Shown here: positions 1-64,000 of the stretch, piece by piece
How the letters are laid out: the number at the start of each line of letters is the position of its first letter
Numbering within the stretch: position 1 is the first letter of the stretch
Notes under the pieces: model-generated
Database searches by the model: none
What the model was told of the DNA's origin: nothing
The model's input: only the letters and a program-made list of their open reading frames with translations
Program-made: the position numbers and the translations under genes
Origin: a virus
Taxonomy: Duplodnaviria > Caudoviricetes
DNA: 64,000 bases
Virus record (IMG/VR): IMGVR_UViG_3300021376_000006
Direction: 5' to 3' (one strand)

Positions 1-120
1 GTATAAATTCTGTGCGTATATTTCCTTGCCTTGTACTTTTTCTACAAGCCACCATGTGGTACGCAAGTCACGCTCCATATTCCAGCTATGTCTTGGCATA
101 AAAATATTTATTAGGTCAAG

Positions 121-146
121 AAAAAAGGCAGCATTGCGCTGCCTTT
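121..146 (-). terminator. rho-independent terminator
   Basis: AAAGGCAGC-loop-GCTGCCTTT stem followed by a T-run on the minus strand, downstream of ORF 166..435. Confidence 0.7.
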
Positions 147-165
147 CTTACTGAGTCAACTAGAA

Positions 166-435
166 TTAGTCAACTAGACCCATTGCGATAGCTTTGTAAC
201 CAGCTGCAACAATCTTACGGCTAGCTTTACCATGACGGTATTCAGTTACACGAACGCCATTACCTGCTTTACGGGTATTAGCATACACAGGAAAACCTGC
301 GTAACGAATTTCGCTGATGGTAGCCGTTGGATTCTTGATTGAGAATCGCTTTGCAATTTGGCTAGCACTCAGTGTCTCACCGTCAATGACGAGAGCGCGG
401 AACAACTTACCTTGCTTTGTGTTTAAATTAAACAT
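166..435 (-). CDS. small helix-turn-helix DNA-binding protein
   Basis: LSASQIAKRFSIKNPTATISEIR resembles an HTH; GGAG RBS. Confidence 0.55.
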   Translation of the reverse strand: MFNLNTKQGKLFRALVIDGETLSASQIAKRFSIKNPTATISEIRYAGFPVYANTRKAGNGVRVTEYRHGKASRKIVAAGYKAIAMGLVD

Positions 436-479
436 CTAATATCTCCTAAATAAGATATGCTGTACTACAGCATTCAAGT

Positions 480-508
480 ATTATATGCGAATGTTTTGGA
501 AAATGCAA
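480..508 (-). promoter_or_regulatory. sigma70-type promoter
   Basis: TTGCAT-N17-TATAAT upstream of 435. Confidence 0.65.
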
Positions 509-511
509 CTG

Positions 512-937
512 TTATTTGTCTGTTTTTTCATCTTTTTTTACCAAACTCCACGATCCATTCTTGTTATCAATCCATTCAATGGTGTCACCTTCCTTCCAAC
601 CTGCTTCTTGTAATATTTCATCAGTAAAAGGAAGCATAAGATCGCCAGTCTCAGGATCTTCTTCTAAAGTCACAGTCCAGGATTTGATCATTGGAGTTAC
701 CTCCTGCACATTTGCTATTTTGAAACTTCGCCATTCATTTTTATCTGTACACCACACACTCAAGTTATTAATATTTGTTTTTCTTGTTTTGCCTTCTTGT
801 ATGTTTTGTGTATCAATAATAGGTAATAGTTCACTTTTAAGCGTACACGGCATTGTTCGTAGTTCTCCATTTACTTTAGTAAAAGTGACTTCGCAGATAC
901 CGGACTGCAACATTGTGATTATTTCATCTCTAGTCAT
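512..937 (-). CDS. WYL_2/SH3-like domain fused to AbrB/MazE-like domain
   Basis: CEVTFTKVNGELRTMPCTL...WRSFKIANV (phage WYL_2/Sm-like fold) then TLEEDPETGDLMLPF...GWKEGDTIEW (AbrB-like); start moved to MTRDE. Confidence 0.55.
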   Translation of the reverse strand: MTRDEIITMLQSGICEVTFTKVNGELRTMPCTLKSELLPIIDTQNIQEGKTRKTNINNLSVWCTDKNEWRSFKIANVQEVTPMIKSWTVTLEEDPETGDLMLPFTDEILQEAGWKEGDTIEWIDNKNGSWSLVKKDEKTDK

Positions 938-1548
938 TAAATACCTCTTCCCATAATTGTTCCATATACTGGTTGTTCTTCGGTTTGTAAAATTTTGTAT
1001 CCATTTGCTAACAAGTAAGGCACCACTGCACCACCTTTGCCTGAATAGTGACCCCACCATTTATTATACCAGGTATCGTCTAGGACCACAACACTTTGTT
1101 TGGCCATATACGGTAAAGCAGCTATCATTTGTTCAAGATGAGCACGTTGACTGTTTACATTGGTCATTTCAAAACCCAGTTTTCGATATCGAGCCTGCTG
1201 TTCAACAACAAATGATTCGGTATTTTCCGGATGCCAGTCCCAGTCAAAATTGTCAAGATAAAGAAAACTGATTTGACCAAGATGTGGGGACCATGTTTTG
1301 AAAAACAGTTCACCCGTGCCCAGCCAAGTTTTTAGATTGGGAATCTTTAATTTAGAAACAAAACCAAGATTCTCGCTATCAACATCCACAGTGTATAATT
1401 CGCGGCCGTAGTGTTGTGCCCATTCTGCAATAGTCCGTGTGCTGCCATCGTCACCATTACGGCTGGTGCCTATTTCCACAAACCATTCAATATTGGCAGG
1501 AGCAATTTGGTCTAGATACTGTTCGGCTCTACGAAATATCTGACCCAT
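937..1548 (-). CDS. class I SAM-dependent methyltransferase-like protein
   Basis: VEIGT motif I, YTVD, FLYLD, VLDD; start uncertain (alternative TTG at 1593). Confidence 0.6.
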   Translation of the reverse strand: MGQIFRRAEQYLDQIAPANIEWFVEIGTSRNGDDGSTRTIAEWAQHYGRELYTVDVDSENLGFVSKLKIPNLKTWLGTGELFFKTWSPHLGQISFLYLDNFDWDWHPENTESFVVEQQARYRKLGFEMTNVNSQRAHLEQMIAALPYMAKQSVVVLDDTWYNKWWGHYSGKGGAVVPYLLANGYKILQTEEQPVYGTIMGRGI

Positions 1549-1698
1549 GTACTCGTTCAAATTCTTTTTTGACAGTGCAATATTGATCAACAATATACAA
1601 TATACTAGATTTTATTATTTTGTAAGTGACAGCTACAAAAAAATACGCAACATATACAAAAGGAAAGATTACTGCAAATAAGAATTCAAAAAGCAGTT

Positions 1699-1932
1699 TC
1701 ATGATTTTAACTCCTTGAGTACCATTTCTTGGGCACGTTGATCTAGTTCTGCATTTTCCGCATCAGTTATATATGCAGCTATTTCATGCACCAACTCTTG
1801 TACTGCAATTTTGCCAGGTTCGATGAACGAGCTAAATTGTCGTCCGGTACTGCTTCGATGATAATAACGACTGTTATTCATTATTTCTTTGACACCGCCG
1901 TACATGAGTTCTTTGATTGCTTGTTTTTCAAT
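1699..1932 (-). CDS. hypothetical protein
   Basis: C-terminal part of track ORF 1699..2208; start uncertain (ATT at 1932 with AGGA RBS, or ATG at 1905). Confidence 0.5.
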   Translation of the reverse strand: MEKQAIKELMYGGVKEIMNNSRYYHRSSTGRQFSSFIEPGKIAVQELVHEIAAYITDAENAELDQRAQEMVLKELKS

Positions 1933-1942
1933 GACCAGTCCT

Positions 1943-3259
1943 TTACATTTTTTCGCCTGCTCTAAATCCTCTAAACCGTAGGAAACGCGGAAACCGTAAA
2001 GAGTAAGTGCCATCTTGGTTTTGAGTAACAGCATCGGCACGTACTTCGGCAATGGTGCCCATAATCGTTTCACGACCCAACCAATAATCATCACGATTGG
2101 CATCACTAAAACCAGAACCCACATGTACACGTATTCTACGACCATCGTCCTCACCCTCACATATAATAGCACCCAGCCTGCCGGCATTACGACCGGTTCC
2201 TTGTTCAAAATCCACTACAGTCAAACTGACTTCAATAAATGGTTTGAGTTTGAGCCAGGCAGTGCTACGCTTGCACTCGTAGGGAGCAGCTGGATCCTTG
2301 ATCATGATGCCTTCGTACCCGCCTGCAATGGCACGTTGATTGATCTCACGAAATTGATCTTGACCTACCGCAGTATCTAAATCAATTGCTTCATAACTCA
2401 GCACCGTGACATTAGGCAAGGCATCTTGTACGGTGGCATACCATTCTTGCAACATAACACTACGATGTTCTTGTTGTGCAGAACTTGCACCACCGTTATT
2501 GAATTGTTCTAGTGTAAGGTAATCAAACAAGTTTAGAATAGCATCACCAGCAGCCACATTGTCCTTGCGATGTACCTGCTTCATGAGATCCTGAAAACTG
2601 CTGCTCATAATCTCACCATCTAGCACCATAGGTTCATTGAACCCGTGTGCTACTGCTGCCAGCTGTTCTTTGACATGTTCAAAGTTTACCAGCTCTTTGC
2701 CATTCCGGCTAAATTGAAGAACACGACCATCTGGCCAAACAATAGTAATAACACGCACACCATCCAACTTGACTTCAACAAGTTTTTGTCCTTGAAGTTT
2801 TCCTTCATGATTAGCACTATCGTGAGCAAGCTGGCAAGCGAAAGTAGGTACAATGTAATCTGCATTAATTTTCTCCACTGCTTTGTTGATGGTTTTTTCG
2901 CTAACACCACAGCGAAGATCTTTGATTAGAATACGTCGACACCATGAGTTCCATTCCGCTGGTGTAGCCATAGCCATGGCTCTCTGAACCAAATCTCTGG
3001 CATTGTTGCCTGTCGCTATCCTGCTGTTCAGTTGTGTACACAGTTCAAGGAACAGTTCGCGGCCTAGACCATCGCCTGTTGTATCTTTCTTTTCTGGAAC
3101 TTGTTTAAGCCCAAAAGTAATCATTGGATCCAGTGCCAATCTACAGCCTTCAAAAAACTCGTCGTGGCCTTGTACTGCAACTATAGCGATTACGGTTTCT
3201 TTGGCCAAGCGGCTATTATCTCGTTCTAGTTCTTGAACGATTTCCCATGGTTTACGCAT
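1943..3259 (-). CDS. lig: ATP-dependent DNA ligase
   Basis: EVKLDGVR (KxDGxR), DGEI, EGIMIK, WLKLK, SLRFPRF; start MRKPW with GGAG RBS. Confidence 0.95.
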   Translation of the reverse strand: MRKPWEIVQELERDNSRLAKETVIAIVAVQGHDEFFEGCRLALDPMITFGLKQVPEKKDTTGDGLGRELFLELCTQLNSRIATGNNARDLVQRAMAMATPAEWNSWCRRILIKDLRCGVSEKTINKAVEKINADYIVPTFACQLAHDSANHEGKLQGQKLVEVKLDGVRVITIVWPDGRVLQFSRNGKELVNFEHVKEQLAAVAHGFNEPMVLDGEIMSSSFQDLMKQVHRKDNVAAGDAILNLFDYLTLEQFNNGGASSAQQEHRSVMLQEWYATVQDALPNVTVLSYEAIDLDTAVGQDQFREINQRAIAGGYEGIMIKDPAAPYECKRSTAWLKLKPFIEVSLTVVDFEQGTGRNAGRLGAIICEGEDDGRRIRVHVGSGFSDANRDDYWLGRETIMGTIAEVRADAVTQNQDGTYSLRFPRFLRFRGFRAGEKM

Positions 3260-3659
3260 CTTGTAACTCCTTGATGTGGCGGCACGATTTACGAAATTGG
3301 AATCCTGGGCAAGTGCAGGTCCATGTGTTCTTGTTACGAATAACATTGTATCGGGATCCACGACTTCCGTCAACTGTCCAAACTTGGGTATCATCTTTCA
3401 CCGCTTGTTGCCTAGCTGTACGACCATCTGCGTATTCTACATTAGTAACCCGAGATAACGGAATTTCCCTGATACGTACAGGGCTGTCAAAATCTGTTAC
3501 GATTCTAACAAAATCTGGAGGAGTAAATTTTGTTGCTTTTTCAACAATACCAGTGATTGTTGTTTTGTTAACTGTTGCACTTCCTATAACATAGCTAGGA
3601 AATTCAAAAGTAATAGCAATTGTGCAACCCGCATCTGGAATAGAGAATTGTGTATTCAT
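3252..3659 (-). CDS. SWIM zinc-finger protein
   Basis: C-terminal WTCTCPGFQFRKSCRHIK. Confidence 0.75.
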   Translation of the reverse strand: MNTQFSIPDAGCTIAITFEFPSYVIGSATVNKTTITGIVEKATKFTPPDFVRIVTDFDSPVRIREIPLSRVTNVEYADGRTARQQAVKDDTQVWTVDGSRGSRYNVIRNKNTWTCTCPGFQFRKSCRHIKELQDA

Positions 3660-3665
3660 GCTCTG

Positions 3666-3694
3666 ATTATAGCAAAGAGCTGAATTATGGTCAA
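3666..3694 (-). promoter_or_regulatory. sigma70-type promoter
   Basis: TTGACC-N17-TATAAT directly upstream of 3659. Confidence 0.75.
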
Positions 3695-3715
3695 GTTATC
3701 CTAATTGCAATATTG

Positions 3716-4039
3716 TTAATCTATTAACACTAAGCTGTCCCCGCCGGTTTCAGAATTGTATCTATCCAACCAGTAAATAAATTCGGGATATATGGTAGTA
3801 GTGGGCGCGAAAGTAATCTTTTCACCGACTTTAACCTCAATATTGCTTTCTAATAGAGTACTGTAACAGGTTTCGAGAATATCTTCTGAAGTATATAATT
3901 GTTGCTGTTCATAACTTTGCCATAGCTGAATATTTTTTTCATGTGCTGCGTTAAACTGCTGAAGTTCTTGAGCATTAAGAGTGTCATCTGCCCATTTTTG
4001 TATGTCTGTATTAGATAGTTTTCTAAGGTATGTAGTCAT
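3716..4039 (-). CDS. hypothetical protein (AT-rich)
   Basis: open frame with AGGA RBS; C-terminus similar to its neighbour (YWLD/YWLQ). Confidence 0.5.
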   Translation of the reverse strand: MTTYLRKLSNTDIQKWADDTLNAQELQQFNAAHEKNIQLWQSYEQQQLYTSEDILETCYSTLLESNIEVKVGEKITFAPTTTIYPEFIYWLDRYNSETGGDSLVLID

Positions 4040-4050
4040 TATTAATTCCT

Positions 4051-4407
4051 TTAACCAATTATTTCTCTAGGATAGTAAATTACATCTGGATCTTCAGACA
4101 GACATTGTAACCAATAATCAAATCTTGGATGATAAACAAAATCTTCCACAATTTGATACAAATAACCAACGTCAATTGTAACGGTAGTGCCATCTGACAT
4201 TGTAAATGTTTCTGTCAGATTTGGCATCTGTACTAAACGATTAAGTTGTACTTGTTCTTCTTGGTAAGCTTGAATATTTGTTAGATCTGACATAAATTCT
4301 TGAAATCGGTCAGGCGATAACCTAGTTTTTGCCCAAAAATCAAAATCAGCGCAATATTTTTTACCGTCTTTTATAAGTAGAGAATGAAGTAATCTAACAG
4401 TTATCAT
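4051..4407 (-). CDS. hypothetical protein (AT-rich)
   Basis: open frame, tandem with 3716..4039. Confidence 0.5.
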   Translation of the reverse strand: MITVRLLHSLLIKDGKKYCADFDFWAKTRLSPDRFQEFMSDLTNIQAYQEEQVQLNRLVQMPNLTETFTMSDGTTVTIDVGYLYQIVEDFVYHPRFDYWLQCLSEDPDVIYYPREIIG

Positions 4408-4454
4408 GTGTTTAATCCAATAATGATTATCACAGTATTTAGTTCAATTTTGAC

Positions 4455-4836
4455 ATCCAGCCACTTCTGTTACCGAGCAGGCTGGGTCCATCTCTGAGTC
4501 TTAGTTTAGCTTAGGCAGCTAAACGAACCTCAAACAGCTCATCATTGGCTGCATTTATGGTTTTGCTTCTTTTACGGAGATCGCCTACCGTGTTGTCCAT
4601 ATCCTTACTTATTGCCCTGTCGAAACCAAATTCAGGCCCATCAAAAAGCATTTTCAAGGTGTCCCTCTCCGATACAACGAGGAATCGCTAACCTTGTCTG
4701 CCTTCCCCACTCTTATCAGCTTCCTCATACTTACCGTGGTGGGTCGTTATATCATCGGGCAAAATGCTTTTTGGTGGACCTGCCCGGGGTCGAACCGGGG
4801 TCCAGAACACCTTTCATTCAACTTCATACAACAATT
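4455..4836 (-). ncRNA. ssrA: circularly permuted (two-piece) tmRNA; acceptor piece ~4836-4772, intervening segment 4771-4640, coding piece 4639-~4455
   Basis: T-arm CCCGG-TTCGACC-CCGGG then CAGGTCC-A-CCA ending at 4772 lies upstream of 5' end GGGCCTGAATTTGGTTTCGAC at 4639; acceptor stem has G3.U70; tag ORF 4552-4511 encodes AANDELFEVRLAA*; outer ends approximate. Confidence 0.9.
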
Positions 4837-4960
4837 TTAATCTTTATTTTCTTTGACCCATTTGTAATAGATCAGTACGCATGCTAGTGTTATGGAACCT
4901 ATTAATAATACGCCCAATAAAAAACCAACTATAAAGTAAAGCTGCTCGGTTCCAATTTAC

Positions 4961-5638
4961 TCACTTACGGTCTCCAAATAGTTGTAGGAGACTTAGAAAT
5001 ATATTTATAAAGTCAAGATACAGGGTTAAAGCACCACGAATTTCTGCTGTACCGTTATCAGTGTCGTAGCTGACTTCTTCACGGATTTTTTGAGTATCAT
5101 AAGCTGTTAAAACAGTAAAAATAATTATTGCCAGCGCACTTATTACCATTTGCATCACGCTGTTCTGAAGCCAAATATTAATTATACTGGCGATAATTAC
5201 AGTAATTAGACCAATCATGAAAAACTGTCCAATTGTGTCCAATGACCTTCGAGTAAAATATCCGTAAATGCTCATTACAGCGAACAGAATGCTTGCGCCA
5301 AAAAACGCTGAAGTGATACTACCTAGAGTGTAAACAACAAATATAGCACTAAAACTTAAACCCATTAATGCTGCAAATCCATGCAGCATAGCTATGGCCG
5401 CAGGTTTGGGTGGATTTTTAGCCAAAGCAAAACTGATTGCAAAAATTGCCGCCAAAGGTGCAAAAATTACCAACCATTTTACAGGTGTCCCGAACAAAAA
5501 TGTCATGGCAGCATGATTGTATCCAACCAATGCACTTACCATCATGCTTGTAATCACAGCCATGGCCATATGACCATACACAGCCAACATGGCATCATTA
5601 ATTTGAGTAGCACTACGAACAATTCTATTACTGTACAT
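4961..5638 (-). CDS. yccA: Bax inhibitor-1/YccA family membrane protein
   Basis: about 7 hydrophobic helices, AYDTQKI, ALTLYLDFINIFL signature. Confidence 0.9.
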   Translation of the reverse strand: MYSNRIVRSATQINDAMLAVYGHMAMAVITSMMVSALVGYNHAAMTFLFGTPVKWLVIFAPLAAIFAISFALAKNPPKPAAIAMLHGFAALMGLSFSAIFVVYTLGSITSAFFGASILFAVMSIYGYFTRRSLDTIGQFFMIGLITVIIASIINIWLQNSVMQMVISALAIIIFTVLTAYDTQKIREEVSYDTDNGTAEIRGALTLYLDFINIFLSLLQLFGDRK

Positions 5639-5687
5639 ATTTTTTCCTTGAATATATTTGCCTACTTATTTAAAACTTAATAGATGT

Positions 5688-5713
5688 AAAAAAAAGGACC
5701 CTAAGGTCCTTTT
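5688..5713 (-). terminator. rho-independent terminator
   Basis: AAAAGGACC-TTAG-GGTCCTTTTTTTT. Confidence 0.75.
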
Positions 5714-5731
5714 GGGCTTAGCCGTATGGTG

Positions 5732-6055
5732 TTAGGCTGGCTGCTTGTTGCTGGCGCGGGCCTTGATAGCATCCATGCTAGGCTTGGCGCCTTTAACCTT
5801 AACGGTGCCAACACTATTGTACTTGGCATCCGCTGCATCAATTGCAGCAGCAAACTCAGGATTTGTATACAGATCCGTAGTTTTAAGATGGGACACCAGC
5901 TCACCCTTGGTCATTGCACGAGGCAGTTCGACCAGGTTGATATCGGTATCAGTTTTGGCTAGAATCTTGACGCGAGTCATGTCACCGGCAAAGCGAACCT
6001 TGTACTGGCCCTTAGTTTTAGAAACACCACCTACCATAAAAGTTTTGTCAGTCAT
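5732..6055 (-). CDS. hypothetical phage protein
   Basis: GGAG RBS, preceded by promoter, followed by terminator. Confidence 0.65.
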   Translation of the reverse strand: MTDKTFMVGGVSKTKGQYKVRFAGDMTRVKILAKTDTDINLVELPRAMTKGELVSHLKTTDLYTNPEFAAAIDAADAKYNSVGTVKVKGAKPSMDAIKARASNKQPA

Positions 6056-6111
6056 TTGTTACTCTCCACAAGTAAAGTTGAAATTAGATTGCATGCTGCA
6101 ACCATACCACT

Positions 6112-6140
6112 ATTGTACTGCCTTTCGAATTAGAGGTCAA
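6112..6140 (-). promoter_or_regulatory. sigma70-type promoter
   Basis: TTGACC-N17-TACAAT. Confidence 0.65.
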
Positions 6141-6402
6141 CCTCTTTTTGGTCGGCAGTTTAACCAAAATCATCTGCTTAGTTCGGTTGCGGTTTCTTTG
6201 GTTTTGTCCACCGCTTTGTCCATGATACGAGCGATGCCCGTAAAGCCAATGGTAGCCACAACTATACCAAAAATGATACCGTACACAAAGGTTCTCATTT
6301 CGCTTTCTCCAATTTGATAGGATTAATCAAAACATTGAGTCGGTCCGTTGGCAGCTTCTAGCTGTTTGGATTATAATTCACCCGACAACGATTGCGGTTG
6401 CA

Positions 6403-6567
6403 TTAGTTATAACCAACCTCGTAGTCTTCGGGCTCTAACATGTCAGCTTCAAGTACAGCGTCATGATAGTCAGTGGCATTGAGCAAGATCACTTGTCCTT
6501 CAGCAAAGCAGGCCATATAACCGCCTGATACTGGATCAAGTTCCACACTGATTAGAAAATTACCCAT
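6403..6567 (-). CDS. small acidic hypothetical protein (54 aa)
   Basis: manual translation MGNFLISVELD...EVGYN; AAGGAG RBS. Confidence 0.55.
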   Translation of the reverse strand: MGNFLISVELDPVSGGYMACFAEGQVILLNATDYHDAVLEADMLEPEDYEVGYN

Positions 6568-6727
6568 GTTCGATCTCCTTGTCTTTATAAAAGAATGCTG
6601 CGCCCAATTGCGTTTCTAGTACATCGGCTCTGGTAGGATAATCCTCTACCAAGATTTGGGCCAGCTGCATCATGCTAGTGTTGCTCAGCATGGCCAATTC
6701 GTTAGCAAGAGTTTCTAGTCGGTTCAT
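6560..6727 (-). CDS. small hypothetical protein
   Basis: manual translation MNRLETLANE...; overlaps both neighbours. Confidence 0.5.
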   Translation of the reverse strand: MNRLETLANELAMLSNTSMMQLAQILVEDYPTRADVLETQLGAAFFYKDKEIEHG

Positions 6728-6900
6728 AGCTCGTCCAAGTTGATATCACTAAGTTCTTTGGGTTTGGCTTGCGGTCGTCCCCAGGCACCGGCACCTGCGT
6801 CGGGCGAACTCTTGCCAGCCGGTATCTGTTGAATTTCTCCACCATTTGCAAGAAATTCTGCAATGGCCTGTTCGTATTCTGCTTGAGCTTCTTTGTTCAA
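6724..6900 (-). CDS. small hypothetical protein
   Basis: TTG start, AIAEFLANGGEIQQIP; stop overlaps next start. Confidence 0.5.
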   Translation of the reverse strand: MNKEAQAEYEQAIAEFLANGGEIQQIPAGKSSPDAGAGAWGRPQAKPKELSDINLDEL

Positions 6901-7095
6901 TTATACACTCCCATAATGTTCTGCATCCAGATCGGCTGCAATGTCTGCGTAAGTATACATGTCATCGTCAATTTGGTCAAGTATGGTCGACACCTGCTGA
7001 ACATTAAGACCCACACGATCCGCTATCTCCGACAAAGGTACACCATCAAAATCCAGTTCACAAATTTCCATTTCCAGGCTTGTAAAGTAAGTCAT
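6901..7095 (-). CDS. small acidic hypothetical protein, possible HTH
   Basis: LSEIADRVGLNVQQV; GGAG RBS before MTYF. Confidence 0.5.
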   Translation of the reverse strand: MTYFTSLEMEICELDFDGVPLSEIADRVGLNVQQVSTILDQIDDDMYTYADIAADLDAEHYGSV

Positions 7096-7096
7096 A

Positions 7097-7348
7097 TCAA
7101 CTCCAGTTCTTTTTGTCACCGTATTCTTCGTTGTAGTCGTAGCCAGCGTCGTATTCTTCACGTTCGGCCTCGGTAAGATAAACTATCCTGGCTCCGATCC
7201 CGGTGCCATGTGGATACCAATGCGGACCACGTGGCCGATTATAATAACTGTCTGCACTACCGCGATCAAACAAGCTGCCGTGGCGAGCACGATCAAACTG
7301 CGGCAGTTCGGACAAAATCTTAAACACTTTTTCTTTTTCTGCTTGCAT
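7097..7348 (-). CDS. hypothetical phage protein
   Basis: HGSLFDRGSADSYY...P motif; AAGGAG RBS. Confidence 0.6.
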   Translation of the reverse strand: MQAEKEKVFKILSELPQFDRARHGSLFDRGSADSYYNRPRGPHWYPHGTGIGARIVYLTEAEREEYDAGYDYNEEYGDKKNWS

Positions 7349-7378
7349 CTTTTGCTCCTTATCAATTACTATATTCGT

Positions 7379-7407
7379 ATTATAACAAATAGGGTCTTTT
7401 TGGTCTA
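7379..7407 (-). promoter_or_regulatory. sigma70-type early promoter
   Basis: TAGACC-N17-TATAAT followed by ATAGTAATTGATAAGGAG leader. Confidence 0.7.
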
Positions 7408-7411
7408 CCAT

Positions 7412-7741
7412 TTATTTTTTAGGGATACGATAGATAATGCCCTGGGCAGTTGTTCTTTTAACAACACCGGCAGCAGCCCATTCAGTTTCCATCAGCGCAA
7501 GATTTTTGCGGTCCACTACAGCAGGACGATCCAACTTGATTGCAATAAAGCGATCGCGGAAGTTAACATGAAATGCTCTAGCCGAATACATCATTTCCAA
7601 CACCAGCTTCATGCGTTCGGCAGCAACCTTTTGTTTTTCGGTGTAGTGAGTGCTGGCAGCGTACGAGCGTTGAGCTGCATCACGAGCAGCGGCATAAGCA
7701 AAATAACCAGCGTTTTTGACATCCAATTCGCGCTCTTGCAT
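7412..7741 (-). CDS. hypothetical protein
   Basis: AAGGAG RBS, own promoter. Confidence 0.6.
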   Translation of the reverse strand: MQERELDVKNAGYFAYAAARDAAQRSYAASTHYTEKQKVAAERMKLVLEMMYSARAFHVNFRDRFIAIKLDRPAVVDRKNLALMETEWAAAGVVKRTTAQGIIYRIPKK

Positions 7742-7773
7742 GTTTGCTACTCCTTATTAGTTACTATACCAAT

Positions 7774-7802
7774 ATTATAGCAAAATGGTGAATTTGGGTC
7801 AA
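7774..7802 (-). promoter_or_regulatory. sigma70-type early promoter
   Basis: TTGACC-N17-TATAAT followed by ATAGTAACTAATAAGGAG leader. Confidence 0.8.
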
Positions 7803-7858
7803 CCAAAATACCAGTGTTGTAAAACAACAACAAAAGTTGCAGATCTTGTAACAGTTGC

Positions 7859-8260
7859 TTAGTTAGCAACCAGGCCTAGCTTGCGTAGTTCAACAGTAAA
7901 AGTGGGGCGGATCGTGGGATCTACTTCCAGTACTTCTGATCCGGCCATGTCCAATCGATCAGCAATATCTTTAGCTTCTTTGAGGCCGAGCCGTCTGCGA
8001 TCATAGGTACGAATACACTTGATCACAGCAAATTTGTCCCCCAGCTTGTTCACAAACGGATTCTTGACATTTATCTTGTCTCTGCGATAGTTGCCGGTCA
8101 ACATGGCCATAAATATCTCGCCTTTGAGATCCGGGTCAATGGTATCCGCAATCGTGGTCCACAATTCCATACCTTTATCAGCGCCATAGATATCAGCAAT
8201 GGTCTGCATGAATCCAATACCAGCGCCTACAAGATCTTCTCGGTGTTTTTCGGGTAGCAT
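7859..8260 (-). CDS. ribosomal protein bL12 (L7/L12) C-terminal-like domain protein
   Basis: KFAVIKCIRT...LGLKEAKDIAD resembles the bL12 CTD motif KI.VIK.VR...GLGLKEAKD.V. Confidence 0.6.
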   Translation of the reverse strand: MLPEKHREDLVGAGIGFMQTIADIYGADKGMELWTTIADTIDPDLKGEIFMAMLTGNYRRDKINVKNPFVNKLGDKFAVIKCIRTYDRRRLGLKEAKDIADRLDMAGSEVLEVDPTIRPTFTVELRKLGLVAN

Positions 8261-8532
8261 TACTTGGGTATATTATAATCTCTATCGTATTGCGAGGTTA
8301 TACTCCAGTGTGCTTCTGGTCCTGGATATTTTATATTACTCTCTACCGGTAAGCCAAACCGTTTTAGAATGTTTTTACGATCCGCTTGCGAACCACAGCA
8401 TTGAGCACATTCCTGCACGATCAATTCGCACAGGCGTATAACAGCTTCTTGATCATACTTGTCCATTTGATCCAAACAGCCTTGTGCTGTTATACCCGCT
8501 TCGTACATCAAATTGTCAAAATGTTCGTTCAT
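8260..8532 (-). CDS. hypothetical protein, (F)AELIVxEC family
   Basis: RLCELIVQEC...KRFGL. Confidence 0.6.
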   Translation of the reverse strand: MNEHFDNLMYEAGITAQGCLDQMDKYDQEAVIRLCELIVQECAQCCGSQADRKNILKRFGLPVESNIKYPGPEAHWSITSQYDRDYNIPK

Positions 8533-8693
8533 GATTTTTTCTTTACACAAAAGGTTTGAATTTCAGATTGCCGTTGTTGAACAAATTCAGCCTGCTTGAG
8601 GCAGGCTGCTTGACCTACAGTTTCTAAATAAGGATTATAAAGTATTCGATCGGGACCGAGAACTGTTATAACCACAAGGATCCAAATATCCAT
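8529..8693 (-). CDS. 54-aa Cys-x17-Cys mini-protein (not in ORF track)
   Basis: MDIWILVVITVLGPDRILYNPYLETVGQAACLKQAEFVQQRQSEIQTFCVKKKS; start and stop overlap both neighbours. Confidence 0.65.
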   Translation of the reverse strand: MDIWILVVITVLGPDRILYNPYLETVGQAACLKQAEFVQQRQSEIQTFCVKKKS

Positions 8694-9253
8694 TAGTTTT
8701 TGTAGTACAAATCAACGCGACGATTCTGCGCCCAGGCAGCTTCATTGGATCCTATTGCTCGAGGCTTTTCACTACCATACGAATAAGCTTCTACTTGATT
8801 TTGTCTGGCACCGTAAAATATCAATAACATTCGTACTGCATTGGCTCTTTTCTGTCCTAGCGCCAAATTATATTCTGCACCACCACGTTCGTCTGTGTGT
8901 CCTTCAACAAAAACCAATTGATCAGGATTTTTTAAAAGAAATTCCGCATGCTGTTTTATTACCGGTACAAAATTATCTTTCACGGTGTATTCGTCAAGAT
9001 CAAAATACACACTACTATTTTCAAACAAAGTGTTTGGATCTGTACTGTGTATTTTTATGCTAGTGATTTCAGCATTGGGATCAGCTACTTTGTCCACAAT
9101 TACTGTTGCAGTGCTATTGGTATTAGACTTGGGTGTGGTTCTATTACTTTTGTTTTCAACTGGGGGCGGATCTTTTGTGTTGACTGTGTCTTGCAAACTG
9201 GACATCGAACAGGCTGCAAGCGATAACACGATTGTATAAGCAAAAACTTTCAT
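8693..9253 (-). CDS. pal: peptidoglycan-associated lipoprotein (OmpA C-like domain)
   Basis: lipobox LAAC; VYFDLD, VEGHTDERGGAEYNLALGQKRA, NRRV. Confidence 0.9.
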   Translation of the reverse strand: MKVFAYTIVLSLAACSMSSLQDTVNTKDPPPVENKSNRTTPKSNTNSTATVIVDKVADPNAEITSIKIHSTDPNTLFENSSVYFDLDEYTVKDNFVPVIKQHAEFLLKNPDQLVFVEGHTDERGGAEYNLALGQKRANAVRMLLIFYGARQNQVEAYSYGSEKPRAIGSNEAAWAQNRRVDLYYKN

Positions 9254-9510
9254 TTTTCAACTCCAAAATGTTTCTTTACATCCTTTACCGCCAAGTCCGC
9301 CGGTCTGGTTTGCAGTTCAACAAACACCTCACAACATTCTTTTACAATCAACTCGGCGAACTTACGGCCAGTGCCGCGCCAAATATTACTATGATACACA
9401 TTGAAATTGGCTTCGGCGGCCAACTGTTCAAATCTGTCAGTGGGGTCTTTAATCAGCGCATTTTGATATGCTTGATCAAATTCCGGAAAGTTGCTAGCGA
9501 GTCGGGTCAT
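9250..9510 (-). CDS. hypothetical protein, FAELIVxEC family
   Basis: KFAELIVKEC...KKHFGVE. Confidence 0.6.
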   Translation of the reverse strand: MTRLASNFPEFDQAYQNALIKDPTDRFEQLAAEANFNVYHSNIWRGTGRKFAELIVKECCEVFVELQTRPADLAVKDVKKHFGVEK

Positions 9511-9692
9511 TGTGAGCCATACCCTATCAAGGCTATCGTGAAATAGATACCAAACGCAAAACAACCTGTGGCATTGGCATACAACTTCCACGAGCTAGGT
9601 TTGTGCTCGGCTCTATTTGTTAGTATGACACTGGTCAGCATGCCACTCATTAAGAAATGGAATGCCAAAAATATTATATATAATCCGGTCAT
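9507..9692 (-). CDS. small two-TM membrane protein
   Basis: two hydrophobic segments. Confidence 0.55.
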   Translation of the reverse strand: MTGLYIIFLAFHFLMSGMLTSVILTNRAEHKPSSWKLYANATGCFAFGIYFTIALIGYGSQ

Positions 9693-9895
9693 TATCTTGA
9701 TAGCATCCTTGCAAGAGTGGCATGCAGTTCAGCAACCTCGTCGTTGGGCACATAAAAATCGGTAGTAGGATCCCAATATTCTCCAGCTTTGCGATCATAG
9801 TATAACACACGACCCGTGGCAAAGTAAAACGGTCCTTCTAGACCCGGGCGTGGTTGCCAACGATTATTGCGTTCACATAGAATAGAGTATGGCAT
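9692..9895 (-). CDS. hypothetical phage protein
   Basis: GLEGPF...GRVLYYD..AGEYWDPTTD. Confidence 0.6.
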   Translation of the reverse strand: MPYSILCERNNRWQPRPGLEGPFYFATGRVLYYDRKAGEYWDPTTDFYVPNDEVAELHATLARMLSR

Positions 9896-9913
9896 TATTT
9901 GATATCAAAAATT

Positions 9914-10117
9914 TTAGCAACTATATGCACCGCACGGCTTGCTCTGATCCTCTATGTCGTCTGCGACTGCATCGCTGTAGAGTTCAGCCAAGGTTCGCCA
10001 GGTGGCATCCGTGACACCTGAGTGTTCGCGATGCCGGGTATAAGATTCTTTAAACCACAAGTCGTCCCCGCGGGACTCACAGTACTGTTCTGCACGTCTT
10101 AGAAAATCATAACTCAT
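9914..10117 (-). CDS. hypothetical protein
   Basis: ATGA overlap with upstream ORF. Confidence 0.55.
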   Translation of the reverse strand: MSYDFLRRAEQYCESRGDDLWFKESYTRHREHSGVTDATWRTLAELYSDAVADDIEDQSKPCGAYSC

Positions 10118-10344
10118 AAAGCAACTCCAAAATGTTGTTTAATTGCCAATTGGTGTTGGTCTACACCTTTTGAATACACGAAACCAGCTGGTATCCTTTC
10201 TTGTTCATGCATTATTTTAACACAATCATCAATTATCAATCTAGCGAAAATTTGGTTGTAATGTGCGATCCAGGCATCGGGCGGAATACCCTTTGGCACC
10301 ATTACTCGAGCTTGATCAGATAGTTGTTGAATTCTGGTTGTCAT
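10114..10344 (-). CDS. hypothetical protein, FAELIVxEC family
   Basis: MTTRIQQL...FARLIIDDC...KQHFGV; start moved to MTTR. Confidence 0.6.
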   Translation of the reverse strand: MTTRIQQLSDQARVMVPKGIPPDAWIAHYNQIFARLIIDDCVKIMHEQERIPAGFVYSKGVDQHQLAIKQHFGVAL

Positions 10345-10545
10345 AATATTATATAGTGCTTCCTCTCTGCGGCGGTAATTATAGTGCCTCCGGCTCTCGA
10401 TTGCCTTCACAGACACCTTCCACCCGCTCCTCGACCAGAGAGGATTCTCGTATAGCCAACGCTGTTTGCACCAAACAGTAAGGTCCTGGCCTACCATGGC
10501 CTTCTTATCCTCCGGACCAGAGTAGGGGGTGGCGCCCCCACGTCC
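10345..10545 (-). ncRNA. candidate structured RNA of unknown class
   Basis: GC-rich stretch with at least five nested inverted repeats and a GNRA-capped hairpin; no family recognised. Confidence 0.35.
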
Positions 10546-10548
10546 TAA

Positions 10549-10779
10549 TTATCCTTTAACTTCAAATCTGGCAGCGGCTTCGGCTGCTAATCGTTTAATA
10601 GCACGACCAGCAGCCTCTTTACTGTTAGTAAATGCATAATCGTCACTAAGACTATTAAAGCCGTGATACAGTTCCCAGTTACCGCCAACTTGCCATTCAA
10701 CCTTTATATCATAGGCAGTATCAAATGGTGAACCATCATGTACAATACGAACCAAGCCAAAATCATGTGCTACTCTCAT
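10549..10779 (-). CDS. hypothetical phage protein
   Basis: AAGGAG RBS. Confidence 0.6.
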   Translation of the reverse strand: MRVAHDFGLVRIVHDGSPFDTAYDIKVEWQVGGNWELYHGFNSLSDDYAFTNSKEAAGRAIKRLAAEAAARFEVKG

Positions 10780-10788
10780 ACGATCTCC

Positions 10789-11130
10789 TTAATCTAATCT
10801 GGACCCTGCGTAGGCAGTGAATCCATATTTTTCAAAGACCTTTGCGGCGGCTCGGGCACCTTCTTCCAGTGTATCAATGTTCTGCACAGGATAGCCTGCA
10901 GGATTCCATAACTGAAACGCTTTTGTATAGTCTTGACGCACACCCGCGGCCTTAAGCATTCGGCCTAACTTGGTATTGCCTTTAACCTTGTAGATATTTA
11001 CCCATGCAAACCCACAGGCGTATTGATCCACGCCGCCCAATTTAACACGGAAAAATTCATCCGCAGCAGCCCAACCAGCATCGCGGGCTTCGCGCACAAT
11101 GGCATTAACCTGTTCTTGAGTAAAGTTCAT
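10789..11130 (-). CDS. hypothetical phage protein
   Basis: CGFAWV...QNIDTLEEGARAAA motif; GGAGG RBS. Confidence 0.65.
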   Translation of the reverse strand: MNFTQEQVNAIVREARDAGWAAADEFFRVKLGGVDQYACGFAWVNIYKVKGNTKLGRMLKAAGVRQDYTKAFQLWNPAGYPVQNIDTLEEGARAAAKVFEKYGFTAYAGSRLD

Positions 11131-11396
11131 TACGCTGCCTCCCTTGCCACATAACCTTCAACAATACCAAACAAATTTTCACGCTGCCATGCCCATAAAT
11201 CAGTTATTTTATTAAACACAGGGCCGAACTGGTAACCGGTTTCAACTACACAGGTTTGCCAACCACCTGCTACATTTTTGCATTGAATTTTCATGTCATT
11301 GTCCTCAATCGGCCGGTTCGTATTTGGCAAATACTTCTTTAACTTCATCAAATCCAACTTGTAGTTCTGAGGCAACATAATCCACGGTGTCCTCAT
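11130..11396 (-). CDS. hypothetical protein
   Basis: open frame; true start may be MKIQCK. Confidence 0.45.
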   Translation of the reverse strand: MRTPWIMLPQNYKLDLMKLKKYLPNTNRPIEDNDMKIQCKNVAGGWQTCVVETGYQFGPVFNKITDLWAWQRENLFGIVEGYVAREAA

Positions 11397-11474
11397 AATA
11401 ACCCAGCGGGTCGCCTACGTTTTCGGCCAGTTTCAATACTTGTATACGAAAGTCTTTCATTTCTATCTCCTTAA

Positions 11475-11870
11475 TTACATACTGTGGTAAGTTTCACTGG
11501 ATGGCGAGCAGAAGTACGGAGTGTCATAACGCTCTTGGAACTCTTTACCCGTTACAAGATTCTTACGGGTTACAAAAGTTTCGTACACACGGACAACAAA
11601 ACCTTCGGTACGGAAACTTTCGGCCACATTCCAAACCTTGCTATAGTCAGTGTTTAAATCTACAACCTTGACAAAACGCAGGCCTTTTTTGTTACGGCCA
11701 AAACGCTCGTCTTTTCGGATACGCCGGTCTTCCTTGTAAACTTCTACGGTGTATGCAGTCTTAGTCATTTGGTACGCTCCTACTATACCCATATTATACA
11801 GAAATGGGTCATTATGGTCTACCATAATCGTTTGTTGCAAAAATTGCAACACCAGTTGCTTATTCAGCAA
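11475..11870 (-). CDS. hypothetical phage protein
   Basis: C-terminal TPYFCSPSSETYHSM; true start probably MTKTAY (GGAG RBS). Confidence 0.6.
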   Translation of the reverse strand: MLNKQLVLQFLQQTIMVDHNDPFLYNMGIVGAYQMTKTAYTVEVYKEDRRIRKDERFGRNKKGLRFVKVVDLNTDYSKVWNVAESFRTEGFVVRVYETFVTRKNLVTGKEFQERYDTPYFCSPSSETYHSM

Positions 11871-12147
11871 CAGTTAGCAAATTAGCAGGCACATTCCAGG
11901 TTGTAATGCCTTCGCGAACCTTGATGTTTTTTATGTTAATTTTAACAACATTTCCTTGGTGTGTGCGTCCGGTACGCGGATGTGTAAATTTAACAACATC
12001 GCCCAGCATCAATGCTCGTTTTGTTTCTTTAGTAAGTTGACTGCGACGGAATTTGACCGCAGCAAGAATGCTGTTTAGTTGCTCATTTGTAAACGAACCA
12101 AACATGATTTGGCTATTAACTTGTTCGATAGTAGTAAGTTGTTCCAT
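11860..12147 (-). CDS. hypothetical protein with SH3/KOW-like C-terminus
   Basis: GDVVKF...GNVVKINIKNIKV...WNVPANLL. Confidence 0.6.
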   Translation of the reverse strand: MEQLTTIEQVNSQIMFGSFTNEQLNSILAAVKFRRSQLTKETKRALMLGDVVKFTHPRTGRTHQGNVVKINIKNIKVREGITTWNVPANLLTVAE

Positions 12148-12178
12148 TGCCGACTCCTAATTAATTTACAGTTCTAAG

Positions 12179-12207
12179 AGTATAACAAAATGGTAAATTA
12201 AAGTCAA
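12179..12207 (-). promoter_or_regulatory. sigma70-type promoter
   Basis: TTGACT-N17-TATACT. Confidence 0.7.
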
Positions 12208-12214
12208 CAGTTGC

Positions 12215-13711
12215 TTAAATGCTAAGTTTTTTGTATTTGTATTGGTTCACTATTTGATATTTGAAATCTTGCGCCTGTTTTAATTGATCATGTGTAGTGG
12301 TATTCAGCAATGCATGATCTATAGTTCTTTTTGGAAAAATGTAATCGTCTAAAGTGAGATTACCAATGTTTGAGTTTGGCCAATTTTCATTTAATGAAGT
12401 GCAAATGTTTAAAGCATGTTGAAAGGAAAAATCTTTGTTTTCCCAGTTGACCCATTTGGATCCAAAATGATCAAATGTGCCCAAAGACCTATAATTGAAT
12501 TTTGTGAGATTTGATCCAATGATAGACATCTGATCGTTTATTCCGTTGACCAATGAATCTGAGCTTGGTATGTAAAGTGCGTTCCAAATGCAATGCTGAT
12601 CATGCCAATATTTTTTATGCCAATTAATGCTTTGCTGTACTGATTCCGGCGTTTCATAAGGAAGACCAACTATCATGGAGGTGGATCCTCGATAAATTTT
12701 TCTATTGTGTGTTTGGAAAAAATTTTTAATATCAACCAGGCCTTGTTTGAGTTTTTCTGAATACATTCCTTTCCCAATTGTTTTAGCAGTTTTGTCTTTA
12801 AAACTTTCAATTCCGTAATAGTGTCCTACAAAATTCATACGTAATAAATGCTGCCTGTCTTCTAGTCTGTTTATTAAAAGATCGGCACGTATAAAACCAG
12901 AAAAAAATGGAGTAAAAGACATTTTTTCAACTTGATCTGCATACTTGGATATTTTTGCTGTGCTATCATTGAATGTTTCATCAACCACATAGTAATTTGT
13001 TATTCCATATCTGTCAAAATTTTGTTGCAGATTAATTCTAAATGATTCTGCATCTTGTGTGTAATCTCCTTTGACTCCCAGAACTGGATATGAACAAAAT
13101 TTACATTTGAATATACAGCCGCGACTCAATTCAATATGACCCCATTCTTCTGGTAATAAAAAGTCTCGGTCTTCAAACAAGATTGACAACTTGTGCAATG
13201 GAAATGCCGGACAGGTTTTGTCTGCACTTATAACTTTTTTGTTAGTAAATCTTGAATCAAAAATTACCTTCTGTGCCAATGCGTTTCCTGAAATTACTTT
13301 TAACAAGTTTAGTACCGCAATTTCACCATAACCGGTAATATAGTAGTCTATTGCACTTGTTTGTTCAGGAATTATATATCCGCCGCCCCAAATCGTTACA
13401 ATATTAGGATAACGGTTTTTCAACCATGAGGCAAGTTTATCTATAACACTTGGCCACGATTGAAAAATACAGCTGAATGCAATAAATTTAGTTTTTGAAC
13501 TAATTCTACTTTGACACAATTCTTGCAATTCCTCAAGAGAAAACATCGCAGCAAAATCTACTACCTCAATATCCCAGTTGTGGTCACGTAAAAAATTTGC
13601 TATTCTATGTCCGCCAGCTCTGCGTCTATGGAATTTGTTGTCTTGATCTTTAACACTGTCGAGCCGTGTCTCATACACTTGAAAAACAAGTCCGTGATGT
13701 GTTTTTGTCAT
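12215..13711 (-). CDS. B12-binding-domain radical SAM protein
   Basis: ELSRGCIFKCKFC (CxxxCxxC), WGGG, GYGE, VVDETF, GIESF, IVGLPYET. Confidence 0.85.
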   Translation of the reverse strand: MTKTHHGLVFQVYETRLDSVKDQDNKFHRRRAGGHRIANFLRDHNWDIEVVDFAAMFSLEELQELCQSRISSKTKFIAFSCIFQSWPSVIDKLASWLKNRYPNIVTIWGGGYIIPEQTSAIDYYITGYGEIAVLNLLKVISGNALAQKVIFDSRFTNKKVISADKTCPAFPLHKLSILFEDRDFLLPEEWGHIELSRGCIFKCKFCSYPVLGVKGDYTQDAESFRINLQQNFDRYGITNYYVVDETFNDSTAKISKYADQVEKMSFTPFFSGFIRADLLINRLEDRQHLLRMNFVGHYYGIESFKDKTAKTIGKGMYSEKLKQGLVDIKNFFQTHNRKIYRGSTSMIVGLPYETPESVQQSINWHKKYWHDQHCIWNALYIPSSDSLVNGINDQMSIIGSNLTKFNYRSLGTFDHFGSKWVNWENKDFSFQHALNICTSLNENWPNSNIGNLTLDDYIFPKRTIDHALLNTTTHDQLKQAQDFKYQIVNQYKYKKLSI

Positions 13712-13717
13712 TGAATT

Positions 13718-14083
13718 TTAAATTGCTATACGTTGTTGTCCGGCACGCCGCATTTCGCCGCGCATGATTGTTTTCATTACCAATGTGTCATTTATTTTGG
13801 CAACAGGCACTGTGATATCTGTTTCTAAATCAACCACATGAATTGCTACACCTTCGGGTAAATCTTTTAAAAATTTATGCCTTTTCAACAACAGCTTGCT
13901 AAAAAAATCTGCAACCTCGGCAATGCCGATAGGTTCGGTGTTTCTGGGATCGTTAATACGATCAACAAAATGTGTGGTAATTTTTACCGGTATATTGTAT
14001 GGTACGTATCTGGTGTTTAACACCTGGGTATAGTGCTTGGCCAGTTCAGCGTTGTTTTCTGTGAGAAATTCTTGCAAACGCAT
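13718..14083 (-). CDS. hypothetical protein with MRLQEFLTE N-terminus
   Basis: shared N-terminal motif; HFVDRINDPRN. Confidence 0.6.
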   Translation of the reverse strand: MRLQEFLTENNAELAKHYTQVLNTRYVPYNIPVKITTHFVDRINDPRNTEPIGIAEVADFFSKLLLKRHKFLKDLPEGVAIHVVDLETDITVPVAKINDTLVMKTIMRGEMRRAGQQRIAI

Positions 14084-16200
14084 TATGTTTTAATAATGAA
14101 GTTGATAGCCAGGTACGGAGGTAAGTTTTGATTTGTGCCGCTGACACCTGCAGAGTTTATTGTTACGCCGGTGCTGGCATAATCAGTCCAATTATAAAAA
14201 CTAGCATCTGTACCGGCGTCTGGACCTTCCCCAATCCATGGTTCATTTGGTCTAGCTTGATTAGGGGTGTTGCTAAGAACGGTGGTACTAGTTGGATTGC
14301 GTTCCCATGCTGCCGGTACCTCTGGGTCACCAGCATTAAGATAATCATTTATACCATAAAACAGAGCCCCACTCACAGGATCTCTTAATTGATGACGATG
14401 TGTAGGATCAGTGGTATTGTGACTGTGACTTACCACTACTGCATCTTTTGTGCCACCTGTGTTACCTATAGCATACAATGTGCCTGCGCCAACTGGCATT
14501 CTATTTCTGTAATCGGGCAGGTTAAATGTATTAACTCCGTCTCCGTTGCCAAAGGTGCTGCCAAGTATGGCAAACAATGCAGCATAGGTGGTTCTTGACA
14601 CTGCAAGGCCATTGCATAACAAGAATCCTGTAGGTGCAGACACTGTGGGCCACATCATCAAGCTGCCAGTAGGTACACTGTTGTTTTGTACAAAAGCAGT
14701 TGTAGCAACTGCGGTGTTAGATGTTCCCGGAGGCATAGTAGGAGTAAATATTTGTCCTCCTACGTGTAAATTTCCACCAAGACCTATACCTCCAGTAACA
14801 ACCAATGCACCGGTTGATGTTGATATAGCTGCTCTCGACGAACCTACAACTAGGTTGCCAGTCACTGCTAAATTTGCCGCGACCGAAGAATTGCCCGATA
14901 CAGTTAAATTGCCGCCCACTGAAGCAGTTAAACCAACATCCAATCTACCAGTTAAAGATACTGAATTGGCATGCATGGTATTCAACCGCATTCCTTGACT
15001 ACCAACATTTGAACTGATATTGGCGGTTGGGATCAAATCAGCACCCAAGTATATTGTTGCCACATTACTAACAGTAACAAAAGTATTTGCAGCATTTACA
15101 TTGCCTACTAAAATACTTTCTGAAAAAATGTTTTTAAAACGGTTAGTTGTATTTCCTAAGGTAAAAGTTACGTTTGCACTTGGGATAATATGGCCAAAGA
15201 AATTAGCAGTACCATTAACTAAACCCGACAGAATATCTACGTAATTTTTTGTAGCAAAAGTCAAAGCCGGAGATGAATTTGTTGGTTGTGCATATGCTTC
15301 GGCTAATCCTGTTTGATAATTGCCTCGTAAAAACGGTGTTTGCGTTCCGCCTGTTTTGAGACTTAATATAAAGTCGCGATTGTTAGTTTGATTGTGCAGC
15401 GTGACTGTGCCGCTAGTGACATTTGCAACAAAATCACTGGCTGCACCAAAAGTCAGGCCACCATCGTTTGTCAATGATAAAGATCCGTTAATAGATCCTG
15501 ACATGTTATTTCTTACGAATGTGTTACCAAACACAGCAACGTTGTTTACATATATAGATTGGGCAACTTCACTGTTACCCCAGAAAGTGTGTCCCAGTGT
15601 GCTGTTGAGATTGAGTCCCTTTTTTATAGTAGCAAAACCAGCTGTATCAGATGCAAAAGGACCGTCTTTGCTCCAGATACCCACTAATATATTGTCGATA
15701 AAAAATTTAATTACAACATAGGTAGTTGACGGTGGGGCATCTGTTACTGTGTCCGGGATAGCCCCTGAATTACCAGTGGCAAGTCTTGACAGAGGTCCTA
15801 CCAAGCGCCATTCAGTACCTGTATATATTTTAAGCTGTCCATTTGTAGTATCATACCACTGTTCACCAGTGTATGAGTTGGTCGGAGTTGATGCACTCAG
15901 AGTCATACCAGCCAAGGTTTTCCAAATGGCGTTGCCCGAGCCTTTAGTAGCAGCAACGTTAACACTTAAAAGTTTTGTAGTGCTGTTAAACCATAACTGT
16001 CCAGGAATAGGTGCAGACGGTTCTGTGGTTTTGGCAAAGTTTTCCATGAGTCTTACAAAGTTTTGATTTAAGAATAAACCATAACCTTTGTAATTTTTTC
16101 CTAATAGAACCAAGCTGGTATTGGCACTATCTGCGGTATTATCCAGCAAACCGCCCGCAATTAGATCTTCTCCGTTACTTAATGTAATATTATATGGCAT
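14083..16200 (-). CDS. tail fibre / baseplate fibre protein with tail-collar domain
   Basis: VLLGKNYKGYG...ENFA and GQLWFN/GEQWYD repeats, beta-rich repeats, collar VPTGSLMMW...GFLLCNG...TFNLPDYR, NLPPYLAINFIIK end. Confidence 0.85.
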   Translation of the reverse strand: MPYNITLSNGEDLIAGGLLDNTADSANTSLVLLGKNYKGYGLFLNQNFVRLMENFAKTTEPSAPIPGQLWFNSTTKLLSVNVAATKGSGNAIWKTLAGMTLSASTPTNSYTGEQWYDTTNGQLKIYTGTEWRLVGPLSRLATGNSGAIPDTVTDAPPSTTYVVIKFFIDNILVGIWSKDGPFASDTAGFATIKKGLNLNSTLGHTFWGNSEVAQSIYVNNVAVFGNTFVRNNMSGSINGSLSLTNDGGLTFGAASDFVANVTSGTVTLHNQTNNRDFILSLKTGGTQTPFLRGNYQTGLAEAYAQPTNSSPALTFATKNYVDILSGLVNGTANFFGHIIPSANVTFTLGNTTNRFKNIFSESILVGNVNAANTFVTVSNVATIYLGADLIPTANISSNVGSQGMRLNTMHANSVSLTGRLDVGLTASVGGNLTVSGNSSVAANLAVTGNLVVGSSRAAISTSTGALVVTGGIGLGGNLHVGGQIFTPTMPPGTSNTAVATTAFVQNNSVPTGSLMMWPTVSAPTGFLLCNGLAVSRTTYAALFAILGSTFGNGDGVNTFNLPDYRNRMPVGAGTLYAIGNTGGTKDAVVVSHSHNTTDPTHRHQLRDPVSGALFYGINDYLNAGDPEVPAAWERNPTSTTVLSNTPNQARPNEPWIGEGPDAGTDASFYNWTDYASTGVTINSAGVSGTNQNLPPYLAINFIIKT

Positions 16201-16219
16201 TTTTTGTTCTCACACCCTT

Positions 16220-16227
16220 TATTTATG
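16220..16227 (-). promoter_or_regulatory. T4-late-like promoter box
   Basis: CATAAATA about 20 nt upstream of the fibre gene start. Confidence 0.55.
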
Positions 16228-16251
16228 CTATTTTTACTGGGTATCAAGCAG

Positions 16252-18360
16252 TTACTTTTTACGCCCACTTTTCATATTTGCACACCAGTGGTACATTCGA
16301 CCACGCTCACCACCGGATTTTTTAGCTTTTTGACGCAAACTGGTCACTGATCCTGAACAACTAGCACCGGCACGTTTGACTCTACCCGGACGACTTTGGC
16401 CCTTGACTTTGCCATCGGCAAAGTTTTCATCTATTTGTTGGTTTAAAAACTGTTGTACAGCTTGCAAATGATCGCTGCCAGCTACGTATACACCTTGTTT
16501 TCTTGAGGCCAAAAACTTATCACGCAGGTCGTTAACAGACTTAGCCACACGACCCGCCCGGTTAGGATATTCTGCCCAGTTGTTGGGCCACATCAGTCGT
16601 TCGCCTAGCTCAAAAAACTGTCGCACATTGCGTTCTGTGGCTGGTGCTTGACTCATTCTAACAAAGTCATATTCACCTTCACTCACAGCCTGTAAAAACT
16701 TTGTCAGCGTTTCAGCATCAAACTTTCTGTCAGGGAAATAGTTGGTGCTGGGTTGTGTGCCGAGTATGCGATTAAAAATAGACACACTGGGGTCCGACCC
16801 AATCTTACCTTTTACAGTATCATTTTCTTTTATGTTAGAGAACAGAACATATAAGAATGCGGCCGGATAACCTTTGATTTTGTGCGATAGCAAATCATCA
16901 TCCCAACTACCTTGATAGCTATCAATGATTCCCGCAGTAAGTTTGCGATCCATACCGTTGCCCTCGTACCAGGCGCCGTGCTGTTTGGCAATTGCCTTTA
17001 CTCGTTCGGTATCAGAATCTGATAACTGTAACCGCTTGCCGTGTTCTTGTCCGACAATAGCAGTATCATTGCCTATGAAAAGCACCCGGCTGGTTTTGGC
17101 TTCTGTAACAGATTCTCCGCCGCCTCCATCACCTCCACTATCACCAGATTCCGAACCGTGAGCACCACTGCCGTAATAACCATAGCCAGGATACCAATAA
17201 CCGCCAAAATACCTGTTGCGGCGTCGACGCTTTTTGCCTTCCGCCATGTCTTGTTTGTTTTTGATATGACTGTATACCCGGCGTAGTTGTTCTGCGTCAA
17301 GATCGTCAAGATGCTTGTGCCCAGTGAGTTTTTCTGTCATACGCAAGAAACTGGGTTCATTGTCCCAGGCTATGCCACGACGGTTAGCAAGATCGTGTAT
17401 CATCTTCTTGGTTATTTTGCCTTCCGTCACACCCGGCTTCAATCGTGTCAGTTCATACACCACTTGATCGCCATGGTCTTCACTGTAGTCATCATAGCCC
17501 CATGCGGCCGCATATCTTTGAACCAACCTGTCATATAATTTTGCTCTACTCTCACTGTTTTGTCCCGGATCAACATCTTTTTTGGCTGAAAAAATCAAAC
17601 GCCATGGTTCGTGTTCTTTGACGAATTTTTGTATGGCATTTAAAACCGTGGCAAATATTCTTTGTGCATCACCTTCACCAGTAATTTCTTGACTGTTGTT
17701 TCTATAAAACTCAACTTGCCATTCGTTGTTCCCTTCGTGATTGAACATGATGCTTAGGTACTTACCATCCGGCAATCGTACTAATGTGTCGTAATCGCCA
17801 AACTCACTTTTCTGCTCGATTTCATGTGGGTAGGGCTGATTAAACGCTTCGTCTAGATCATCCTGGTATTCAGGATTACGAGCAAGTTTAACCGCTCTCT
17901 TATTACCTAACACCCCAGGATTGAACCATACTGTACTTTCAACATCCCAAGCTCGCATTATGGTGTCTTGCCAATTATTCTCTGCAGTATAATGTACAGC
18001 ATCATAGTCCTGGCCAATTGCTGCCCAAGGCATTTTGGTCAGCAACTCTATAGGATTCTTAAATTGTGCCCCGTATTGTTGTGCAACAGCAACAGCATCA
18101 CGGTCTGACCTGATAGTTAGTATCTTTGCCGCGGGAGCGACATCAAACAAAAATCCTGTATCTCCAATCCATTCGGGCATTTCTGCATCACACCAACGCA
18201 CCCATTCGCTGGTTATTCCTTCAGGAGTTTTGATAGCGGTGCTGGTCCATACTTTGACTTGTGGCTTTAATCCTAAGGACTCATTGACAGTGTTAGGATG
18301 CGGTGCATATAGCTGTGTGCCTAATCCTGCTGCCTCGGTTATAAACTCGTAAGCTCTCAT
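16252..18360 (-). CDS. multidomain protein with [10 protein letters not shown]-terminus (putative internal head polyprotein)
   Basis: modules separated by hydrophobic-X-E motifs; basic Cys-containing C-terminal module. Confidence 0.7.
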
Positions 18361-19277
18361 TTTTTATTTTTATGTTTTTCTGCATAAGCCAGTACACCCT
18401 CACGCACCCAAGCACCATCTATATGTGCCTGTGCCCTGGTGTGCAGTCTTTGTTTATTCAATGGACCATCACCATTCACATTCTGCCAAAACTCTGTCCA
18501 ATCTATCTCACCAAAGTCATAGTGACCACGATCATCATTCCACTTGAGATCAGGATCTGGTAACTGGACACCAAGGTATTCAGCCTGCGGCACAGTGGCA
18601 TCCACGAACTTCTGACGCAGTTCATCATTGGTGTGACGCTTGATGCCCCAGGCCATGGTCTTTTCTGTGTTAACACTCTCAGCGTCAGGTGGGCCAAACA
18701 TGGCTAGAGTTTTCCACCACCAGCGATCCACAGCCGCCTGCACCATGTCTCGTTGCTCATCAGTACCCTTCATCATGACCATAAGCTGATCATAGCCCTG
18801 GCGCTGATGAAAACTTTCTTCTTTACAGATGCGTATCATGGCACGGGCATATGGACCATAACTGCAACGACACAGGGGAATCTGATTCATGATGGCCGCA
18901 CCATCTACCAACCAACCTATCACTGCTTGATCAGCCCAGGTCACGGCAGGATAATTAAATATGCTGCTGTATTTGGCTTGTCCTGTGTGCAGTTCCGCTA
19001 ACATTTCTTCACGACTGATTCCCAAAGTCTCTGCGGCGCTATACAAATATATACCATGCCCGCCTTCATCCTGTACTTTGGCCAGTAGAATGGCCTTGCG
19101 TTTCAGTGTTGGTGCTCGAGTGATCCAACCGCCTTCTGGCAGCATGCCTACGATTTCACTGTGAGCATGTTGACTAATTTGTCTTATAAGAGTCTTGCGA
19201 TAGGCATCAGGCATCCAGTCCTGAGGTTCTATTTTAATTTCATTGGCAATCTTATAATCAAATTTTTCTTGGCTCAT
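18357..19277 (-). CDS. paaA: 1,2-phenylacetyl-CoA epoxidase catalytic subunit A
   Basis: [50 protein letters not shown] diiron motifs. Confidence 0.95.
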
Positions 19278-19435
19278 TTTACTATCTTAAATCGTGTACA
19301 TTTTGACTGAAATGGATACTCATTGTAAAATTCTGCCCAATTTCTACAATCTTCTAATGTATTATACTGTTTTTTTACAAATAACACAGGAGGGTCACTT
19401 GATAAAATATACACAGTTAAGATATACACAAACAT
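19274..19435 (-). CDS. 53-aa Cys-x15-Cys mini-protein (not in ORF track)
   Basis: [53 protein letters not shown]; AAGGAG upstream; ATGA overlap with paaA. Confidence 0.65.
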
Positions 19436-19453
19436 CTCAAATGTGCTCCTTGT

Positions 19454-19645
19454 TCAAGTGGTAGGTGGGGGTTCATAATTTTCTACCCATGTACACCTTA
19501 ACGTGGCCACTTTAGGCTGTTCAAGCAAATGGGTGGCTTCCGCCCAGCATTCCTGCATGGTAGGAAAACCACCCATTTCAACTGATTCGAGTCCAGGTGT
19601 GCCTGTGTTCAGCGTGATAAAAAAGTAGACATATAGTACATACAT
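19454..19645 (-). CDS. Cys-x17-Cys mini-protein
   Basis: hydrophobic N-terminus, GFPTMQEC-x17-C; paralog of 25960..26145. Confidence 0.65.
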   Translation of the reverse strand: MYVLYVYFFITLNTGTPGLESVEMGGFPTMQECWAEATHLLEQPKVATLRCTWVENYEPPPTT

Positions 19646-19800
19646 GCCTATATTTATCAGAAATAGCGTTTGTAATTAGTTCAAACCAATCACTCCTTTA
19701 CCCCAGTGCATCTGGTACTAATTTTTGTGTAAAATATATGTAAAACATATGGCCATACCCAGCACTAAAAATATCATGGCTTTTTTTAATTCACTCATTG

Positions 19801-19983
19801 TTATTCCTTTGTTTCAAAACATATCATGTATTGTGTGCCGCAGTATGGACAACTGGCCATACCGTTTTCGTTAAAATCTAAAAATACCTTGGGATGCGCG
19901 GACCAAAATTCCATAGCAGGGTTTGGACAAAACGCAGGAAGTTTTTTTTGGTTTATTTGGACAGGCTTGGCAGGCGGTTTCAT
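19801..19983 (-). CDS. zinc-finger (CHCC-type) protein
   Basis: CP...HPKVFL...CPYCG. Confidence 0.8.
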   Translation of the reverse strand: MKPPAKPVQINQKKLPAFCPNPAMEFWSAHPKVFLDFNENGMASCPYCGTQYMICFETKE

Positions 19984-20399
19984 TAAGTATCATCTGTTTT
20001 GTCATGGCTGGGATAGTTATGGCTGGCGTATCTTATCAAGACCACACTGAAAGTGATTACAAGTGTAGATCCCGCGACTGCAATCATTTGCCAAATGTCA
20101 ATGGCAGCGTGACTCATGATATCTACCATGTGGCGAGTGAGTGCTGTAATTGCTATGTATAATAAAAATCTTACGGGCATATGATTGGTATTAAAATAAA
20201 TTCCAACCATAGCTCCAATTTCCAAGTATATAAACAATAAAAGCAAATCACTTACACCAGCATGATGTTTAGAAAACAGTTCAAAAAAAGTCCACGATGC
20301 TGCCCACACTGTGGCAGCACCAATTCCAAACAGTGCCAGCTTATGGAAAGTTGCTACCAGTGTGTTGGCAACATGATTGATTTTTTCACTGTCAACCAT
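19983..20399 (-). CDS. phosphate-starvation-inducible PsiE-family membrane protein
   Basis: LLLFIYLEIGAMVGIYF...PVRFLLYIAITALTR. Confidence 0.8.
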   Translation of the reverse strand: MVDSEKINHVANTLVATFHKLALFGIGAATVWAASWTFFELFSKHHAGVSDLLLLFIYLEIGAMVGIYFNTNHMPVRFLLYIAITALTRHMVDIMSHAAIDIWQMIAVAGSTLVITFSVVLIRYASHNYPSHDKTDDT

Positions 20400-20408
20400 A
20401 CGTGCTTA

Positions 20409-20882
20409 TCACCACATGTCACGAATTTGTTTTTTCTTGCGCTCGGCCACTACCCAGTTTCCACGCAGAGCAAAATACAAACCGCCAACCCAGAGAGAGA
20501 AATGTAAATAATCCGTCAGCATAAAAGTTATCAAACTCTCGGGTTTCAACACAACCCAAATTACACCAGTGGCCACACAACACATCACAATGCCGCTGAA
20601 TCTGGTCAGTGCATCACCGAACTCTGCAGCATAGGGCCAGTCACGGATTTTGTACAATGTGGCTGCACCACCCACTAGCAGTCCCACTCCTGCCAGTACT
20701 TCACCATAAGCAACAAACCACCACACCAAGGGACCAAGTCCAAATGCTGCTCCGCCTGCGGGATCAAAGGGCAGTTTGCTCAAGCCCTGTGTGATAAAGA
20801 TCAAGGCCAGAGGAATCCTTAACAACAGATTGCTCCAAGCAAAGTCAGGAAGCATGTGCCAATAATTTTTTACCGATATCAT
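20409..20882 (-). CDS. DoxX-family membrane protein
   Basis: LLLRIPLALIFITQGLSK...GEVLAGVGLLVG. Confidence 0.7.
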   Translation of the reverse strand: MISVKNYWHMLPDFAWSNLLLRIPLALIFITQGLSKLPFDPAGGAAFGLGPLVWWFVAYGEVLAGVGLLVGGAATLYKIRDWPYAAEFGDALTRFSGIVMCCVATGVIWVVLKPESLITFMLTDYLHFSLWVGGLYFALRGNWVVAERKKKQIRDMW

Positions 20883-20893
20883 ATATTACTCCA

Positions 20894-21064
20894 TTAGTTT
20901 TGTGTAAAAGCTGAATTTGTTACTAGTGTGCAACGAACTGATTTTACTCTTGGATCCTTCAATGCCTCAACTTTAACTGCTTCACACTGTTCCTGTAGCG
21001 CATAGGCAGCTACCCTGTGATCATTGCCTGGATTGAACAGCCACGCAATGTACATTATCCACAT
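20894..21064 (-). CDS. 56-aa Cys-x17-Cys mini-protein (not in ORF track)
   Basis: MWIMYIAWLFNPGNDHRVAAYALQEQCEAVKVEALKDPRVKSVRCTLVTNSAFTQN. Confidence 0.6.
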   Translation of the reverse strand: MWIMYIAWLFNPGNDHRVAAYALQEQCEAVKVEALKDPRVKSVRCTLVTNSAFTQN

Positions 21065-21364
21065 TTATTTCACAGTCATTATGTATTGTGCCAGCAGTTT
21101 TGCATCTGCCTCTGACACATGGGGTTGCTTGGGCATGGCCATGGCGCCCCAGACTCCACCGCCACCATTTCGAATTTTTCCAGCGAGATACTCTACTGCA
21201 TCTTTTCTATCTTTGTATTTGGCTGCTACTTCTTTCAAAGATGGACCTACTACCCTGTTCTGTGCCTGATGACAACCAATACAACCAGACTTTCTAAACA
21301 ATGCGTCATCTGCCTGAACAGGCATTGATAATATAAATAATACTGTAAACATTACATTTTTCAT
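21065..21364 (-). CDS. class I cytochrome c (c551/c552-like)
   Basis: signal peptide, CIGCH heme motif, VGPS, WG...MP axial Met. Confidence 0.9.
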   Translation of the reverse strand: MKNVMFTVLFILSMPVQADDALFRKSGCIGCHQAQNRVVGPSLKEVAAKYKDRKDAVEYLAGKIRNGGGGVWGAMAMPKQPHVSEADAKLLAQYIMTVK

Positions 21365-21393
21365 GAACTTCCTTTCACATTAAAAATTTAAAC

Positions 21394-21576
21394 ATGCGTT
21401 TTTTATATCTAATTTTATCACTGTTACCTGCTCCATTATTTTTACTACTTGGTATCTTCAACCTCTTTCATTCACCCTCTCATTGTGGTTCATTTCAATA
21501 TGAAATGACTACGATGTGGTTTGTCATGTTTTTTGCACATCTTTTACCTTGGTTAAAAAAAATCAAAACTTCATAG
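21394..21576 (+). CDS. small membrane protein
   Basis: two hydrophobic segments; only plus-strand ORF in the cassette. Confidence 0.5.
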   Translation: MRFLYLILSLLPAPLFLLLGIFNLFHSPSHCGSFQYEMTTMWFVMFFAHLLPWLKKIKTS

Positions 21577-22096
21577 CAATTTTTACAGCCGCTTTTGATC
21601 CAGCGTGAACCAATTTACACCATAATTTTAATGCACGACCTGGTACAACTATAACATCGCCCAAAGCATCTTGTCTATGACGGATTTCATCAAAACGCAG
21701 TTTTTTCAAAATATCAATCAACTGCTGCTGATTGTTAACTGTGATACCAGCGAGGTCCGCATCATACACGGATAAAAATTCTATCTGCTCCAAATAATGC
21801 TGATCAACAAAAGTTTCTACTGTGGCAATGGTGTGTTTAATCCAGTTAGGTCCCATGACAGCAGGAATGAATCCAGTTATGAAACCAGCAACTGCCCACA
21901 GTGGCACAAGCAGGCTGTGCTTGGATCTAGGCAAAATGGCATTGACCTCAGCCAGATGCTGTGATTCTTGAGCTAAATGTTCTTGCATAAGATCGGCCGT
22001 TGCTGAATCATGGCGGAACAATTGCATGGCTCGATAGATCCAGACTGCACCTGTCTCTCCAGCCTGATCAGATCTAAGTGCTTGTACTAGATCCAT
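21563..22096 (-). CDS. COQ7-like demethoxyubiquinone hydroxylase (ferritin-like diiron)
   Basis: LRSDQAGETGAVWIY, ESQH, VETFVDQHY, DEIRH. Confidence 0.8.
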   Translation of the reverse strand: MDLVQALRSDQAGETGAVWIYRAMQLFRHDSATADLMQEHLAQESQHLAEVNAILPRSKHSLLVPLWAVAGFITGFIPAVMGPNWIKHTIATVETFVDQHYLEQIEFLSVYDADLAGITVNNQQQLIDILKKLRFDEIRHRQDALGDVIVVPGRALKLWCKLVHAGSKAAVKIAMKF

Positions 22097-22745
22097 TGCT
22101 TATTTTTTCTTTGTGATAGTCACAGAGGTCTGTAAACATGCATTCATTGCATCTAGGACCCCGTGCTCGACAAACATACTTACCATACTCTATAAGCCAT
22201 TCATGTGCGCCCCAACGATATTGATCTGGAGTTCGTTGCTCAAGAACTTCTGCTGTTTTGTGTTCTGCCTTGGTCTTGGCAATGCCTAGCCTATTAACAA
22301 TGCGATGCACATGGGTATCCACTGCAATCGCAGGTTCATTGAATACAAAACGCATCATAATGTCTGTGCTTTTGCGTCCTACCCCTGCCAACTGCATCAA
22401 CTGTTTTCTATCGTTGGGCACAATGCCGGCGTGACGCTCTAACAATTGTTGGCTCATTAATTTGAGATTCTTGGCCTTGTTGTTGTACATGCCTGCAGGC
22501 CGAATCAATAGTTTTAGTTCATCTATGTCTAGAGCCAAAATCTCCTCAGCAGTTCTAGCTCGGGCAAACAGATTACGGCAGGCTTCTGCGGTTCTTTCGT
22601 CTTTGGTCTGAGCAGACAATGTCACACCAACCAGGCTCTTGAATGCGTTATTGTATATCTTTTCTTTGGGCGGTCTATTAGGTTTAGGATTACGAGCATG
22701 AAACCTTTCATAAACAGTGATCAGTTTTGTTTTAACCATTGTCAA
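22074..22745 (-). CDS. nth: endonuclease III (HhH-GPD, 4Fe-4S)
   Basis: LSAQT, GVGRKST, AVDTHV, C-x6-C-x2-C-x5-C. Confidence 0.92.
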   Translation of the reverse strand: MTMVKTKLITVYERFHARNPKPNRPPKEKIYNNAFKSLVGVTLSAQTKDERTAEACRNLFARARTAEEILALDIDELKLLIRPAGMYNNKAKNLKLMSQQLLERHAGIVPNDRKQLMQLAGVGRKSTDIMMRFVFNEPAIAVDTHVHRIVNRLGIAKTKAEHKTAEVLEQRTPDQYRWGAHEWLIEYGKYVCRARGPRCNECMFTDLCDYHKEKISNGSSTST

Positions 22746-23905
22746 ACCACCACACTAGACGGTGTGGTGTATCCAATCAAGATATCGTTGCCCACATCGT
22801 TAATGTCTCTGTGTCCGGTCAATGCCATAGTAGTATCTAGTTCACTATGGATAATTTCCAAACATTTTGTAACTCCTTGTTCGCCCATAGCACCAAGGCC
22901 ATGTAAAAATGCTCGGCCTATCATAGTGCCACGAGCACCTAATGCCCATGCTTTCAAAACATCTTGCCCGGATCTAATACCACTGTCCAACCATACTTCA
23001 CAATCTTTGCCCACCGCCGCTACAACACTTGGCAATGCCATGATAGTGGACACAGCACCATCCAACTGTCTGCCACCGTGATTGGACACTACTATAGCAT
23101 CTGCTCCTGTATCTCTAGCCAATTTTGCATCATCTCTGTGTAGTATGCCTTTCAGCACCAGTGGCCCGCCCCAGCGTTTTTTGATCCATTCTATGTCATG
23201 CCAGGTCATGGTGGTATCAAATTGTTCTGCGGTCCACGCAGCCAAGGATCCCATGTCTGTGACTGATTCTGTATGACCAATAATATTACCAAAGTTACGG
23301 CGTTTGGTACGCAGCATGTTCCAACACCATTTGGGTTTGGTCATCATGTTAAAAACATTTTTGGCAGTGAGTTTGGGTGGAGCACTCAGTCCATTATGGA
23401 TGTCTTTGTGACGCTGCCCCATGACTTGTAGGTCCAGTGTAAGCACAAGAGCACTGCATCCTGCCACTTTGGCTCTATCAATCAGTCTTCCAATAAAGGT
23501 TCGATCCTTCATCACATACAGTTGAAACCAAAAAGGTTTAGTGGTATGTGCAGCAACATCTTCTATAGAACAAATACTCATGGTAGACAGGCAGAAAGGC
23601 ACTCCAAATTTTTCTGCTGCTCTGGCAGCTAATATTTCACCGTCAGCGTGTTGCATGCCTGCAAACCCTGTGGGTGAAAGTGCCACAGGCATTGTGACCT
23701 TGCGGCCCAGCATGGCAGTGATCAATTTTCTATCACTGACATTTTTGGCCACACGCTGATGCAGTTTTATCTTGTCAAAATCCGTTGTGTTGGCTCTATA
23801 GGTAGACTCTGTCCAAGACCCACTGTCGCAGTAGTCATAGAACATGCGAGGTGTGCGTGATTCATGCAAACGCCGTAGATCTTCAATGCAGGTTACCACT
23901 GTCAT
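22742..23905 (-). CDS. lldD: FMN-dependent alpha-hydroxy acid dehydrogenase (L-lactate dehydrogenase-like)
   Basis: SPTG, WFQLY, LKGI, SNHGGRQLD, DSGIRSGQD, GRAF. Confidence 0.92.
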   Translation of the reverse strand: MTVVTCIEDLRRLHESRTPRMFYDYCDSGSWTESTYRANTTDFDKIKLHQRVAKNVSDRKLITAMLGRKVTMPVALSPTGFAGMQHADGEILAARAAEKFGVPFCLSTMSICSIEDVAAHTTKPFWFQLYVMKDRTFIGRLIDRAKVAGCSALVLTLDLQVMGQRHKDIHNGLSAPPKLTAKNVFNMMTKPKWCWNMLRTKRRNFGNIIGHTESVTDMGSLAAWTAEQFDTTMTWHDIEWIKKRWGGPLVLKGILHRDDAKLARDTGADAIVVSNHGGRQLDGAVSTIMALPSVVAAVGKDCEVWLDSGIRSGQDVLKAWALGARGTMIGRAFLHGLGAMGEQGVTKCLEIIHSELDTTMALTGHRDINDVGNDILIGYTTPSSVVV

Positions 23906-23906
23906 G

Positions 23907-24284
23907 CTATTTTATTCCTTTTGGCCAGGGCCATTTTTCGTCGTCGCTGAGTTCTTGATCACGTGGACTGCGATCAGGTTGTCTAAACTGTTCGTCAGTG
24001 GGACGATCAGGATATTCTTTTTGCACTGTACGCACCACTAACCATGTGACAAAAGCCATGCTGACAATAGCCAAATGACCAAACACATTATAGCCAAGGT
24101 ACATTATTTCGCCAGTGTATAAACTAAATGCCAACGCCCAAAAACAGGCCAGCCACACACTGATAATATATTTCATCTGTGCAGGTGCGTTTTTTAGTCC
24201 GTTTTTATTAGGATCTAGAAGATGATAAAAATTCCTAGCCAGGAAGAATAAAAATTTGAATAAGCTGTACATAGGGCCTTTCAA
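23907..24284 (-). CDS. membrane protein
   Basis: two TM segments; DPN.NGLKNAP. Confidence 0.55.
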   Translation of the reverse strand: MKGPMYSLFKFLFFLARNFYHLLDPNKNGLKNAPAQMKYIISVWLACFWALAFSLYTGEIMYLGYNVFGHLAIVSMAFVTWLVVRTVQKEYPDRPTDEQFRQPDRSPRDQELSDDEKWPWPKGIK

Positions 24285-24320
24285 AAAAAAATTTTAAAAT
24301 GATTTTTACAACACCAATAA

Positions 24321-24349
24321 ATTGTACGATAATAATTGAATTAGGTCAA
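24321..24349 (-). promoter_or_regulatory. sigma70-type promoter for the 24284-lldD-nth-coq7 run
   Basis: TTGACC-N17-TACAAT. Confidence 0.7.
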
Positions 24350-24369
24350 GCAATCTGGCTGTTCTTTGA

Positions 24370-25113
24370 TTATTCTATCATATAATGGTTGAAACTAAAC
24401 CATCCTTGCCATTCTGATCCCATGATAGAATATGATTGTTCGGCAACCTCTGAAGAAATTCGTTGTTTCATTCGATTGTGTGACGCCGATTCAATCATAA
24501 GTTGAACTTGACAGCTTCTTTCCATAGTTATGAACCACCAAGCAGCAGCATCTACTGTGCTACCAACAGTAAGTAAACCATGATTTTGCAGTATCGCTGC
24601 TTTGTTATTGCCCAATGCTTTGGCTATCCTTTGTCCCTCTTCCAGTTCAACTGCAACTCCACCAAAATCATGATACACAGAATGGTCATTGAAAAAAGCA
24701 CAAGCATCCTGTGTGACTATATCTAAACGTCGACCAAACACGCTCCAAGCGCGACCATAAATGCTGTGTGTATGTGCTGCTGCCATCACATCAGGTCTGG
24801 CATGGTGAACTGCATTGTGAATAGAAAATCCTGCCAGATTAATCTGTCCATTGCCATTGATAACTGAACCAGTTTCGTCAACCTGTATGAGATTACTCAC
24901 ACACACTTGACTGAAGTGACAGCCAAAAGGATTCATCCAAAATGTATTTGGAAATTCAGGATCTCGAGCAGTTATATGACCAGCCACGCCTTCATCAAAT
25001 CCAAACTTACTAAAAAGTCTAAATGCTGCGGCCAAACGCTGTTTTATATGCGATCGATGTTGATCAACATCAGAAAATACTGGTGGATTAGGCAAGTTCA
25101 TAAGATTGCTCAT
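24370..25113 (-). CDS. class II aldolase/adducin family protein
   Basis: GHITARDP, HTHS, LQNHGLLTVG metal-binding motifs. Confidence 0.9.
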   Translation of the reverse strand: MSNLMNLPNPPVFSDVDQHRSHIKQRLAAAFRLFSKFGFDEGVAGHITARDPEFPNTFWMNPFGCHFSQVCVSNLIQVDETGSVINGNGQINLAGFSIHNAVHHARPDVMAAAHTHSIYGRAWSVFGRRLDIVTQDACAFFNDHSVYHDFGGVAVELEEGQRIAKALGNNKAAILQNHGLLTVGSTVDAAAWWFITMERSCQVQLMIESASHNRMKQRISSEVAEQSYSIMGSEWQGWFSFNHYMIE

Positions 25114-25149
25114 GGATTTAAACCTTTACAATTTTTTTTTACATAAAAC

Positions 25150-25365
25150 TTAACTTTGACCAAATATTCGTCTTATTACATAATTTGTATGACGATTGTC
25201 TTGGTCAAGATAACAGATTTCACACAATGCTAATTTCGGCCCATTATGCCCATCAAGAAATTTATGACAGGCAGCACAGTGAATAAACTTTTCGACAATT
25301 TGCCAGGCTTCTGTGTGCTGTGGTACTAGTTGCCAATCTTTATTCTCATGCAGCCAATAGCTCAT
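25150..25365 (-). CDS. small CxxC...CxxC zinc-finger-like protein
   Basis: CAAC and CEIC; no signal peptide. Confidence 0.45.
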   Translation of the reverse strand: MSYWLHENKDWQLVPQHTEAWQIVEKFIHCAACHKFLDGHNGPKLALCEICYLDQDNRHTNYVIRRIFGQS

Positions 25366-25628
25366 GCACCGCCCCATTCATTTTTAGCCACCTCACTTGC
25401 TTTAGGTGTGTCTAATCTAGAATTTGAATTTGGTCTAATTTTTTTAAGATTTTTTTGAAATTGTTTTTTACGCCTGCGTTTTTCTAATGTGTCTATTACA
25501 AATCCGGGTAACACATGCAACACTATGTACACTCCAAACAGTATGCCCAGCACTGGTCCCCAAAATGCCATGAACGCCCATTTCAGTTTATCTATCAAAA
25601 AATATGTCTCCAACAAAAGGTATGACAA
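25362..25628 (-). CDS. small membrane protein with basic tail
   Basis: hydrophobic segment followed by KRRRKK. Confidence 0.45.
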   Translation of the reverse strand: MSYLLLETYFLIDKLKWAFMAFWGPVLGILFGVYIVLHVLPGFVIDTLEKRRRKKQFQKNLKKIRPNSNSRLDTPKASEVAKNEWGGA

Positions 25629-25683
25629 TCATTAGGCCAATGACAGTGCCAAAAAAACCAAGTATTTCAATCATAAGTTAATC

Positions 25684-25944
25684 TCAATATGTTTCAGCAT
25701 TCGGATTATACCCACGCATGTTCCATTGATACAGCTTTTGTTCGTGCCAATAAGTCTTAAAAGCTTCTTTTGTTTTAAACTTTTTCTGAAACTCCTCTGT
25801 CACAGATAAACAACTCCACAAGTCTTGACCACCCATTTCACCTTTCATGAACAAAGTGTCACAGTCCCAATAGTATTTTTCAAGTTGTTTATATGGCAAC
25901 TTAGCAGCATTCAAAGCAAGAGCAAGAGTTATTGATAGTAACAT
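25684..25944 (-). CDS. small exported protein with two Cys
   Basis: signal peptide; YWDCD...SCLSV. Confidence 0.55.
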   Translation of the reverse strand: MLLSITLALALNAAKLPYKQLEKYYWDCDTLFMKGEMGGQDLWSCLSVTEEFQKKFKTKEAFKTYWHEQKLYQWNMRGYNPNAETY

Positions 25945-25959
25945 ATAACTTATTTTCTG

Positions 25960-26145
25960 TCAAGTTTTATTTTGATATCCGTCTTTCCAAGTGCATAGAA
26001 TATCCGAAACATTAGGATTTTTCATTTGTATTCGAGATTCTGCCAAGCATTCTGACGTGGTAGGATATCCTGCAATGGTCACAGGTTTCAACCCTACCAA
26101 ACCAGAATTAGTGGTGATCAACATATACACGATCAACACATACAT
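25960..26145 (-). CDS. Cys-x17-Cys mini-protein
   Basis: start moved to MYVLIVY; GYPTTSEC-x17-C; paralog of 19454..19645. Confidence 0.65.
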   Translation of the reverse strand: MYVLIVYMLITTNSGLVGLKPVTIAGYPTTSECLAESRIQMKNPNVSDILCTWKDGYQNKT

Positions 26146-26149
26146 GACC

Positions 26150-27349
26150 TTATCTCTTGAACTTGGCCGCTTCTTCTGACCCGCCTGTGGCATTGCCCTT
26201 GCTGTAGCTATGAGCACCCACACCTGCCAGTTGACCATTCTGCACCACCAGATATTCATTGCGTATTGGGCGACCTTCAAAATGGCATTCTAACACTTCA
26301 CGCACACCTGCGGCATAGCGTGTTTGTGCTGACAAACTGGTGCCAGAAATATGCGGTGTCATGCCATGCCAGGGCATTGAACGCCAGGGATGATCCTGTG
26401 GTGCGGGCTGCGGGAACCATACATCGCCAGCATAACCTGCTAGATGTCCACTTTCCAATGCACGGGCCACAGCATCACGATCGCATACCTTGCCACGTGC
26501 AGTGTTCACAATATAGCTGCCACGCTTCATCTTGGCAATCATGGCATCATTAAACAAGTGTTCTGTTTCTGGATGAAGTGGGCAGTTGATGGTCACAACA
26601 TCCACCACACGAACCATGCTTTCTACGCTGTCATGCCAGGTAAGGTTTAGTTCTTGTTCAACATGTGCAGGCAAACGATGACGATCAAAATAGTGTAGAT
26701 GCACATCAAATGGTTTGAGTAATCTCAATGCTCGTAATCCAATACGACCTGCTGCCACTGTGCCTACATGCATGCCTTCGATATCATAACTGCGACTTAC
26801 ACAGTCAGCAATGTTCCAGCCACCATCTACAACCTGTTTGTAACTGGGAATGTAATTGCGTACCAGACTCAACATCTGCATCACAATGTGTTCTGCCACA
26901 CTATTACTATTACAGTATGTGATTTCTGCTACAGTAATGCCACGATCCATGGCTGCTTGTAAGTCCACATGATCTGAACCAATGCCTGCTGTGAGTGCCA
27001 GTTTAAGTTTTGGTGCTCGGGCAATTCTTTCTGCTGTAAGATAAGCTGGCCAGAACGGCTGACTGATAATCACTTCAGCATCATGTAGATTGTTCTCCAA
27101 TCTACTGTTGGGTCCATCTTTGTCTGAAGTCACAACAAATTCATGACCTAAATTTTCTAAAAATTTTCTTAGACCTAAACCACCTGTAACACTGCCCAGT
27201 AGTTCACCTGGAGAGAAATCCACAGCATGTGGACTTGGAACGGTCTGTCCATCTGGGTAGTGCGTGATTGTGGGAATGCTGTCTCTTGCGTAACTTGTTG
27301 GATGACCATTTACCGGATCATCATATAAAACACATAGAACTTTAGCCAT
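26150..27349 (-). CDS. fdh: NAD-dependent formate dehydrogenase (metal-independent)
   Basis: MAKVLCVLYDDP, GIGSDHVDL, NSVAEH, AAGRIG, YFDRH, NTARG, GDVWFPQP, TPHISG. Confidence 0.96.
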   Translation of the reverse strand: MAKVLCVLYDDPVNGHPTSYARDSIPTITHYPDGQTVPSPHAVDFSPGELLGSVTGGLGLRKFLENLGHEFVVTSDKDGPNSRLENNLHDAEVIISQPFWPAYLTAERIARAPKLKLALTAGIGSDHVDLQAAMDRGITVAEITYCNSNSVAEHIVMQMLSLVRNYIPSYKQVVDGGWNIADCVSRSYDIEGMHVGTVAAGRIGLRALRLLKPFDVHLHYFDRHRLPAHVEQELNLTWHDSVESMVRVVDVVTINCPLHPETEHLFNDAMIAKMKRGSYIVNTARGKVCDRDAVARALESGHLAGYAGDVWFPQPAPQDHPWRSMPWHGMTPHISGTSLSAQTRYAAGVREVLECHFEGRPIRNEYLVVQNGQLAGVGAHSYSKGNATGGSEEAAKFKR

Positions 27350-27361
27350 TGAGCCTCCTTG

Positions 27362-27390
27362 AATAGATTTATTATACTATTTAATCTATT
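27362..27390. promoter_or_regulatory. 8-bp inverted repeat upstream of fdh, overlapping a TTAAATA box
   Basis: AATAGATT-N13-AATCTATT. Confidence 0.4.
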
Positions 27391-27397
27391 ATATGAT

Positions 27398-28078
27398 CTA
27401 CAAATTTCTTTCCCAGATCACAAAAGGATCATTGACCACAATAGTGCCGTCGGGTCTGGCCATGTAATTGCCACTATGTAGATCCACTGAAAAATTGTGT
27501 TTGCGAGCAAATCTTGAAACTTCGTATACTGTCTTTAGTAGGCCATCTGCTCGTTCGGGCCCACCCAATAGGTCAATGACTTCTTGTACATCTTCAAAAT
27601 ACTTGGGATTGTAACCTGGTGAGTAATAATCTTCGGCACTGGCAAACTCAGCATAACTTTTTATTTTGTTATACGCTGCTTGTAAATTGCCTCGGCCTAT
27701 CTGTTTGGTCACTTGATCAATCTGTGCTACTAAATCTCTAACAGTGTTGGGTAATTCTTCTAGTGTTTCCATTCTGGCCTGAATATATCTTTTACCTTGA
27801 AATTCAAAACTTTCAAATCCTGAGAATCTGGGCAAGTGCGGATTGTTGCGATGCTTGTTGCAATAGTTAATCCAATCGACAAACATTCGTTGATCGGGAC
27901 TGAAATCTTGTACACCTTTACGATAACCAAACACAATATACACTTGACCGTTGGGTTCTAAATATGCATGTTTGTCTATACCACCGCCTAAATAAGTATA
28001 ACCTTTATCTGCTAATACATTTGAGATGCCTCTATGTATTGATCCGGCCATTTCTGTGGTGAAGTCCGCTGCTCTCAT
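27398..28078 (-). CDS. protein kinase-like domain protein with MRAADFTTE N-terminus
   Basis: LGGG glycine loop, DLHSGNYM catalytic loop, NDP metal site. Confidence 0.75.
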   Translation of the reverse strand: MRAADFTTEMAGSIHRGISNVLADKGYTYLGGGIDKHAYLEPNGQVYIVFGYRKGVQDFSPDQRMFVDWINYCNKHRNNPHLPRFSGFESFEFQGKRYIQARMETLEELPNTVRDLVAQIDQVTKQIGRGNLQAAYNKIKSYAEFASAEDYYSPGYNPKYFEDVQEVIDLLGGPERADGLLKTVYEVSRFARKHNFSVDLHSGNYMARPDGTIVVNDPFVIWERNL

Positions 28079-30597
28079 CTTGCCGGCACCACCATAAATT
28101 CTCCACTGCCTAATAGGCCGTTCTGTCTCAACCAATTGGCTGCATACTGATTGGCTTCGCCTTGATTGCTACGACCAACGAAACTGTAAACTTCACGGTC
28201 GTTACGATCTAATACCAACCAGCGTGTATTACCTGGTGGTAGGCTTTCTGTGCCTTGTACCTGTTGTCTTGCCTGCATTCTTGGTCTGACATAGATAGGA
28301 TCATCAAATCCAGTTTGCTGTTGCCATCTGGCTGCATGTCTTTCAGCATCTGCTACCGCATTACCAATACCACTAACCACACCGACAACCTCGCCGGTGT
28401 TTCTACTGACGAATTCCCAAACTCCGGTAAACTCTTGATCACGGCTGGGTGTGGATCCTATATCCACAGTCTCTGGTGGATCTGGCAGTCTTGACCTTGC
28501 TACAGGTTCGGCTTCAATTCTATAAACCGTATATCCGGCCCGTTGTAAATTAGTTCTCATTACATCCACGGCAGCATCTGCATTACGGGCTGGAACAGTA
28601 ACAGCGTCATTTCTAACTTCGCCGTCGTAGGTCGCTGTGTAAGACACTCTAAAATTCTGTACTTGCGTCTGACCAGGTGGTTCTCTCCCTACAGGTTCAG
28701 GTTCGCCTAGTCTTGCTCTCACCGTAGAGGGCATTGTTTCTCTGCCGGTGTAGTCAGGATCAAGAGCCACGTTGATATCTTCGCTGGCCGCGTTGGCAAA
28801 TATGTCAGGGTGTCTTCGCATGGCCACTTGTTTGGCTTGAAACTCACTCATGGCTTTTACATATACATATACACCTTGCGAATTTCCTTCAACATACACA
28901 CGATAAAACTTATCACTTAACTCGTTCATATCTGCCGTAGTAGCAGCTCGTAAGGGCTGTGCCCGCCAACCATGTTCTTGTGCCCATTCTTCTATGCTAT
29001 AACTACCAATGCTCAATTGCCATTTTTTAATGGCTTCTACAAATGCATCCAACTGAGTCTTGCCTATCACTTCCGTGCCTTGACTTTGATATGGACTCGA
29101 AGCACTGCCGGTAACTTTCCAGACCAATAATATATCTTTGGCACCTTTGGTAAGTTTTTCAACACCACGCTTGCCCTGTATCTGTCTAACAAATGCTTTT
29201 AATGCGCTTTGTGGCAATTCGCCTGCTGCATATTTTGCAAAGTATTGAATAGTATCGTTGTCTTGGCCTTGTGATAGTGTTTTGTATAACTTTTTGTAGT
29301 ATTCTTGTTTGAATTCCTCGGGCTTGGTGGCCACATCTAAGGCCACTACTGCACGCAACATAGTGTTCTTTACATCGTCAAGATTGTCTCGTCCCAACCA
29401 GTCGCCGCCGGGACTACGGAATTCAACCCAATCACCTCTGTTGTTGATACTCGAATATTTTTGTGTTTCGCCGGTGTGCAAGATCTTGCTGGCAATATCA
29501 CTTAGTCCATTTTGAAACTGACGCATCATTTCAGACACACGCTCAGGCTCATTACGGCCTTTTTGTATGATATTTTTCAATATGCTTTTGCAGTAGGTGT
29601 TGCCTTCACGGCCAAATTGTTCTAGAATGTAGTTGTCTCCTAAGAACATGGCCAATTTAACAAAGTCTAATTTGTCTTGGTTAGGCACACTCACATTCAT
29701 ATGCAGTCCGGTACTGCTGTTGGTATATGCACCTGTGCGTTCGGCCCATTGAGCCACAGAATCAATGTCATCTAACATTTCTGATATAGTTAATGGAGGG
29801 CTAACAAATTCTAATCCGCCATCACCGGGTTCGTCGCCGTGTAGGCTTGAATCAGGTTCCACTACATAATGTCCTGGTCGTCTAGTGGCACCGTGATAAC
29901 TAGAGCTGGCATTCACAGGACGACCAATGGCATTGCTAAAATCGCCGGCAACATCGTCGATACTGACACTGCCCCTTCTACCACCGTAATCTGGTTCAGT
30001 CCAGTATGGCCATTCTAAATTATATTCATTGCCAAAGTCAGACATTGAATTGATACCTTGCCGATCTAACCATTCTTCAAACTTTGAGTCAAGGTCTTCG
30101 TTGTATTCGTCAATTATTTGATCGCGTATGCTATCTTGGTTTTCATCAAGATAATCTTCCAAAGCTTTTCTTAGTTCCTCAGGAGAATCGTAATCATCTT
30201 GATTGATATTATCAAGAGCTATTTCTCGTGCTCTTGCTACTCCGTCGGCCGAGTTTATAAAATTACCTTGATCTTCGTCGACCCAGGTGTAAAAATCATC
30301 ATTCAAGTTATCAATGGCTCTTTGTATTTCTCTTGTGCTGCTGCCCATTTCGCCGCCACGGAAGAAATCCATGATATCTCTTGTCCAACCTTGCCCGGTA
30401 GGAAACCTTTCGTCGGCATCGTAGTCAGGTTCTGATTCAAATTCATCTTCGTCATCTGTATCTGCGTTGGGTACAATCAATTCAAATTCCATGCCCACTC
30501 TGGCATCAATATTCTTGGACATCTTGGCCAGATTGCCTGGGCTCATATTGAGCTCAAACAATTCATCTTCGGTCAGTTCAAATTCTCTGGCTCTCAT
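28075..30597 (-). CDS. putative amidoligase (COOH-NH2 ligase type 2) with C-terminal extensions
   Basis: GMEFE, EPDSS, GLEFVSP, TGLHMNVS, KYSSIN, VEFRSPG; MRAREFELTE N-terminus. Confidence 0.8.
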   Translation of the reverse strand: MRAREFELTEDELFELNMSPGNLAKMSKNIDARVGMEFELIVPNADTDDEDEFESEPDYDADERFPTGQGWTRDIMDFFRGGEMGSSTREIQRAIDNLNDDFYTWVDEDQGNFINSADGVARAREIALDNINQDDYDSPEELRKALEDYLDENQDSIRDQIIDEYNEDLDSKFEEWLDRQGINSMSDFGNEYNLEWPYWTEPDYGGRRGSVSIDDVAGDFSNAIGRPVNASSSYHGATRRPGHYVVEPDSSLHGDEPGDGGLEFVSPPLTISEMLDDIDSVAQWAERTGAYTNSSTGLHMNVSVPNQDKLDFVKLAMFLGDNYILEQFGREGNTYCKSILKNIIQKGRNEPERVSEMMRQFQNGLSDIASKILHTGETQKYSSINNRGDWVEFRSPGGDWLGRDNLDDVKNTMLRAVVALDVATKPEEFKQEYYKKLYKTLSQGQDNDTIQYFAKYAAGELPQSALKAFVRQIQGKRGVEKLTKGAKDILLVWKVTGSASSPYQSQGTEVIGKTQLDAFVEAIKKWQLSIGSYSIEEWAQEHGWRAQPLRAATTADMNELSDKFYRVYVEGNSQGVYVYVKAMSEFQAKQVAMRRHPDIFANAASEDINVALDPDYTGRETMPSTVRARLGEPEPVGREPPGQTQVQNFRVSYTATYDGEVRNDAVTVPARNADAAVDVMRTNLQRAGYTVYRIEAEPVARSRLPDPPETVDIGSTPSRDQEFTGVWEFVSRNTGEVVGVVSGIGNAVADAERHAARWQQQTGFDDPIYVRPRMQARQQVQGTESLPPGNTRWLVLDRNDREVYSFVGRSNQGEANQYAANWLRQNGLLGSGEFMVVPAR

Positions 30598-31838
30598 TCA
30601 ATGATCTCCGGATTGTCTTTGCCATACAATTTCATAAGGTAGCCGGCCACTGCATCTGCTTCCTGTTCAATGGGAGATCCTGGATATGCTTGATCACCGT
30701 GTACTCTATTGTCTTCGTGTTGTTTTCTATGCACCAATTCATGTGCCACAGTACGCATGATATCAATCAAATTCCTATTACCAGTGTATACCCACATGAT
30801 GTCATCATTGTCGTCGTAGTATCCGGTTCTGTGTTGATCTGGACCTTCTTTGGCATCTTGGAATCTAATTCGTGGTAATTCTTGTTCAATGTTCAATTTA
30901 CGCACACACCATTGGATAAAATCACGCAGTTGATCTTCGTGTTCTTGATAGGTGCTTTCATTTAATGACAATAAATTATAATCCTGTTCAATTTTAGTCA
31001 AGCAAAATATTGCATCATCCACAGTGGCACCTACTCTATACATAAAATCTGGACCTGTATCAAAATAGGGACGACCATCTTCAATGCTGCCTTGTTTGAC
31101 TAGAACATCGCTATTAGTAATTGGAACGAACATAATCGCATCTAGTGTATTTTCATCTCTTTTTCTGGTGCATCCAAAACCGCCTTTTAGATTTGGAAGT
31201 GGTTTAGTCTTGAATCCTAACTTTGCTAGTTCAGTGGTTATGATTTTCCGAAACTTAAAAAAATCACCTGATGGTGTTGATTCTGACCCATCGTCATCAC
31301 CAGCCGGGCCTACAAATTCTTTTAAAGATTTATCGCCATCACCAGTTACTGATTTTTTTTGTATCAAGTGACTGCGGTGTAGATCATTGTTGGCTCCTAA
31401 TTTTTGAGCAATGTGTTGCCAGGCTCCGCCGCTGGCATCATCTTGTACAGTCAATGTTCTTACCGTGGGTTGATCTCTAAATTGATCTTCGAGCCTTTTA
31501 TAAATTTCATCGAGCATCTTGGTTACGATGCCAGAAAATTTGCCTGCATGAGCATCCAATACATTGATTACTAGTTCGGGTAAATCATATCCAACACTGA
31601 CTTGTAAGTAGAAGTGACCCTTGGGATCTGCTAGGCCATCATAATATTCTTGATTCTTGACATACTGACGCTTGGTGCTGGCAAACACAGGATTGTATCC
31701 ATAACTGTCGCCGGTGTACAATCTTGCCTTTGGATAGGCCGAGGACCATACATTCTCAATTATCCGTTTAACTATACCTGTGCTGTATTCTCCAGCAGTT
31801 TGTTCGGTATTTTCAGTTATAAAATCTCTAGCTCGCAT
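30594..31838 (-). CDS. multidomain protein with C-terminal HExxH metallopeptidase-like domain
   Basis: TVAHELVH and E.EAD; MRARDFITE N-terminus. Confidence 0.75.
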   Translation of the reverse strand: MRARDFITENTEQTAGEYSTGIVKRIIENVWSSAYPKARLYTGDSYGYNPVFASTKRQYVKNQEYYDGLADPKGHFYLQVSVGYDLPELVINVLDAHAGKFSGIVTKMLDEIYKRLEDQFRDQPTVRTLTVQDDASGGAWQHIAQKLGANNDLHRSHLIQKKSVTGDGDKSLKEFVGPAGDDDGSESTPSGDFFKFRKIITTELAKLGFKTKPLPNLKGGFGCTRKRDENTLDAIMFVPITNSDVLVKQGSIEDGRPYFDTGPDFMYRVGATVDDAIFCLTKIEQDYNLLSLNESTYQEHEDQLRDFIQWCVRKLNIEQELPRIRFQDAKEGPDQHRTGYYDDNDDIMWVYTGNRNLIDIMRTVAHELVHRKQHEDNRVHGDQAYPGSPIEQEADAVAGYLMKLYGKDNPEIIE

Positions 31839-32481
31839 CTTTGTTGTCCTGTGGTCCGGCAATCATTCGACCACGGTCCCGGCTCTGTATGTTTTGTGGC
31901 GTATGCTCACGCCGACCTTTGACAATTTCAAAAGCTCTACGCAATCCCTTCGCAACCACGTCTAAGCTATCTTCATCGGCTTGATACTTGATACCAATTC
32001 CGCCCGACTGTTCCCATTCTGTTAGCACACTATTACGATCATCAACCAGGATATTGGGTGTACCATCTGCTTGTTTTGCATACTTGCCCTTGCGTCCAGT
32101 GATGCGGATCACTCTAGGCTGCGGATCCAAGTTTTCTGCGATCCAGGCTCGCTTCATGGCTTCTGAGTTTTGATTGTCGCCGCGTAGTGGGCTGGAGCAG
32201 ATGTTGTAGTAGCCAAACACTTGAACTACCATAGCTACCAATCTATCTGCACTAGGGAATTTGGGCAGTCTTTGAAAGAAATCAGTGCCGCGCATCTGTG
32301 CAATTACAGGTTCTCGCAGTTCTGGGGGAATGTTTCTGTAGTCTGCTCGCCCGCTTTTGACATCAGCGGGAACGCCAGCAAGTTTGGCATATTCTGAAAA
32401 AAAGTCTGCTAGCACGCCGTCCATGTCCAGGAATATTTCTGGCCGGCCGTGAGGTTGTTGTTCTAGTTCATAAAGTCGCAT
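31828..32481 (-). CDS. 5'(3')-deoxyribonucleotidase (HAD/NT5C family)
   Basis: FLDMDGVLADF, CSSP, ILVDD; CATAAATA upstream. Confidence 0.85.
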   Translation of the reverse strand: MRLYELEQQPHGRPEIFLDMDGVLADFFSEYAKLAGVPADVKSGRADYRNIPPELREPVIAQMRGTDFFQRLPKFPSADRLVAMVVQVFGYYNICSSPLRGDNQNSEAMKRAWIAENLDPQPRVIRITGRKGKYAKQADGTPNILVDDRNSVLTEWEQSGGIGIKYQADEDSLDVVAKGLRRAFEIVKGRREHTPQNIQSRDRGRMIAGPQDNKDAS

Positions 32482-32488
32482 TTTGTAT

Positions 32489-33586
32489 TTATGGATTAAT
32501 TGATTTTGCTAATTCTGGAAAAATCTGGGAGAAACTTTGATTTCTTAGACTATCAAGTTCTTGGACCCAGTCTGTAAAATTTTCTATAGGTTGATCTGCT
32601 GGTTGATTCATAAAATTTATCACGGGCTCAAATTGTTTTGGAGCTAGCAGCTTTTCTACAGTTTTTTTAGTCAAATTTGGCAAGTTTTTGATATTATATT
32701 GCGACGGACTTTCCACCATGCCCAAATAAGGCCTGGGCAATTTTTCTTTATAACACCATAATAAGAAATCGTTTAGGTATAACACATTAAAAATGCTAAC
32801 AGTGTGACTAATACTCAACTTGAAATTGTCTGCTTGTTTTGATTGATATTTTTTGATATTATCATAAACTTCTGCCCATACCGCTGGAAATCTAATGTAT
32901 TCGTATTTTTTGCCAAATTGATCAATGCTGAGGGAAATTTCAATGTGTTCAAAATGTTTCCATTTATCCCATAATTTATTTTCAGGAAAAGTTGTACAGT
33001 TGGTTATATAAGTCAACGAAATTTTATTGCTTCTTCCGGTTTCGATCAAATAGTCCAAATAAAATAAATGTTCATCAATTCCAGTTATAAATGGTTCGCC
33101 ACCTGGAAAAGTAATATGACTAACATCTGTTGTTATTTTTTTAATGTGTTCAAGGAAATCGTGATCTTTATAAAACTTTTTATGATCATGCAATTTGATC
33201 AAGGGAAATTTTTTTACAAGTTTTTTTTCGTCAGCTAACCATTTACTAGAAGAGTAACTGCTGCATGTCCTACAAGCTAAGTTACACGTATTACCAAAAG
33301 GAAGACTTAGTACTTTGATTGTGTTTGGAGCAGAATCCTTAAAAATATACTGATTGTCTAAAATTCTTTTAGAAGGCAATCCGGCAGACTCATCGTCCCA
33401 ACACCTTTTGCACCCTTCGGGGTTTTTGTTGTGCAAGATATCATCTTTTAATTTTTTTAAATGCTCACTGTTAGCATATTCTTTTAAATTCTTACCTACC
33501 GTAACAGCATATTTGCAACACGGTTTGATATCACCTTGGGGAGAAATATCAAGTCCAGCCCAGGGATGAGCACAAAAATTATTCAT
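32489..33586 (-). CDS. radical SAM protein with N-terminal Cys-rich (SPASM/twitch-like) domain
   Basis: KPCC, CKRC, CNLACRTC, GGEPF. Confidence 0.85.
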   Translation of the reverse strand: MNNFCAHPWAGLDISPQGDIKPCCKYAVTVGKNLKEYANSEHLKKLKDDILHNKNPEGCKRCWDDESAGLPSKRILDNQYIFKDSAPNTIKVLSLPFGNTCNLACRTCSSYSSSKWLADEKKLVKKFPLIKLHDHKKFYKDHDFLEHIKKITTDVSHITFPGGEPFITGIDEHLFYLDYLIETGRSNKISLTYITNCTTFPENKLWDKWKHFEHIEISLSIDQFGKKYEYIRFPAVWAEVYDNIKKYQSKQADNFKLSISHTVSIFNVLYLNDFLLWCYKEKLPRPYLGMVESPSQYNIKNLPNLTKKTVEKLLAPKQFEPVINFMNQPADQPIENFTDWVQELDSLRNQSFSQIFPELAKSINP

Positions 33587-33607
33587 TTAGTTTCTTAAAA
33601 AGTCAGC

Positions 33608-33647
33608 AAAAAGCCCTACTGCAAATATTTAACATCTGCAGTAGGGC
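33608..33647 (-). terminator. terminator hairpin with TTAAATA in its loop
   Basis: GCCCTACTGCA / TGCAGTAGGGC 11-bp stem then TTTTT. Confidence 0.65.
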
Positions 33648-33667
33648 CGGCAATGATTAGTGTATGT

Positions 33668-34225
33668 CTATTGTTTATTTAGATCTTCAAAAGCTCGGTC
33701 CGAGCGTTCAACTGCATTTTTGTTAGCACGTAGCTGGTCGTTGCGTCGTTGGATAGCATTGGCTTCTCCTGTGGGCAATGCCACTAGCACATAGCTGCGG
33801 AATCTACCGTTTTCTGCGATTCTCACAGTCTCTACAACTTCGGCACCACTGACATCAACTCGGCGACACATGCTACGTATCGCTACCTCTGAATTTTCAG
33901 CACCGGCCAATTCAGTATCATTCATATAAATCTTGCTGGATTTGTCAACTTCGCCGCCGGCTGCCATACAAATTGAACTGAATGCAATGTTTTTGGCCTT
34001 CATATCAGCCATAGCAAAATCTCTGCTGACTGCTGAACCATTTGCATATATGGCATTTTGACTTTCAGGCAATTTGCTCATCCATTTTGGTGCCTGGTCA
34101 ATAGAACGTGCAACCGCTCGTTCCTGACGCTCACGCTCAAGATCAGCACGTTTGTCATACACATTGGTTGTACCGCAGGCAGAAACAAATACTACGGTAC
34201 CAATAGCAATTATACTTTTTTTCAT
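33668..34225 (-). CDS. LPP20-like lipoprotein
   Basis: lipobox VSAC; PKWM, YANGSAVSRDFAMA. Confidence 0.7.
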   Translation of the reverse strand: MKKSIIAIGTVVFVSACGTTNVYDKRADLERERQERAVARSIDQAPKWMSKLPESQNAIYANGSAVSRDFAMADMKAKNIAFSSICMAAGGEVDKSSKIYMNDTELAGAENSEVAIRSMCRRVDVSGAEVVETVRIAENGRFRSYVLVALPTGEANAIQRRNDQLRANKNAVERSDRAFEDLNKQ

Positions 34226-34233
34226 GTTACACC

Positions 34234-34356
34234 TCATTTAGATTGAATCCATTCACCGGCACGACTTAGGTCCCGGCCTGCACCGGAAATCGTGCCACCA
34301 ATTGTGCCACAAGCTGACATGCTCAAGACGCATACAAAACAAACAAAAGTTTTCAT
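34234..34356 (-). CDS. entericidin-like small lipoprotein (40 aa, not in ORF track)
   Basis: MKTFVCFVCVLSMSAC-GTIGGTISGAGRDLSRAGEWIQSK. Confidence 0.65.
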   Translation of the reverse strand: MKTFVCFVCVLSMSACGTIGGTISGAGRDLSRAGEWIQSK

Positions 34357-34377
34357 AATAGTATTATATAATCTAAG

Positions 34378-34923
34378 TTAAAATTTGTCAACCACTGTCC
34401 ATTCGTTTCTGATCACACACCCAACTATTTCCCATTGTTTGAGTGCATTGGTTTTTGGATCAATATCAGATTCTAAAAAATATCTACACACAGTACCTTT
34501 GTGTTCAAACGGGCCAGGTGCGTTTGGATGTGGCTTGAGTTCGCTCAGTTTAAATGTGTCGTTTTTGACTAATCCTTTCCGCAATTGTGGAATTTGAAAA
34601 TCGTTACAATACAAGGTCTGACTTGATTGTATAGCAGCACCTTGTATGCGTTCTAGGATTTTGATCCTGCCAACCTGAATGGCCTGACTGCATATTTGAT
34701 CCGTACTGTCAGTTAGTAGCCCGCGACTTTCGCCTCTCGCATCATGCCATTTGTTGCCAATTCGGGCACGAAACAATATAGAACATGTCTGCGTGTCACC
34801 AATGGTTTTGACAAATTTTTGAAAATCAGCAATTTCGCGAATTTCAGCAGTTGATTGATTAGCTGTCACTGACTCTTGGTAACATTCAGCCAATACCAGT
34901 CCAGGAAAAGCCAAAACAATCAT
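34378..34923 (-). CDS. exported Cys-containing protein
   Basis: signal-like N-terminus (start approximate). Confidence 0.55.
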   Translation of the reverse strand: MIVLAFPGLVLAECYQESVTANQSTAEIREIADFQKFVKTIGDTQTCSILFRARIGNKWHDARGESRGLLTDSTDQICSQAIQVGRIKILERIQGAAIQSSQTLYCNDFQIPQLRKGLVKNDTFKLSELKPHPNAPGPFEHKGTVCRYFLESDIDPKTNALKQWEIVGCVIRNEWTVVDKF

Positions 34924-34931
34924 TAGCGTTT

Positions 34932-35294
34932 TTAACGCTCTTCTGATTCTTGTTTGATTTGTTGTTCTCTGTCCCATATTGCACAATTTTGTATCAATTG
35001 ATTTTGTGAAAATCTTATTAAGGCCTCGTGTTTGCCTGCCATACCTTCGCCACTGTCCTGGTCAGTGCCATGATAGGCATTGGCTACCATGCCAGCAATA
35101 CTAGTCATTTGAAATGCCAACTTCAATCTGTCTAAATGACTGTATTTCTGACTTTCCAAAAATTGATATTGTTGTTGTCTATTTTTACAATCAATTTTAT
35201 AGTGATTGAGTTCTTGATAGCTCATTCTTTCGGGGGTAGCACAAGCCACTTGAAAAAGACAGGCAGCAATCACTAGAGTTTTTTTCATTTGCAT
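34932..35294 (-). CDS. lipoprotein
   Basis: MKKTLVIAACLFQVAC lipobox. Confidence 0.65.
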   Translation of the reverse strand: MQMKKTLVIAACLFQVACATPERMSYQELNHYKIDCKNRQQQYQFLESQKYSHLDRLKLAFQMTSIAGMVANAYHGTDQDSGEGMAGKHEALIRFSQNQLIQNCAIWDREQQIKQESEER

Positions 35295-35497
35295 TCCTTT
35301 TGTAACTGCCAGTACATTCTTCGTAAACTTTTACGAGCTTCGTAATCATCGTCGCTTAGCCGAGTCTCGGCACGAGCAATGAAAGCTTCTTGGCGCTGTT
35401 TATTGTAACAATCAGCAAACCATGTAGTGGTATCTGGCACGTGTCTGGTGGCACAGGATGTTAAAAACATCAAACCAAACAGGCAAAAATATTTCAT
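35285..35497 (-). CDS. small lipoprotein
   Basis: LTSC lipobox. Confidence 0.65.
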   Translation of the reverse strand: MKYFCLFGLMFLTSCATRHVPDTTTWFADCYNKQRQEAFIARAETRLSDDDYEARKSLRRMYWQLQKECK

Positions 35498-35658
35498 CGT
35501 TGTTTGCGTGGAGTTACTGCAGATTTAAACACCATTATTGCAGTGGTCTCATCACAACCAGCGTTTCGTTGAATATATTTGACTGCATCCCGAGTGTTAA
35601 GTTGTAGAACGTAAACAGCTTCGTCGGCAAATCGTTGTGCTTGAGTCATTGTTTCTCC

Positions 35659-36027
35659 TTACCAAGATGAATTGTAAAAAACTTTAAGTCCAGTAAAAAG
35701 CTCTGCGCGAGCTTTGCGTATAAATTCTAAATCTTGTTCGCGATAATAATCATCGCTATCACTACCAAAGAAAAAACCAGAAGTAGATGGGAGCTTGACA
35801 TTTTTAACATCCTCCTCTAAACGTTCTAGATCTTCCCATGAGAGTTCTAATTCTATACCGTTGAACATAGGATCTGCGCTAGGTTCAGTATTTCTACTGC
35901 GCCATAACTGCTCCATCCAACCATGCAGATTGGGATGTTTACGCCAGTAGGCAATTTCTCGTTGTGCTCCTGTACCCCACTCTTCGTTAGCTTTAGCAGC
36001 AGCGTAAGCGTACATATCTAAACCCAT
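35659..36027 (-). CDS. hypothetical phage protein
   Basis: MGLDMY...YWRKHPNLHGWM...YNSSW. Confidence 0.7.
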   Translation of the reverse strand: MGLDMYAYAAAKANEEWGTGAQREIAYWRKHPNLHGWMEQLWRSRNTEPSADPMFNGIELELSWEDLERLEEDVKNVKLPSTSGFFFGSDSDDYYREQDLEFIRKARAELFTGLKVFYNSSW

Positions 36028-36078
36028 TTACGTCTCCAAAAATTACAAAGTTAAGTTATTATACCCAATAATGGTATT

Positions 36079-36366
36079 TTAGTCAACTCGTTCTCGTGAT
36101 TTGAGTTTGACCACAGTTAATTTAGTATTTTTACCAACCGGCGGTGGATCGTTTAGTTTATCACCAAATTCGCGTCCAACATAGTATTCGCACAAACGAT
36201 GACGGCACATGGTAGGCACATCTTCGAATCCTGGATCTAGTAAAAATTGATAGGGACTACGACCCCAAGTTGAATTTTTGAGAAAGTTAAAATATGCTCT
36301 GCGATGATCCTTGTTAGACGGATCAAATACTGTGGCGGGTCTACAATTTAACAATAATTTGTTCAC
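36079..36366 (-). CDS. hypothetical phage protein
   Basis: VFDPSNKDHRRAY...WGRSP. Confidence 0.6.
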   Translation of the reverse strand: MNKLLLNCRPATVFDPSNKDHRRAYFNFLKNSTWGRSPYQFLLDPGFEDVPTMCRHRLCEYYVGREFGDKLNDPPPVGKNTKLTVVKLKSRERVD

Positions 36367-36398
36367 TGTATATCCTAGAAAAAGTTAATAAGGTGTTT

Positions 36399-36437
36399 AT
36401 AGTAACACATAAAAAAAGCCCTGTCAACCAGGGCTTT
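36399..36437 (-). terminator. terminator whose loop overlaps the -35 of a sigma70 promoter
   Basis: AAAGCCCTG-GTTGA-CAGGGCTTTTTTT; TTGACA-N17-TACTAT. Confidence 0.7.
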
Positions 36438-36464
36438 GAATCTTGCTATTTGAGCAACTAGTGT

Positions 36465-36683
36465 TTACTTTTTAGCAACAGTTTGCTTGGGTATAAAGCT
36501 GGTTGCTGATTCAGCAACAGTTTTGGTAATATCAGTTGTCACTGCTACTACAGTTTTGGTCCATGTGGCCTGAGCATCTACCAAAGTTTCAAACCCGGAA
36601 CGAATTTCTTCGTTTGGAATATGAGAAAAAACAGCTTTGGTTTGTTTGGCCGCATTGTCTACTAGAGTTTCAACATTGTACAT
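36465..36683 (-). CDS. small helical phasin-like protein
   Basis: amphipathic Ala/Thr/Lys-rich helices; family call tentative. Confidence 0.4.
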   Translation of the reverse strand: MYNVETLVDNAAKQTKAVFSHIPNEEIRSGFETLVDAQATWTKTVVAVTTDITKTVAESATSFIPKQTVAKK

Positions 36684-36816
36684 TACTATCTCCTATAATT
36701 AATGTATGGTTACTATACTATAATTTATGCGGTGGTGCAACATAAAATATGCTCATTTAATGATTTTGTTTCACCTTTTTGTAAACTAAATATTTTTAAT
36801 TTTCAAGGAGATCCAA

Positions 36817-37200
36817 ATGGAATTAATTATTCTATCAGTAGTAGTAATTGGTGTTTTAGGTTTGTTTTTATGGCGGGATCGTAAATTTGAAGAAAATGGC
36901 TCACATCCATTGGACGGTGCCACAAAATCAAACGAACCGTGGCCGTTTCCAACAGCTCGTCCGACCGAGCTAACAACAAAACCAGATGGAATCGGACACG
37001 AAAGCGATCCTACATCAACCAACATTCTTGATGTAAACAAGGATGGAAAAGTTGATATCAAGGATGCAGTAGCAGCAGCTGAGATTGTGGTTGAAAAAAC
37101 CAAAAAAACAGCAGCTAAAACCAAAGCGGTGGCAAAAGCCACTGCGACCAAAGTAAAGACTGCTGCTAAAAAAACAGCCGCAAAAAAACCTAAAAAGTAA
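36817..37200 (+). CDS. membrane-anchored protein with EF-hand-like loop and Lys/Ala-rich tail
   Basis: N-terminal TM, DVNKDGKVDIKD, KKTAAK repeats. Confidence 0.7.
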   Translation: MELIILSVVVIGVLGLFLWRDRKFEENGSHPLDGATKSNEPWPFPTARPTELTTKPDGIGHESDPTSTNILDVNKDGKVDIKDAVAAAEIVVEKTKKTAAKTKAVAKATATKVKTAAKKTAAKKPKK

Positions 37201-37202
37201 TA

Positions 37203-38288
37203 ATGCTTTACTCAAGCGTCGGAGTCTATTACGACTCCGACTCTGTTCGATACCATTTTTCTCAATTTAAACAATTGAAACCATTGCAGGATTGTGTAAG
37301 TTATAACAATCTCGACGAATTTCTATGTTCTCAGTGTACAATCAAAATAGCCGGTTTGCATGTTCCTTATCCTTTTCATAAAAATTTCGAGACTCAAGTT
37401 GAAAAATTAAGTGCTGAATCCGATCACGTCTTTATAATTGCAACTGAGTTGCACCCTGAAATTGCTGCATTTATTCAAACAACTGACCACAAAAATATAA
37501 CCTATTATATCTGCGGATTTTTAAATTTTGAGTTGCATCATGCACAAGTTAAACAGTTTATGGATTGGTTCGAGACCAGCACATACTTTTATAAGCACTG
37601 GTTACCAGAGATTTTATCAAGACTGCACCCATACCAGTTCAAATATAGAGCCTTTGATATTTTACTAGGACGTAAAAAACTACATAGAGACGAACTGTTT
37701 AGGCATTACCAACTACGACCCAGCATTGGAATAGTTACTTACTTTAATGATCACAATACTCAATTGGGGGACAATCCAGATCAATGGATTTGGGAACATA
37801 CTGGAGTAAAAATTGATCAAAAACCTGAATGGACAGTTGATCCTGTAAACTATTACGGTCATCAAATGGGTTTAAGTCAAATTATTCCTATAAATGTTTA
37901 TAATCAAACTGCATATAGTGTAGTAGCAGAAACATGCTTTCATGACAACTTTGCTTTTTTTACAGAAAAAACCAGCAAACCTATAATAGGTCGAAGATTA
38001 TTTGTTATGTTTGCAGGAAGAAATTATATGGCTAACCTACGCCGCTTAGGGTTTAAAACATTTGATAGTGTCATTGACGAAAGCTACGATCAAGAATATG
38101 ATGCCTTGGTTAGATGGAGAATGGCTTGGGAACAAATGGTATGGCTTGCTGATCAACCACAAGATCAAATACTAGAACAAATACGCCCAATTGTGGAACA
38201 TAATTTTCAACATTTAATGACTACAAATTGGGCAGACAATTTTAGACAGGAGTTAGAGCAAGACTTTGCTCGTGTAACTGCTGGCTAG
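37203..38288 (+). CDS. glycosyltransferase-like jumbo-phage protein
   Basis: SVVAET...FFTEKTSKPI...LGFKTFD..IDESYD; fold assignment tentative. Confidence 0.55.
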   Translation: MLYSSVGVYYDSDSVRYHFSQFKQLKPLQDCVSYNNLDEFLCSQCTIKIAGLHVPYPFHKNFETQVEKLSAESDHVFIIATELHPEIAAFIQTTDHKNITYYICGFLNFELHHAQVKQFMDWFETSTYFYKHWLPEILSRLHPYQFKYRAFDILLGRKKLHRDELFRHYQLRPSIGIVTYFNDHNTQLGDNPDQWIWEHTGVKIDQKPEWTVDPVNYYGHQMGLSQIIPINVYNQTAYSVVAETCFHDNFAFFTEKTSKPIIGRRLFVMFAGRNYMANLRRLGFKTFDSVIDESYDQEYDALVRWRMAWEQMVWLADQPQDQILEQIRPIVEHNFQHLMTTNWADNFRQELEQDFARVTAG

Positions 38289-39267
38289 CCAGATTTTTAC
38301 CTTTGGCCTCAACCATGATATCAGCCCAATCGCTGTGCTCTAATGCCCACTTGTTGCATGCTTGGTTCCAAGCAAAATCACTGTGCGCTCGCAGTTTTTG
38401 TTTCTTGTACCCTGCTGCTAAGAGAGCGGCAAGATCAGGGCGTACATGTGGGTCATGATCCACCAACACATCTTCCCGGCTAATACTGTAATGAACAACA
38501 GGGCGAATACCACGCCAGCTGTCGCAAATCCTCTTGATACGATCGTCTCTATGGTCAATGTATTCTCCGGTGGCAATCCAATGATGGTGTAGGTCTAACA
38601 CCAAAGCGACGTCTGCAGCCAATTCGAGGCTGGCTTCAAGCCCCCAGGACATTTCATCGTTTTCGATTGTGATGCAGTTTCTTGCTTCGGGACTGAGTCT
38701 GCTGAGCGCCGCACGGATTCCGGCTGGACCGCGTTTACCCGAGATGTGGACATTGATCTTAAAGTCCTGGAACGAAGCGCCATAGCCCATCCATCTTGCC
38801 ATATCTGCATGATATTCAAACTCCTCTATACTTCTCGTTACAATGTTGTCGTTTTCGCTGGCCAACACACAGAATTGTCCAGGATGGAAACTGAGCCTTA
38901 CATCTAATCGGCGTGCAGTTTTGCCAATTGGCGCGAATATCTTTTCTAAATGTAGTTGTACATCTGCCTGTTGCCACCAAGCTTTCCAATCTTTTTCTGT
39001 ATAACCTTGCAACATTTCACTACCTAATCGAACCATTCTACGCTCGGCAGGTAGAGTGGCCACACGTTCAATCATTTTAACCGCAGCAGCAGCATTGTGA
39101 TTCATAATGTCCCATTGGCGCTGCTCGGCCTCGCCAGGATGTTCACGCAACCAACGCATGGTAGTGCTACGCCCGTTGAGATCTCGGTCCTTGGCATTTA
39201 CCTTCATGCCGCCACACTCGCTGGGGTCATTCAACCATTTGCAGGCAAAGCCAATACGTTTGATCAT
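38242..39267 (-). CDS. uvsE: UV damage endonuclease
   Basis: RIGFAC, RLSFHPGQF, INVH, ITIENDE, LDLHHH, AHSD, DIMVEAKGKN. Confidence 0.92.
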   Translation of the reverse strand: MIKRIGFACKWLNDPSECGGMKVNAKDRDLNGRSTTMRWLREHPGEAEQRQWDIMNHNAAAAVKMIERVATLPAERRMVRLGSEMLQGYTEKDWKAWWQQADVQLHLEKIFAPIGKTARRLDVRLSFHPGQFCVLASENDNIVTRSIEEFEYHADMARWMGYGASFQDFKINVHISGKRGPAGIRAALSRLSPEARNCITIENDEMSWGLEASLELAADVALVLDLHHHWIATGEYIDHRDDRIKRICDSWRGIRPVVHYSISREDVLVDHDPHVRPDLAALLAAGYKKQKLRAHSDFAWNQACNKWALEHSDWADIMVEAKGKNLASQQLHEQSLALTPV

Positions 39268-39524
39268 GAATTCCTTATTACATACATGGTTAGTCCTGCG
39301 TCTCTATCTACTATAACACAATCGTTAGGATATTTACGATATATTTCTTTTAATTCACTGGTGTATTTGTTTTTTGCTTTTTTGATCACTGATTCAATCA
39401 CTACCATTTTGTTTGCCAATTTGGTCACGCGACCCAGCATAAGTTTGTTTGACTGTGGATAAGCAACATAATCATTGATAGTTATTTCTTTCCCAAGAGC
39501 GTCATTATGCATATCAATTTCCAA
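39264..39524 (-). CDS. small SH3-like hypothetical protein
   Basis: DALGKEITINDYVAY...GRVTKL. Confidence 0.55.
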   Translation of the reverse strand: MEIDMHNDALGKEITINDYVAYPQSNKLMLGRVTKLANKMVVIESVIKKAKNKYTSELKEIYRKYPNDCVIVDRDAGLTMYVIRNS

Positions 39525-39702
39525 TTTTATTATAACATTCTAAACAAACAGCATTTTGCGGTCCGCCCATTCCGCGAATCATTCGTCTACACTCTTGACA
39601 ACAAATTACAGCCGCAGAATAGATGTATCCCTTTTTGCATTCATATAAGGGTTCCCATGCGCCATCGGGTGTTTGATTGTATCCCAAGATTTCTTCATTC
39701 AT
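39514..39702 (-). CDS. small CxxC...CxxC protein
   Basis: CQEC, CLEC. Confidence 0.5.
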   Translation of the reverse strand: MNEEILGYNQTPDGAWEPLYECKKGYIYSAAVICCQECRRMIRGMGGPQNAVCLECYNKIGN

Positions 39703-39732
39703 GGTATAATAATAGCAGTTATTGAATTAAAG

Positions 39733-40050
39733 TCAATTACACATCATGGCAATATGTGTTGCAAACACCGCATGTTTCTCTCGAATCCGAATGGTCAATC
39801 GATTGTCTCTGACATCGGTGTTACCCATATACCATGCCCAATCCCAACCTTGACGTCCAATCCATTCTTCCATAAACGGACGATAATGATCATTTGGATC
39901 AGCACTCTCTATTTGGATCCATGTGGCTCCAACGTCGTACCACCTAGCATCACTGTATCCAACTGCCACATTGCCCTTGGGCCACTTGACACTTATTTCC
40001 ACGTAAGGTATAAAATGCCACCAAATTTTTTCAATTAAAGGAACAATCAT
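39733..40050 (-). CDS. hypothetical protein related to the F-x-L-R-W family
   Basis: W.EEWIGRQGWDWAW; ATGA coupling. Confidence 0.55.
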   Translation of the reverse strand: MIVPLIEKIWWHFIPYVEISVKWPKGNVAVGYSDARWYDVGATWIQIESADPNDHYRPFMEEWIGRQGWDWAWYMGNTDVRDNRLTIRIREKHAVFATHIAMMCN

Positions 40051-40322
40051 GCGAACCTTAAGGCAAATTCAGTAGCAATCTTTTCGTCTTTGAAAATAAA
40101 CAGAGTATCCTGGTCCTCTAGCTGGTCACTGTCCCCCAAACTGTAACAGTTGTAATATAACCAGTCGTCGCCGTTAAGCCAATGATTGATCTCTCCGTCC
40201 TTGCCTCCATATCGTACAGATCCTGTACCGGCATTAGCTTTAAGCCAAGTTTCTATTTCATCATGCTGCTTGCTCATTTTTTTGTATGGTACTTTTACTT
40301 TACTTGGCATTATCCGCCCCAC
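40047..40322 (-). CDS. F-x-L-R-W family protein
   Basis: FIFKDEKIATEFALRF. Confidence 0.6.
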   Translation of the reverse strand: MGRIMPSKVKVPYKKMSKQHDEIETWLKANAGTGSVRYGGKDGEINHWLNGDDWLYYNCYSLGDSDQLEDQDTLFIFKDEKIATEFALRFA

Positions 40323-40531
40323 CTTAACAAAAACAGCGTTGCATCTTGTTCTCGTTTAAAAACAAAATATAGTCCATTGTTCCTCCAAGAACCTCGTTCA
40401 AAGTTGTCAATACAATAGGCTTCAAGACGACAGGCTTGTTCCCAGGCATCCGGTTCAGGCAACATTCTGAATTGATGCGGCCAATGGCGTTTGTTATAGG
40501 TTGCATGATAATTCATCATAGTATCCTTCAA
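40310..40531 (-). CDS. F-x-L-R-W family protein
   Basis: FVFKREQDATLFLLRW. Confidence 0.6.
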   Translation of the reverse strand: MKDTMMNYHATYNKRHWPHQFRMLPEPDAWEQACRLEAYCIDNFERGSWRNNGLYFVFKREQDATLFLLRWGG

Positions 40532-40886
40532 CTACCACCCATCCTAGCTTTTTAAAATCTTCATGAATTTCATCAGTTATGTAACTTTCGTTTACGAATC
40601 CATTAAATTTACTTTCCTCATCAGGAAGCCCTCTGATACCCGAACAGTACCAATCCATGTAATTACCTTCACAACGAAGGTCCGCTACTAATCCGCCGGC
40701 ACTACGCCAGGAGCAGGACCATGTTTCATCTTTGAGGACAGGCATGAGTTCCAGTTTTTTAAATGCATTGTTACATAGTGCAGCATAGACATTTTGTGCA
40801 TAAGATTCCGACGCTCTTACTTTGTCAACGAACCATCTCGCATCTTTCATGTCGCGTTCTAAATTGTGCTCCATTAGGCGTCCCAT
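40494..40886 (-). CDS. hypothetical phage protein
   Basis: YAQNVYAALCNN...WSCSWRSAGG...YMDWYCSG. Confidence 0.65.
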   Translation of the reverse strand: MGRLMEHNLERDMKDARWFVDKVRASESYAQNVYAALCNNAFKKLELMPVLKDETWSCSWRSAGGLVADLRCEGNYMDWYCSGIRGLPDEESKFNGFVNESYITDEIHEDFKKLGWVVVEGYYDELSCNL

Positions 40887-41113
40887 CTCAACAAGAAATT
40901 ACTAGCGTCTGCTACGTCGTCAATGACTACCACCATGCCTTGCTGATGCGTTCTGCCCTTGGGTAAACATTCGTCCATCCAGGCATAAATTTCTTTTTGG
41001 TTATCAGTCCACCAACGGTAATCTGCAATAATGATATAATGATGCGGCATGTCATCATCAAACGGCCCTGTTGCAATAAATCTACCTTTGTCAGAAGGAA
41101 AAACTACGCTCAC
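40874..41113 (-). CDS. F-x-L-R-W family protein
   Basis: DASNFLLRW. Confidence 0.6.
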   Translation of the reverse strand: MSVVFPSDKGRFIATGPFDDDMPHHYIIIADYRWWTDNQKEIYAWMDECLPKGRTHQQGMVVVIDDVADASNFLLRWDA

Positions 41114-41295
41114 GGTTTTTTAATTTTTAACAAACAAAATGATTTGAATTTTTTCTCTGCCCAAATTTCACGGTTTTTCATACATTCTTCATAAGTGGCA
41201 TATTCTTTGGTGTATACAAATTTTATCTTTTCTTCAGGCTCAAGCCATAACTGAACGCTTAGTAGCCAAACCGTAATAATTTCCATTTTAGTCAC
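41110..41295 (-). CDS. Cys-x15-Cys mini-protein
   Basis: WLLSV hydrophobic start, YATYEEC-x15-C. Confidence 0.6.
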   Translation of the reverse strand: MTKMEIITVWLLSVQLWLEPEEKIKFVYTKEYATYEECMKNREIWAEKKFKSFCLLKIKKP

Positions 41296-41545
41296 TCCTT
41301 AATATTTCAAAAGTCCATTCAGGACCGGTAAAATCAACATCAAACCATAAATGATTGTCTTGATCTAGCCAAACTGTAAAACCTTTCATGGAAAAAAAGT
41401 CAACTGCCAGTTGTTTAAATTTAATTTCATTAAAGTCAGGGATAAGTGTTTTTTGCTTTTTCTGTATTTTGTGAAGTTCGTTAATATAATTTTCCATTAC
41501 ATGATCACTGAACCATACGGGTCCATCTCTAAAACGAAATTTCAT
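41288..41545 (-). CDS. hypothetical protein
   Basis: coupled ORF ending WTFEILR. Confidence 0.5.
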   Translation of the reverse strand: MKFRFRDGPVWFSDHVMENYINELHKIQKKQKTLIPDFNEIKFKQLAVDFFSMKGFTVWLDQDNHLWFDVDFTGPEWTFEILRSD

Positions 41546-41546
41546 A

Positions 41547-41768
41547 TTAACCCCACCGCAACAAAAACATTGTTAATTCTGCTTCATTTCTAAATCTAAA
41601 CTGATCGAAACTTCTACGAGCACCGCATCTGTTATTCATACACCATTCTTGTATGGGGTCAAGATCCGACTCTCTGAGACCTGTTTGAGTGATTGGTCCG
41701 TGATCGTACGATAGCCTAGCATATATTATCAACGAGTGTTTGGTATCTCTTTCCCATACTATTTTCAT
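41547..41768 (-). CDS. F-x-L-R-W family protein
   Basis: FRFRNEAELTMFLLRW. Confidence 0.6.
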   Translation of the reverse strand: MKIVWERDTKHSLIIYARLSYDHGPITQTGLRESDLDPIQEWCMNNRCGARRSFDQFRFRNEAELTMFLLRWG

Positions 41769-41775
41769 GTGATCA

Positions 41776-42114
41776 CTACACGATTTTTTTTGCTCTATCG
41801 CTGTACAATGTTACACCACGACCTCTAACCAGTTCTGCTGCTTTCTGCGGACAACTTTTAAACAACAATTCTAGAGCTTCTTTTGTAATATCTGCTTCGC
41901 AATCAACTGCATACAGTTCATAATGTCGTTGCTGATTGAATCTGGCTCTCAGCAACATATTCTGTATGATTTGATTTACAGGATTGCGAGCAGGTTCTTG
42001 GTTGTTTAGAATCCTGAAGGTGTTCTCAACATCCCACTGTTCGTATTCGGTAATAGGGACCACGCTCTCGAGTCCTTCTTCACACCAATAAACTAGATAT
42101 GCATTAGTAGTCAT
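41776..42114 (-). CDS. hypothetical phage protein
   Basis: YWCEEGLE...LRARFNQQRHYELY. Confidence 0.65.
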   Translation of the reverse strand: MTTNAYLVYWCEEGLESVVPITEYEQWDVENTFRILNNQEPARNPVNQIIQNMLLRARFNQQRHYELYAVDCEADITKEALELLFKSCPQKAAELVRGRGVTLYSDRAKKIV

Positions 42115-42288
42115 AGAAATTTCATTCTGAAAAATGTTTGCCTATGCTTCGGTATCAAAATCTAGCCTAGTGTCATTGACCTATTTATTAATCCTGGTGT
42201 CAAATCCAGAATACTTACGAGCACGAAATCCGTAATTTTCTCTTAACCGCCAATGCATACCAGCCGACAGTCTGTGTTCTACACGAAT
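42115..42288 (-). pseudogene. possible decayed F-x-L-R-W-family ORF
   Basis: IRVEHRLSAGMHWRLRENYGF...NK*VNDTRLDFDTEA*ANIF with two in-frame TAG. Confidence 0.3.
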
Positions 42289-42367
42289 TTAAGTAAGTAT
42301 TTTGTTCTATTCAGAATTGGATAGTACTAGAGTCATACTGCATTATAACAGCATATTTAGATTTGTG

Positions 42368-42823
42368 TCAAGGTTCGTATAACCAACCCAAATTCTCCAA
42401 ACGGTGTATCCAGGTGAATATGGGCGTAGTAAACGGCAACTCCCAACGTCCGTTCCAACCCAGATATGTTGCTGATTCTATAACAGGCTTTTTGTCTGGG
42501 TAATCTCTGGGATATTTTGGACGGTAATTTCCGGTCCATTTGAATCTATCCAAACTTAAATTTTCAAATTTTACTTCATGAATTTCTATAGCCATATCTA
42601 GATTTTTTTCTAGAACGCAATCATTATAATCTTTATTATCAAATTCTATCCAAAAAACATGTGAACCGTTTTTTAAATTTTGATTAACTTTTATAACTAA
42701 GATATCCGTCAGTTCTACTGTGTCAATTGTTTGTGAATCTACTCCGTAGGTGATAACAGGTTTAGTTCGCCACCAACGCGGAACTACAGTTATTTCTACG
42801 TCAAGATTGAATTGTGTATCCAT
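42368..42823 (-). CDS. hypothetical protein coupled to the radical SAM gene
   Basis: YLGWNG.W.L.F.TPIFTWIH; overlaps the rSAM stop. Confidence 0.65.
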   Translation of the reverse strand: MDTQFNLDVEITVVPRWWRTKPVITYGVDSQTIDTVELTDILVIKVNQNLKNGSHVFWIEFDNKDYNDCVLEKNLDMAIEIHEVKFENLSLDRFKWTGNYRPKYPRDYPDKKPVIESATYLGWNGRWELPFTTPIFTWIHRLENLGWLYEP

Positions 42824-44093
42824 GTTGTAAAAAAAGTTCTTGATACTCAGGATAAATTTCTAAGGCGTTTAAATTATGTACTGTATCCCACCGCGTCATC
42901 CATGCTACTAATTCTCTTAATTTATTTGTATCAGTTTGAGCTTGATTGTCAATGAAATTAATCATGGTATCGCATTCCCTAATTAATTGTAAGCTTAGTC
43001 TTGAAGTATCTCTACCAACACTCAACGTGTTAAAATCTACAGAACTGTTTTGTTGAATAAATTCTTTTAATGTTACAAAATTTTGTCTGAATTTCTGACG
43101 CACTTCATATGGAAGCACGTCAATCGCTAGATACGATGGTTGCCGTAACGGATTGCTTTGAATACTGATGTTGAAATCAAACGCACGTTTTATAAGTTTA
43201 TGATAGGTGTTTATACTTAACAATTGCGGGACACTTCTTAAAACTAGTGAAAAGTTTTCATTTTGTAAACTGTTAAGATATTCTATATTCTTCCAGACCT
43301 GTTCTGTGTCACTACCTTGTCTGATATAGTGATTGTTAGATTCTGTCGACTCCACGCTGACTTCTATGTCAACTCTTTTAAATTTTTGTAAGTTATCTAA
43401 CAAATCGTGATTTATAACTGTGGCATTGGTTACAAAACTGAGGCTTAAATGAGTCAGTTTGTTTTTAACCAACCAATCAATAAATTCTATAAATCTTTTA
43501 TTAATAGTCGGTTCGCCGCCCATTACATGTATTCTATGCAATTTAGAGACTGATTGCACGTTTTCAAGGAATTGTTGATAACACTGGTTGTCGTTAGTCC
43601 AATTTGCTTTGTGCTGAAACGGAATTTTCCATTTGGTATAATGCGAAGCAATTTTGCTACTTGCATCGGGACCGCACATTTTGCATGCTAGATTACATTC
43701 ATTACCAAAATCAATATGCCAATCAATTGGTAACTTATCACTGTCAGATTTGAAATTTTTTTTCCATGGACTCTGGTCAAAACTTTTTTCAAATGCATGT
43801 TCTGTGAATATAGCTACTTTATAATTTTCTTTTATTCTACGACTTTGATGTCCGTATAATTCTTCATGATAACATCCAATACACTCAGGTAATGGTTCGT
43901 TACCTAGAATTCGTTCTCTAAAGTTTTGCATGGTATTGCTGTTATACCATGTGATAAGATTAGTATTTTGAATATTGTATTTTGTGCCTTGTGCTTTTTG
44001 GGATTCTGAACAACAAACACCGTAAGTGCCGTCCCAATACAAATGAGTGTTATGCCATGGCACTGCACAAAAAATTTTTTGATTGGCCATCAA
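42801..44093 (-). CDS. radical SAM protein with N-terminal SPASM/twitch-like domain
   Basis: GVCC, ECIGC, CNLACKMC, MGGEP, FVTN. Confidence 0.85.
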   Translation of the reverse strand: MMANQKIFCAVPWHNTHLYWDGTYGVCCSESQKAQGTKYNIQNTNLITWYNSNTMQNFRERILGNEPLPECIGCYHEELYGHQSRRIKENYKVAIFTEHAFEKSFDQSPWKKNFKSDSDKLPIDWHIDFGNECNLACKMCGPDASSKIASHYTKWKIPFQHKANWTNDNQCYQQFLENVQSVSKLHRIHVMGGEPTINKRFIEFIDWLVKNKLTHLSLSFVTNATVINHDLLDNLQKFKRVDIEVSVESTESNNHYIRQGSDTEQVWKNIEYLNSLQNENFSLVLRSVPQLLSINTYHKLIKRAFDFNISIQSNPLRQPSYLAIDVLPYEVRQKFRQNFVTLKEFIQQNSSVDFNTLSVGRDTSRLSLQLIRECDTMINFIDNQAQTDTNKLRELVAWMTRWDTVHNLNALEIYPEYQELFLQHGYTIQS

Positions 44094-45355
44094 TCAATTA
44101 TGCCAAAATTAGCCCAGTTGGCTCCGCCAAGACAAATCCAGCCTAGTGGTCCACCTGGATTGGGATTGGTGTTCCAGACCACATGACAGCGTTCACTGAC
44201 AAAATTTGGCGGAGTATTTGAAGTGGTGAATTGCATTTGACCTATTTTGAGATTGTCAATTTGCACCGATCCATCTTCACATAAAACTATATTATCTTTG
44301 CTATTGGCAGTCAGTACAAGTTTTTGCTGTCTTGTTGTACCAAGAATCCCTGTGTCTCGAGATTTTTTCTTGGCAACTATTTCAATTTCGTCATCCCAAA
44401 TGCTAAGTGCTGCCGAAGGTTCAATAGTGTTTATTCCAACACGCTTGGGTGTAACATAAAATGTTTGTGCAAGTAGGCTTTCTCCACTTACTTTGAGTTC
44501 TAGTAATTCACCTAATGTTTGTAAATTTGAATTAACGATACTGGATCCCAACATATTATTTTTGGCTATTTCTGTACCATTTAAAGTTATTTTTTCTAAA
44601 TCAAGGCCATCCTGCTTGATTTTATCAAAAATTAAATTACTGTATCCATTAAACAATGTATAATCTAGATTGGTCAAAGTGTTAGAACTTACACTGGACA
44701 CTAGACGTTTAAAAAACTCAGTGTTTTCAGGCACGTCGCCATTTACAATAAATGAACCATTTATTGTCATTGATCCTTGAACTGTGAGATCCTTGGTCAA
44801 CAAATTGTTTTCTATTACGGTACTGTCATCTAGTATTGTTAATGCAACTTGGCTGGCTCGATCATCGATACCAGTGCTACTAAAATTTTCAATAATGCCA
44901 CCGTTGATATTATCGCCGGTAATTTTTAAATTTGATAGTTTGATAGCTTTAGGATCTATACTAGATTCTGGAAAAACAAATTCGGTCATCCTGTCAGCTA
45001 CTAAAGTGCTCACATTATCAGTTATTGCACGTTGAAAGTCAATAGTGGTCAATCTTTGTTGCACTTGTGTTTCTACAAGTTCTCTAGTTTGATTTTGTGC
45101 AGCATCAATAGTTTCATTTATTTTACTGACTATTCTATTTTCTAATCGCTTTGGATCTACTGTGTATTCACTTATTCTTCTCTCAAATGCGCTATTTGCT
45201 GCTTCTTGAATATGTGAAGAGTAGTCGTATGCTGCCAATCTGTTGTTTATGGCCGCGCCAATAGCAGAATCAACCTTAACCAATACATTGGCGGTTATAT
45301 CTGCTACAAGTCCTTCAACAATTTTTGCTAAATGTGTGTTAAGATCCATTATCAA
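44090..45355 (-). CDS. helical N-terminal plus beta-rich C-terminal protein (possible virion/fibre-related)
   Basis: RVGINT..P...LSI, GWICLGG..W..FG. Confidence 0.55.
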   Translation of the reverse strand: MIMDLNTHLAKIVEGLVADITANVLVKVDSAIGAAINNRLAAYDYSSHIQEAANSAFERRISEYTVDPKRLENRIVSKINETIDAAQNQTRELVETQVQQRLTTIDFQRAITDNVSTLVADRMTEFVFPESSIDPKAIKLSNLKITGDNINGGIIENFSSTGIDDRASQVALTILDDSTVIENNLLTKDLTVQGSMTINGSFIVNGDVPENTEFFKRLVSSVSSNTLTNLDYTLFNGYSNLIFDKIKQDGLDLEKITLNGTEIAKNNMLGSSIVNSNLQTLGELLELKVSGESLLAQTFYVTPKRVGINTIEPSAALSIWDDEIEIVAKKKSRDTGILGTTRQQKLVLTANSKDNIVLCEDGSVQIDNLKIGQMQFTTSNTPPNFVSERCHVVWNTNPNPGGPLGWICLGGANWANFGIID

Positions 45356-46076
45356 ATTGAATACTAATTACGTGTTCGTAATTTTTCTTGATTAAACTTT
45401 TGTACATTAAATTTTTATGTACATTAAAACCTACTGCGCCGGCATCATGACTAAATTTTGCCAACTGTTTAAAAAACATTGCTCGTCTAGCAAATGGCAT
45501 AGATGCTATTAACGATTGATTACTAATCTGATACACATGAGTTTTCCAGCTATTTCTATCGGTACTGTCATGGTCATGGAACTCTAAAAAAATATCTGTT
45601 GATTGAGCATTTCTTATCAACGCCGGAATACTGAATTCTCTGTCTTTAAATTCTTGATTTTTGTAATCCTTACATGTAGTTATCACATATTCTCGAGCAA
45701 GATTACAAATTTCTTGTACTCGTGCTCGTTGTTCATTATCGTCTTTGGCAAAGGTGAAATATTCATCCAAAACCATAACACAATCAAAGTGCTTGTGATA
45801 TGATCCCAATTTGTCAGCTGGTATATAATCAAACGAAACATTATTTTGCTTAAAGAACTCACAAGCATCGTTAGATGCCTGCGTTAAAAAAATATTTTTA
45901 GCTGATTCAACTAGCATAGCAGGATTAAAACCCACATACAAAACTCTTGTGGAATTGAAGTTGTGAAATTCAGCAATTACCTCAAGTATTTCTTTTTTGC
46001 GTTTTAATATTTCAGTTGGTTTGGTATGTGCTTTGTACGCTCGTAAAAGACAATCAGTGTAACTTCCAAAACTCAT
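45339..46076 (-). CDS. methyltransferase-fold-like protein
   Basis: VLYVGFNP, FDCVMVLDEY; degenerate Rossmann motifs. Confidence 0.45.
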   Translation of the reverse strand: MSFGSYTDCLLRAYKAHTKPTEILKRKKEILEVIAEFHNFNSTRVLYVGFNPAMLVESAKNIFLTQASNDACEFFKQNNVSFDYIPADKLGSYHKHFDCVMVLDEYFTFAKDDNEQRARVQEICNLAREYVITTCKDYKNQEFKDREFSIPALIRNAQSTDIFLEFHDHDSTDRNSWKTHVYQISNQSLIASMPFARRAMFFKQLAKFSHDAGAVGFNVHKNLMYKSLIKKNYEHVISIQFDNGS

Positions 46077-46101
46077 GATACCCTTTGTTATTATTAGTTT
46101 A

Positions 46102-47022
46102 TTATTTATTGGGTTGGCGAATTAAATCAAGTGTTACACAATGAAAACCACCGCCTAGTGTTCTCGAATGCCTTAGTTCCAATGGGATTACCGTAAAATT
46201 TTGTATTTCTAATATCTTTATTAATTTATTCTGCTGTTTATCAACAATAACTGTGTTGGGATCCAAAACCAGCATATTTAAAGCTATCCATTTACTAGCA
46301 TACGGATACTGATAAAATGCCTGTTCTACTACATCATCTATCCAAATAACTTCCCAATTGTCAAAAACATTGGGTAAGTTATCCATATTGACCCTGCTGG
46401 CATTTACCATCACCAATCCTTCTCTCAAAGGAACTATGGTGCTGTCAATATGTGCTCCTGAGTAAAACTTACATATTTCAATTTTGACATAAGGAAATTT
46501 TCCCATCAACCAATGTGCTGCTTGATAATTACCACTTACGCTTTCAAGAAACAGCATCTGGTCATTTAATCGTAAAACGTTTGCAGCATCCATAACATAT
46601 TGGCCGTTGCGTGGCATACGATGTACAGTATCGGAACGATACACAACGTCGTCTAGTGCTTCTATTTCCATGTCTCTACAAGGATACATCATGGCAGGAT
46701 CAACAATTGTGCTTCCATGGATCAATAATCGATCTCTTGGACAATAATTGTACATACCGCCGCGCTCTTGAAAATTGATGGCTTTGGGTCGGTGTACGGC
46801 AGCACCGTATTGCTCTAGGGTTTGTACTAGAACATCAAGATCTTCATTGGTTTCATCAATGATCCAATCCGGAACAGGCCCGCTAGGTACTGGTGTTTCT
46901 CGCCAAGTGGTTTTTTCACTTTCTTGCGCGAATACAGGATCATCACTAGGCCAATTAGAAAAATCAGCACGGCCCACAACAACTTCTCGTAATGGATCCC
47001 ATTCATTGAATGAGTGTATCAT
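46102..47022 (-). CDS. amidinotransferase (glycine/inosamine-phosphate amidinotransferase family)
   Basis: NEWDPLREVVVG, YCPRD, HIDST, LNML, GGGFHCVTLD. Confidence 0.9.
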   Translation of the reverse strand: MIHSFNEWDPLREVVVGRADFSNWPSDDPVFAQESEKTTWRETPVPSGPVPDWIIDETNEDLDVLVQTLEQYGAAVHRPKAINFQERGGMYNYCPRDRLLIHGSTIVDPAMMYPCRDMEIEALDDVVYRSDTVHRMPRNGQYVMDAANVLRLNDQMLFLESVSGNYQAAHWLMGKFPYVKIEICKFYSGAHIDSTIVPLREGLVMVNASRVNMDNLPNVFDNWEVIWIDDVVEQAFYQYPYASKWIALNMLVLDPNTVIVDKQQNKLIKILEIQNFTVIPLELRHSRTLGGGFHCVTLDLIRQPNK

Positions 47023-47534
47023 ATGTGTCCGGTTATTTGTAATGTATATCTAGGTTGGAATCCCATGTTAAATGCACTGTGTGGTGCATCCCATGGCCAT
47101 ATCAAAGTAAATCCTGCAATCCAATCAGCATACCCAGTGCTTTCACATTCTGCAAAATGTCCGGGTTTACGATCTTGTAAAAATACCACTGCTCGACGTA
47201 TCCGGTATTCCTGACCTTGTAAATTGAATAATTCAATGTAGCGACGATAGGTATCAATGTGATTGGGTAAACTGCTACCTGGATCCATTCTGTAATAACA
47301 TGTGCCTATGTTCTTCCATTTGCCATAAGTTTCAAAGAAGTCAATAAATTTTTGATTCCAACTGGGCTGAGCACTACGCATGTCGCACATCCAACCACCA
47401 AATGGACCGCGGAATCCCGCATCTTCCCACTCTATTTGTGTAGCAGGATCATTGAATTTTTCTTTTATGTAATCTAATTTTGTATATTCATCATCCCAAA
47501 ATTTTGCAATGTTAAACTGTTCGTGTGTTACCAT
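47019..47534 (-). CDS. 2OG-Fe(II) oxygenase-like protein
   Basis: PNHID (HxD), distal PHSA.N, RYTLQITG. Confidence 0.75.
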   Translation of the reverse strand: MVTHEQFNIAKFWDDEYTKLDYIKEKFNDPATQIEWEDAGFRGPFGGWMCDMRSAQPSWNQKFIDFFETYGKWKNIGTCYYRMDPGSSLPNHIDTYRRYIELFNLQGQEYRIRRAVVFLQDRKPGHFAECESTGYADWIAGFTLIWPWDAPHSAFNMGFQPRYTLQITGHI

Positions 47535-48738
47535 AATAAATTACCTTGTAATCTTTACTGGTTTTATATTTGCGCCAAGGATCAACAATTACACTGCCAG
47601 GTTCTAAGTCAACATATAGTTCTTGTTCTCGTTGTTCTCCTGTATATCCGTATGTGACATTTCTGTTGTGAGCTAAAAATGCTATTACCGGCATACCATT
47701 GAATGGAGGATCGTCGCCGGTTAAAGGATCTACATAATAAAATTTGGCTTGAATAGATTGCAAATAATGACCTATCAATAAGCTATAACTGCCATCAACG
47801 AAATCAACGTCTGGTTTATATGCTTTGCCCATAATGAATATAGGCAAGTTGTATTGCCTTTGTATTTTGGCAAGATATCTTGCAATGTTGCGTGCCTGTT
47901 TTTCTCTTGCATGCATTATGGTATTAAAAATATCATAACCAAGATTTAAATTTTCTGCCAACCAACGTAGTGCAATATTGTCTCTTGGGTGGCATGGACC
48001 TGCATCGCCCATTCCTGCTCGCATGTATTTTGGACTCATTATACGTATGGTGCTATTGGCCAATGCCTCAGTAACAACATCAACATTTATATTACCATTT
48101 GCCATAGCAACATCTTGAATCATGTTTACTAATCCAATTTTGGTACTAATAAATGTGTTATAAAATATTTTGATTGATTCTGCTTCATCCCAGGTACCGA
48201 CTATGTATCTAGGATTGTTTTGCATGATAGACTTATAAAATTCAATCAATGTCTTGGCGTCTCCTGTTTCACTTCCATCCTTGGTTCCAATAATAACCAT
48301 TTCAGGATTTATCATGTCCCACTCAACACTGCCCATGGCAATCAAGTAAGGATTATAAACAAAGCGAGCATTGGTAATACATGAGCGTAGTTCTTTTCTA
48401 ACTGTACCAGGTAATACTGTGCTAATTAACACAACTAACTGATCTGGGCTGGCCCATGCATTGATATTGTTAAGCACTTGTTTAACTGTAGTATAATCAA
48501 AATCTTTATTAGGCAAATGTGTAATTGGTTGGCTGCCATCATAGGCAGGATCATGCGGAGTTTGTACTGCCACAAATACCAAATCTTTTCCTACCACTGC
48601 ACCTCGTATAGAGTCAGATATTTTAATTTTGTTGCTGGTTTTTGGACACACATCATAACCAACTACATCGTGAACTTGTGCCATTGTTTCAGCACAAGGC
48701 ATGCCCAACTTACCAAGACCGATAAAGCCTATGTGCAT
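47512..48738 (-). CDS. UDP-glucose/GDP-mannose dehydrogenase family protein
   Basis: IGLGKLG, VAVQTP, ISTVLPG, YNP, KIFYN, GPCHPRD, YKPD. Confidence 0.9.
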   Translation of the reverse strand: MHIGFIGLGKLGMPCAETMAQVHDVVGYDVCPKTSNKIKISDSIRGAVVGKDLVFVAVQTPHDPAYDGSQPITHLPNKDFDYTTVKQVLNNINAWASPDQLVVLISTVLPGTVRKELRSCITNARFVYNPYLIAMGSVEWDMINPEMVIIGTKDGSETGDAKTLIEFYKSIMQNNPRYIVGTWDEAESIKIFYNTFISTKIGLVNMIQDVAMANGNINVDVVTEALANSTIRIMSPKYMRAGMGDAGPCHPRDNIALRWLAENLNLGYDIFNTIMHAREKQARNIARYLAKIQRQYNLPIFIMGKAYKPDVDFVDGSYSLLIGHYLQSIQAKFYYVDPLTGDDPPFNGMPVIAFLAHNRNVTYGYTGEQREQELYVDLEPGSVIVDPWRKYKTSKDYKVIYYGNTRTV

Positions 48739-48796
48739 TAGTTTTCCTTTTGAAATTTTAACGTGTAGAAAATCAAATTTACGAGTATTGTTTTAT

Positions 48797-49561
48797 TTAT
48801 TGTACGCTGGTTGCATTGATAGTATTCAAAATTAATTGTTCCATGTCATGTATACGTGTTCTGGTTGTGTTACTATTTAATACCACAAACAAGCGTTTTT
48901 GGTTGCGAATGTACACACTCATTACTAAACATCCGCCGCTGGCTCTTACATATCCAGTCTTACTTACAATTACGTTATACTTGTTAACCAAAGGATTTGT
49001 GTTATTATATTTAAATTTAATGAATTTTTTCTTTTTCTTCTTTACAAGTTCGCCTACTGCTTGATTGCTTGCATACACAATTTCTTTATATCGTTCAGCT
49101 GCCATCAACAACTTAATCAAATCTCGAGGTGTACTTACATTTCTGTTATCTAGGCCACTGCTGTCCGCGAATCTTGTATCGGTCATTCCTAGTATTTGAG
49201 CTTTATGATTCATATCAGATATACAATTATTGTATCCTCTACGATAAACTTCGCATAGCATTTTAGCCGCATAGTTATCTGAACGTATAACCGCCAAATT
49301 AATTAATTGTTCTCTATTAACAATTAGGCCGCGAAATCTCCTGTCAAGAGGTTGTTGTAAATTATCGTTAGAATCAAGAACTACCATGGCTGTCATTAAC
49401 TTGGTTATACTTGCAATAGGCTGCTGTATTTCAATATTTTCCGATTCTAATACGGTACCATTACCGTCGGCTATAAGCCAAGACTTAGCCGATATATTAG
49501 TAGAAAAAACAGGGTAGCTCACAATCATAAAGATCGCGTAAGCAAGAAAAAATCTAAACAT
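48797..49561 (-). CDS. D-Ala-D-Ala carboxy/endopeptidase (peptidase S11, PBP7-like)
   Basis: SITK (SxxK), SDN, KTG motifs; signal peptide. Confidence 0.9.
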   Translation of the reverse strand: MFRFFLAYAIFMIVSYPVFSTNISAKSWLIADGNGTVLESENIEIQQPIASITKLMTAMVVLDSNDNLQQPLDRRFRGLIVNREQLINLAVIRSDNYAAKMLCEVYRRGYNNCISDMNHKAQILGMTDTRFADSSGLDNRNVSTPRDLIKLLMAAERYKEIVYASNQAVGELVKKKKKKFIKFKYNNTNPLVNKYNVIVSKTGYVRASGGCLVMSVYIRNQKRLFVVLNSNTTRTRIHDMEQLILNTINATSVQ

Positions 49562-49708
49562 TATGTAGGGTACTTTTCTAGATCTTCAATGAAATATTCC
49601 ATGATTAGGAATATTGTAGCACACATTGCCATAGCAAACAAGCTGCCTTGTCTGATAGCCATGGTCATTGCTGCCCAAAAGAACAATCTCAGTCCCCACT
49701 TTACTAAG

Positions 49709-49840
49709 TCAATGGTATACATTAATTATATTTACTACTTCTTCTATGTGCAAGTTTAAAGTTTTTGCAATTGCCACATGACTGTATCCTTGCCGATGCA
49801 GGTCCAATACAGCTTTAATAACGCCAGGATTTTGTGCCAT
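49709..49840 (-). CDS. small HTH-like protein (43 aa)
   Basis: GYSHVAIAKTLNLHIEEV. Confidence 0.45.
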   Translation of the reverse strand: MAQNPGVIKAVLDLHRQGYSHVAIAKTLNLHIEEVVNIINVYH

Positions 49841-49991
49841 GTTGTAGTTGGTGTCTTTCAATAATCAGTTTTACCGCTTGTTCTGGGTATCTTAGCCGCA
49901 TACATATTTCTTCCACCGTGTAACCATGATCCTGATACATGCGTTCAATCAAATCAATTCTGGGTTTGACGATAAATTGATATTTATTCAT
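49815..49991 (-). CDS. small HTH-like protein (58 aa)
   Basis: GYTVEEICMRLRYPEQAV. Confidence 0.45.
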   Translation of the reverse strand: MNKYQFIVKPRIDLIERMYQDHGYTVEEICMRLRYPEQAVKLIIERHQLQHGTKSWRY

Positions 49992-50761
49992 TGCTTTATT
50001 TCACAATCTATCCACTTTAAATTGTTGTACCAATCATATACCACACTGCCTTTGGGAATCAGGCATCTACCCAGTTCGGGGTCAACTTCTATTCGAATCT
50101 GTACCACGGCCCAGATCAACCATATCAAATATAACGATGTGACAGCGCCTATGCCATACTTCCAGGCATTGCATTTGATATGTTCAATTCTTTTACGTTT
50201 TGTGTCTGCGGCTCGACGATCATCCACACGTTTCTTGGCCCAGGCGATTGCCTGTTGCCGCTTCATCTTTTCCATCATGGCCTGCACTCTGGTGTACAAG
50301 TCACCCAGCTCGGTTGGACAATTGTATACCATGAGTTCTCTCAGTTCGGCCTCCATGGCAACCAATCTACTTTGCATGAGCACTCGCTGAAGTGCTCGCT
50401 TGCCTAAACTGGTTTCGCCTGTGTACACTTCATTGTCATGTCTTTCTTCTTCTTCGAAGATGGCCGAACACTTGGCATAGTTTTCAAAATACACACCCAG
50501 TTCTTCGCCAATTTGAGTATACACATCGTTGGGCTGTTTTTTGCTTAATTCAATTATCCGATTTTTTTCTTGGATAAATTGATTCTTTTCTGCAACCGTA
50601 GGTGCTCGATGTTTGAATTTCTCACCAAACTGTGCATCTAAATCCGACAGTATTCCCTTGACATCACCGGCTGCACTGGCTATTTCTTTGTATAATTCGC
50701 AGCCTTTTTTTACAGCCTGTACGGCACCATTTGCAAGGGCAAAGAGGGTTAGCGGATCCAT
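49988..50761 (-). CDS. coiled-coil protein with C-terminal TM
   Basis: MDPLTLFALA N-terminus; TM near C-terminus. Confidence 0.65.
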   Translation of the reverse strand: MDPLTLFALANGAVQAVKKGCELYKEIASAAGDVKGILSDLDAQFGEKFKHRAPTVAEKNQFIQEKNRIIELSKKQPNDVYTQIGEELGVYFENYAKCSAIFEEEERHDNEVYTGETSLGKRALQRVLMQSRLVAMEAELRELMVYNCPTELGDLYTRVQAMMEKMKRQQAIAWAKKRVDDRRAADTKRKRIEHIKCNAWKYGIGAVTSLYLIWLIWAVVQIRIEVDPELGRCLIPKGSVVYDWYNNLKWIDCEIKQ

Positions 50762-50886
50762 TTCCTCCGCTCCTGAATTGAACTTAAAATAACCCTATAA
50801 ATTGGGTCACACATAGTTGATCCTTTATAATTAATTTTTGACGGACCAATAGTTATCGAACTTAGTTATACTTATTTGGTCAAAAC

Positions 50887-50911
50887 AAAAAAGCCCCTTG
50901 CGGGGCTTTTT
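50887..50911 (-). terminator. rho-independent terminator (bidirectional-like)
   Basis: AAAAAGCCCC-GCAA-GGGGCTTTTTT. Confidence 0.8.
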
Positions 50912-50928
50912 GTCAACTTAAAGTACGC

Positions 50929-52938
50929 TTAAAACCCTATTCTTAACACAAAGTTGCCGGCTACACTTTGTATGTCACGGTGTTGTAGTTGAACTGCCCC
51001 CACTGCCAATGAAAGTCTATTTGTAAGGTCTTTTCTAATACCCAACCTTGCAATTTTGACTGCGTCGTCAGTTTGTGAATATTCACCAAACACCGCAACT
51101 GATCCAAATGATCTATCAAAACGCACACCAAGTTCGCTGCGTTTTGCAGTTGAGTCTACCGCTGCATATGACATGGCAGTCAAAGCACTACCCAGTTCGG
51201 TCACAGCATCTCGCGTATTTTGTTCCACTCGGTATCCAACAAATGGACGTAGCCCTTTTAAATCCGGAGTATAAAGTCTCAGTCCCAACCATCTATCACT
51301 ACCGACAGTTCTTGAACTGTTGCTGTAACCCAATTCAGGCAAACTGTGTGTTGTGGTCATTTCGTTATTGGCATATCCCAACTCGGAGGCAAACAACCAA
51401 TTTCTCAAATTTGAGATAGAATACAAGTTTACAATATCTTTGTTCAATCCACCTGTGGCATTGTTGCCGGACATGGCAGATTCTGAACGACTGACACTGA
51501 AACCAATAACGGTTCTTGGAGATAATAACTTATCAATACCAAAACCAAATTTCTTGCTGCTAATGGTATATCCGTCTACGGTGTACTCACCGGTTCGTTC
51601 TCCCATAGAGTAAAAACTTACAGTGCCTTCTTTGCCTACATTGCCACGGAACGCGATTTCGCCATCAACTATGCTTTGTCTGGCCAATACATCATTTCGT
51701 GATAGCAAATTAACATAAGAGTTAGTGTCAGCTAGCACTGTGTATTGATCAATTCTTGTTGCATAATCTTGACTAGTGCCAGTTGTGACCACTTGATCAA
51801 ATGTGGTTGTAGTTGTTACTGTTTGATTGACGGTACTAGTTGTAGTAACCGGGGTACCATTTGTTGTGACAGTGGATCCATCGCTGTATGTGGTTACAGT
51901 GGTAGGAGTTGTCACAGTGGTTGTAGTCACTGGAGTTGTATCTGTTGTCACCCGTGTAACTGGTGTGGTAGCCACAATGGTGATATTTCTTGTCACAGTC
52001 AAAGATTTTGCTGTACCGGCTCCTCTAGTGTCAGTAACAGTTTCTACTACAGTAGTGGCACCTGGTGTATCAACAACTGTAGTTGTAGTGGCGCCTGTGG
52101 ATGAACTAGTATACACTATAGGTGTACCAGGTGCTGTTGATACCACAGTGGGCGAGCCACCTCCGCTACTACCACTAAAGTTGGCTGTGGTAAGTGTACC
52201 GCTATAACCTCCTGGAGTGGCTGCTGTGGTGCCACCATTGGCATCATAGCCTCCGCCGCTCATGTTGGCAGTTACACCTGTGGCTGTGGTTGTACACATT
52301 ACACTTCCGCTGGTCGTACCGCAAGCACCCCAGCTGGTAGAACTGGTCCAACCTTGTGCAAAGACGCCGCCGGGATCTAGACCAAATTCTGGATTGTAAA
52401 GTATATTATTGCCTGCTGTACCACCTGTGGGTGTAAATGTAACAGTCGGTACACGCCATTGTGGACCATAGTTACCTGCCCACCAACTAGTGTCAGTACC
52501 AATCATGACTACTTTTACATAAGCAACACTACTACAACTGCCTGCTGATCCACAGTTGGTAGATGTTAAACTTAGTGTGGTCCATGGTTCACTGTTATCG
52601 CCCGGTACCGAACTCCATGCATTCATTTGTAACAAGTTACCTGTGGCATAACTTGTTTGACTTGATCCTAATAGTGTATTACTAGAATTGTAAAACTCTA
52701 ATTTAAGTTGACCAGTATCGTGTTGTAATGGTCTTCCTCCGCCAGCATGCGCCTCAACGGTAAATGTTAAAGTTCCTCCATTTTGCATTGTTGAATCGAA
52801 AACTACTATTTGACTGATAGTGCTGTTTGCCATATACGACATGTTTGCACTATTGTAATCTGTGCCTGACTCGAAAGCATTTACTGAATTGAAACACATG
52901 GCGGCCATGATCGCAATGATCTTGCCCCAATATTTCAT
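50929..52938 (-). CDS. autotransporter-like outer membrane protein
   Basis: signal peptide, beta-rich passenger, Thr/Val-rich stalk, alternating-pattern barrel ending in F. Confidence 0.7.
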   Translation of the reverse strand: MKYWGKIIAIMAAMCFNSVNAFESGTDYNSANMSYMANSTISQIVVFDSTMQNGGTLTFTVEAHAGGGRPLQHDTGQLKLEFYNSSNTLLGSSQTSYATGNLLQMNAWSSVPGDNSEPWTTLSLTSTNCGSAGSCSSVAYVKVVMIGTDTSWWAGNYGPQWRVPTVTFTPTGGTAGNNILYNPEFGLDPGGVFAQGWTSSTSWGACGTTSGSVMCTTTATGVTANMSGGGYDANGGTTAATPGGYSGTLTTANFSGSSGGGSPTVVSTAPGTPIVYTSSSTGATTTTVVDTPGATTVVETVTDTRGAGTAKSLTVTRNITIVATTPVTRVTTDTTPVTTTTVTTPTTVTTYSDGSTVTTNGTPVTTTSTVNQTVTTTTTFDQVVTTGTSQDYATRIDQYTVLADTNSYVNLLSRNDVLARQSIVDGEIAFRGNVGKEGTVSFYSMGERTGEYTVDGYTISSKKFGFGIDKLLSPRTVIGFSVSRSESAMSGNNATGGLNKDIVNLYSISNLRNWLFASELGYANNEMTTTHSLPELGYSNSSRTVGSDRWLGLRLYTPDLKGLRPFVGYRVEQNTRDAVTELGSALTAMSYAAVDSTAKRSELGVRFDRSFGSVAVFGEYSQTDDAVKIARLGIRKDLTNRLSLAVGAVQLQHRDIQSVAGNFVLRIGF

Positions 52939-53143
52939 TTTTTTTAGCTCCTTTAGTAGACTTGTTGTTTTTGTTTGTGTCTACCAAGTATTTACAACAA
53001 AAAACCTAATGATTATGTGGCACTACATTCTATGCGGTGGAGTGACAGGTGCAGGTTGTGGAGGATTTTTGACAGGACGATGTGCAAACCAACTCATAGT
53101 TGTCTCCTTTTTATGACACAAAAAAACCTGGAAATTTTCCAGG

Positions 53144-53530
53144 TTATTTGTAATTAATTTTGGTTCCTAATCCAGTTCCTTGTTTAAGTGGACTAGTATC
53201 TGGTATATGTATTCGTTTACCAACTCCCATCATGCAATATTCATTGGTATTCAAATCATGAATAAACCAGCTGGTGGTTTCCGTTTCAAAATTAGCGTAT
53301 ACCAAATTTACTGTCTGTTCATTGGGTGCTTGAGTAGCCATGATTAGTTTTTCACCATATCGTTCCATGGTAATTTCAACATCTTCAAAGCTGCCACACA
53401 TCAATTGAATTTTTCTAAACCTAGGTTCTGCTGTAGCTGCTGTGGCTGCTGTGGCTGCTGTGGCTAGAGTGACCAGTAAGATGACTGCTAAAATTTTGTT
53501 CATACAGTATATATCATAACACCGTGGCAT
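53144..53530 (-). CDS. exported hypothetical protein
   Basis: signal peptide with (TAA)n expansion; two Cys. Confidence 0.6.
   Translation of the reverse strand: MPRCYDIYCMNKILAVILLVTLATAATAATAATAEPRFRKIQLMCGSFEDVEITMERYGEKLIMATQAPNEQTVNLVYANFETETTSWFIHDLNTNEYCMMGVGKRIHIPDTSPLKQGTGLGTKINYK
53430..53465. repeat. 9-bp tandem repeat x4 (GCTGT[A/G]GCT)
   Basis: encodes Thr-Ala-Ala repeats in the signal region of 53144..53530. Confidence 0.8.
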
Positions 53531-53545
53531 GATAAAATACCAATA

Positions 53546-53860
53546 TTATGTTTCTTGATGATCAAATCTGCCGCAAACTATGTCATAAAATTCGTCTAGT
53601 TCGCCGCCCCACTTGCCTTTGAGATATGGACGTAAGTCGTAGCACAGTTTTGCGTTTTTGTCTTTGTTGGCCTGTACAAATGTATTGTGTAGCTTTTTCC
53701 AGTGATCCAGTTTAACAACTTCTTCTAACGGAATTTGATCTCCGGGCACTACACAAAATGTTTCTAATATTTGTCCTTCTACATCGTGTGGTTCTAGTTC
53801 AAGAACAGTGTATCTTTCACTTAATTCTTCTGCTATTTGTCTATTAAAAATAATATCCAT
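53546..53860 (-). CDS. hypothetical phage protein
   Basis: YTVLELE...L.GKWGGELDEFY. Confidence 0.65.
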   Translation of the reverse strand: MDIIFNRQIAEELSERYTVLELEPHDVEGQILETFCVVPGDQIPLEEVVKLDHWKKLHNTFVQANKDKNAKLCYDLRPYLKGKWGGELDEFYDIVCGRFDHQET

Positions 53861-54396
53861 TATCGTTTTTTTACTCCTACTATTTTGTATATATGCTGTA
53901 CAGCTCTAGCCTGATAATAACAATCAATCAATGCATTGTGAGCACCGTGTCTGTTTTTTTCTCTTGGATCACCATGAACACTAAACAATGTACGGCTGTC
54001 TCTTATCTGCCAAAATTGCCACGGAGTCGGACGACCAACTTGTCTATATAGATCTTCTAGTATAACAATGTCAAAAGCAGGTCCTTGACACCAAATATTA
54101 TCTGCACCAACCAAAAAGCGATTGAGCTGATCCAACATATCATTTACACTTATGCGACCATCCATGCCCATAGCTTCTTCTCTTACTTCTTCAGTTTGTG
54201 TTCCCCACCAGGCAACTGTTTCGTCTTGAACGTGTCGGTCCATAGATAGTTGTTCGTCAACATCTGGTTTTAAGTATAGGCCTTGACCTTGATCAACATC
54301 CGACTCCCAGGGGCTAAACTTGACTGCGCCGAAAGTTAAAATAACTGACCATGGTCTTGTGCTCAGCGTTTCAAGATCCAGCATTACATCCATCAT
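53860..54396 (-). CDS. DEDDh 3'-5' exonuclease
   Basis: LDLETL, FDIVIL, HNALIDC. Confidence 0.85.
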   Translation of the reverse strand: MMDVMLDLETLSTRPWSVILTFGAVKFSPWESDVDQGQGLYLKPDVDEQLSMDRHVQDETVAWWGTQTEEVREEAMGMDGRISVNDMLDQLNRFLVGADNIWCQGPAFDIVILEDLYRQVGRPTPWQFWQIRDSRTLFSVHGDPREKNRHGAHNALIDCYYQARAVQHIYKIVGVKKR

Positions 54397-54869
54397 TGAC
54401 TCCTGAGGGCTCTATCAGCTTCGGCTGCTGCTACACGTCTACGCAGACTACTGGAACTGAACGAATGATCGCGTTGGTTAAACACCAATTCAATTCGACG
54501 ATTGTAACATTCTTGTGCACCAGTAAAATCTTTTTCTGCGTATTCTATACCCAGTATACGCACATCAATAGGCAGGGTCAAAAGAATGTCAACTAAATCT
54601 TGCTCAGTCTGATATACAACCACTTCATCCACATAGCGACATGCCGCCAATTGAATCTGTCGCTCCACGACACTCTGTACGGGTGGATTTTTTATATCCG
54701 GACGGTCAATTGTGGGGTCGGTTTGCAGCCCGGCGATAAGATAATCGCAGTGATTCTTAGCCTCTGCCAACATTGCAATATGACCGGCGTGGCATAAATC
54801 AAAAGTCGAAAAAGTAATCCCAATCTTAAGTCCCTTATCCTTAAGTTCTCGTATTTTATTGAATATCAT
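54393..54869 (-). CDS. cytidylyltransferase (TagD-like)
   Basis: TFDLCHAGH (HxGH), RDHSFSSS. Confidence 0.88.
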   Translation of the reverse strand: MIFNKIRELKDKGLKIGITFSTFDLCHAGHIAMLAEAKNHCDYLIAGLQTDPTIDRPDIKNPPVQSVVERQIQLAACRYVDEVVVYQTEQDLVDILLTLPIDVRILGIEYAEKDFTGAQECYNRRIELVFNQRDHSFSSSSLRRRVAAAEADRALRSQ

Positions 54870-55181
54870 TCAATTAGCTGGTTCTAATTTTACGTTGAGA
54901 GGAAAGCCGTTGTTACGAGCAAGAAGAGTTGCTTCTACACCTTTTTGTTCAGCTATTTCATAAGGTAAAGTACTAACCACGCTAGATCCTTCTTGATGAA
55001 TTTTCAAAGTTATTTCATGTGCAGTTTGCTCTGAATGATGGAAAATTGTTTTGAGAGATTCTACAACAAATTCCATAGTTGTTACATTATCGTTTAGATA
55101 TATTACATTAAACAAACTGGGTGGCTGGATGTTTGTTTTGATTTGAATCCTAGGTTTGACTACAATATCTGTTTTGCTCAT
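54870..55181 (-). CDS. clpS: ATP-dependent Clp protease adaptor ClpS
   Basis: VIYLND..T.MEFVV, IHQEG, EIAEQK. Confidence 0.9.
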   Translation of the reverse strand: MSKTDIVVKPRIQIKTNIQPPSLFNVIYLNDNVTTMEFVVESLKTIFHHSEQTAHEITLKIHQEGSSVVSTLPYEIAEQKGVEATLLARNNGFPLNVKLEPAN

Positions 55182-55197
55182 GGTCTTGTAGGTTTAA

Positions 55198-55219
55198 GTA
55201 GGGGGATGTATCCCCCTAC
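55198..55219 (-). terminator. hairpin after hsp20
   Basis: GTAGGGGGA-TACA-TCCCCCTAC; weak U-tract. Confidence 0.5.
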
Positions 55220-55229
55220 TGTTATTATA

Positions 55230-55667
55230 CTACTTAGCGAATGTAATTGCAATCTTCTTGGGCTTTTGTTCTTCGGGAACAATATGCTCCAAACTAACTG
55301 CCAAAATACCATTAATTACTGTAGCGCCTTTAACTTCCACATTGTCAGCTAAAGTAAAATGACGAGTGAAAGTTCTTGCACTGATGCCACGGTGCAAGTA
55401 TTCGTATTCATCTTTTTGCTTTTGTTCGCCTCGAATCGTTAGAACATTTTCTTTGTATTCAATATCAAGTTCATCTTCACTGAAGCCAGCAACCGCTAGT
55501 TGGATGGCATAGTGATTTTCGTCAATTCGAACAATGTTGTGAGGCGGATAGTTGTCGGCTTTACTATTGGCAAAAGTGCGTCCTAGTTCGTTGAACAATC
55601 TATCAAAGCCTACAGCATGGCGATGAAGTGTTGGTAAATCAAAAGTGCTAATTGTATAAGTTGTCAT
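55230..55667 (-). CDS. small heat-shock protein Hsp20 (IbpA-like)
   Basis: GFDRLF, YPPHNI, LAVAGF, YLHRGIS.R.F, NGIL. Confidence 0.92.
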   Translation of the reverse strand: MTTYTISTFDLPTLHRHAVGFDRLFNELGRTFANSKADNYPPHNIVRIDENHYAIQLAVAGFSEDELDIEYKENVLTIRGEQKQKDEYEYLHRGISARTFTRHFTLADNVEVKGATVINGILAVSLEHIVPEEQKPKKIAITFAK

Positions 55668-55740
55668 AATACGTTCTCCTTTCTATAAGCAAGTTATGAC
55701 ATATGAGTGTAGACCCCACCCGGGCATCTACACCGCATAT
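55668..55740 (-). promoter_or_regulatory. ROSE-like RNA thermometer leader of hsp20
   Basis: upstream GTGTAGA/TCTACAC hairpin; CTTGCTT able to pair with AAGGAG leaving a bulged G. Confidence 0.6.
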
Positions 55741-55743
55741 TCT

Positions 55744-57630
55744 TTACGGCTTTTCTGTAAACTCAGCATCTACTACATTGTCATCTGCAGTGGGCTTTAC
55801 AGATTGCTCTGTAGTTGACGGCTGTTTTGCTTCGTTGATTGCATTTGAGGCAACAAACAATTCAGTCAATTTTGTTGTAATTGCTTCTCGGTCTGTGCCT
55901 GCAATGGCTTGTTCTAGTTCACTTATTTTATCGTTTATTGTCTTCGTCTGATCTTCTGCGAGTTTGCCCCCAACTTCTTTCAGATCAGTTCTTACTTGGT
56001 GGATCACTGAATCCGCTTGGTTACGAGTTTCAATGAGCTCTAGTTGCTTTCGATCCGCAGCGGCATTTGTTTCAGCATCGCGAATCATCGCCTCAATCTG
56101 TTCTTGACTTAGACCACTATCAGATTTAATGGTAATCCGATTTTCTTTGCCAGTTTTTTTGTCTCGAGCACTTACTTTAAGAATGCCATTTGCATCTACA
56201 TCTAGAACAACTTCAATTTGGGGCATACCTCTAGGTGCAGGATCGATACCTTCTAAATTAAATTCGCCTAGCAGTTTGTTGTGCTGTACTAGTTCACGTT
56301 CACCTTGATAGACTTTGATAGTAACTGCAGGCTGATTGTCTTCAGCTGTGCTGAACACTTGACTATGCTTGGTAGGAATAGTTGTATTCTTTGGTATTAG
56401 TTTGGTCATCACTCCGCCCATGGTTTCAATACCTAGGCTCAGTGGGGTAACATCAAGTAATAGCACATCTTTACGATCACCACCTAGTACAGCACCTTGT
56501 ACTGCTGCTCCGGCTGCTACTGCTTCATCTGGATTAACATCACGACGTGGTGCTCGTCCGAATAACTGTTCAACCGCTTCTTGCACTTTGGGCATACGTG
56601 TTTGGCCACCAACTAAAATAATCTCATCTATATCGCCGGCAGTTACTCCAGCATCTTGCATTGCTGTACGGCATGGTTCGATGGTACGCTGAATTAGATC
56701 ATCAACTAGACTTTCTAATTTGGCTCGAGTAATTTTAATGTTAAGATGTTTTGGACCAGTGGCATCAGCAGTGATGTAAGGTAAGTTTACATCTGTTTGT
56801 GTGTTGTTGGACAACTCAATCTTGGTACGCTCGGCAGCTTCTTTTAGTCGCTGTAGCGCCATTACGTCTCGGCCGAGATTAACTCCAGATTCCTTCTTAA
56901 ATTCAGTAATAAGGTAATCCATAATGCGTTGATCAAAATCTTCGCCTCCTAGGAATGTATCCCCATTGGTGCTAAGTACTTCGAATTGTTTATCACCATC
57001 CACATCAGCGATGTCGATAATAGATATATCAAAGGTACCGCCACCAAGATCATACACAGCAATTTTACGGTCTTTTTTGTCACTCTTGTCTGCTCCATAT
57101 GCCAGGGCTGCTGCCGTTGGCTCGTTGATTATACGTAATACCTCAAGTCCAGCAATAGCACCCGCATCTTTGGTGGCCTGACGCTGGCTATCATTGAAAT
57201 ATGCAGGGACTGTAATTACTGCTCGTGTTACTTCGTGCCCAAGATAGTCTTCAGCGGTCTTTTTCATCTTGCGTAGCACTTCAGCTGAGATTTGCGGAGG
57301 CGCCAGTTCTTGGCCGTTGGCCTGTACCCAAGCATCACCGTTCTTGCTCTCCATGATTTCATAGGGCATGAGATTGATGTCTTTTTGTACAGCCTGCTCC
57401 ATGAACTTGCGTCCGATCAGTCGCTTGGCAGCATAGATAGTGTTCTTGGGATTGGTTACAGCCTGACGTTTGGCGCCAGCGCCTACCAGAACTTCGTCTG
57501 AGGTATAGGCCACAATGCTGGGCGTAGTACGTGCGCCTTCTGAATTTTCAATTATTTTAGGGATTCCGTTTTCGACAACTGCTACGCAGCTATTGGTGGT
57601 ACCAAGATCAATACCAATGATAGTACTCAT
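55744..57630 (-). CDS. dnaK: chaperone DnaK (Hsp70)
   Basis: [45 protein letters not shown] near end. Confidence 0.98.
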
Positions 57631-57686
57631 TTATTTTTCTCCTTAATTAAGCAAGTATTTTGTGGGCCCGAAGCACCCTACACAAT
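57631..57686 (-). promoter_or_regulatory. ROSE-like RNA thermometer leader of dnaK
   Basis: TTCG-capped GC hairpin, then CTTGCTTAATTAAGGAG. Confidence 0.55.
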
Positions 57687-57694
57687 TATTTATA
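57687..57694 (-). promoter_or_regulatory. T4-late-type promoter
   Basis: exact TATAAATA upstream of the dnaK leader. Confidence 0.6.
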
Positions 57695-57728
57695 CATCAA
57701 TTATACTAAATTTCACAGTGTGCTACAA

Positions 57729-58022
57729 TTATTTTGGGTTGATTAGAACAAAATTATTACTGACTGTATATCTAGGATTCCATGTAAGTGCAAATTGTGT
57801 GTAATCTTTGTTGTTGTCAAAACTTAACCGATATGTATACTTGTGTATTTTGGTTCTATAAGCAGCAATCTGGTACCTGGTTGCCCATGTATCTAGGTCT
57901 TTTCTAATTTGAGCAAGTGCCGCGCCTGCTGCTGCTCCGCCGGCACCCATTGGCAAGCGAAACTCTATGTACATCAGTACAGTTTTTTGGGTAATTGCTC
58001 GTCGGCCAATCTCTTTTGCCAA
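57729..58022 (-). CDS. F-x-L-x-W family-related protein
   Basis: LSFDNNKDYTQFALTW; true start probably MYIEF. Confidence 0.55.
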   Translation of the reverse strand: MAKEIGRRAITQKTVLMYIEFRLPMGAGGAAAGAALAQIRKDLDTWATRYQIAAYRTKIHKYTYRLSFDNNKDYTQFALTWNPRYTVSNNFVLINPK

Positions 58023-58210
58023 CGTCGGCGTGCTGCTGCTTTTGCTTTCTTGCGACGAGTAGTTGGTTTTTCATAGGTTTCGCGTTCACGTAAATTCTGC
58101 AAAAGGCCACTTTCGGCCACTTTTTTCTTGAATTTGCGTAAAGCCTTTTCTACATTGTCGTGTGTAACTACCACCAAATTACCTATTACTTTGTTTGATT
58201 TTTCATACAT
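57974..58210 (-). CDS. rpsU: 30S ribosomal protein bS21
   Basis: NVEKALRKFKKKV...RERETYEKPTTRRKKAKAAARRR. Confidence 0.92.
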   Translation of the reverse strand: MYEKSNKVIGNLVVVTHDNVEKALRKFKKKVAESGLLQNLRERETYEKPTTRRKKAKAAARRRWQKRLADEQLPKKLY

Positions 58211-58214
58211 AAGA

Positions 58215-58565
58215 TTATTTATTTTCGTGGGCTTGTGCTGCAAAAAAGTGTACAGGATCAGTTATGCGTCGAGGATTTTCTATGTAAAACTTATCGCCAT
58301 AATAGTATGTTTTATCAAGTAGACACAATGATTTGAACTGGTCCAGTCTAGAATTCACAATAATAGTATCGCATGCTTCCACTGCTTGTTGTAACCAATG
58401 ATTGTTATTCATGTTAGGAGTATACGCATACACGTTATAAGCATCTGCAGAATATTGGCAAAATCTTATAACTGCATCCAAATCAATTTGGTCTAGGTCA
58501 ACTAATAACACTGAATACAACCCGTTGTGTATAATGTCGGGCGGGGTAACTAAATTACTATCCAC
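58215..58565 (-). CDS. hypothetical phage protein
   Basis: LVTPPD N-terminus. Confidence 0.6.
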   Translation of the reverse strand: MDSNLVTPPDIIHNGLYSVLLVDLDQIDLDAVIRFCQYSADAYNVYAYTPNMNNNHWLQQAVEACDTIIVNSRLDQFKSLCLLDKTYYYGDKFYIENPRRITDPVHFFAAQAHENK

Positions 58566-60189
58566 GCTTGCCTTTCAATATTTCTTCGATCTGTTGTTCA
58601 ACTTGAGCTTGTTCGGCGTCGCTGAGGTCTTCAATTTCATATTCGCCGGCTTCAAGCTTTTCAATCAGATGCTGAATGTAAGCCTGATTGTAAGTGTAAC
58701 TGTCAGTGGAGTTTTTATCTACTTCGATCCATTTTTGACCATTCCATTTAAACAGTCGGTCAGGAAGATAATCTGTTCTAATAAACATATCACCCTTCAT
58801 GGGCGTATCTGGGAATCGTTCTCCAAAACCGCACTGACTGGCTGCTTGCAATTTGTCATTGTCGGCCTGTATGGACATGCCCGGATACAGTTTGTTAAAT
58901 GCATCTAGGTTGTACACTTTGCCTTTGTAACGCACAGCATAGTCTGCACCGCGTCTGACGGGCGTATTAAATTCATCTACAGGTGGTGGCAACTCTTCCG
59001 TGGGTTCCTCTGTTGCGGTAGCTGCTGGAACCGTTTGTTCTTCCTCTATAAATGATCGAATCTGAGCAATTTGATTGTCAGTCAAAGCACCATCGTCGGC
59101 TGGATATTTTGGCTGTTCGTCGATCACTCGTTGTGCCCACATTTCTTCATTTTCGAGAACGGGTATATTTAAATCTTCGTCCTGTTTAATTTGGTCTGCC
59201 TCGGTATTTGCTTGTTCAGCACGATGTTGCTCATCTAACATATCTGCTGCTTGTGCTGCTAGGTGCGCTCGTTCAAAAAATTCATCTGCCTCCCGATCGG
59301 GATTTATTTTTTCATCCAACCGATTCAACGCAGCAATCTCTGCCTCAGTCCAAGGTCGTTGTTCTACGCCTGGCGGATTGGGATTGGTAGCCATAGCGGC
59401 GGCATCGTCGTCATGAATCCAACCACCACGACCCTGTCTTGCCCATTCAAATTGTTTGTTGGCAGCGAGGATAAGTGTTAGTGCTAGCGGATCAAATACA
59501 ATAACAATAAGTATAATAACCCAACGTACAGCCCGCTCAAGAATATTTTGATCGGGATTGTCGCCGTATATAAGAGCAGCAATATATTTGATAGGTCCAA
59601 CTTCTGCCTCTACCTTTCTAGCCTCTGCGGCCAATGGGGCTCGCTCGGCTTGTAATTGTTGAATTGTTTTTTGACTTCGTGTGATTTCTGATTGTAATGC
59701 GGCTCGTTCTTTGGCCTGTTGCTTACGAATAATAACTGCTTTATCGGTGCCTCGTTCTGAATCTGTTCTTCCTAGCATTTGATCTACTTGGGCATTCATT
59801 TGCTCAATGGCCTTTTTGGCCTGTGCTATGTTTTCTCTTTCTGTGTTAATTTTTTCATCATATATAGCAACCTTACTGGTAGCATCGCCGGAAACCAAAC
59901 TTTGATCACTGTGTGCTTTGCTTAAGAAACCAAAGATACCCATACTGGTTAGTAGCATTAGGAATACGATAGCAGGAACAAGATAGGCCTTGAATACCCA
60001 TCCGGCTCGTTGCCAGTTGTTGTGTAACCAAACTGTGGCAACCAATTTGCCGGCTTCAAGTGCGCCGCCCATAATGATAACAGGTATGACTGCGGCACTG
60101 AATATAGCAGTGAGACCTTCGACCGAATACCATGCAGCGATTGCCGAAATGGTCACAGCCACTAACATGATTAGTGATCCAAATAACAT
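58558..60189 (-). CDS. multi-TM coiled-coil protein with acidic linker
   Basis: N-terminal TMs, TSMGIFGFLSKAH, coiled coil, FPDTP.KGD.F.R. Confidence 0.7.
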   Translation of the reverse strand: MLFGSLIMLVAVTISAIAAWYSVEGLTAIFSAAVIPVIIMGGALEAGKLVATVWLHNNWQRAGWVFKAYLVPAIVFLMLLTSMGIFGFLSKAHSDQSLVSGDATSKVAIYDEKINTERENIAQAKKAIEQMNAQVDQMLGRTDSERGTDKAVIIRKQQAKERAALQSEITRSQKTIQQLQAERAPLAAEARKVEAEVGPIKYIAALIYGDNPDQNILERAVRWVIILIVIVFDPLALTLILAANKQFEWARQGRGGWIHDDDAAAMATNPNPPGVEQRPWTEAEIAALNRLDEKINPDREADEFFERAHLAAQAADMLDEQHRAEQANTEADQIKQDEDLNIPVLENEEMWAQRVIDEQPKYPADDGALTDNQIAQIRSFIEEEQTVPAATATEEPTEELPPPVDEFNTPVRRGADYAVRYKGKVYNLDAFNKLYPGMSIQADNDKLQAASQCGFGERFPDTPMKGDMFIRTDYLPDRLFKWNGQKWIEVDKNSTDSYTYNQAYIQHLIEKLEAGEYEIEDLSDAEQAQVEQQIEEILKGKRG

Positions 60190-60195
60190 AGCGTG

Positions 60196-60203
60196 TATTT
60201 ATA
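60196..60203 (-). promoter_or_regulatory. T4-late-type promoter
   Basis: exact TATAAATA 6 nt upstream of the ATG at 60189. Confidence 0.6.
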
Positions 60204-60261
60204 GAATTGTATGGCTAGTATATTATACTAACGGAATGACGTCAACTAATTAATATGTCAT

Positions 60262-60513
60262 TTATGACGCCCAGGGCCTGCCTTTTTTAAGGCCACCGGT
60301 GTTCGGATTATCCACCAATGAACCGGTGTTACTTGACGCATTGTAGCGTGTAGGCAATTGTGTAGCATCGGCTGAAGTATCTGCGTATCTACCGGGTTGA
60401 ACTAAATTACGGTCAGCCCTGTCTGTTCCTGCAAGGGTTAATTTCTGATCTTGCCTGTCTCTTTTTAGAGCTAATTGTGCTATTCCATTGGCTGACATAT
60501 AATTATTTATCAA
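60262..60513 (-). CDS. hypothetical phage protein
   Basis: LPTRY...NPN..GL..GRPW; GATAAATA upstream; start probably MSANG. Confidence 0.6.
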   Translation of the reverse strand: MINNYMSANGIAQLALKRDRQDQKLTLAGTDRADRNLVQPGRYADTSADATQLPTRYNASSNTGSLVDNPNTGGLKKGRPWAS

Positions 60514-60515
60514 CC

Positions 60516-60540
60516 CAAAAAGAAACCCGCCGAAGCGGGT
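60516..60540 (-). terminator. rho-independent terminator
   Basis: ACCCGC-TTCG-GCGGGT-TTCTTTTT. Confidence 0.8.
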
Positions 60541-60576
60541 CTAAATTACTGCCTTTTTTATGGATATATTACATCG

Positions 60577-60861
60577 CTACTGCACTACCGGATTTTCCAA
60601 TTCAAAATAAGTGTTGCCACGAGCAATACTAGCCTCAATGGTATCATCCCAATCACCTGCTGCCTCATTGCCAAATCTGTTCTCAGCTGCTATTTCAATT
60701 GCGTTTACTAGTACTAGTAAGGCCTCACGACACTCATCGTTGTCTATTGTGCTGATACTTTCACGCATGTAGTCTACCAGTGCTTCCATTTGTTGCATGT
60801 CCAGTTCTTTAATTGCCACACGATCAGCGAGAATATCATCTACTAAATTTTCTACATTCAT
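60577..60861 (-). CDS. acidic hypothetical protein
   Basis: ATGA coupling to upstream ORF. Confidence 0.55.
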   Translation of the reverse strand: MNVENLVDDILADRVAIKELDMQQMEALVDYMRESISTIDNDECREALLVLVNAIEIAAENRFGNEAAGDWDDTIEASIARGNTYFELENPVVQ

Positions 60862-61055
60862 GCCAGACCTCGAACATGGTTGATAACCTGGGCAGCTTCA
60901 GGAAAGCCTTCATGCTCTTTTATTTGTACAGCCGCTTCTATCATGCTCATGTGCATGGCATGCAGTTCTTCGAGATGTGCGTTGATGATTTGCCGCTTGC
61001 GGTTAAGGCTGTACTTGATCGGGCCATATGAACTGTTGCTGTAATTGGGATTCAT
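60858..61055 (-). CDS. hypothetical protein
   Basis: AAGGA RBS. Confidence 0.5.
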   Translation of the reverse strand: MNPNYSNSSYGPIKYSLNRKRQIINAHLEELHAMHMSMIEAAVQIKEHEGFPEAAQVINHVRGLA

Positions 61056-61064
61056 GTGTTTTCC

Positions 61065-61268
61065 TTAGTCGGGTGCTACACCTGGGTCAACAGTTCGACC
61101 TTCATAGTGTGCTCGTGTTACACAAACTGTTTCCAGTCGAAAACGCTTGAGTCCATCAAACCTAGCTGCTTGGCACTGCTGTTTACTAGCATATGGTCCC
61201 ACTGCAACTTTTTCTACAAACTGTCCACTGGTGGTGTAAATCATTACTACAAGAATCCAGCTGGTCAT
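61065..61268 (-). CDS. Cys-x16-Cys mini-protein
   Basis: WILVVMI, GPYASKQQC-x16-C. Confidence 0.65.
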   Translation of the reverse strand: MTSWILVVMIYTTSGQFVEKVAVGPYASKQQCQAARFDGLKRFRLETVCVTRAHYEGRTVDPGVAPD

Positions 61269-61411
61269 AGATCCTCCTGTTTACGATGTTTAAGCTGTCG
61301 CTTGAACTGCCGTTTGTTTTCCACTGTACGAGTTCGGAATGGCGAGCCAGCCTCAAACAACACACAATGTGCTCGGGTTTGTTGGTACGGTACTTTCACT
61401 ATCTTTTTCAT
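61265..61411 (-). CDS. ArfA-like basic peptide (48 aa, not in ORF track)
   Basis: LFEAGSPFRTRTVENKRQFKRQLKH resembles the ArfA pattern L.DPLFRQRV..NKK...Y.RK.KH. Confidence 0.45.
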   Translation of the reverse strand: MKKIVKVPYQQTRAHCVLFEAGSPFRTRTVENKRQFKRQLKHRKQEDL

Positions 61412-61413
61412 GA

Positions 61414-61806
61414 TTATATATTTACTGCTTCTCTATGTACAATAAAACGGTACAGGGCATTGCACTCCATGATAAACTGTGGACCCACATCCATGCTCAC
61501 ATAGTTATCGCCCTGCATGCCTTGTTCACTGTAGCTGACATCGAGAACGGCGTCCGGACTTAAACCAAAATGATTTTCCATACAAGTCAGAAACGAATGT
61601 TTCCACAGCATGTCGGTATAGATCAAGCCATCGTCGTCAACATCCCATTCTGAACGATCAAAGTAAGCTCTAAGCTCTCCAAAATCACCGGTGTCTTGAT
61701 CTATGTAAGCCAGGCACACACGATTGATCCGTACAGTTTTGACCTCAGTACTCCAATGGCCTCGACCGTCGGTACGTGTAACAAAATTTACAGAATGATC
61801 GAACAT
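61414..61806 (-). CDS. hypothetical phage protein
   Basis: GLIYTD...YSEQGMQGDNYVSMDV. Confidence 0.65.
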   Translation of the reverse strand: MFDHSVNFVTRTDGRGHWSTEVKTVRINRVCLAYIDQDTGDFGELRAYFDRSEWDVDDDGLIYTDMLWKHSFLTCMENHFGLSPDAVLDVSYSEQGMQGDNYVSMDVGPQFIMECNALYRFIVHREAVNI

Positions 61807-62000
61807 TATTCTACTCCAAAATGTTTTAATATTTTTTTATACTCGTCCATACCGTTGATCCAAGCAGCATAGGCACATTCCCGCACAATCAATTCGGCGA
61901 ACTTTTCAACAAAGTATTCATGCTCTTCGCTGGCGTAAGGCCTCTGTTGGTCTACCCAGTCTTGGGCTTGTTCAGCAAGTTCTTGGATTCTATCGTTCAT
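61806..62000 (-). CDS. hypothetical protein, FAELIVxEC family
   Basis: MNDRIQELAEQA...EKFAELIVREC...KHFGVE. Confidence 0.65.
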   Translation of the reverse strand: MNDRIQELAEQAQDWVDQQRPYASEEHEYFVEKFAELIVRECAYAAWINGMDEYKKILKHFGVE

Positions 62001-62170
62001 TCTGCCTCCAATTCTTGGATTTGTTTGTAAAGTGCCCAACGCTGTTTATCAATGGCAGCATTAGTGTCCTCGTCAAAGCAACCTGCCTGCTCATCCAAGT
62101 GTACCAATTCTTCGTATAACACATCTATAAGTTTCTGGTCACCCATGATATTACCCTTTCATAGCAGCGA

Positions 62171-62452
62171 CTAACTATCGTCGCGATCCATAATGTAAGT
62201 AAACAAAACCCACTTGGCACGGTTCAACTGCTGGCGTGCGTCTTCGGCTCGCATAAAGTCAACTTCGCCGTATTCAGTATTGACCATTTCTTGTGCATCC
62301 GACATCATGCTGGCAACAATCATGGCCGGGCCGCTAAACTTCATTGTAATGCTCGATTCGACTGCTTCACGCATCTGGGCTTCGGTGCAGCCATACATAC
62401 GGACTTCACGCTTTTGTTGTTCTGTAAGTGCTTGGTAAGTTGCTGTAGTCAT
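62171..62452 (-). CDS. hypothetical phage protein
   Basis: start MTTATY with AAGGAG RBS and own promoter. Confidence 0.6.
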   Translation of the reverse strand: MTTATYQALTEQQKREVRMYGCTEAQMREAVESSITMKFSGPAMIVASMMSDAQEMVNTEYGEVDFMRAEDARQQLNRAKWVLFTYIMDRDDS

Positions 62453-62482
62453 TTTGGGCTCCTTGTTAATTACTATACAGTG

Positions 62483-62511
62483 ATTATAGCAAAATGGGCC
62501 ATTATGGTCTA
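62483..62511 (-). promoter_or_regulatory. sigma70-type early promoter
   Basis: TAGACC-N17-TATAAT followed by ATAGTAATTAACAAGGAG leader. Confidence 0.75.
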
Positions 62512-62604
62512 CCAAAATTGTGTTGCTATTTTAGCAATGATCGTTGTCGTTGTTATGGGCCAAATAAGCCCATACAGCAATTAACAAAACAATAACAAAC
62601 CATA

Positions 62605-62832
62605 TCATAGCAATTTAATAACAAGTCCCGCTGTATAGATCAGCAACAGTGTTGCATTTATAACAATAAGACTCCACTCGCGCCACTTTACGGCTACAAT
62701 CAGCCACAAAAATGCCCCTACATTTAGTAGGCCTGGTCCAAGTGGATAAATGTTAATAGAAGTGCAAATAGCCCCAACGATTGTTACAAAAGTTGCAAGC
62801 CACTTGAAATAAAATGTCGTGTCCTTTTTCAT
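62605..62832 (-). CDS. small three-TM membrane protein
   Basis: KWLAT...YPL...W.EWSLI..N. Confidence 0.65.
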   Translation of the reverse strand: MKKDTTFYFKWLATFVTIVGAICTSINIYPLGPGLLNVGAFLWLIVAVKWREWSLIVINATLLLIYTAGLVIKLL

Positions 62833-62838
62833 ACTGGT

Positions 62839-62867
62839 ATTATAGCAAAAAGGATCATTATGCTGAA
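62839..62867 (-). promoter_or_regulatory. sigma70-type promoter (weak -35)
   Basis: TTCAGC-N17-TATAAT. Confidence 0.5.
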
Positions 62868-62879
62868 GTTAACAAAATA

Positions 62880-63104
62880 TTAATGAATTGTTAAGTCTTC
62901 GTTGAACTGGGAAAGATCAATAACGCCCAACAGCTTCATAATTTTTTGTATATTTTTGGGTGGTTTATCAGGCGGAAATTCTGGTATAAATGCGTACTTT
63001 AAATTTCCCTCTGCGTCAAAGATAAAACCATAATCTTCAGCCCCAATTTCATCGTCGTATTCTTGAACAGCATCTTCGACTGTTAATTCCAGGCGTTTGC
63101 TCAC
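62880..63104 (-). CDS. hypothetical protein
   Basis: DYGFIFDAEGNLK; GGAGG RBS; TATAAATA at 63124-63131. Confidence 0.6.
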   Translation of the reverse strand: MSKRLELTVEDAVQEYDDEIGAEDYGFIFDAEGNLKYAFIPEFPPDKPPKNIQKIMKLLGVIDLSQFNEDLTIH

Positions 63105-63133
63105 GGCTGCCTCCTATTTTTAGTATTTATAGC

Positions 63134-63511
63134 TTACTTGAATAGGATAAGTGCCATGAGAACAGCTTGAATCACAAAGCCCAAGCCTATTGTTACAATA
63201 TTAAGCAAGTCCTTTAAGATAACAGCACGACCAAACAACAGCACGAGTCCCAACCACATAAACAGCACAACATCCACGCTGGGTGTTGAATCTGTCAATC
63301 CAGTCAAGAGAGCCAGTAAAGTGGGAACGGTGGCAGCATGAAGTGCAATAGCTGCCAACCATCCCATGGTCTCTGCCGATATTTTGCTAAAGTGCGAAGA
63401 AAAAAAATCAATCACACTTGACTTGATGCGGTCAAAATCAATTTTTCTTGAATCAGTTTTGTTTGAAGTGTCCATTAGTTTAGATTTTGGTGTTGAATAC
63501 AAAATTGGCAT
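63134..63511 (-). CDS. three-TM membrane protein
   Basis: three hydrophobic segments. Confidence 0.6.
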   Translation of the reverse strand: MPILYSTPKSKLMDTSNKTDSRKIDFDRIKSSVIDFFSSHFSKISAETMGWLAAIALHAATVPTLLALLTGLTDSTPSVDVVLFMWLGLVLLFGRAVILKDLLNIVTIGLGFVIQAVLMALILFK

Positions 63512-63526
63512 TATTAATTATCACGC

Positions 63527-64000
63527 TCAACTATTATAGAAAATATGGCGGCCAATCTTGGCAATGGGCTTTTTACCCCATCCTGGTCGAACATAGTCTG
63601 CATGATAATACATGGCATTTTTGAGACTGGGTAATCTAAAGTTTTCTAGCAATACTTTTTTAGCAACTTCTGCACTTTCATTGTACAAGGGTTGATAAAC
63701 AGGACGTACTCTATGAGTTCCTTCACAGTACCACGAAAACTGGCAAACCACTCGAGAATAGATTACATTTTTTTGATACACGACTGCACAGATGTCATTG
63801 GGAAACTGGCTACTATTAGTGCGATTGATTGTTACTTGAGCCACAGCTACTTTACCTTCAAATGGTTCGCTGGCGGCTTCCCAATAAATGTTCTGCGTCA
63901 GGCATCGTAGCTGGCGAGATCTTTCTTCTCCAGTAACAGGATGCACAGCAGCCATTTCGGCCTTCTCGGCCTTGAGTAATTCAAATTTGTTTTTGGTGAC
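63527..64000 (-). CDS. SleB-like cell wall hydrolase (Hydrolase_2), 5' truncated by window edge
   Basis: NIYWEA..E...G..AVAQV..NR, CQFSW, YYHADYV.P.W, IGRHIFY; frame open to 64000. Confidence 0.9.
   Translation of the reverse strand, partial: VTKNKFELLKAEKAEMAAVHPVTGEERSRQLRCLTQNIYWEAASEPFEGKVAVAQVTINRTNSSQFPNDICAVVYQKNVIYSRVVCQFSWYCEGTHRVRPVYQPLYNESAEVAKKVLLENFRLPSLKNAMYYHADYVRPGWGKKPIAKIGRHIFYNS

Follow-up and report, generated by a model that had tools for sequence, protein, structure and literature searches.

The window, the whole 64-kb stretch of viral DNA analysed in this work (IMG/VR record IMGVR_UViG_3300021376_000006, Caudoviricetes), carries 96 of the 114 ORFs of a simple non-overlapping set on the minus strand. 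The annotated genes include an ATP-dependent, phage-type DNA ligase (1943-3394), a tail-collar fibre protein (14083-16200), an endonuclease and radical SAM enzymes. Three further genes on the minus strand code for an Rv2179c-like 3'-5' exoribonuclease (53860-54396), an Hsp20 (55230-55667) and a full-length DnaK (55744-57630), the latter being most similar to the DnaKs of huge uncultured phages and proteobacteria. Between the ligase and the tail fibre genes lies a circularly permuted tmRNA (ssrA) gene, also on the minus strand; ARAGORN, one of the checks proposed in the initial annotation, called a permuted tmRNA (tmRNA*) at 4420-4864 with the tag peptide AANDELFEVRLAA, this being the sole gene that the program reported in the whole window. 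The gene located just upstream (4961-5638, minus strand) codes for a membrane protein of the Bax1-I family (PF01027, 182 bits), which is the family of E. coli YccA, a modulator of the FtsH protease. This adjacency is not conserved, as other genes occupy the position in L127, the nearest relative of the window. Taken as a set, the exoribonuclease, Hsp20, DnaK and tmRNA genes look like a protein and RNA quality-control kit.

Organization of the permuted tmRNA gene

Two Rfam models recognized the locus. The permuted tmRNA model RF04321 (tmRNA_permuted) scored 130.1 bits (E 3.7e-25) against a gathering score of 47, with the alignment covering model positions 1-213 of 213, and RF01850 (beta_tmRNA) scored 98.2 bits (E 1.3e-28) against a gathering score of 84, a modest margin accompanied by a poor alignment of the model ends, where the 5' leader and 3' hairpin matches are weak. 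A tmRNA feature is present at this locus far beyond chance. Direct reading of positions 4300-5000 on the minus strand showed that the acceptor 5' strand is preceded by the T arm, the 3' strand of the acceptor stem and ACCA; the CCA end lies at 4772 and G1 at 4639, on the same strand and separated by 132 nt, which constitutes a circular permutation. The initial annotation had placed a 3' half ending at 4772 before a 5' half beginning with GGGCCTG at 4639 and followed by the tag ORF, and this order is correct to the base.

The tRNA-Ala-like domain is complete, with a 7-bp acceptor stem, the discriminator A73, an encoded CCA and a T arm whose loop is of the GGUUCGA type. The acceptor stem, described earlier as fully paired and carrying G3.U70, indeed forms seven out of seven pairs upon direct reading of the sequence, with G4637.U4778 corresponding to the G3.U70 alanine determinant. 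The acceptor piece, of about 65 nt (4772..4836, minus strand; 5' end approximate), was delimited by Rfam alignment and conservation in L127; it comprises the T arm and the encoded ACCA together with the 5' strands of P2 and the 3' strand of the acceptor stem. Sequence reading and the Rfam alignment place the T arm at 4783..4799, where the T stem is formed by CCCGG (4799-4795) and CCGGG (4787-4783), enclosing the T loop UUCGACC (4794-4788). These are followed at 4772..4782 by the acceptor 3' strand CAGGUCC (4782-4776), the discriminator A4775 and CCA (4774-4772), whereas the acceptor 5' strand GGGCCUG, in which G4637 is G3, is found at 4633..4639; both strands were assigned from the sequence and the Rfam alignment. 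The P2 region, as aligned by Rfam, consists of an outer helix pairing UGUUG (4833-4829) with CAACA (4595-4591) and an inner helix pairing UGU-U-CUG (4809-4803) with CAG-G-GCA (4619-4613). The 4-bp middle P2 helix modelled by Rfam (4815-4812 with 4604-4601) is unpaired in the window in both the RF04321 and the RF01850 alignments.

The coding piece, of about 183 nt (4457..4639, minus strand), was defined from the sequence, the Rfam alignment and the comparison with L127; it contains the acceptor 5' strand, a D-loop analogue, the P2 3' strands, pseudoknot 1, the tag frame, the P5 hairpin and a 3'-terminal hairpin. Pseudoknot 1 (4565..4590), supported by compensatory changes relative to close relatives, is built of stem 1 (4590-4588 with 4577-4575) and stem 2 (4584-4583 with 4566-4565, plus 4580-4578 with 4570-4568). 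The tag frame (4511..4552), located by ARAGORN and Rfam, has 13 codons encoding AANDELFEVRLAA, from the resume codon GCA (4552-4550) to the stop codon UAA (4513-4511), and its product keeps the canonical AANDE at the N-terminus and LAA at the C-terminus. P5 (4504..4524), a hairpin with an 8-bp stem (GUUUAGCU/AGCUAAAC) recovered by Rfam alignment and folding, contains the stop codon, which extends from the loop into the first base of the 3' strand. At the end of the piece, folding and the comparison with L127 define the terminal hairpin CCAGCC...GGCUGG (4457..4485), which has no U run in the window and is followed by UUUU in L127. The architecture is of the beta type, with a single pseudoknot and without PK2-PK4, in the same layout as that of the bacterial beta-type genes examined.

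A scan for transcription signals yielded no convincing promoter or terminator for the tmRNA gene, and the terminator scan gave nothing at the 3'-terminal hairpin (4457..4485). The sole promoter match, TTGGAA-16-TATAGT (4955-4928), is weak and not conserved in L127, and was therefore not retained. A 10-bp pairing of the tag start (4549-4540) with 4424-4415, present in the predicted fold and absent from L127, was treated as fortuitous, and a plus-strand ORF antisense to the tmRNA (4612-4887, 91 aa) was treated as spurious.

The two pieces are separated by an intervening segment of 132 nt (4640..4771, minus strand), lying between CCA and G1, which would be removed upon maturation. This spacer (4771-4640) folds as a rod (-36.8 kcal/mol, z -2.57) whose ends are predicted to form a stem of about 11 bp extending the acceptor stem, and the UGAU leader directly 5' of G1 is conserved. 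In sequence, the segment shares no homology with the spacers of L127 (53 nt) and other clade members (64-118 nt), which are likewise closed by a stem; among the viral permuted genes listed, spacers range from 4 to 211 nt, a range in which 132 nt is on the long side without being exceptional. Rfam, searched permissively over 4300-5000, gave no family inside the spacer and no riboswitch. A 24-codon frame starting at ATG 4728 was rejected as a gene, having no clear ribosome-binding site and having its ninth codon changed to a stop in one 93%-identical variant contig (of low depth); a conserved inner structure was rejected as well, since the differences in variant contigs hit paired positions of the predicted fold without compensation. 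The closing stem is the sole feature of the spacer that looks selected. In another clade member, L126, the spacer (89 nt, about 8145-8233) begins with AAGGAG followed by six bases and ATG, and may hold a small gene, which is not the case for the gene of the window.

Viral relatives, covariation and selection

A degenerate pattern of the T arm and acceptor end retrieved at least 120 contigs from IMG/VR; among those listed, ARAGORN called 102 permuted and 8 standard tmRNAs. Many of these viral genes are located centrally in contigs of 100-380 kb, frequently close to tRNA clusters. Their tags range from 10 to 31 residues, and those of 26-31 residues (tmRNA loci L011, L019, L029, L037, L044, L055 and L077) appear to consist of a canonical ANDExFALAA-type tag preceded by an additional N-terminal block (e.g., ANADTFDF or ANVSTFKF). 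Furthermore, ARAGORN detected tRNAs with a CUA anticodon, labelled 'Pyl' by the program, within a few kb of some viral permuted tmRNAs (L006 5061-5137; L056 672-748 and 984-1059; L073 1932-2007; L077 4617-4690). These are possible amber suppressors and hint at TAG recoding in the corresponding phages. GenBank phages gathered in INPHARED gave no match to the gene with its flanks at an E-value of 1e-5, no megablast match to 20 kb, and no match to the 5' part of the coding piece even at an E-value of 1.

The closest of the viral relatives is L127, a 62.5-kb IMG/VR contig collinear with the window, which harbors the tmRNA in the syntenic position. Similarity begins at about 4841 and stops at 4457, in agreement with the limits of 4455-4836 originally assigned to the feature. 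Between the two contigs, the acceptor piece is 97% and the coding piece (4457-4646) 93% identical, as compared to 67-83% for the flanking genes, making the tmRNA the best-conserved segment of the syntenic region, a pattern that shows purifying selection. Both contigs encode the same tag peptide, the one codon change (GCC to GCU in L127) being synonymous, and the 132-nt spacer is replaced by an unrelated segment of 53 nt, again closed by a stem. Compensatory changes are seen in pseudoknot 1: among the window, L127 and other clade members, the pair G4589-C4576 of stem 1 is replaced by A-U, and UCU/AGA of stem 2 by UGA/UCA or CGA/UCG.

Covariation in homologues, whose absence from the acceptor/coding pairings had initially been named as a refuting result, was assessed on 84 unique viral sequences among the matches listed, using as controls the same helices with one partner slid by 1-3 columns. 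The P2 outer helix is paired in 98% of the cases, with 2-5 pair types per position, compared to 25-34% in the slid controls; of the inner helix, the first part (inner-a) is 98% paired and the second (inner-b) is 100% paired and invariant, with the outer three inner pairs covarying. The T stem is 100% paired, showing up to four pair types at its variable positions; for P2 and T stem overall, the slid controls were 25-73% paired. The acceptor stem covaries at two positions, full pairing there being the criterion by which the set was selected. The stems of pseudoknot 1 are less uniform, with 66-73% pairing against 10-49% in the slid controls, and the middle P2 helix, at 36%, is paired no better than its controls. 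Taken together, the conservation in L127, the compensation in the pseudoknot, the covariation of P2 and T stem and the distribution of the clade, described below, provide good evidence for a selected, structured RNA belonging to the phage lineage.

In order to delimit the clade, its signature was defined as the exact combination of T stem and acceptor found in the tRNA domain of the window. This signature occurs in 13 IMG/VR contigs and has no exact match in 185,579 species genomes. These figures bear on the possibility that the gene was taken up from a host and is carried passively or in decay, or that it remains from integration at ssrA, in either case devoid of any role for the phage. Such an origin has precedents, given that phages integrating at ssrA carry ssrA fragments (discussed in PMC9004378), and the same structural type is present in Burkholderiales bacteria. 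The gene of the window, however, is complete rather than a 3' fragment, it accumulates compensatory changes within the best-conserved segment of its region, its signature is restricted to viral contigs in the collections searched, and no integrase was found among the annotated ORFs of the window. We therefore regard a captured remnant as very unlikely.

Phage context and bacterial counterparts

The tmRNA gene is encoded by the phage: it is located among phage genes and is conserved in related viral contigs. That the gene passes the threshold of the beta_tmRNA model, which derives from bacterial sequences, could be taken to mean that the locus is cellular DNA, or part of a chimeric assembly, and the gene a bacterium's own ssrA. 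Against this, the phage genes mentioned above, namely the ligase and the tail fibre, lie on both sides, the same tmRNA occurs in the same gene order in L127, and a 3-kb stretch extending over both tmRNA flanks is complete in many lake metagenome runs; more generally, lake-water metagenome runs from 2018 contain the surrounding DNA in full, their number being at least 12 and mostly at least 22. Since the bacterial genome collection also holds no exact match to the clade signature, a cellular origin of this DNA appears extremely improbable. The initial claim of a phage-located, circularly permuted tmRNA is thus borne out by ARAGORN, the two Rfam models, the surrounding phage genes and the syntenic copy.

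Among bacteria, when the same acceptor strand was allowed with any T stem, permuted genes were found only in seven Cupriavidus contigs. Cupriavidus genomes (L133-L139; G006-G008) have one or two beta-type permuted genes besides a full standard tmRNA, and one copy lies near a transposase; PHROG matches around one Cupriavidus locus correspond to a transposase and unknowns. The three Cupriavidus genomes tested also carry a full standard tmRNA (216-225 bits), and their permuted genes are therefore extra copies, possibly of an accessory or mobile nature. Of 151 genomes sampled evenly across the order Burkholderiales, 4 passed the beta_tmRNA cut-off; three of these four had no standard tmRNA over the cut-off, so that the permuted gene is apparently their sole ssrA. 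A separate case is a Patescibacteria MAG contig (L132, 5615-6001), which encodes a standard tmRNA with the tag AVAKNMFSAPAFAPAFA and a 3' end fitting the beta-type T-arm/acceptor pattern.

The UGAU leader recurs in the sampled bacterial beta-type genes, whose spacers measure about 30-45 nt and whose conserved blocks show 76-84% identity to the window. The phage gene is thus a clear member of the beta structural type that is not close to any sampled bacterium. Its resemblance to the betaproteobacterial two-piece tmRNA (Sharkady and Williams, 2004, as presented in PMC9004378) includes the order of acceptor piece, spacer and coding piece, the P2/T-arm/acceptor design, pseudoknot 1 and the lack of PK2-PK4, as well as a tag of the ANDE..LAA type and the UGAU leader, seen in a bacterial example. 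It differs in being borne by a phage, in its 132-nt spacer as opposed to the shorter bacterial ones, in a tag with an extra Ala codon and a FEVR insertion, and in a T-stem/acceptor combination found in none of the 185,579 species genomes.

Among phages, the tmRNAs known in 2014 were one-piece or TLD-only (PMC4131195), and huge phages with tmRNAs and SmpB were reported in 2020 (PMC7162821). The gene of the window resembles the one-piece tmRNAs of cluster C mycobacteriophages (e.g., Bxz1) and Bacillus phage G in being an ssrA gene of a large phage; those phages also carry many tRNA genes, and their tmRNA genes, unlike that of the window, have the standard order and produce a single RNA (PMC4131195). 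For the OM43 phage Melnitz, a two-piece tmRNA was described by Buchholz et al. (2022), who found that 53 of 133 unique phage tmRNAs were permuted according to ARAGORN, 50 of them aquatic (PMC9004378), and a tmRNA database from 2025 lists 79 phage sequences (PMC11915505). The statement in the initial annotation that phage tmRNAs are mostly one-piece was accurate as of 2014 (PMC4131195) and had been overtaken by 2022 (PMC9004378). Aquatic myophages (Melnitz, pelagimyophages and cyanophages) share with the window a complete permuted ssrA in a large, lytic-type aquatic phage, no phage SmpB is reported nearby, and the role proposed for their gene is to keep the hijacked translation running (PMC9004378). 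The gene of Melnitz, in contrast, is of the alphaproteobacterial type and is accompanied by a glutamine riboswitch (PMC9004378), while that of the window is of the beta type, comes from a lake and has no riboswitch.

Proposed function and significance

The experimental model for the processing considered here is the two-piece tmRNA of Caulobacter, in which, according to the account in PMC9004378 of Keiler, Shapiro and Williams (2000), a single precursor yields two RNAs by cleavage, and these remain base-paired and act in tagging. As presented there, that gene is chromosomal and arose by an independent, alpha-type permutation, with another break point and pseudoknot content. By analogy, the phage gene would yield one precursor, its transcription probably accompanying or directly following that of the upstream gene, in which the 3' trailer behind CCA would pair with the 5' leader in front of G1 to form the stem that closes the 132-nt spacer. 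With a cut by the RNase P of the host at G1 (4639) and processing of the 3' end to expose CCA (4772), two pieces would result, the acceptor piece (about 65 nt) and the coding piece (about 183 nt), and these would stay joined by the acceptor stem and P2.

Aminoacylation requires a free 3' CCA. A working RNA must therefore be cut after 4772, and together with the RNase P cut at G1 this would result in two pieces. Contigs from RNA libraries, which possibly derive from DNA and do not show the ends, cover the mature parts, some of them including a spacer. Runs of RNA type contain small shares of the locus, and none of the runs with good coverage of it is recorded as RNA.

The initial annotation suggested that the phage may run its own trans-translation, a wording that proves too strong with respect to SmpB. 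A tblastn search of the 64-kb window with E. coli SmpB gave a best E-value of 2.6, no tblastn match to SmpB was obtained in the 120 viral tmRNA loci listed, and none of five large virus records carrying related tmRNAs, of which three are complete, contains PF01668. Given that no SmpB was found in the window, the RNA most likely depends on the SmpB, AlaRS and RNase P of the host. Once charged by host AlaRS through G3.U70 and A73, the RNA would be brought by the SmpB and EF-Tu of the host to ribosomes that have stalled on broken mRNAs. With GCA 4552 as the resume codon, the nascent chain would then receive the tag AANDELFEVRLAA, and the LAA end of this tag would target the product to Clp-type proteolysis. 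The likely benefit for the phage would be extra ribosome-rescue capacity during infection, while mRNAs are being cut.

The lack of an SmpB gene in the window and in the five related records would also suit an RNA acting as a decoy or competitor, which would titrate host SmpB or displace host tmRNA, for example blunting a host response, without selection for tagging. A TLD-only tmRNA is known in mycobacteriophage DS6A, inhibition of tmRNA by a similar molecule has been described (PMC4131195), and the wide variation of related viral tags, from 10 to 31 residues, would be compatible with this role. A pure decoy, however, needs no tag features, and their intactness in the window counts against it: the gene retains an intact tag frame, resume-codon context, pseudoknot 1 and stop codon at the P5 loop, the AANDE start and the LAA end are kept, and L127 encodes the same peptide despite a nucleotide change. 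A decoy role is accordingly considered unlikely, although less so than the captured remnant. With the integration of these findings, we consider it probable that the phage bears, at this locus, a functional ssrA gene in circularly permuted form and of the beta type, acting together with host factors.

Two-piece tmRNAs of phages are already published and are common in virus catalogues, hence the gene of the window is a good example and not a discovery, and it opens no new question, the phenomenon being abundant in IMG/VR. It adds a clean, well-bounded freshwater example of the beta type to the phage two-piece tmRNAs described from marine phages, and the natural comparison offered by L127 maps the mature ends and supports pseudoknot 1. 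Furthermore, the gene supports the view that large phages top up the ribosome-rescue capacity of their hosts and yet depend on host SmpB. More tentatively, and with a probability that we regard as rather low, the gene could belong to a clade of beta-type two-piece tmRNAs that has long evolved inside lake phages rather than having been captured recently from a host, with a nearly frozen tRNA-like core, a spacer serving as an exchangeable slot, and a tag diversifying between 10 and 31 residues. If this were true, the spacers of 53-132 nt, unrelated in sequence, would be exchangeable, that of L126 including a ribosome-binding site and ATG, and phages would tune the fate of tagged proteins to their own ends, perhaps in conjunction with the chaperone genes that the phage of the window also carries.

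Follow-up and report, generated by a model that had tools for sequence, protein, structure and literature searches.

Why should unrelated proteins encoded in one stretch of phage DNA begin with almost the same few residues? The window analysed here, 64,000 nucleotides from an uncultured giant lake phage, holds six such ORFs, all on the minus strand, and the preliminary description had read their common start as the mark of head-packaged, protease-processed cargo. We verified the six ORFs with their coordinates and N-termini. JGI gene calls on contigs encoding an identical 840-aa protein gave product lengths of 217, 414, 840 and 226 aa, which match the window ORFs, so the start codons are consistent. 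The claim of six near-identical N-termini stood for five of them. The ORFs starting at 14083, 18360, 28078, 30597 and 31838 form a tight family with the consensus M-R-(A/L)-x-(E/D)-F-(I/L/T)-x-E; the sixth, starting at 32481 with MRLYELE, is a weak member.

We built a weight matrix from 81 independent IMG/VR leaders. The tight family scored 23.6, 22.7, 21.6, 14.8 and 7.1, the last being MRAREFELTE with its one-residue insertion, and MRLYELE scored -3.3. No other ATG of the window, in any frame, scored above -2.9. The pattern M[RK]xx[ED][FL]xxE was expected 0.039 times by chance among the 624 ATG positions tested, and the Poisson probability of at least four matches is 1e-7. When the window and three relatives were searched together (864 kb, six frames), the looser pattern M[RK]xx[ED][FL]x(1-3)E fell at 19 ORF N-termini versus one internal site, and a matrix score of at least 6 was reached by 22 ATGs at N-termini and by none internally. 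Positions left free by the search pattern were still conserved across the 81 leaders, with Ala3 in 55 and I/V/L at position 7 in 76. Disorder is predicted for the leader (pLDDT 29 over residues 1–11).

Pairwise identity over leader codons 2–9 was 0.67, 0.77 and 0.29 at codon positions 1, 2 and 3, respectively, and the same codon was used in only 10 of 30 same-residue pairs. These values ruled out a DNA repeat, and the random third positions indicate that selection acts on the tag peptide. They also bear on the idea that the likeness reflects a function at the nucleic-acid level, such as a translation start enhancer or a recombination cassette boundary, or a recent duplication of 5′ ends, with the peptide itself having no role. 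The modules described below clearly fuse and split at the tag, and the polymorphic internal-protein loci of T-even phages are reportedly thought to shuffle at their shared leader. However, the P3–P1 signature recurs deep in long ORFs, away from translation starts, and the tag persists between genomes with protein identities of only about 50%. We regard this explanation as hardly credible.

The closest known counterpart of the tag is found in T4. In the T4 record, IPII and IPIII begin with MKTYQEFIAE, and the phage consensus M-(K/R)-x-x-(x)-E-F-(I/L)-x-E matches it; the nearest window leader is MRAYEFITE (18334..18360), which starts the 702-aa protein and has the score of 23.6. The link to T4 internal proteins drawn in the earlier claim is thus borne out by the likeness to the IPII/IPIII capsid targeting sequence (CTS). 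This sequence is removed from T4 IPI, IPII and IPIII by the prohead protease gp21 (Mullaney & Black 1996; PMC9026906, PMC3012670). Its ten residues suffice for packaging, residues 8 and 10 govern cutting, and gp21 cuts at L/I-x-E (PMC9026906). Since the tag closely matches this load-into-head-then-cut signal, the phage probably delivers the tagged enzymes with its DNA.

The kinds of cargo named in the preliminary description were confirmed. A translationally coupled block runs from 32481 to 27398. Its first gene (31828..32481) encodes a 217-aa 5′(3′)-deoxyribonucleotidase with the HAD motif DMDGV at residue 19 (phrog_2643, E = 1e-18; PDB NT5C, E = 2e-4). Its degenerate tag, MRLYELE, is without the [IVL]-x-E ending. 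The 414-aa protein (30594..31838; leader MRARDFITE) carries a minimal zincin at its C-terminus (residues 295–414, HELVH at 366), behind the junction S-L-N-E/S, where the slash marks the junction. HExxH and a Glu downstream of it do not vary among 24 homologues. The AF2 model (pLDDT 87) has jannalysin, abylysin, selecase, IrrE and Wss1 as its top PDB folds, and the Pfam matches to metallopeptidase families were all sub-threshold. The 840-aa protein (28075..30597), with the ten-residue leader MRAREFELTE, has an Amidoligase_2 domain of glutamine-synthetase-like type at residues 213–360 (PF12224, E = 9e-10, 39 bits against a cut-off of 22 bits), followed by a long C-terminal region.

The 226-aa protein (27398..28078; leader MRAADFTTE) is protein-kinase-like, and its mature part would start with MAGSIH. 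It has a catalytic-loop-like DLHSGN at residue 199 and NDPF at residue 216, with D199, N204 and D217 invariant in the family alignment. It matches phrog_15752, a T7 0.7-type kinase family, at E = 5e-8. The top Foldseek PDB matches of its AF2 model (pLDDT 75) are all kinases with probability near 1, at TM scores of only 0.3–0.4. Outside the block, a 121-aa protein (13718..14083; leader MRLQEFLTE, score 21.6) matches phrog_14518 and keeps the leader in its homologues in three relatives (G002, L085 and L003).

The multidomain protein of the earlier claim is a 702-aa multi-module precursor (16252..18360) with PHROG and Pfam matches. Behind the leader come module 1 (residues 10–171), module 2, named AFNQPY and DUF6934-like (172–313), a short module (314–374), a segment that is K/R-rich, Y/G-rich and acidic-Gly (375–420), module 4 (421–645) and a basic C-terminal peptide (646–702). 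Junctions are found at DLDE/A (171/172), DMAE/G (374/375), SVTE/A (420/421) and QIDE/N (645/646). In G002, L003 and L086 these modules are encoded as individual ORFs, and every one of them has a leader of its own. Module 2 (17422..17847), which lies behind D-L-D-E/A and has a homologue in ORF252 of Vibrio phage nt-1, was found in ten unique contexts, four behind an N-terminal leader and six internal; all ten have E before the module and a hydrophobic P3.

The basic peptide (16255..16425; 57 aa, starting NFADGK, pI 11.4, 16 K+R) lies behind Q-I-D-E/N and occurs once in each of G001, G002 and G003. Across IMG/VR loci, E stood at P1 in 67/67 unique contexts and V/I/L/M/F at P3 in 61. In a library of 1.84 billion proteins the peptide matched 1,480 clusters. 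All 144 carriers examined have E at P1 and 127 have V/L/I/M/F at P3; the peptide is at the extreme C-terminus in 132, and 65 also have a strict N-terminal leader. It had no Pfam family, no cultured-phage match and no Atlas name.

The other modules also vary in context among relatives. The kinase module is internal in L003, L086, G002 and L085, behind LDE/, VNE/ or VTE/. The zincin is a stand-alone ORF in G002 and L003, directly behind MRAREFVVE/ or MRAQEFITE/. The nucleotidase is fused to the zincin in L061, L085 and L035 and to the NFADG peptide in L043, L051, L054, L057 and L060, the L057 version starting with MRAKEFIS. The amidoligase region lies inside a 1373–1408-aa protein in G001 and G003, where an internal R-E-F-A-L-L-E/D segment aligns with the leader of the 840-aa protein. 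More widely, proteins of 1373–2350 aa in relatives join a Pol-beta-NTase-like N-terminus, a minimal zincin, an amidoligase and other modules in one chain. Read directly from these sequences, relatives encode the enzyme modules as a single giant multidomain protein, whereas in the window the modules are split into coupled genes with a tag on each. The tagged window proteins are a non-random set, pieces of a giant polyvalent-type protein that relatives encode as one. For the AFDQPY, MAGxIH (kinase) and STFQEHE (zincin) modules, E precedes with a hydrophobic P3 in 19 of 19 contexts (background for [LIVMF]xE, 0.016). Because modules occur behind either the N-terminal tag or an internal [VIL]-x-E, the end of the tag and the internal junction look like one cut site.

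These junctions also allow a reading in which the motif is a processing site and not an address. The set's own zincin would cut at [VIL]-x-E, before packaging or after entry, and the polyvalent-type effectors would be packaged by another determinant or not at all. The set includes a conserved minimal zincin, as do the fused 1373–2350-aa versions, and autoproteolysis of polyvalent proteins by such MPTase domains has been proposed (Iyer et al. 2017, PMC5512222). As the amidoligase leader aligns with the internal R-E-F-A-L-L-E of the fused forms, E-F-x-x-E as a whole could be a junction signal. However, M-R-A before E-F is conserved at true N-termini only, and a pure cut site would not need it. 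Many tag carriers have no zincin nearby. Proteases of the gp21 type are known to cut after Glu where P3 is hydrophobic or small; to our knowledge, no such preference has been reported for zincins. We consider this reading unlikely, and the head genes of the lineage, where the same motif is predicted at maturation sites, also argue against it.

The evidence on protease and head genes comes from relatives. The relatives are syntenic and family-level IMG/VR records of 260–525 kb. Synteny with the window is seen in G002 (58 of 111 proteins, 68% identity); for G001 and G003 the shared set is about 30 of the 111 proteins each, at about 50% identity. Peptidase_S77, the T4 gp21-type protease, and Gp23 are present in G003, G004 and G005. 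Among nine records found only by the leader DNA pattern, seven have S77, including all four rated at least 90% complete. Likewise, gp21 is present in every tag-bearing record at or above 90% rated completeness in which the head genes remain. G001 is rated 99% complete, yet is without gp21, gp23 and portal, which we attribute to its contig end in the fibre genes that, in G003, border the head module. With 31% identity to T4 gp21, the protease of G003 retains three conserved blocks, GE..HP, GVSSRG and D.V..PSAP, which we take to hold the catalytic His, Ser and Asp. In the capsid protein of this clade, Y-L-K-E/N or S-L-M-E/N aligns with F-L-T-E/A of T4 gp23. Y-L-R-E or Y-L-K-E stands at the start of the clade protease, and MNRFEQLIE at that of the core protein. 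Thus, the [I/L/V]-x-E ending of the tag is also predicted at the maturation sites of the clade's capsid protein and protease. The tag is absent (0–2 pattern matches) from PA5oct, Vibrio 2.275.O, XaC1, A4 and Phosso, the cultured phages nearest by capsid protein, and from Atu_ph07.

The genes around the tagged ORFs suggest two further roles for the tag. A SPASM/radical SAM gene (32489–33586) lies directly upstream of the block and a B12-radical SAM gene (12215–13711) directly downstream of the 121-aa gene, as if the tag were a recognition sequence for a modifying enzyme, for instance one of these phages' many radical SAM enzymes, like a RiPP leader. This adjacency is not conserved: the block of G002, the closest relative, has no neighbouring radical SAM gene, a homologue of any window radical SAM gene occurs in only 22 of 162 tag-bearing loci (mean 11 kb), and an ORF of at least 200 aa with CxxxCxxC in only 36 of them. 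The tag also lacks a Cys, Ser/Thr-rich or other core typical of modification, and such a role seems exceedingly improbable. The tag could also address the proteins to another destination or fate, such as tail or baseplate incorporation, timed degradation, or export after a Tat or Sec step. The 121-aa gene is coupled to the tail-collar fibre gene (14083–16200), its start overlapping the fibre stop. A twin-arginine-like segment does follow the tag directly in two tagged proteins of relatives, L159 (E/IDRRGFLGALGAG) and L039 (E/ITRRDFLRGAGAV). However, a hydrophobic signal segment is missing from all six window proteins, and this explanation, which we find very unlikely, accounts neither for the likeness to the T4 CTS nor for gp21 co-occurring with the tag.

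Capsid targeting came through each computational test able to sink it: T4 likeness, gp21 in relatives, the motif and the interchangeable modules. We consider it likely that the tag is a capsid-targeting propeptide and that a prohead protease processes a split "polyvalent" effector set. M-R-A-x-E-F-[I/V/L]-x-E would bind the scaffolding core during prohead building, so that the attached protein becomes enclosed in the head. A gp21-family prohead protease, as the motif and comparative data suggest, would then cut after the final Glu of the tag and at the internal [V/I/L]-x-E junctions of multi-module precursors, giving separate mature proteins and freeing the 57-residue basic peptide from the 702-aa precursor. 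By analogy with T4's internal proteins and with Alt, the products would exit alongside the DNA and act inside the cell that has just been infected. The phage probably delivers the kinase-like enzyme, the ligase-type enzyme (amidoligase), the small protease (minimal zincin) and other modules in this way, and the deoxyribonucleotidase would be among them. Against this, the targeting determinant Tyr4 of T4 is not conserved, position 4 of the tag being variable. The invariant Glu could partly belong to the modules themselves, the 121-aa protein could serve the tail, and the zincin of the set could do the cutting instead.

Ejection proteins of the phiKZ-like giant phages and SPN3US are processed at S/A/G-x-E (PMC5694885, PMC10052503). 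Many inner-head proteins there are likewise cut after Glu by a gp21-related protease, and their propeptides are thought to target the prohead. However, those propeptides have 80–130 residues, unlike the short shared tag described here, and these phages belong to a different lineage with no gp22-type scaffold known. The 1373–2350-aa chains of the relatives resemble the polyvalent proteins of phages and conjugative elements (Iyer, Burroughs, Anand, de Souza, Aravind 2017, PMC5512222). The zincin core (a helix, three strands, the HExxH helix and the Glu helix) fits the MPTase domains described there; the word "amidoligase" is absent from that text. Unlike polyvalent proteins, the window chain is split into coupled genes with a T4-type tag on each, and its junctions carry a prohead-protease-type motif instead of relying on the zincin.

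Large enzymes have precedent as head cargo in T4 Alt and in foreign proteins fused to the CTS. Alt, an ADP-ribosyltransferase, is packaged in the head and processed by gp21 at both ends. Delivery with the DNA, immediate action on the host and more than one processing site are proposed for this phage as well, although its enzymes are of other kinds and have no sequence relation to Alt. As in the T4 internal proteins, a short acidic N-terminal propeptide ending in an L/I-x-E cut motif is common to unrelated proteins, the lineage has gp21, gp22-like, gp23 and portal genes, and the tagged genes are scattered away from the head module. The tag differs in having nine residues instead of ten, besides the variable position 4. 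In contrast to the small basic anti-restriction proteins of T4, the cargo here would be enzymes of 25–94 kDa and multi-module precursors with internal junctions, and one precursor per genome carries the conserved C-terminal basic peptide. The principle of a targeting tag that is then cut is already known, and in this phage it appears unusually modular.

Six minus-strand ORFs of the window begin as the preliminary description had claimed, with MRLQEFLTE (121 aa, 13718..14083), MRAYEFITE (702 aa, 16252..18360), MRAADFTTE (226 aa, 27398..28078), MRAREFELTE (840 aa, 28075..30597), MRARDFITE (414 aa, 30594..31838) and MRLYELE (217 aa, 31828..32481). The further claim, that these unrelated proteins have one N-terminus in common, holds for five strong members. 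The nucleotidase start, MRLYELE, lacks the (L/I)-x-E ending and is a weak member on sequence alone, scoring -3.3 with a weight matrix derived from 81 non-redundant leaders of IMG/VR contigs. With this matrix the scores in the window were bimodal: five ORFs lay at 7 to 24 and all else was below -2.9. The pattern M[RK]xx[ED][FL]xxE has an expectation of 0.039 over the 624 tested ATG positions at genome amino-acid frequencies, and the Poisson probability of at least four occurrences is 1e-7. When the window and three relatives were scored together, 22 ATGs reached at least 6, all 22 at ORF N-termini and none internal; the strong tag had no internal or off-frame occurrence in the window or in the relatives' ORFs. 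A short N-terminal peptide common to otherwise unrelated proteins of one phage is one mark of cargo of the T4 capsid-targeting sequence (CTS) type.

Leader codons were identical at 67%, 77% and 29% of first, second and third positions, and same-residue codon pairs used one codon in 10 of 30 cases. The low third-position identity and the few shared codons argue that selection acts on the peptide. DNA-level explanations of the tag were rejected on this codon usage and on internal joints within ORFs (see below).

The minus strand carries nearly all window genes. Neighbouring genes in the tagged block of four (32481 to 27398) overlap by 4–11 nt and are therefore translationally coupled. JGI gene calls on contigs with the identical 840-aa protein gave matching product lengths (217, 414, 840 and 226 aa). 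The 121-aa gene is coupled to a tail-collar fibre gene lying upstream, and the 702-aa gene to a PaaA-like gene. ATAAATA, which has 7 of the 8 bases of the T4 late-promoter box TATAAATA, occurs on the minus strand 11–63 nt upstream of gene blocks, at 32486-32492, 19651-19657, 16220-16226, 60196-60202, 63124-63130 and 57687-57693. Among the units so preceded are the tagged operon (32481), the block leading to the 702-aa gene (19645) and the fibre gene (16200), each at a distance of 11–26 nt, and dnaK. Its count on the minus strand (14) is about that expected from base composition, so we did not use it as evidence.

Two radical SAM genes flank the tagged units, one at 32489-33586 with an N-terminal SPASM/twitch-type domain and one at 12215-13711 with a B12-binding domain. 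On this account the tag would be a RiPP-like leader recognized by a radical SAM partner. This adjacency is absent in G002, the closest relative in IMG/VR, and a radical SAM homologue lies nearby in only 22 of 162 tagged loci. We consider the explanation very improbable, and the radical SAM-partner reading was rejected because tight linkage to one modifying enzyme was not found.

Synteny with the window is seen in G002 (108 kb), which has 58 of the 111 window proteins in common at 68% identity. Two larger relatives, G001 (343 kb) and G003 (349 kb), each have about 30 of the 111 window proteins in common at about 50% identity. The G002 record is a fragment (29%) and has no head genes. The entire head module is missing from G001, whose contig terminates in the fibre genes that flank this module in G003. 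G003 and two other relatives (G004 and G005) encode a Peptidase_S77 protein, the family of the T4 prohead protease gp21, together with a Gp23 capsid protein. The head genes of G003 start with the portal gene, followed in order by those for two small core proteins, the protease, the scaffold and the capsid protein. The protease was present in three of 22 further fragments (also given as three of 17), which are 11–62% complete. Records found by the leader DNA pattern alone form a set independent of homology to window proteins; here the protease was present in 7 of 9 large records, including 4/4 of those rated at least 90% complete (340–525 kb).

The clade capsid protein is 62–67% identical to those of Vibrio phage 2.275.O, Sinorhizobium phage Phosso, PA5oct, XaC1 and E. 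coli phage A4. Judged from sequence, the lineage is a T4-related jumbo group. The window gave no megablast match to cultured phages, and an exact 40-mer had no match in IMG/VR or in the metagenome contig set. The leader DNA pattern had 0–2 hits each in these five cultured phages, the nearest by capsid protein, and in Atu_ph07, and the virion proteomes of these phages are therefore no proxy. Identical proteins were found in JGI samples 3300021424, 3300020183, 3300020179 and 3300020196, on contigs of 13–34 kb, and the identical 840-aa protein also on one contig of 0.2–1 Mb. Extension past the window end added 3.7 kb and did not reach the phage's own protease gene. Just beyond that end, on a JGI contig with identical genes (L270:2734-3700), genes for a protein with a PAAR motif and for a cell-wall hydrolase (Hydrolase_2) adjoin those for the RNR small subunit and glutaredoxin. 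A small minus-strand gene at about 57974-58243 has a product that, on L270, carries Pfam Ribosomal_S21; its neighbours are dnaK (55744-57630), hsp20 (55230-55667) and clpS (54870-55181).

The G003 protease (gene at 84690-85328) is 31% identical to T4 gp21 and keeps the three blocks GE..HP, GVSSRG and D.V..PSAP, which we take to hold the catalytic His, Ser and Asp of gp21. T4 gp23 reads S-F-L-T-E/A (slash, joint) at residue 65, its known maturation site, and the clade capsid proteins align there with Y-L-K-E/N or S-L-M-E/N. The clade proteases have Y-L-R-E or Y-L-K-E at their start, and a core protein has MNRFEQLIE there. With an [IVL]-x-E-like motif in the capsid protein, the protease and the core protein, the last three residues of the leader match the cut expected of this protease. 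The tag is probably a T4-type propeptide, which would address proteins to the prohead and be removed by a gp21-type cut after the final Glu.

The same motif is found inside longer chains. In the 702-aa protein, module 2 starts A-F-N-Q-P-Y behind D-L-D-E. Elsewhere it starts at the identical residue behind an N-terminal tag (MRAHEFIAE/AFDQPY and three more), and it also lies deep within longer proteins, behind V-A-E, V-V-E, V-D-E, V-T-E or F-A-E. The kinase-like module (M-A-G-x-I-H) stands behind the tag in the window and behind L-D-E, V-N-E or V-T-E inside longer proteins of G002 and three homologous loci (L003, L086 and L085). The zincin module (S-T-F/Y-Q-E-H-E) lies within a longer protein in the window (S-L-N-E/S) and in L085, and forms an ORF of its own behind MRAREFVVE/ or MRAQEFITE/ in G002 and L003. 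When the three modules were pooled, P1 was Glu in 19/19 unique contexts and P3 was hydrophobic in 18/19, the exception being the Thr of the T-T-E tag in the window. The background frequency of [LIVMF]-x-E is 0.016. Of the comparative arguments, this interchange between the end of the leader and the internal joints is the strongest.

Units may also be joined or split. Units encoded in G002 by four separate tagged ORFs are fused in the 702-aa protein. In G001 and G003, a nucleotidyltransferase-like domain, the zincin module and the amidoligase form one protein of 1373–1408 aa, and proteins of other relatives reach 2350 aa. The G001 protein (156651-160772, 1373 aa) and the G003 protein (287163-291389, 1408 aa) start MNIHELDS or MNLHELDS; their N-terminus is Pol-beta-nucleotidyltransferase-like (GS...DIDLH) and is accompanied by the zincin module and the amidoligase. 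A 1791-aa protein representative, P0028, has the same MN[IL]HELDS start and ends in the NFADG peptide described below.

Less probably, the joints are cleaved by the zincin that the set itself contains, a mechanism suggested for polyvalent proteins (PMC5512222). This would fail to account for the M-R-A part of the tag, which is conserved at true N-termini only, and for the like motif at the capsid and protease sites of the clade. Cutting by a gp21-type protease is the reading that we prefer.

The enzyme identities suggested in the preliminary description were borne out. The 840-aa protein contains Amidoligase_2 above the Pfam cut-off. The 217-aa protein is a 5'(3')-deoxyribonucleotidase (PHROG E = 1e-18, PDB E = 2e-4, with a HAD motif). 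Its counterparts in relatives have either the zincin module or the NFADG peptide as a fusion partner, and the version in locus L057 begins MRAKEFIS; the nucleotidase is thus predicted to belong to the tagged system despite its degenerate tag. The 226-aa protein matched the PHROG of the T7 0.7-type kinase (E = 5e-8), and D199, N204 and D217, the catalytic-loop Asp and Asn and the metal-binding Asp expected of this fold, are invariant. In its model (pLDDT 75) all top Foldseek PDB hits were kinases, at modest TM scores of 0.3–0.4, and it can safely be called protein-kinase-like. PDB sequence searches with this protein and with the 702-aa protein gave no hits. The metallopeptidase is the last 125 residues of the 414-aa protein. 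The model (pLDDT 87) has a helix, three strands forming a sheet, an HExxH helix and a next helix bearing the third-ligand Glu; its closest structural matches are minimal gluzincins, IrrE and Wss1. Pfam hits to this module were below curated cut-offs.

Polyvalent proteins were defined by Iyer et al. (PMC5512222), and the zincin module of the 414-aa protein fits their described MPTase core. Chains with several effector domains around such a zincin hub are found in the relatives, as the 1373–2350-aa proteins with zincin and amidoligase. In the window only the 414-aa and 702-aa proteins approach this form, and the amidoligase, kinase-like protein and nucleotidase each have a gene of their own. All tagged proteins would be delivered with the phage DNA.

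Residues 375-420 of the 702-aa protein (17101-17238) consist of a K/R run, a Tyr/Gly/Pro-rich stretch and an acidic Gly/Ser stretch ending in V-T-E. The same unit occurs in homologous loci L158, L170, L206, L215, L224, L225 and L258, and in many other contigs it lies directly behind the leader (MRAxEFITE/RKKKRRK...YFFPGY...). In loci L159 and L039 a twin-arginine-signal-like segment follows the tag at once (E/IDRRGFLGALGAG and E/ITRRDFLRGAGAV). Were the tag removed in the head, the injected proteins would expose a Tat signal and could be exported to the host periplasm. In Vibrio phage nt-1 (KVP40 group), ORF252 (L001:3512-4432) is a module 2 homologue with 34% identity over 119 aa. ORF253 (L001:2922-3512), just upstream, starts with a CTS-like MIEFLTE. 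This phage is a possible cultured system for asking whether module 2 is head cargo. The cultured Agrobacterium phage Atu_ph07 (490 kb) encodes an amidoligase homologue, AUZ94978.1 (L002:3662-5164, 30% identity), one gene from the portal gene. It begins MRWQDISSKKLTE, possibly a distant form of the tag; one Atu_ph07 supplementary file had no match for its accession or coordinates.

The 702-aa protein ends in a 57-residue stretch that starts N-F-A-D-G-K, lies behind Q-I-D-E and has a pI of 11.4. The 702-aa query had at least 593 confirmed relatives in IMG/VR, and most of 80 loci matched the C-terminal region only. G001, G002 and G003 each have exactly one copy of this NFADG peptide. In 67 unique IMG/VR contexts, Glu was at P1 in 67/67 and V, I, L, M or F at P3 in 61/67. 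Against 1.84 billion representative proteins, 1,480 clusters matched, 845 of them at E ≤ 1e-10. Among the matches listed (150 proteins) the peptide is 74–93% identical and the carriers differ. For 144 carriers examined, P1 was Glu in all 144, P3 was V, L, I, M or F in 127, the peptide was at the extreme C-terminus in 132, and a strict leader was at the start in 65. The peptide falls in no Pfam family, lacks a name in the Atlas and matched no cultured phage. We read it, from its composition, as a conserved head-internal basic peptide freed from a variable carrier.

A wider proposal is a good deal more tentative. This clade of freshwater T4-related phages of about 350 kb (up to 525 kb) might assemble its injected arsenal as an exchangeable kit, in which any module can be a gene of its own or a link of a chain because the end of the address and the joint are the same protease motif. 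Each genome would have exactly one nearly invariant 57-residue basic peptide (NFADGK...), always as the cleavable C-terminal tail of a differing, fast-changing carrier. The peptide would be essential, head-internal and DNA-associated, could not be made alone, and would reach the prohead by the N-terminal tag of its carrier.

If the propeptide reading is true, T4 head-tagging is not confined to three small anti-restriction proteins and would serve an abundant group of uncultured phages as a general and evolvable means of delivering full-size enzymes. This would also join two unconnected literatures, those on T4 head assembly (CTS and gp21) and on "polyvalent" effector proteins, with the prohead-protease joints as a concrete, testable linking mechanism. 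The tag offers a simple sequence rule for predicting genes whose proteins reach the host first, and the basic peptide, present as a single copy, is a candidate for a new component of the head interior. Nine residues with a defined cut site would be a compact tool for loading T4-type capsids with proteins.

Among the papers listed from the searched library that mention "capsid targeting sequence", none by title or abstract concerned uncultured or jumbo T4-related phages with such tags on enzymes, and the term is absent from a jumbo-phage overview (PMC7824862). As new we regard full-size enzymes as putative tagged cargo, polyvalent chains, split or fused, whose joints are of the prohead-protease type, and the universal C-terminal basic peptide; we infer the functional steps of each.

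The CTS principle and its use on polymorphic T-even internal proteins are established, and other T-even internal proteins also bear CTS-like leaders (PMC9026906). Ten CTS residues suffice to package foreign proteins in T4; residues 4 and 7 weigh most in targeting and 8 and 10 in cutting, and Asp at position 10 blocks cutting and keeps targeting (PMC9026906). In the T4 record, IPII and IPIII both start MKTYQEFIAE followed by Ala, and IPI starts MKTFKEF. The clade leaders have the consensus M-R-A-x-E-F-[IVL]-x-E. The search pattern fixed Glu9 in the 81 leaders; at positions that it left free, Ala3 was conserved in 55/81 and I, V or L at position 7 in 76/81. Compared with MKTYQEFIAE, leaders such as MRAYEFITE place their Phe, aliphatic residue and final Glu in register with T4 F7, I8 and E10, and they end in the gp21 motif (L/I)-x-E, except for MRLYELE of the nucleotidase. 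In contrast, Tyr4 of T4 has no conserved counterpart in the clade leaders. A large enzyme as head cargo is already known from T4 Alt (PMC9026906), and long propeptides on ejection proteins from phiKZ and SPN3US (PMC5694885, PMC10052503).

Follow-up and report, generated by a model that had tools for sequence, protein, structure and literature searches.

A block of redox-related genes of about 9 kb, every one of them on the minus strand, occupies positions 18357-27349 of the window, by which we mean the whole 64-kb stretch of viral DNA that was analysed. The sequence-only reading had called eleven host-type genes here, and each call is backed by a Pfam or NCBIfam family except mem125, which has no Pfam or PHROG family. 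In transcription order the block and its leader comprise:

27350-27397, minus strand: intergenic leader of the formate dehydrogenase (FDH) gene; a short palindrome and the ribosome-binding site AAGGAGG can be read from its sequence
26150-27349, minus strand: NAD-dependent, metal-independent FDH, an accessory add-on (NF005750, 697 bits against a cut-off of 329)
25960-26145, minus strand: mini-protein paralogue a (by alignment), 61 aa from an internal ATG, hydrophobic N-terminus, two Cys
25684-25944, minus strand: 86-aa ORF without family, signal-peptide-like N-terminus, two Cys
25362-25628, minus strand: 88-aa ORF without family, one predicted membrane helix, basic tail
25150-25377, minus strand: 75-aa ORF with CxxC...CxxC, zinc-ribbon-like by sequence
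24370-25113, minus strand: class II aldolase/adducin-family enzyme, PRK06208 subfamily, 247 aa (Aldolase_II profile)
23907-24284, minus strand: mem125, an uncharacterised 2-TM membrane protein
22742-23905, minus strand: FMN-dependent (S)-2-hydroxy-acid dehydrogenase of LldD/mandelate-dehydrogenase type, an add-on (PF01070, 458 bits)
22074-22745, minus strand: Nth-like HhH-GPD DNA glycosylase (HhH-GPD/Nth profiles; Fe-S Cys cluster)
21563-22096, minus strand: COQ7-family di-iron protein (PF03232, 130 bits)
21065-21364, minus strand: periplasmic class I cytochrome c (PF00034; signal peptide, CIGCH, distal Met)
20894-21064, minus strand: mini-protein paralogue b (by alignment), 56 aa
20409-20882, minus strand: DoxX-family membrane protein, part of the core (PF07681)
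19983-20399, minus strand: PsiE-family membrane protein, a frequent core companion (PF06146)
19801-19983, minus strand: zf-CHCC zinc-finger mini-protein (PF10276, 36.9 bits against 27)
19454-19645, minus strand: mini-protein paralogue c (by alignment), 63 aa
19274-19435, minus strand: mini-protein paralogue d (by alignment), 53 aa, the most divergent, GC 0.28
18357-19277, minus strand: PaaA, catalytic di-iron subunit of phenylacetyl-CoA epoxidase, an add-on (TIGR02156, 516 bits against 280)

Gene identities within the block

The FDH is intact and carries all catalytic motifs. Its full-length alignments with the methylotroph enzymes 2gsd (Moraxella) and 2nac/2nad (Pseudomonas sp. 101) are colinear, score 700-750 bits and show the same motifs for catalysis and NAD binding; the end-to-end alignment with 2gsd conserves NSVAEH, TARG, PQP, TPH and FDRH. 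Unlike those enzymes it is phage-encoded, and it falls in a separate, well-supported clade (21 members, support 100/99) made up only of viral-contig and unnamed metagenomic sequences, which are 85-98% identical to one another, while their identity to named bacterial enzymes does not exceed 82%. PaaA is colinear with the solved subunits 4iit and 3pvr, with near-complete positional conservation that includes the di-iron ligand motifs, and shares 73-77% identity with genes of Limnohabitans and Oxalobacteraceae. The PaaABC(D)E epoxidase is nevertheless represented in the phage by its A subunit only: no counterpart of paaC, paaD, paaE or paaK lies within the 64-kb window, and paaA alone of the host paa operon has one.

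Three of the original gene names hold at the level of the family and not beyond it. The gene named lldD encodes an FMN_dh-family protein (PRK11197, 439 bits against a cut-off of 376) that misses the cut-off of the LldD model (387 against 550 bits). It is full-length, of the size of membrane-linked bacterial dehydrogenases, and 66-68% identical to Burkholderiales genes, and its nearest solved relatives are mandelate dehydrogenase, glycolate oxidase, HAO1 and hydroxymandelate oxidase. The class II aldolase belongs to that family but stands closer to oxidative decarboxylases than to sugar-phosphate aldolases: its nearest solved relatives are 4xxf, the decarboxylase NovR and TqaM, with NovR and TqaM matching at 214-233 bits. 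Likewise, the COQ7-like protein aligns with human COQ7 (7ssp) over both ExxH motifs but is not a canonical ubiquinone Coq7, reaching 41 bits with the NF033656 equivalog model against a cut-off of 180; in bacteria, its homologues frequently occur as fusions with DCC1-like (thiol-disulfide oxidoreductase) domains.

The protein mem125 has an amphipathic N-terminal helix followed by two membrane helices, with an invariant His and a nearly invariant Glu; its structure model has a pLDDT of 73. The mini-proteins interleaved with the cassette genes are genuine ORFs, as had been proposed. Four of them are paralogues sharing two invariant Cys, with 45% identity between those at 25960-26145 and 19454-19645. 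The 75-aa ORF contains CAACH, has no signal peptide and gives a weak Cytochrome_CBB3 match below the cut-off.

Integration into the phage genome

The genes are tightly packed, with overlapping stops and starts from mem125 through LldD and Nth to COQ7 and from cytochrome c to zf-CHCC, which suggests that core and add-ons may be co-transcribed in this phage. At the downstream edge, the PaaA stop overlaps the start of the next phage gene (ATGA), as the sequence-only reading had noted. At the other edge FDH starts 48 nt past the upstream gene. The kinase identity given to that 245-aa gene could not be confirmed, Pfam and PDB searches having returned no match. Phage genes flank the block on both sides, among them a tail-collar fibre (14083-16200), an exonuclease, an endolysin, DnaK and an amidoligase-like gene common to the jumbo phages Atu_ph07 and RsoM2USA.

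The cassette genes share 66-82% identity with bacterial genes, as might be seen if host DNA had been mis-joined into a phage contig. Such an artefact is, however, scarcely credible. Composition is phage-like (GC3 of 0.29-0.48 in cassette genes against 0.29-0.40 in the other phage genes measured; overall GC is 0.44-0.60 in the host loci and 0.35 in Methylopumilus), phage-only mini-genes are interleaved, and the stop of PaaA does overlap the start of the phage gene that follows. Between 60 and 93% of sampled words are present in 22 lake-metagenome runs; read depth is even over the cassette and its flanks in three runs, and contigs from three independent runs span the junction between PaaA and the next gene. 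About 80 independent viral contigs also contain homologues of cassette genes. The block is thus a true auxiliary-gene island, contiguous within a very large freshwater-lake phage, with intact, host-type genes that are integral to it, as first proposed; relatives have estimated genome sizes of about 350-500 kb, and Burkholderiales are the probable hosts. That the phage lineage itself assembled these genes is borne out by candidate host genomes, in which homologues of PaaA, the aldolase, the LldD-like enzyme and DoxX lie at dispersed loci. In the lake populations, short-sided variant joints, one of which skips exactly the aldolase gene, hint at gene-content variants.

Conserved core and separately travelling genes

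We assessed co-occurrence in 84 unique IMG/VR contigs. Loci were fetched with mem125, DoxX and COQ7-like queries, so that all counts are conditioned on this fetching, and the contigs are fragmentary, with flanks no longer than 10 kb. Of the core genes, mem125 was the most widespread (62 contigs); cytochrome c was present in 21 and DoxX in 20, and an aldolase-like gene in 32, in every case accompanied by mem125. Cytochrome c lay alongside DoxX in 17 of the 20 DoxX contigs, and 17 of the 20 also carried mem125. This trio is joined by COQ7-like, Nth, PsiE or aldolase-like genes and is frequently located between nrdA and nrdB. DoxX is 68-81% identical in 18 IMG/VR loci, PsiE 54-74% identical in seven viral contigs, where it stands beside the core, and Nth 79-84% identical beside DoxX or mem125 in L024, L027/28, L042/44 and L051, against only 37-41% identity to host Nth. 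Copies of mini-protein paralogue b (45% identical) adjoin mem125 in L045-L049.

In the nearest relatives (L027/28/42/44), mem125, cytochrome c, COQ7-like, DoxX and Nth form a run, and these five genes are the conserved part of the cassette, Nth being a core gene in these relatives. DoxX (77%), Nth (84%) and mem125 (70%) are orthologous to their L042 counterparts, whereas the COQ7-like copies share only 41% identity and the window's cytochrome c, of a different subtype from that of the relatives, has no BLAST match in L042. The gene combination has therefore been retained even as distant homologues replaced some of its members, a pattern that speaks for a functional link between them.

The co-occurrence check against viral databases did not bear out the eleven genes as one conserved unit, since FDH, PaaA, the LldD-like enzyme and the aldolase always occurred without another cassette gene within 10 kb. 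FDH was found in nine of the 84 contigs, the 247-aa aldolase type in three and the LldD-like gene in two, never within 10 kb of another cassette gene; PaaA was present in five (L010-L014), each time with no other cassette gene within 10 kb. Records of 57-281 kb bearing FDH or PaaA lack mem125 and DoxX, and zf-CHCC is absent from every viral locus fetched. Copies 75% identical to the window's aldolase are solitary in L017-L019. In the window this gene sits where relatives carry a different, 218-aa aldolase-like gene beside mem125; the two types show no significant BLAST match (L020 copy).

These distributions bear on the original proposal that all eleven genes jointly form a phage-built respiratory booster, in which formate would yield NADH, 2-hydroxy acids quinol and COQ7 more ubiquinone, with cytochrome c as carrier and Nth repairing the resulting oxidative damage. 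The intact FDH and full-length LldD-type enzyme do fit energy supply, and the packed, one-strand arrangement also includes DoxX, a c-type cytochrome and a di-iron enzyme related to quinones. The single unit was not supported: the add-ons stand apart from the core in the 84 related contigs, the COQ7-like protein scores far below the ubiquinone-enzyme cut-off and has relatives fused to thiol-disulfide oxidoreductase domains, host DoxX/COQ7-like clusters lie among stress rather than respiratory genes (see below), and the scheme leaves PaaA, PsiE and the aldolase without a place. We consider such a booster unlikely.

Alternatively, the island could be a hypervariable region collecting unrelated host-derived genes (morons), individually selected or nearly neutral and with no joint function. 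This would suit add-ons that occur singly and in differing contexts, the variant joints, and a phage clade with much reshuffling of auxiliary genes (PstS, phosphate porin, radical SAM enzymes, NAD synthase). The pairings of cytochrome c with DoxX and of mem125 with the aldolase-like gene are, however, far from random, the combination outlasts the exchange of its members, and DoxX, COQ7-like and a periplasmic carrier cluster in hosts too, making a region without joint function quite improbable.

A further possibility is that the island makes or tailors a quinone: the NovR/TqaM-like decarboxylase and a mandelate-type FMN dehydrogenase would convert an acid resembling 4-hydroxymandelate towards 4-hydroxybenzoate, the COQ7-like enzyme would hydroxylate the resulting quinone, and PaaA would act on a related aryl-CoA. 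CloR/NovR convert a hydroxyphenylpyruvate through a hydroxymandelate to a hydroxybenzoate, and in animals the CoQ head group can be made by way of 4-hydroxymandelate. The closeness of the window's aldolase-family gene to NovR and TqaM is in keeping with such a route, as are the association of an aldolase-like gene with mem125 and COQ7-like in many phages and the similarity of the FMN enzyme to mandelate dehydrogenase and hydroxymandelate oxidase, which it matches about equally with glycolate oxidases and HAO1. Similarities of this kind do not, however, reveal substrates. In relatives, both the LldD-like gene and the window's aldolase subtype are seldom found, and then separately; the aldolase-like gene common in phages belongs to a different, very divergent subfamily, and no prenyltransferase or other ubi gene was seen in the island. 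We regard this route as very improbable.

Host counterparts and a composite reading

Freshwater Burkholderiales genomes carry a HiPIP - DoxX - COQ7-like/DCC1-like cluster whose DoxX is 59-72%, COQ7-like 38-50% and mem125 44% identical to the phage proteins; the mem125 homologue lies near DoxX/COQ7-like in Limnohabitans. COQ7-like was adjacent to or near DoxX in six of 20 Burkholderiales loci, and HiPIP lay directly upstream of DoxX in four of 20. Neighbours included DCC1-like, MsrA, Dps/ferritin, photolyase or a photolyase-related protein, BLUF, MerR, MarR and Rrf2, as well as FolB, an FAD oxidoreductase and an SDR-like gene (the last from the ORF list only). By guilt by association, the host DoxX/COQ7-like counterpart belongs to a (photo)oxidative-stress setting and not to respiratory-chain operons, and its neighbourhood resembles LitR-type light-inducible clusters (PMC9758184). 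The phage shares the adjacency of DoxX and COQ7-like, but its carrier is a cytochrome c, whereas the host has HiPIP, and the regulators (MarR, MerR, Rrf2) and stress genes (HiPIP, MsrA, Dps, photolyase, BLUF, DCC and others) of the host cluster were not found in the phage loci.

We slightly favour a composite reading, in which the island joins a membrane quinone/periplasmic-carrier redox-homeostasis core to electron-feeding add-ons instead of forming one purpose-built respiratory pathway. The core consists of mem125, the secreted cytochrome c, the COQ7-like di-iron protein and DoxX, usually accompanied by the Nth-like glycosylase, PsiE or a class-II-aldolase-like enzyme; its DoxX and COQ7-like (and mem125) part mirrors the host neighbourhood of a periplasmic carrier and oxidative/light-stress genes. 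FDH, the LldD-type dehydrogenase, PaaA, the window's aldolase type and zf-CHCC were, on this reading, acquired singly, and the first four travel alone in other phages. If expressed during infection, the core would exchange electrons between the periplasmic carrier and the quinone pool via DoxX, a path that is our guess at the biochemistry of mem125, PsiE and the DoxX/COQ7-like subfamily. The COQ7-like enzyme would act on the quinone, maintaining membrane redox balance under (photo)oxidative stress, while the Nth-like enzyme would remove oxidised bases and the add-ons would supply reducing power (NADH from formate, quinol from 2-hydroxy acids).

Several points weigh against the composite reading: FDH and the LldD-type enzyme are compatible with energy supply, the tight packing suggests that core and add-ons are co-transcribed in this phage, and the stress genes that surround the host cluster are missing from the phage loci.

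We found no published description of this module in the literature, but parts of it have parallels. Cyanophages carry electron-transport auxiliary genes for plastocyanin (petE), ferredoxin (petF) and a plastoquinol terminal oxidase (PTOX), and in large T4-type aquatic cyanophages an electron carrier and a quinone-pool di-iron enzyme are thought to balance host electron flow during infection. The phage described here likewise encodes a small soluble carrier and a membrane-associated di-iron enzyme predicted to act on the quinone pool. In contrast, its host is likely to be a betaproteobacterium with a heterotrophic or methylotrophic lifestyle, it has no photosynthesis genes, and for a carrier it has a c-type cytochrome, partnered by DoxX, a COQ7-family protein and an uncharacterised 2-TM protein. 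The membrane oxidoreductase complex DoxX-SodA-SseA of mycobacteria and MhqP of Bacillus, also of the DoxX family, are linked to the handling of thiol or quinone oxidative stress. They have a DoxX-family membrane protein in common with the phage, although the relation is at Pfam level only (29 bits) and the phage protein has no SodA or SseA partner. Finally, host-type genes for defence against reactive oxygen species are common in freshwater phages, including megaphages, and are believed to relieve oxidative stress (Kavagutti et al., 2019; PMC6802176). The main text of that study names ferritin, superoxide dismutase, glutathione peroxidase, thioredoxin and glutaredoxin and no quinone, cytochrome or endonuclease III genes; its phages resemble ours in their freshwater origin, in including megaphages and in carrying host-type genes.

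Phage setting and gene content of the island

The cassette is very probably a genuine composite island, in which a conserved core is joined by independent add-ons. The core consists of a membrane protein (mem125), a cytochrome c, a COQ7-like protein and DoxX, with an Nth-like glycosylase, PsiE or an aldolase-like enzyme; the add-ons are a formate dehydrogenase (FDH), an LldD-like dehydrogenase, PaaA, a 247-aa aldolase and a zf-CHCC protein.

18357-27349, minus strand: the island, with 19 ORFs
23907-24284, minus strand: mem125, a 125-aa protein with two transmembrane segments

Nearly the whole window is coding sequence on the minus strand, and GC stays at 0.34-0.46 throughout. The host-type genes have phage genes on both sides of one contiguous molecule and thus form an auxiliary island. 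Downstream lie a tail-collar fibre gene and a 702-aa gene with matches in PHROGs only, and upstream an amidoligase-domain gene whose relatives among GenBank phages occur only in the jumbo phages Atu_ph07 and RsoM2USA. Elsewhere the window encodes DnaK, an exonuclease, an endolysin fragment, radical SAM enzymes and a tmRNA. The earlier claim that the cassette is integral to the phage was borne out by these flanks, by even read depth and bridging contigs, and by a phage-like GC3 (0.29-0.48 in the cassette, 0.29-0.40 in the other measured phage genes). Overall GC of homologous host loci was 0.44-0.60, with Methylopumilus at 0.35.

Reads from lake water attest the same arrangement. Of the words sampled from the stretch, 60-93% were present in each of 22 metagenome runs, and in three of four runs depth was similar across flanks and cassette in all 30 bins (about 16-45 in run X1). 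Run X23 covered 26 of the 30 bins, its gaps falling in flanking genes, and contigs in X1, X23 and a further run, X2, bridged the junction between paaA and the next gene. An assembly chimera is effectively excluded. Completeness of related IMG/VR fragments as estimated by CheckV (11% at 57.6 kb, 21% at 84 kb, 28% at 98 kb and 30% at 104 kb) implies related phage genomes of roughly 350-500 kb. Megablast of the 9-kb cassette against 50,697 GenBank phage records gave no match. Most matches of FDH and DnaK found by tblastn in that collection were rejected as viral occurrences, because the records look like misfiled bacterial contigs (Staphylococcus, Listeria, Enterococcus, Salmonella and Acinetobacter, with bacterial-like identity; some are shorter than 10 kb or carry bacterial strain labels).

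As read in the sequence, the paaA stop codon does overlap the start codon of the following gene, in an ATGA. FDH had been described as following a kinase gene; its position holds, since it starts 48 nt past the upstream gene and is preceded by a strong ribosome-binding site, while the 245-aa upstream product found no support as a kinase in Pfam or PDB. Island genes are tightly packed with overlapping stops and starts, which suggests that core and add-on genes are co-transcribed. The T4-type late promoter TATAAATA was absent from the coding strand of the island, and scans for sigma-70-like promoters and terminators barely exceeded shuffled expectation. Neither for the 9.9-kb stretch nor for FDH by itself did the listed matches include an RNA dataset.

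All 11 gene calls of the sequence-only reading, which saw in them a respiratory or energy booster, were backed by Pfam and NCBIfam, at differing levels of specificity. FDH scored 697.5 bits against NF005750 (cut-off 329), the alignment covering positions 1-385 of the 386 in the profile, and its NSVAEH, TARG, PQP, TPH and FDRH motifs were identical to those of 2gsd in alignment. The catalytic Asn, Arg, Gln and His and the NAD-specifying Asp, whose roles we take to be those in the Pseudomonas sp. 101 enzyme, are all present. By score and motifs, this is a predicted NAD-dependent formate dehydrogenase. PaaA likewise belongs to its equivalog (TIGR02156, 516 bits, cut-off 280) and retains the di-iron ligand motifs HSE, DEGGH, DGAA and EESFH relative to 4iit. 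Partner subunits were not found in the 64-kb window: of the ORFs of an Oxalobacteraceae paa operon (bacterial locus L124), a query set that left out PaaB (about 95 aa), only PaaA was matched there.

Several other members call for looser labels. The COQ7-like protein fell far below NF033656, the ubiquinone Coq7/DMQ monooxygenase equivalog (40.9 bits, cut-off 180), and belongs to the COQ7 superfamily (PF03232, 130 bits, cut-off 23.5); it aligns with residues 52-213 of human COQ7 (7ssp) and carries the di-iron motifs AGE, E-x-x-H (ESQH), VE and E-x-x-H (EIRH). The LldD-like protein missed the L-lactate dehydrogenase profile NF033901 (386.6 bits, cut-off 550), passing only the broader PRK11197 (439 against 376) and Pfam FMN_dh, with similar scores to solved mandelate, glycolate and hydroxymandelate enzymes. 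The Nth-like protein came close to the endonuclease III profile, just under its cut-off (TIGR01083, 191.3 bits, cut-off 211.7; HhH-GPD, 89.5 bits), and is only 37-41% identical to host Nth; we read in its sequence a C-x6-C-x2-C-x5-C Fe-S cluster and, as candidate catalytic residues, the Lys in GVGRK and the Asp in VDTH. L-fuculose-phosphate aldolase was rejected for the 247-aa aldolase (TIGR01086, 53 bits, cut-off 400), which falls in the PRK06208 'class II aldolase/adducin family protein' (379 against 255), its nearest solved proteins being 4xxf and the oxidative decarboxylases NovR and TqaM. An intriguing minority reading would combine a NovR-like decarboxylase, a mandelate-type dehydrogenase, the COQ7-like protein and PaaA in an aromatic or quinone-ring pathway.

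Pfam cut-offs were passed by DoxX (PF07681, 28.9 bits against 23.6), PsiE (PF06146, 68.7 against 23.9), zf-CHCC (PF10276, 36.9 against 27) and the class I cytochrome c (PF00034, 40.2 against 21.3), the last with CIGCH, a distal Met (AMP) and an N-terminus that looks like a cleavable signal peptide. For mem125, no family was found in Pfam, NCBIfam or PHROGs; the ESM Atlas held only unnamed, mostly viral clusters, and its AlphaFold model (pLDDT 73) had a single unnamed homologue in the AFDB clusters. PHROGs likewise lacked a family for the Nth-like, COQ7-like, DoxX and PaaA proteins.

Core and add-on genes in viral contigs

Viral contigs were fetched by their relation to FDH, PaaA, LldD-like, aldolase, COQ7-like, DoxX and mem125, and the cassette genes were scored by tblastn. 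Merging loci of one contig gave 84 viral contigs.

Table. Cassette genes among the 84 viral contigs.
mem125: 62 contigs
Aldolase-like, 218-aa type: 32 contigs, mem125 present in all
Cytochrome c: 21 contigs
DoxX: 20 contigs, 17 with cytochrome c and 17 with mem125
PsiE: 7 contigs, beside the core
COQ7-like: 6 contigs, beside the core
Nth-like: 4 contigs, beside the core
FDH: 9 contigs, 85-88% identity to the window, no other cassette gene within 10 kb
PaaA: 5 contigs, 64-81% identity to the window, no other cassette gene within 10 kb
LldD-like: 2 contigs, 59-66% identity to the window, no other cassette gene within 10 kb
247-aa aldolase: 3 contigs, 75% identity to the window, no other cassette gene within 10 kb

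The cassette did not appear as a single conserved unit, since FDH, PaaA, the LldD-like gene and the 247-aa aldolase each occurred alone. Five whole records bearing FDH or PaaA (57-281 kb, one 94% complete) held neither mem125 nor DoxX. Neighbours of FDH and PaaA in such records were phage-like and rich in auxiliary genes, among them DnaK, PstS, a phosphate porin, radical SAM enzymes and NAD synthase. In three FDH-bearing viral loci (L002, L003 and L004), sequence directly downstream of FDH resembles the tmRNA region of the window (4420-4864); the likeness (e.g., at about 11272 in L004) is a 26-aa spurious-frame match of 73%, and DnaK comes some 1 kb further on. These phages may thus have FDH, tmRNA and DnaK as neighbours.

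In the FDH tree, the window copy grouped with six copies from IMG/VR and 14 metagenomic sequences without a name (clade support 100/99), and the named enzymes of Methylophilaceae, Methylobacter, Methylomicrobium and Paracoccus fell outside. No contig bearing a clade member is longer than 98 kb, whereas several named bacterial matches (77-82%) come from contigs of hundreds of kilobases up to megabases. Among 151 sampled Burkholderiales genomes, three had FDH orthologues, with a best identity of 76%. Homologues of PaaA (73-77%), of the aldolase (68%) and of the LldD-like protein (66-68%) exist in five candidate-host genomes, at dispersed loci; the host paaA belongs to a complete paa operon, and paaA alone of that operon is matched in the window. 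This dispersal, and the lone paaA, indicate that the set was put together gene by gene in the phage lineage. One integrated energy booster made of all 11 genes, as first proposed, is weakened accordingly: FDH and the LldD-type dehydrogenase could plausibly supply extra reducing power in this phage, but the key genes occur independently of each other, and neither the COQ7-like nor the LldD-like protein reached its specific profile.

Core genes behave differently from the add-ons (Table). At least nine contigs (loci L020, L021, L035, L037, L065, L076, L085, L086 and L094) have a module of mem125, the aldolase-like gene, cytochrome c and DoxX placed between nrdA and nrdB, and others have it a few kb downstream of nrdAB; the nrdA-nrdB gap is thus an apparent hot spot of repeated insertion. 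In the two nearest relatives (contigs of 74 and 100 kb, with loci L027/L042/L048 and L028/L044/L049), mem125, cytochrome c, COQ7-like, DoxX and Nth genes follow consecutively, with DnaK about 1.4 kb beyond. Each also has a second mem125 paralogue about 28 kb away, with an aldolase-like gene of the 218-aa type and one mini-protein paralogue alongside. The window has one mem125 with partners of either kind on its flanks, as though the two modules of the relatives had merged.

Window orthologues are 77% (DoxX), 84% (Nth) and 70% (mem125) identical to those of the nearest relatives, and the COQ7-like protein just 41%. The window cytochrome c had no BLAST match to that of L042, and its 247-aa aldolase, of a different subfamily, had no significant match to the L020 copy of the 218-aa type. 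That the same combination is kept while distant homologues replace its members is our best evidence that the core genes work together. A mere heap of morons with no joint function is weakened by this replacement, by the gene-pairing statistics and by the clustering of DoxX and COQ7-like genes in hosts.

Host neighbourhoods and possible functions

Freshwater Burkholderiales, complete chromosomes included, carry DoxX homologues with 59-72% identity; Limnohabitans, Rhodoferax, Ramlibacter, Oxalobacteraceae and Ca. Methylopumilus are among the bearers. A COQ7-like gene adjoins DoxX or lies within a few kb in six of 20 host loci, one Limnohabitans locus has a mem125 homologue too, and a HiPIP gene lies directly upstream of DoxX in four. 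Pfam-confirmed neighbours further comprise a DCC1-like thiol-disulfide oxidoreductase, DUF4149, DUF2237, MsrA, a Dps-type ferritin, photolyase, a photolyase-related protein (DPRP), BLUF, MerR, MarR, Rrf2, a PNPOx-like protein, FolB and an FAD amine oxidoreductase; a putative SDR-like gene adjoining DoxX was read from the ORF list alone. Fusion to a DCC1-like domain is common among bacterial homologues of the COQ7-like protein. Neighbourhoods of MerR, photolyase, SDR, FAD-oxidoreductase and fol genes are light-inducible LitR clusters in Pseudomonas (PMC9758184), and freshwater phages have already been reported to bear many ROS-defence genes (PMC6802176).

Of this host set the phages have only DoxX, COQ7-like and mem125 genes, and pair them with a cytochrome c where hosts have HiPIP. 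In the window and all viral loci, we found no HiPIP, DCC, DUF4149, DUF2237, MsrA, photolyase or DPRP, nor BLUF, PNPOx, Dps, FolB, MarR or SDR. In the midpoint-rooted DoxX tree, viral and bacterial sequences were interleaved, the window copy lying in an all-viral clade and Methylophilaceae and Comamonadaceae clades nesting among viral sequences (bacterial loci L111, L113-L115, L117 and L118 against viral loci L021 and L038; L102-L110, L112 and L116 against L020, L029-L033 and L040). This suggests repeated exchange of DoxX between phages and freshwater Burkholderiales; given the arbitrary rooting, we claim no direction.

The sequence shows intact enzymes with their catalytic motifs, a secreted cytochrome c and membrane proteins of several helices. 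Taken by itself, the proposal that the core is a redox-homeostasis or stress set is tentative. A periplasmic carrier would trade electrons with the quinone pool via DoxX, and the COQ7-like di-iron enzyme would act on quinone at the cytoplasmic face, with mem125 and the aldolase-like enzyme perhaps assisting in some way. The core could so keep the membrane in redox balance and curb (photo)oxidative damage during phage replication in sunlit oxic water, while the Nth-like glycosylase might remove oxidised or UV-damaged bases. As an overall account, a composite island with such a core is one towards which we lean slightly.

A bolder and rather unlikely version is that cytochrome c as a soluble periplasmic carrier (HiPIP in hosts), DoxX, COQ7-like and mem125 form a portable electron-transfer unit, an alternative quinol-oxidising or quinone-repair 'safety valve' in freshwater T4-type phages of heterotrophic or methylotrophic Burkholderiales. 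Such a unit would be the heterotroph counterpart of cyanophage plastocyanin and PTOX and, if true, would be the first function defined for DoxX and for this COQ7 subfamily.

Cyanophages and marine phages are well studied for their auxiliary metabolic genes, phages of freshwater heterotrophs much less. Islands of such genes are already known from large phages, and, with the reading as a designed pathway failing, this one is less striking than first held. It is still worthwhile because the cytochrome c-DoxX-COQ7-like-mem125 unit is conserved, widespread (the module was defined in about 60 viral contigs), matched by a host neighbourhood and testable, and it opens a route to testing three little-understood families (DoxX, the DCC-associated COQ7-like proteins and mem125). 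Searchable literature held nothing relevant on DoxX, COQ7 or FDH as viral auxiliary genes, and an amoC-phage preprint concerns different phages. The core module, the distinct viral NAD-formate dehydrogenase clade and the lone viral PaaA genes documented here appear undescribed in that literature. Replacing an over-integrated booster with a core plus add-ons makes different experiments worthwhile.

Mini-proteins, small ORFs and population variants

Among the small ORFs of the island are a four-member family of mini-proteins and a 75-aa product.

25960-26145, minus strand: mini-protein paralogue
20894-21064, minus strand: mini-protein paralogue
19454-19645, minus strand: mini-protein paralogue
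19274-19435, minus strand: mini-protein paralogue
25150-25377, minus strand: 75-aa ORF with a CAACH haem-c motif

The four paralogues (53-63 aa) share a hydrophobic N-terminus, two invariant Cys and a C-terminal C-T motif, and have no copies elsewhere in the 64 kb; in five viral loci (L045-L049, on four contigs), mem125 has a 45%-identical copy beside it. They may be periplasmic or membrane disulfide proteins. RiPP precursors were considered and rejected, as the island has no maturase and the products look like secreted or membrane two-Cys proteins, not leader-core peptides. For the 75-aa ORF, the CAACH motif without a signal peptide and a second CxxC 16 residues on make a zinc ribbon more likely than a cytochrome. 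A secreted 86-aa island ORF had no detectable relation to the secreted 107-aa neighbour of mem125 and DoxX in hosts.

Low-depth joints in the lake metagenomes (24273->25149, 21066->26150, 19662->20893 and 19270->25450) skip exactly the aldolase gene, or larger blocks edged by mini-protein genes. With joint sides of just 20-30 nt, they hint weakly at gene-content variants in the lake population; a direct-repeat search found no repeats accounting for them. The large genes flanking the island (16252-18360 and 28075-30597), previously read as virion-cargo genes, share a similar N-terminal motif, M-R-A-Y/R-E-F, which may be a common targeting or processing signal.
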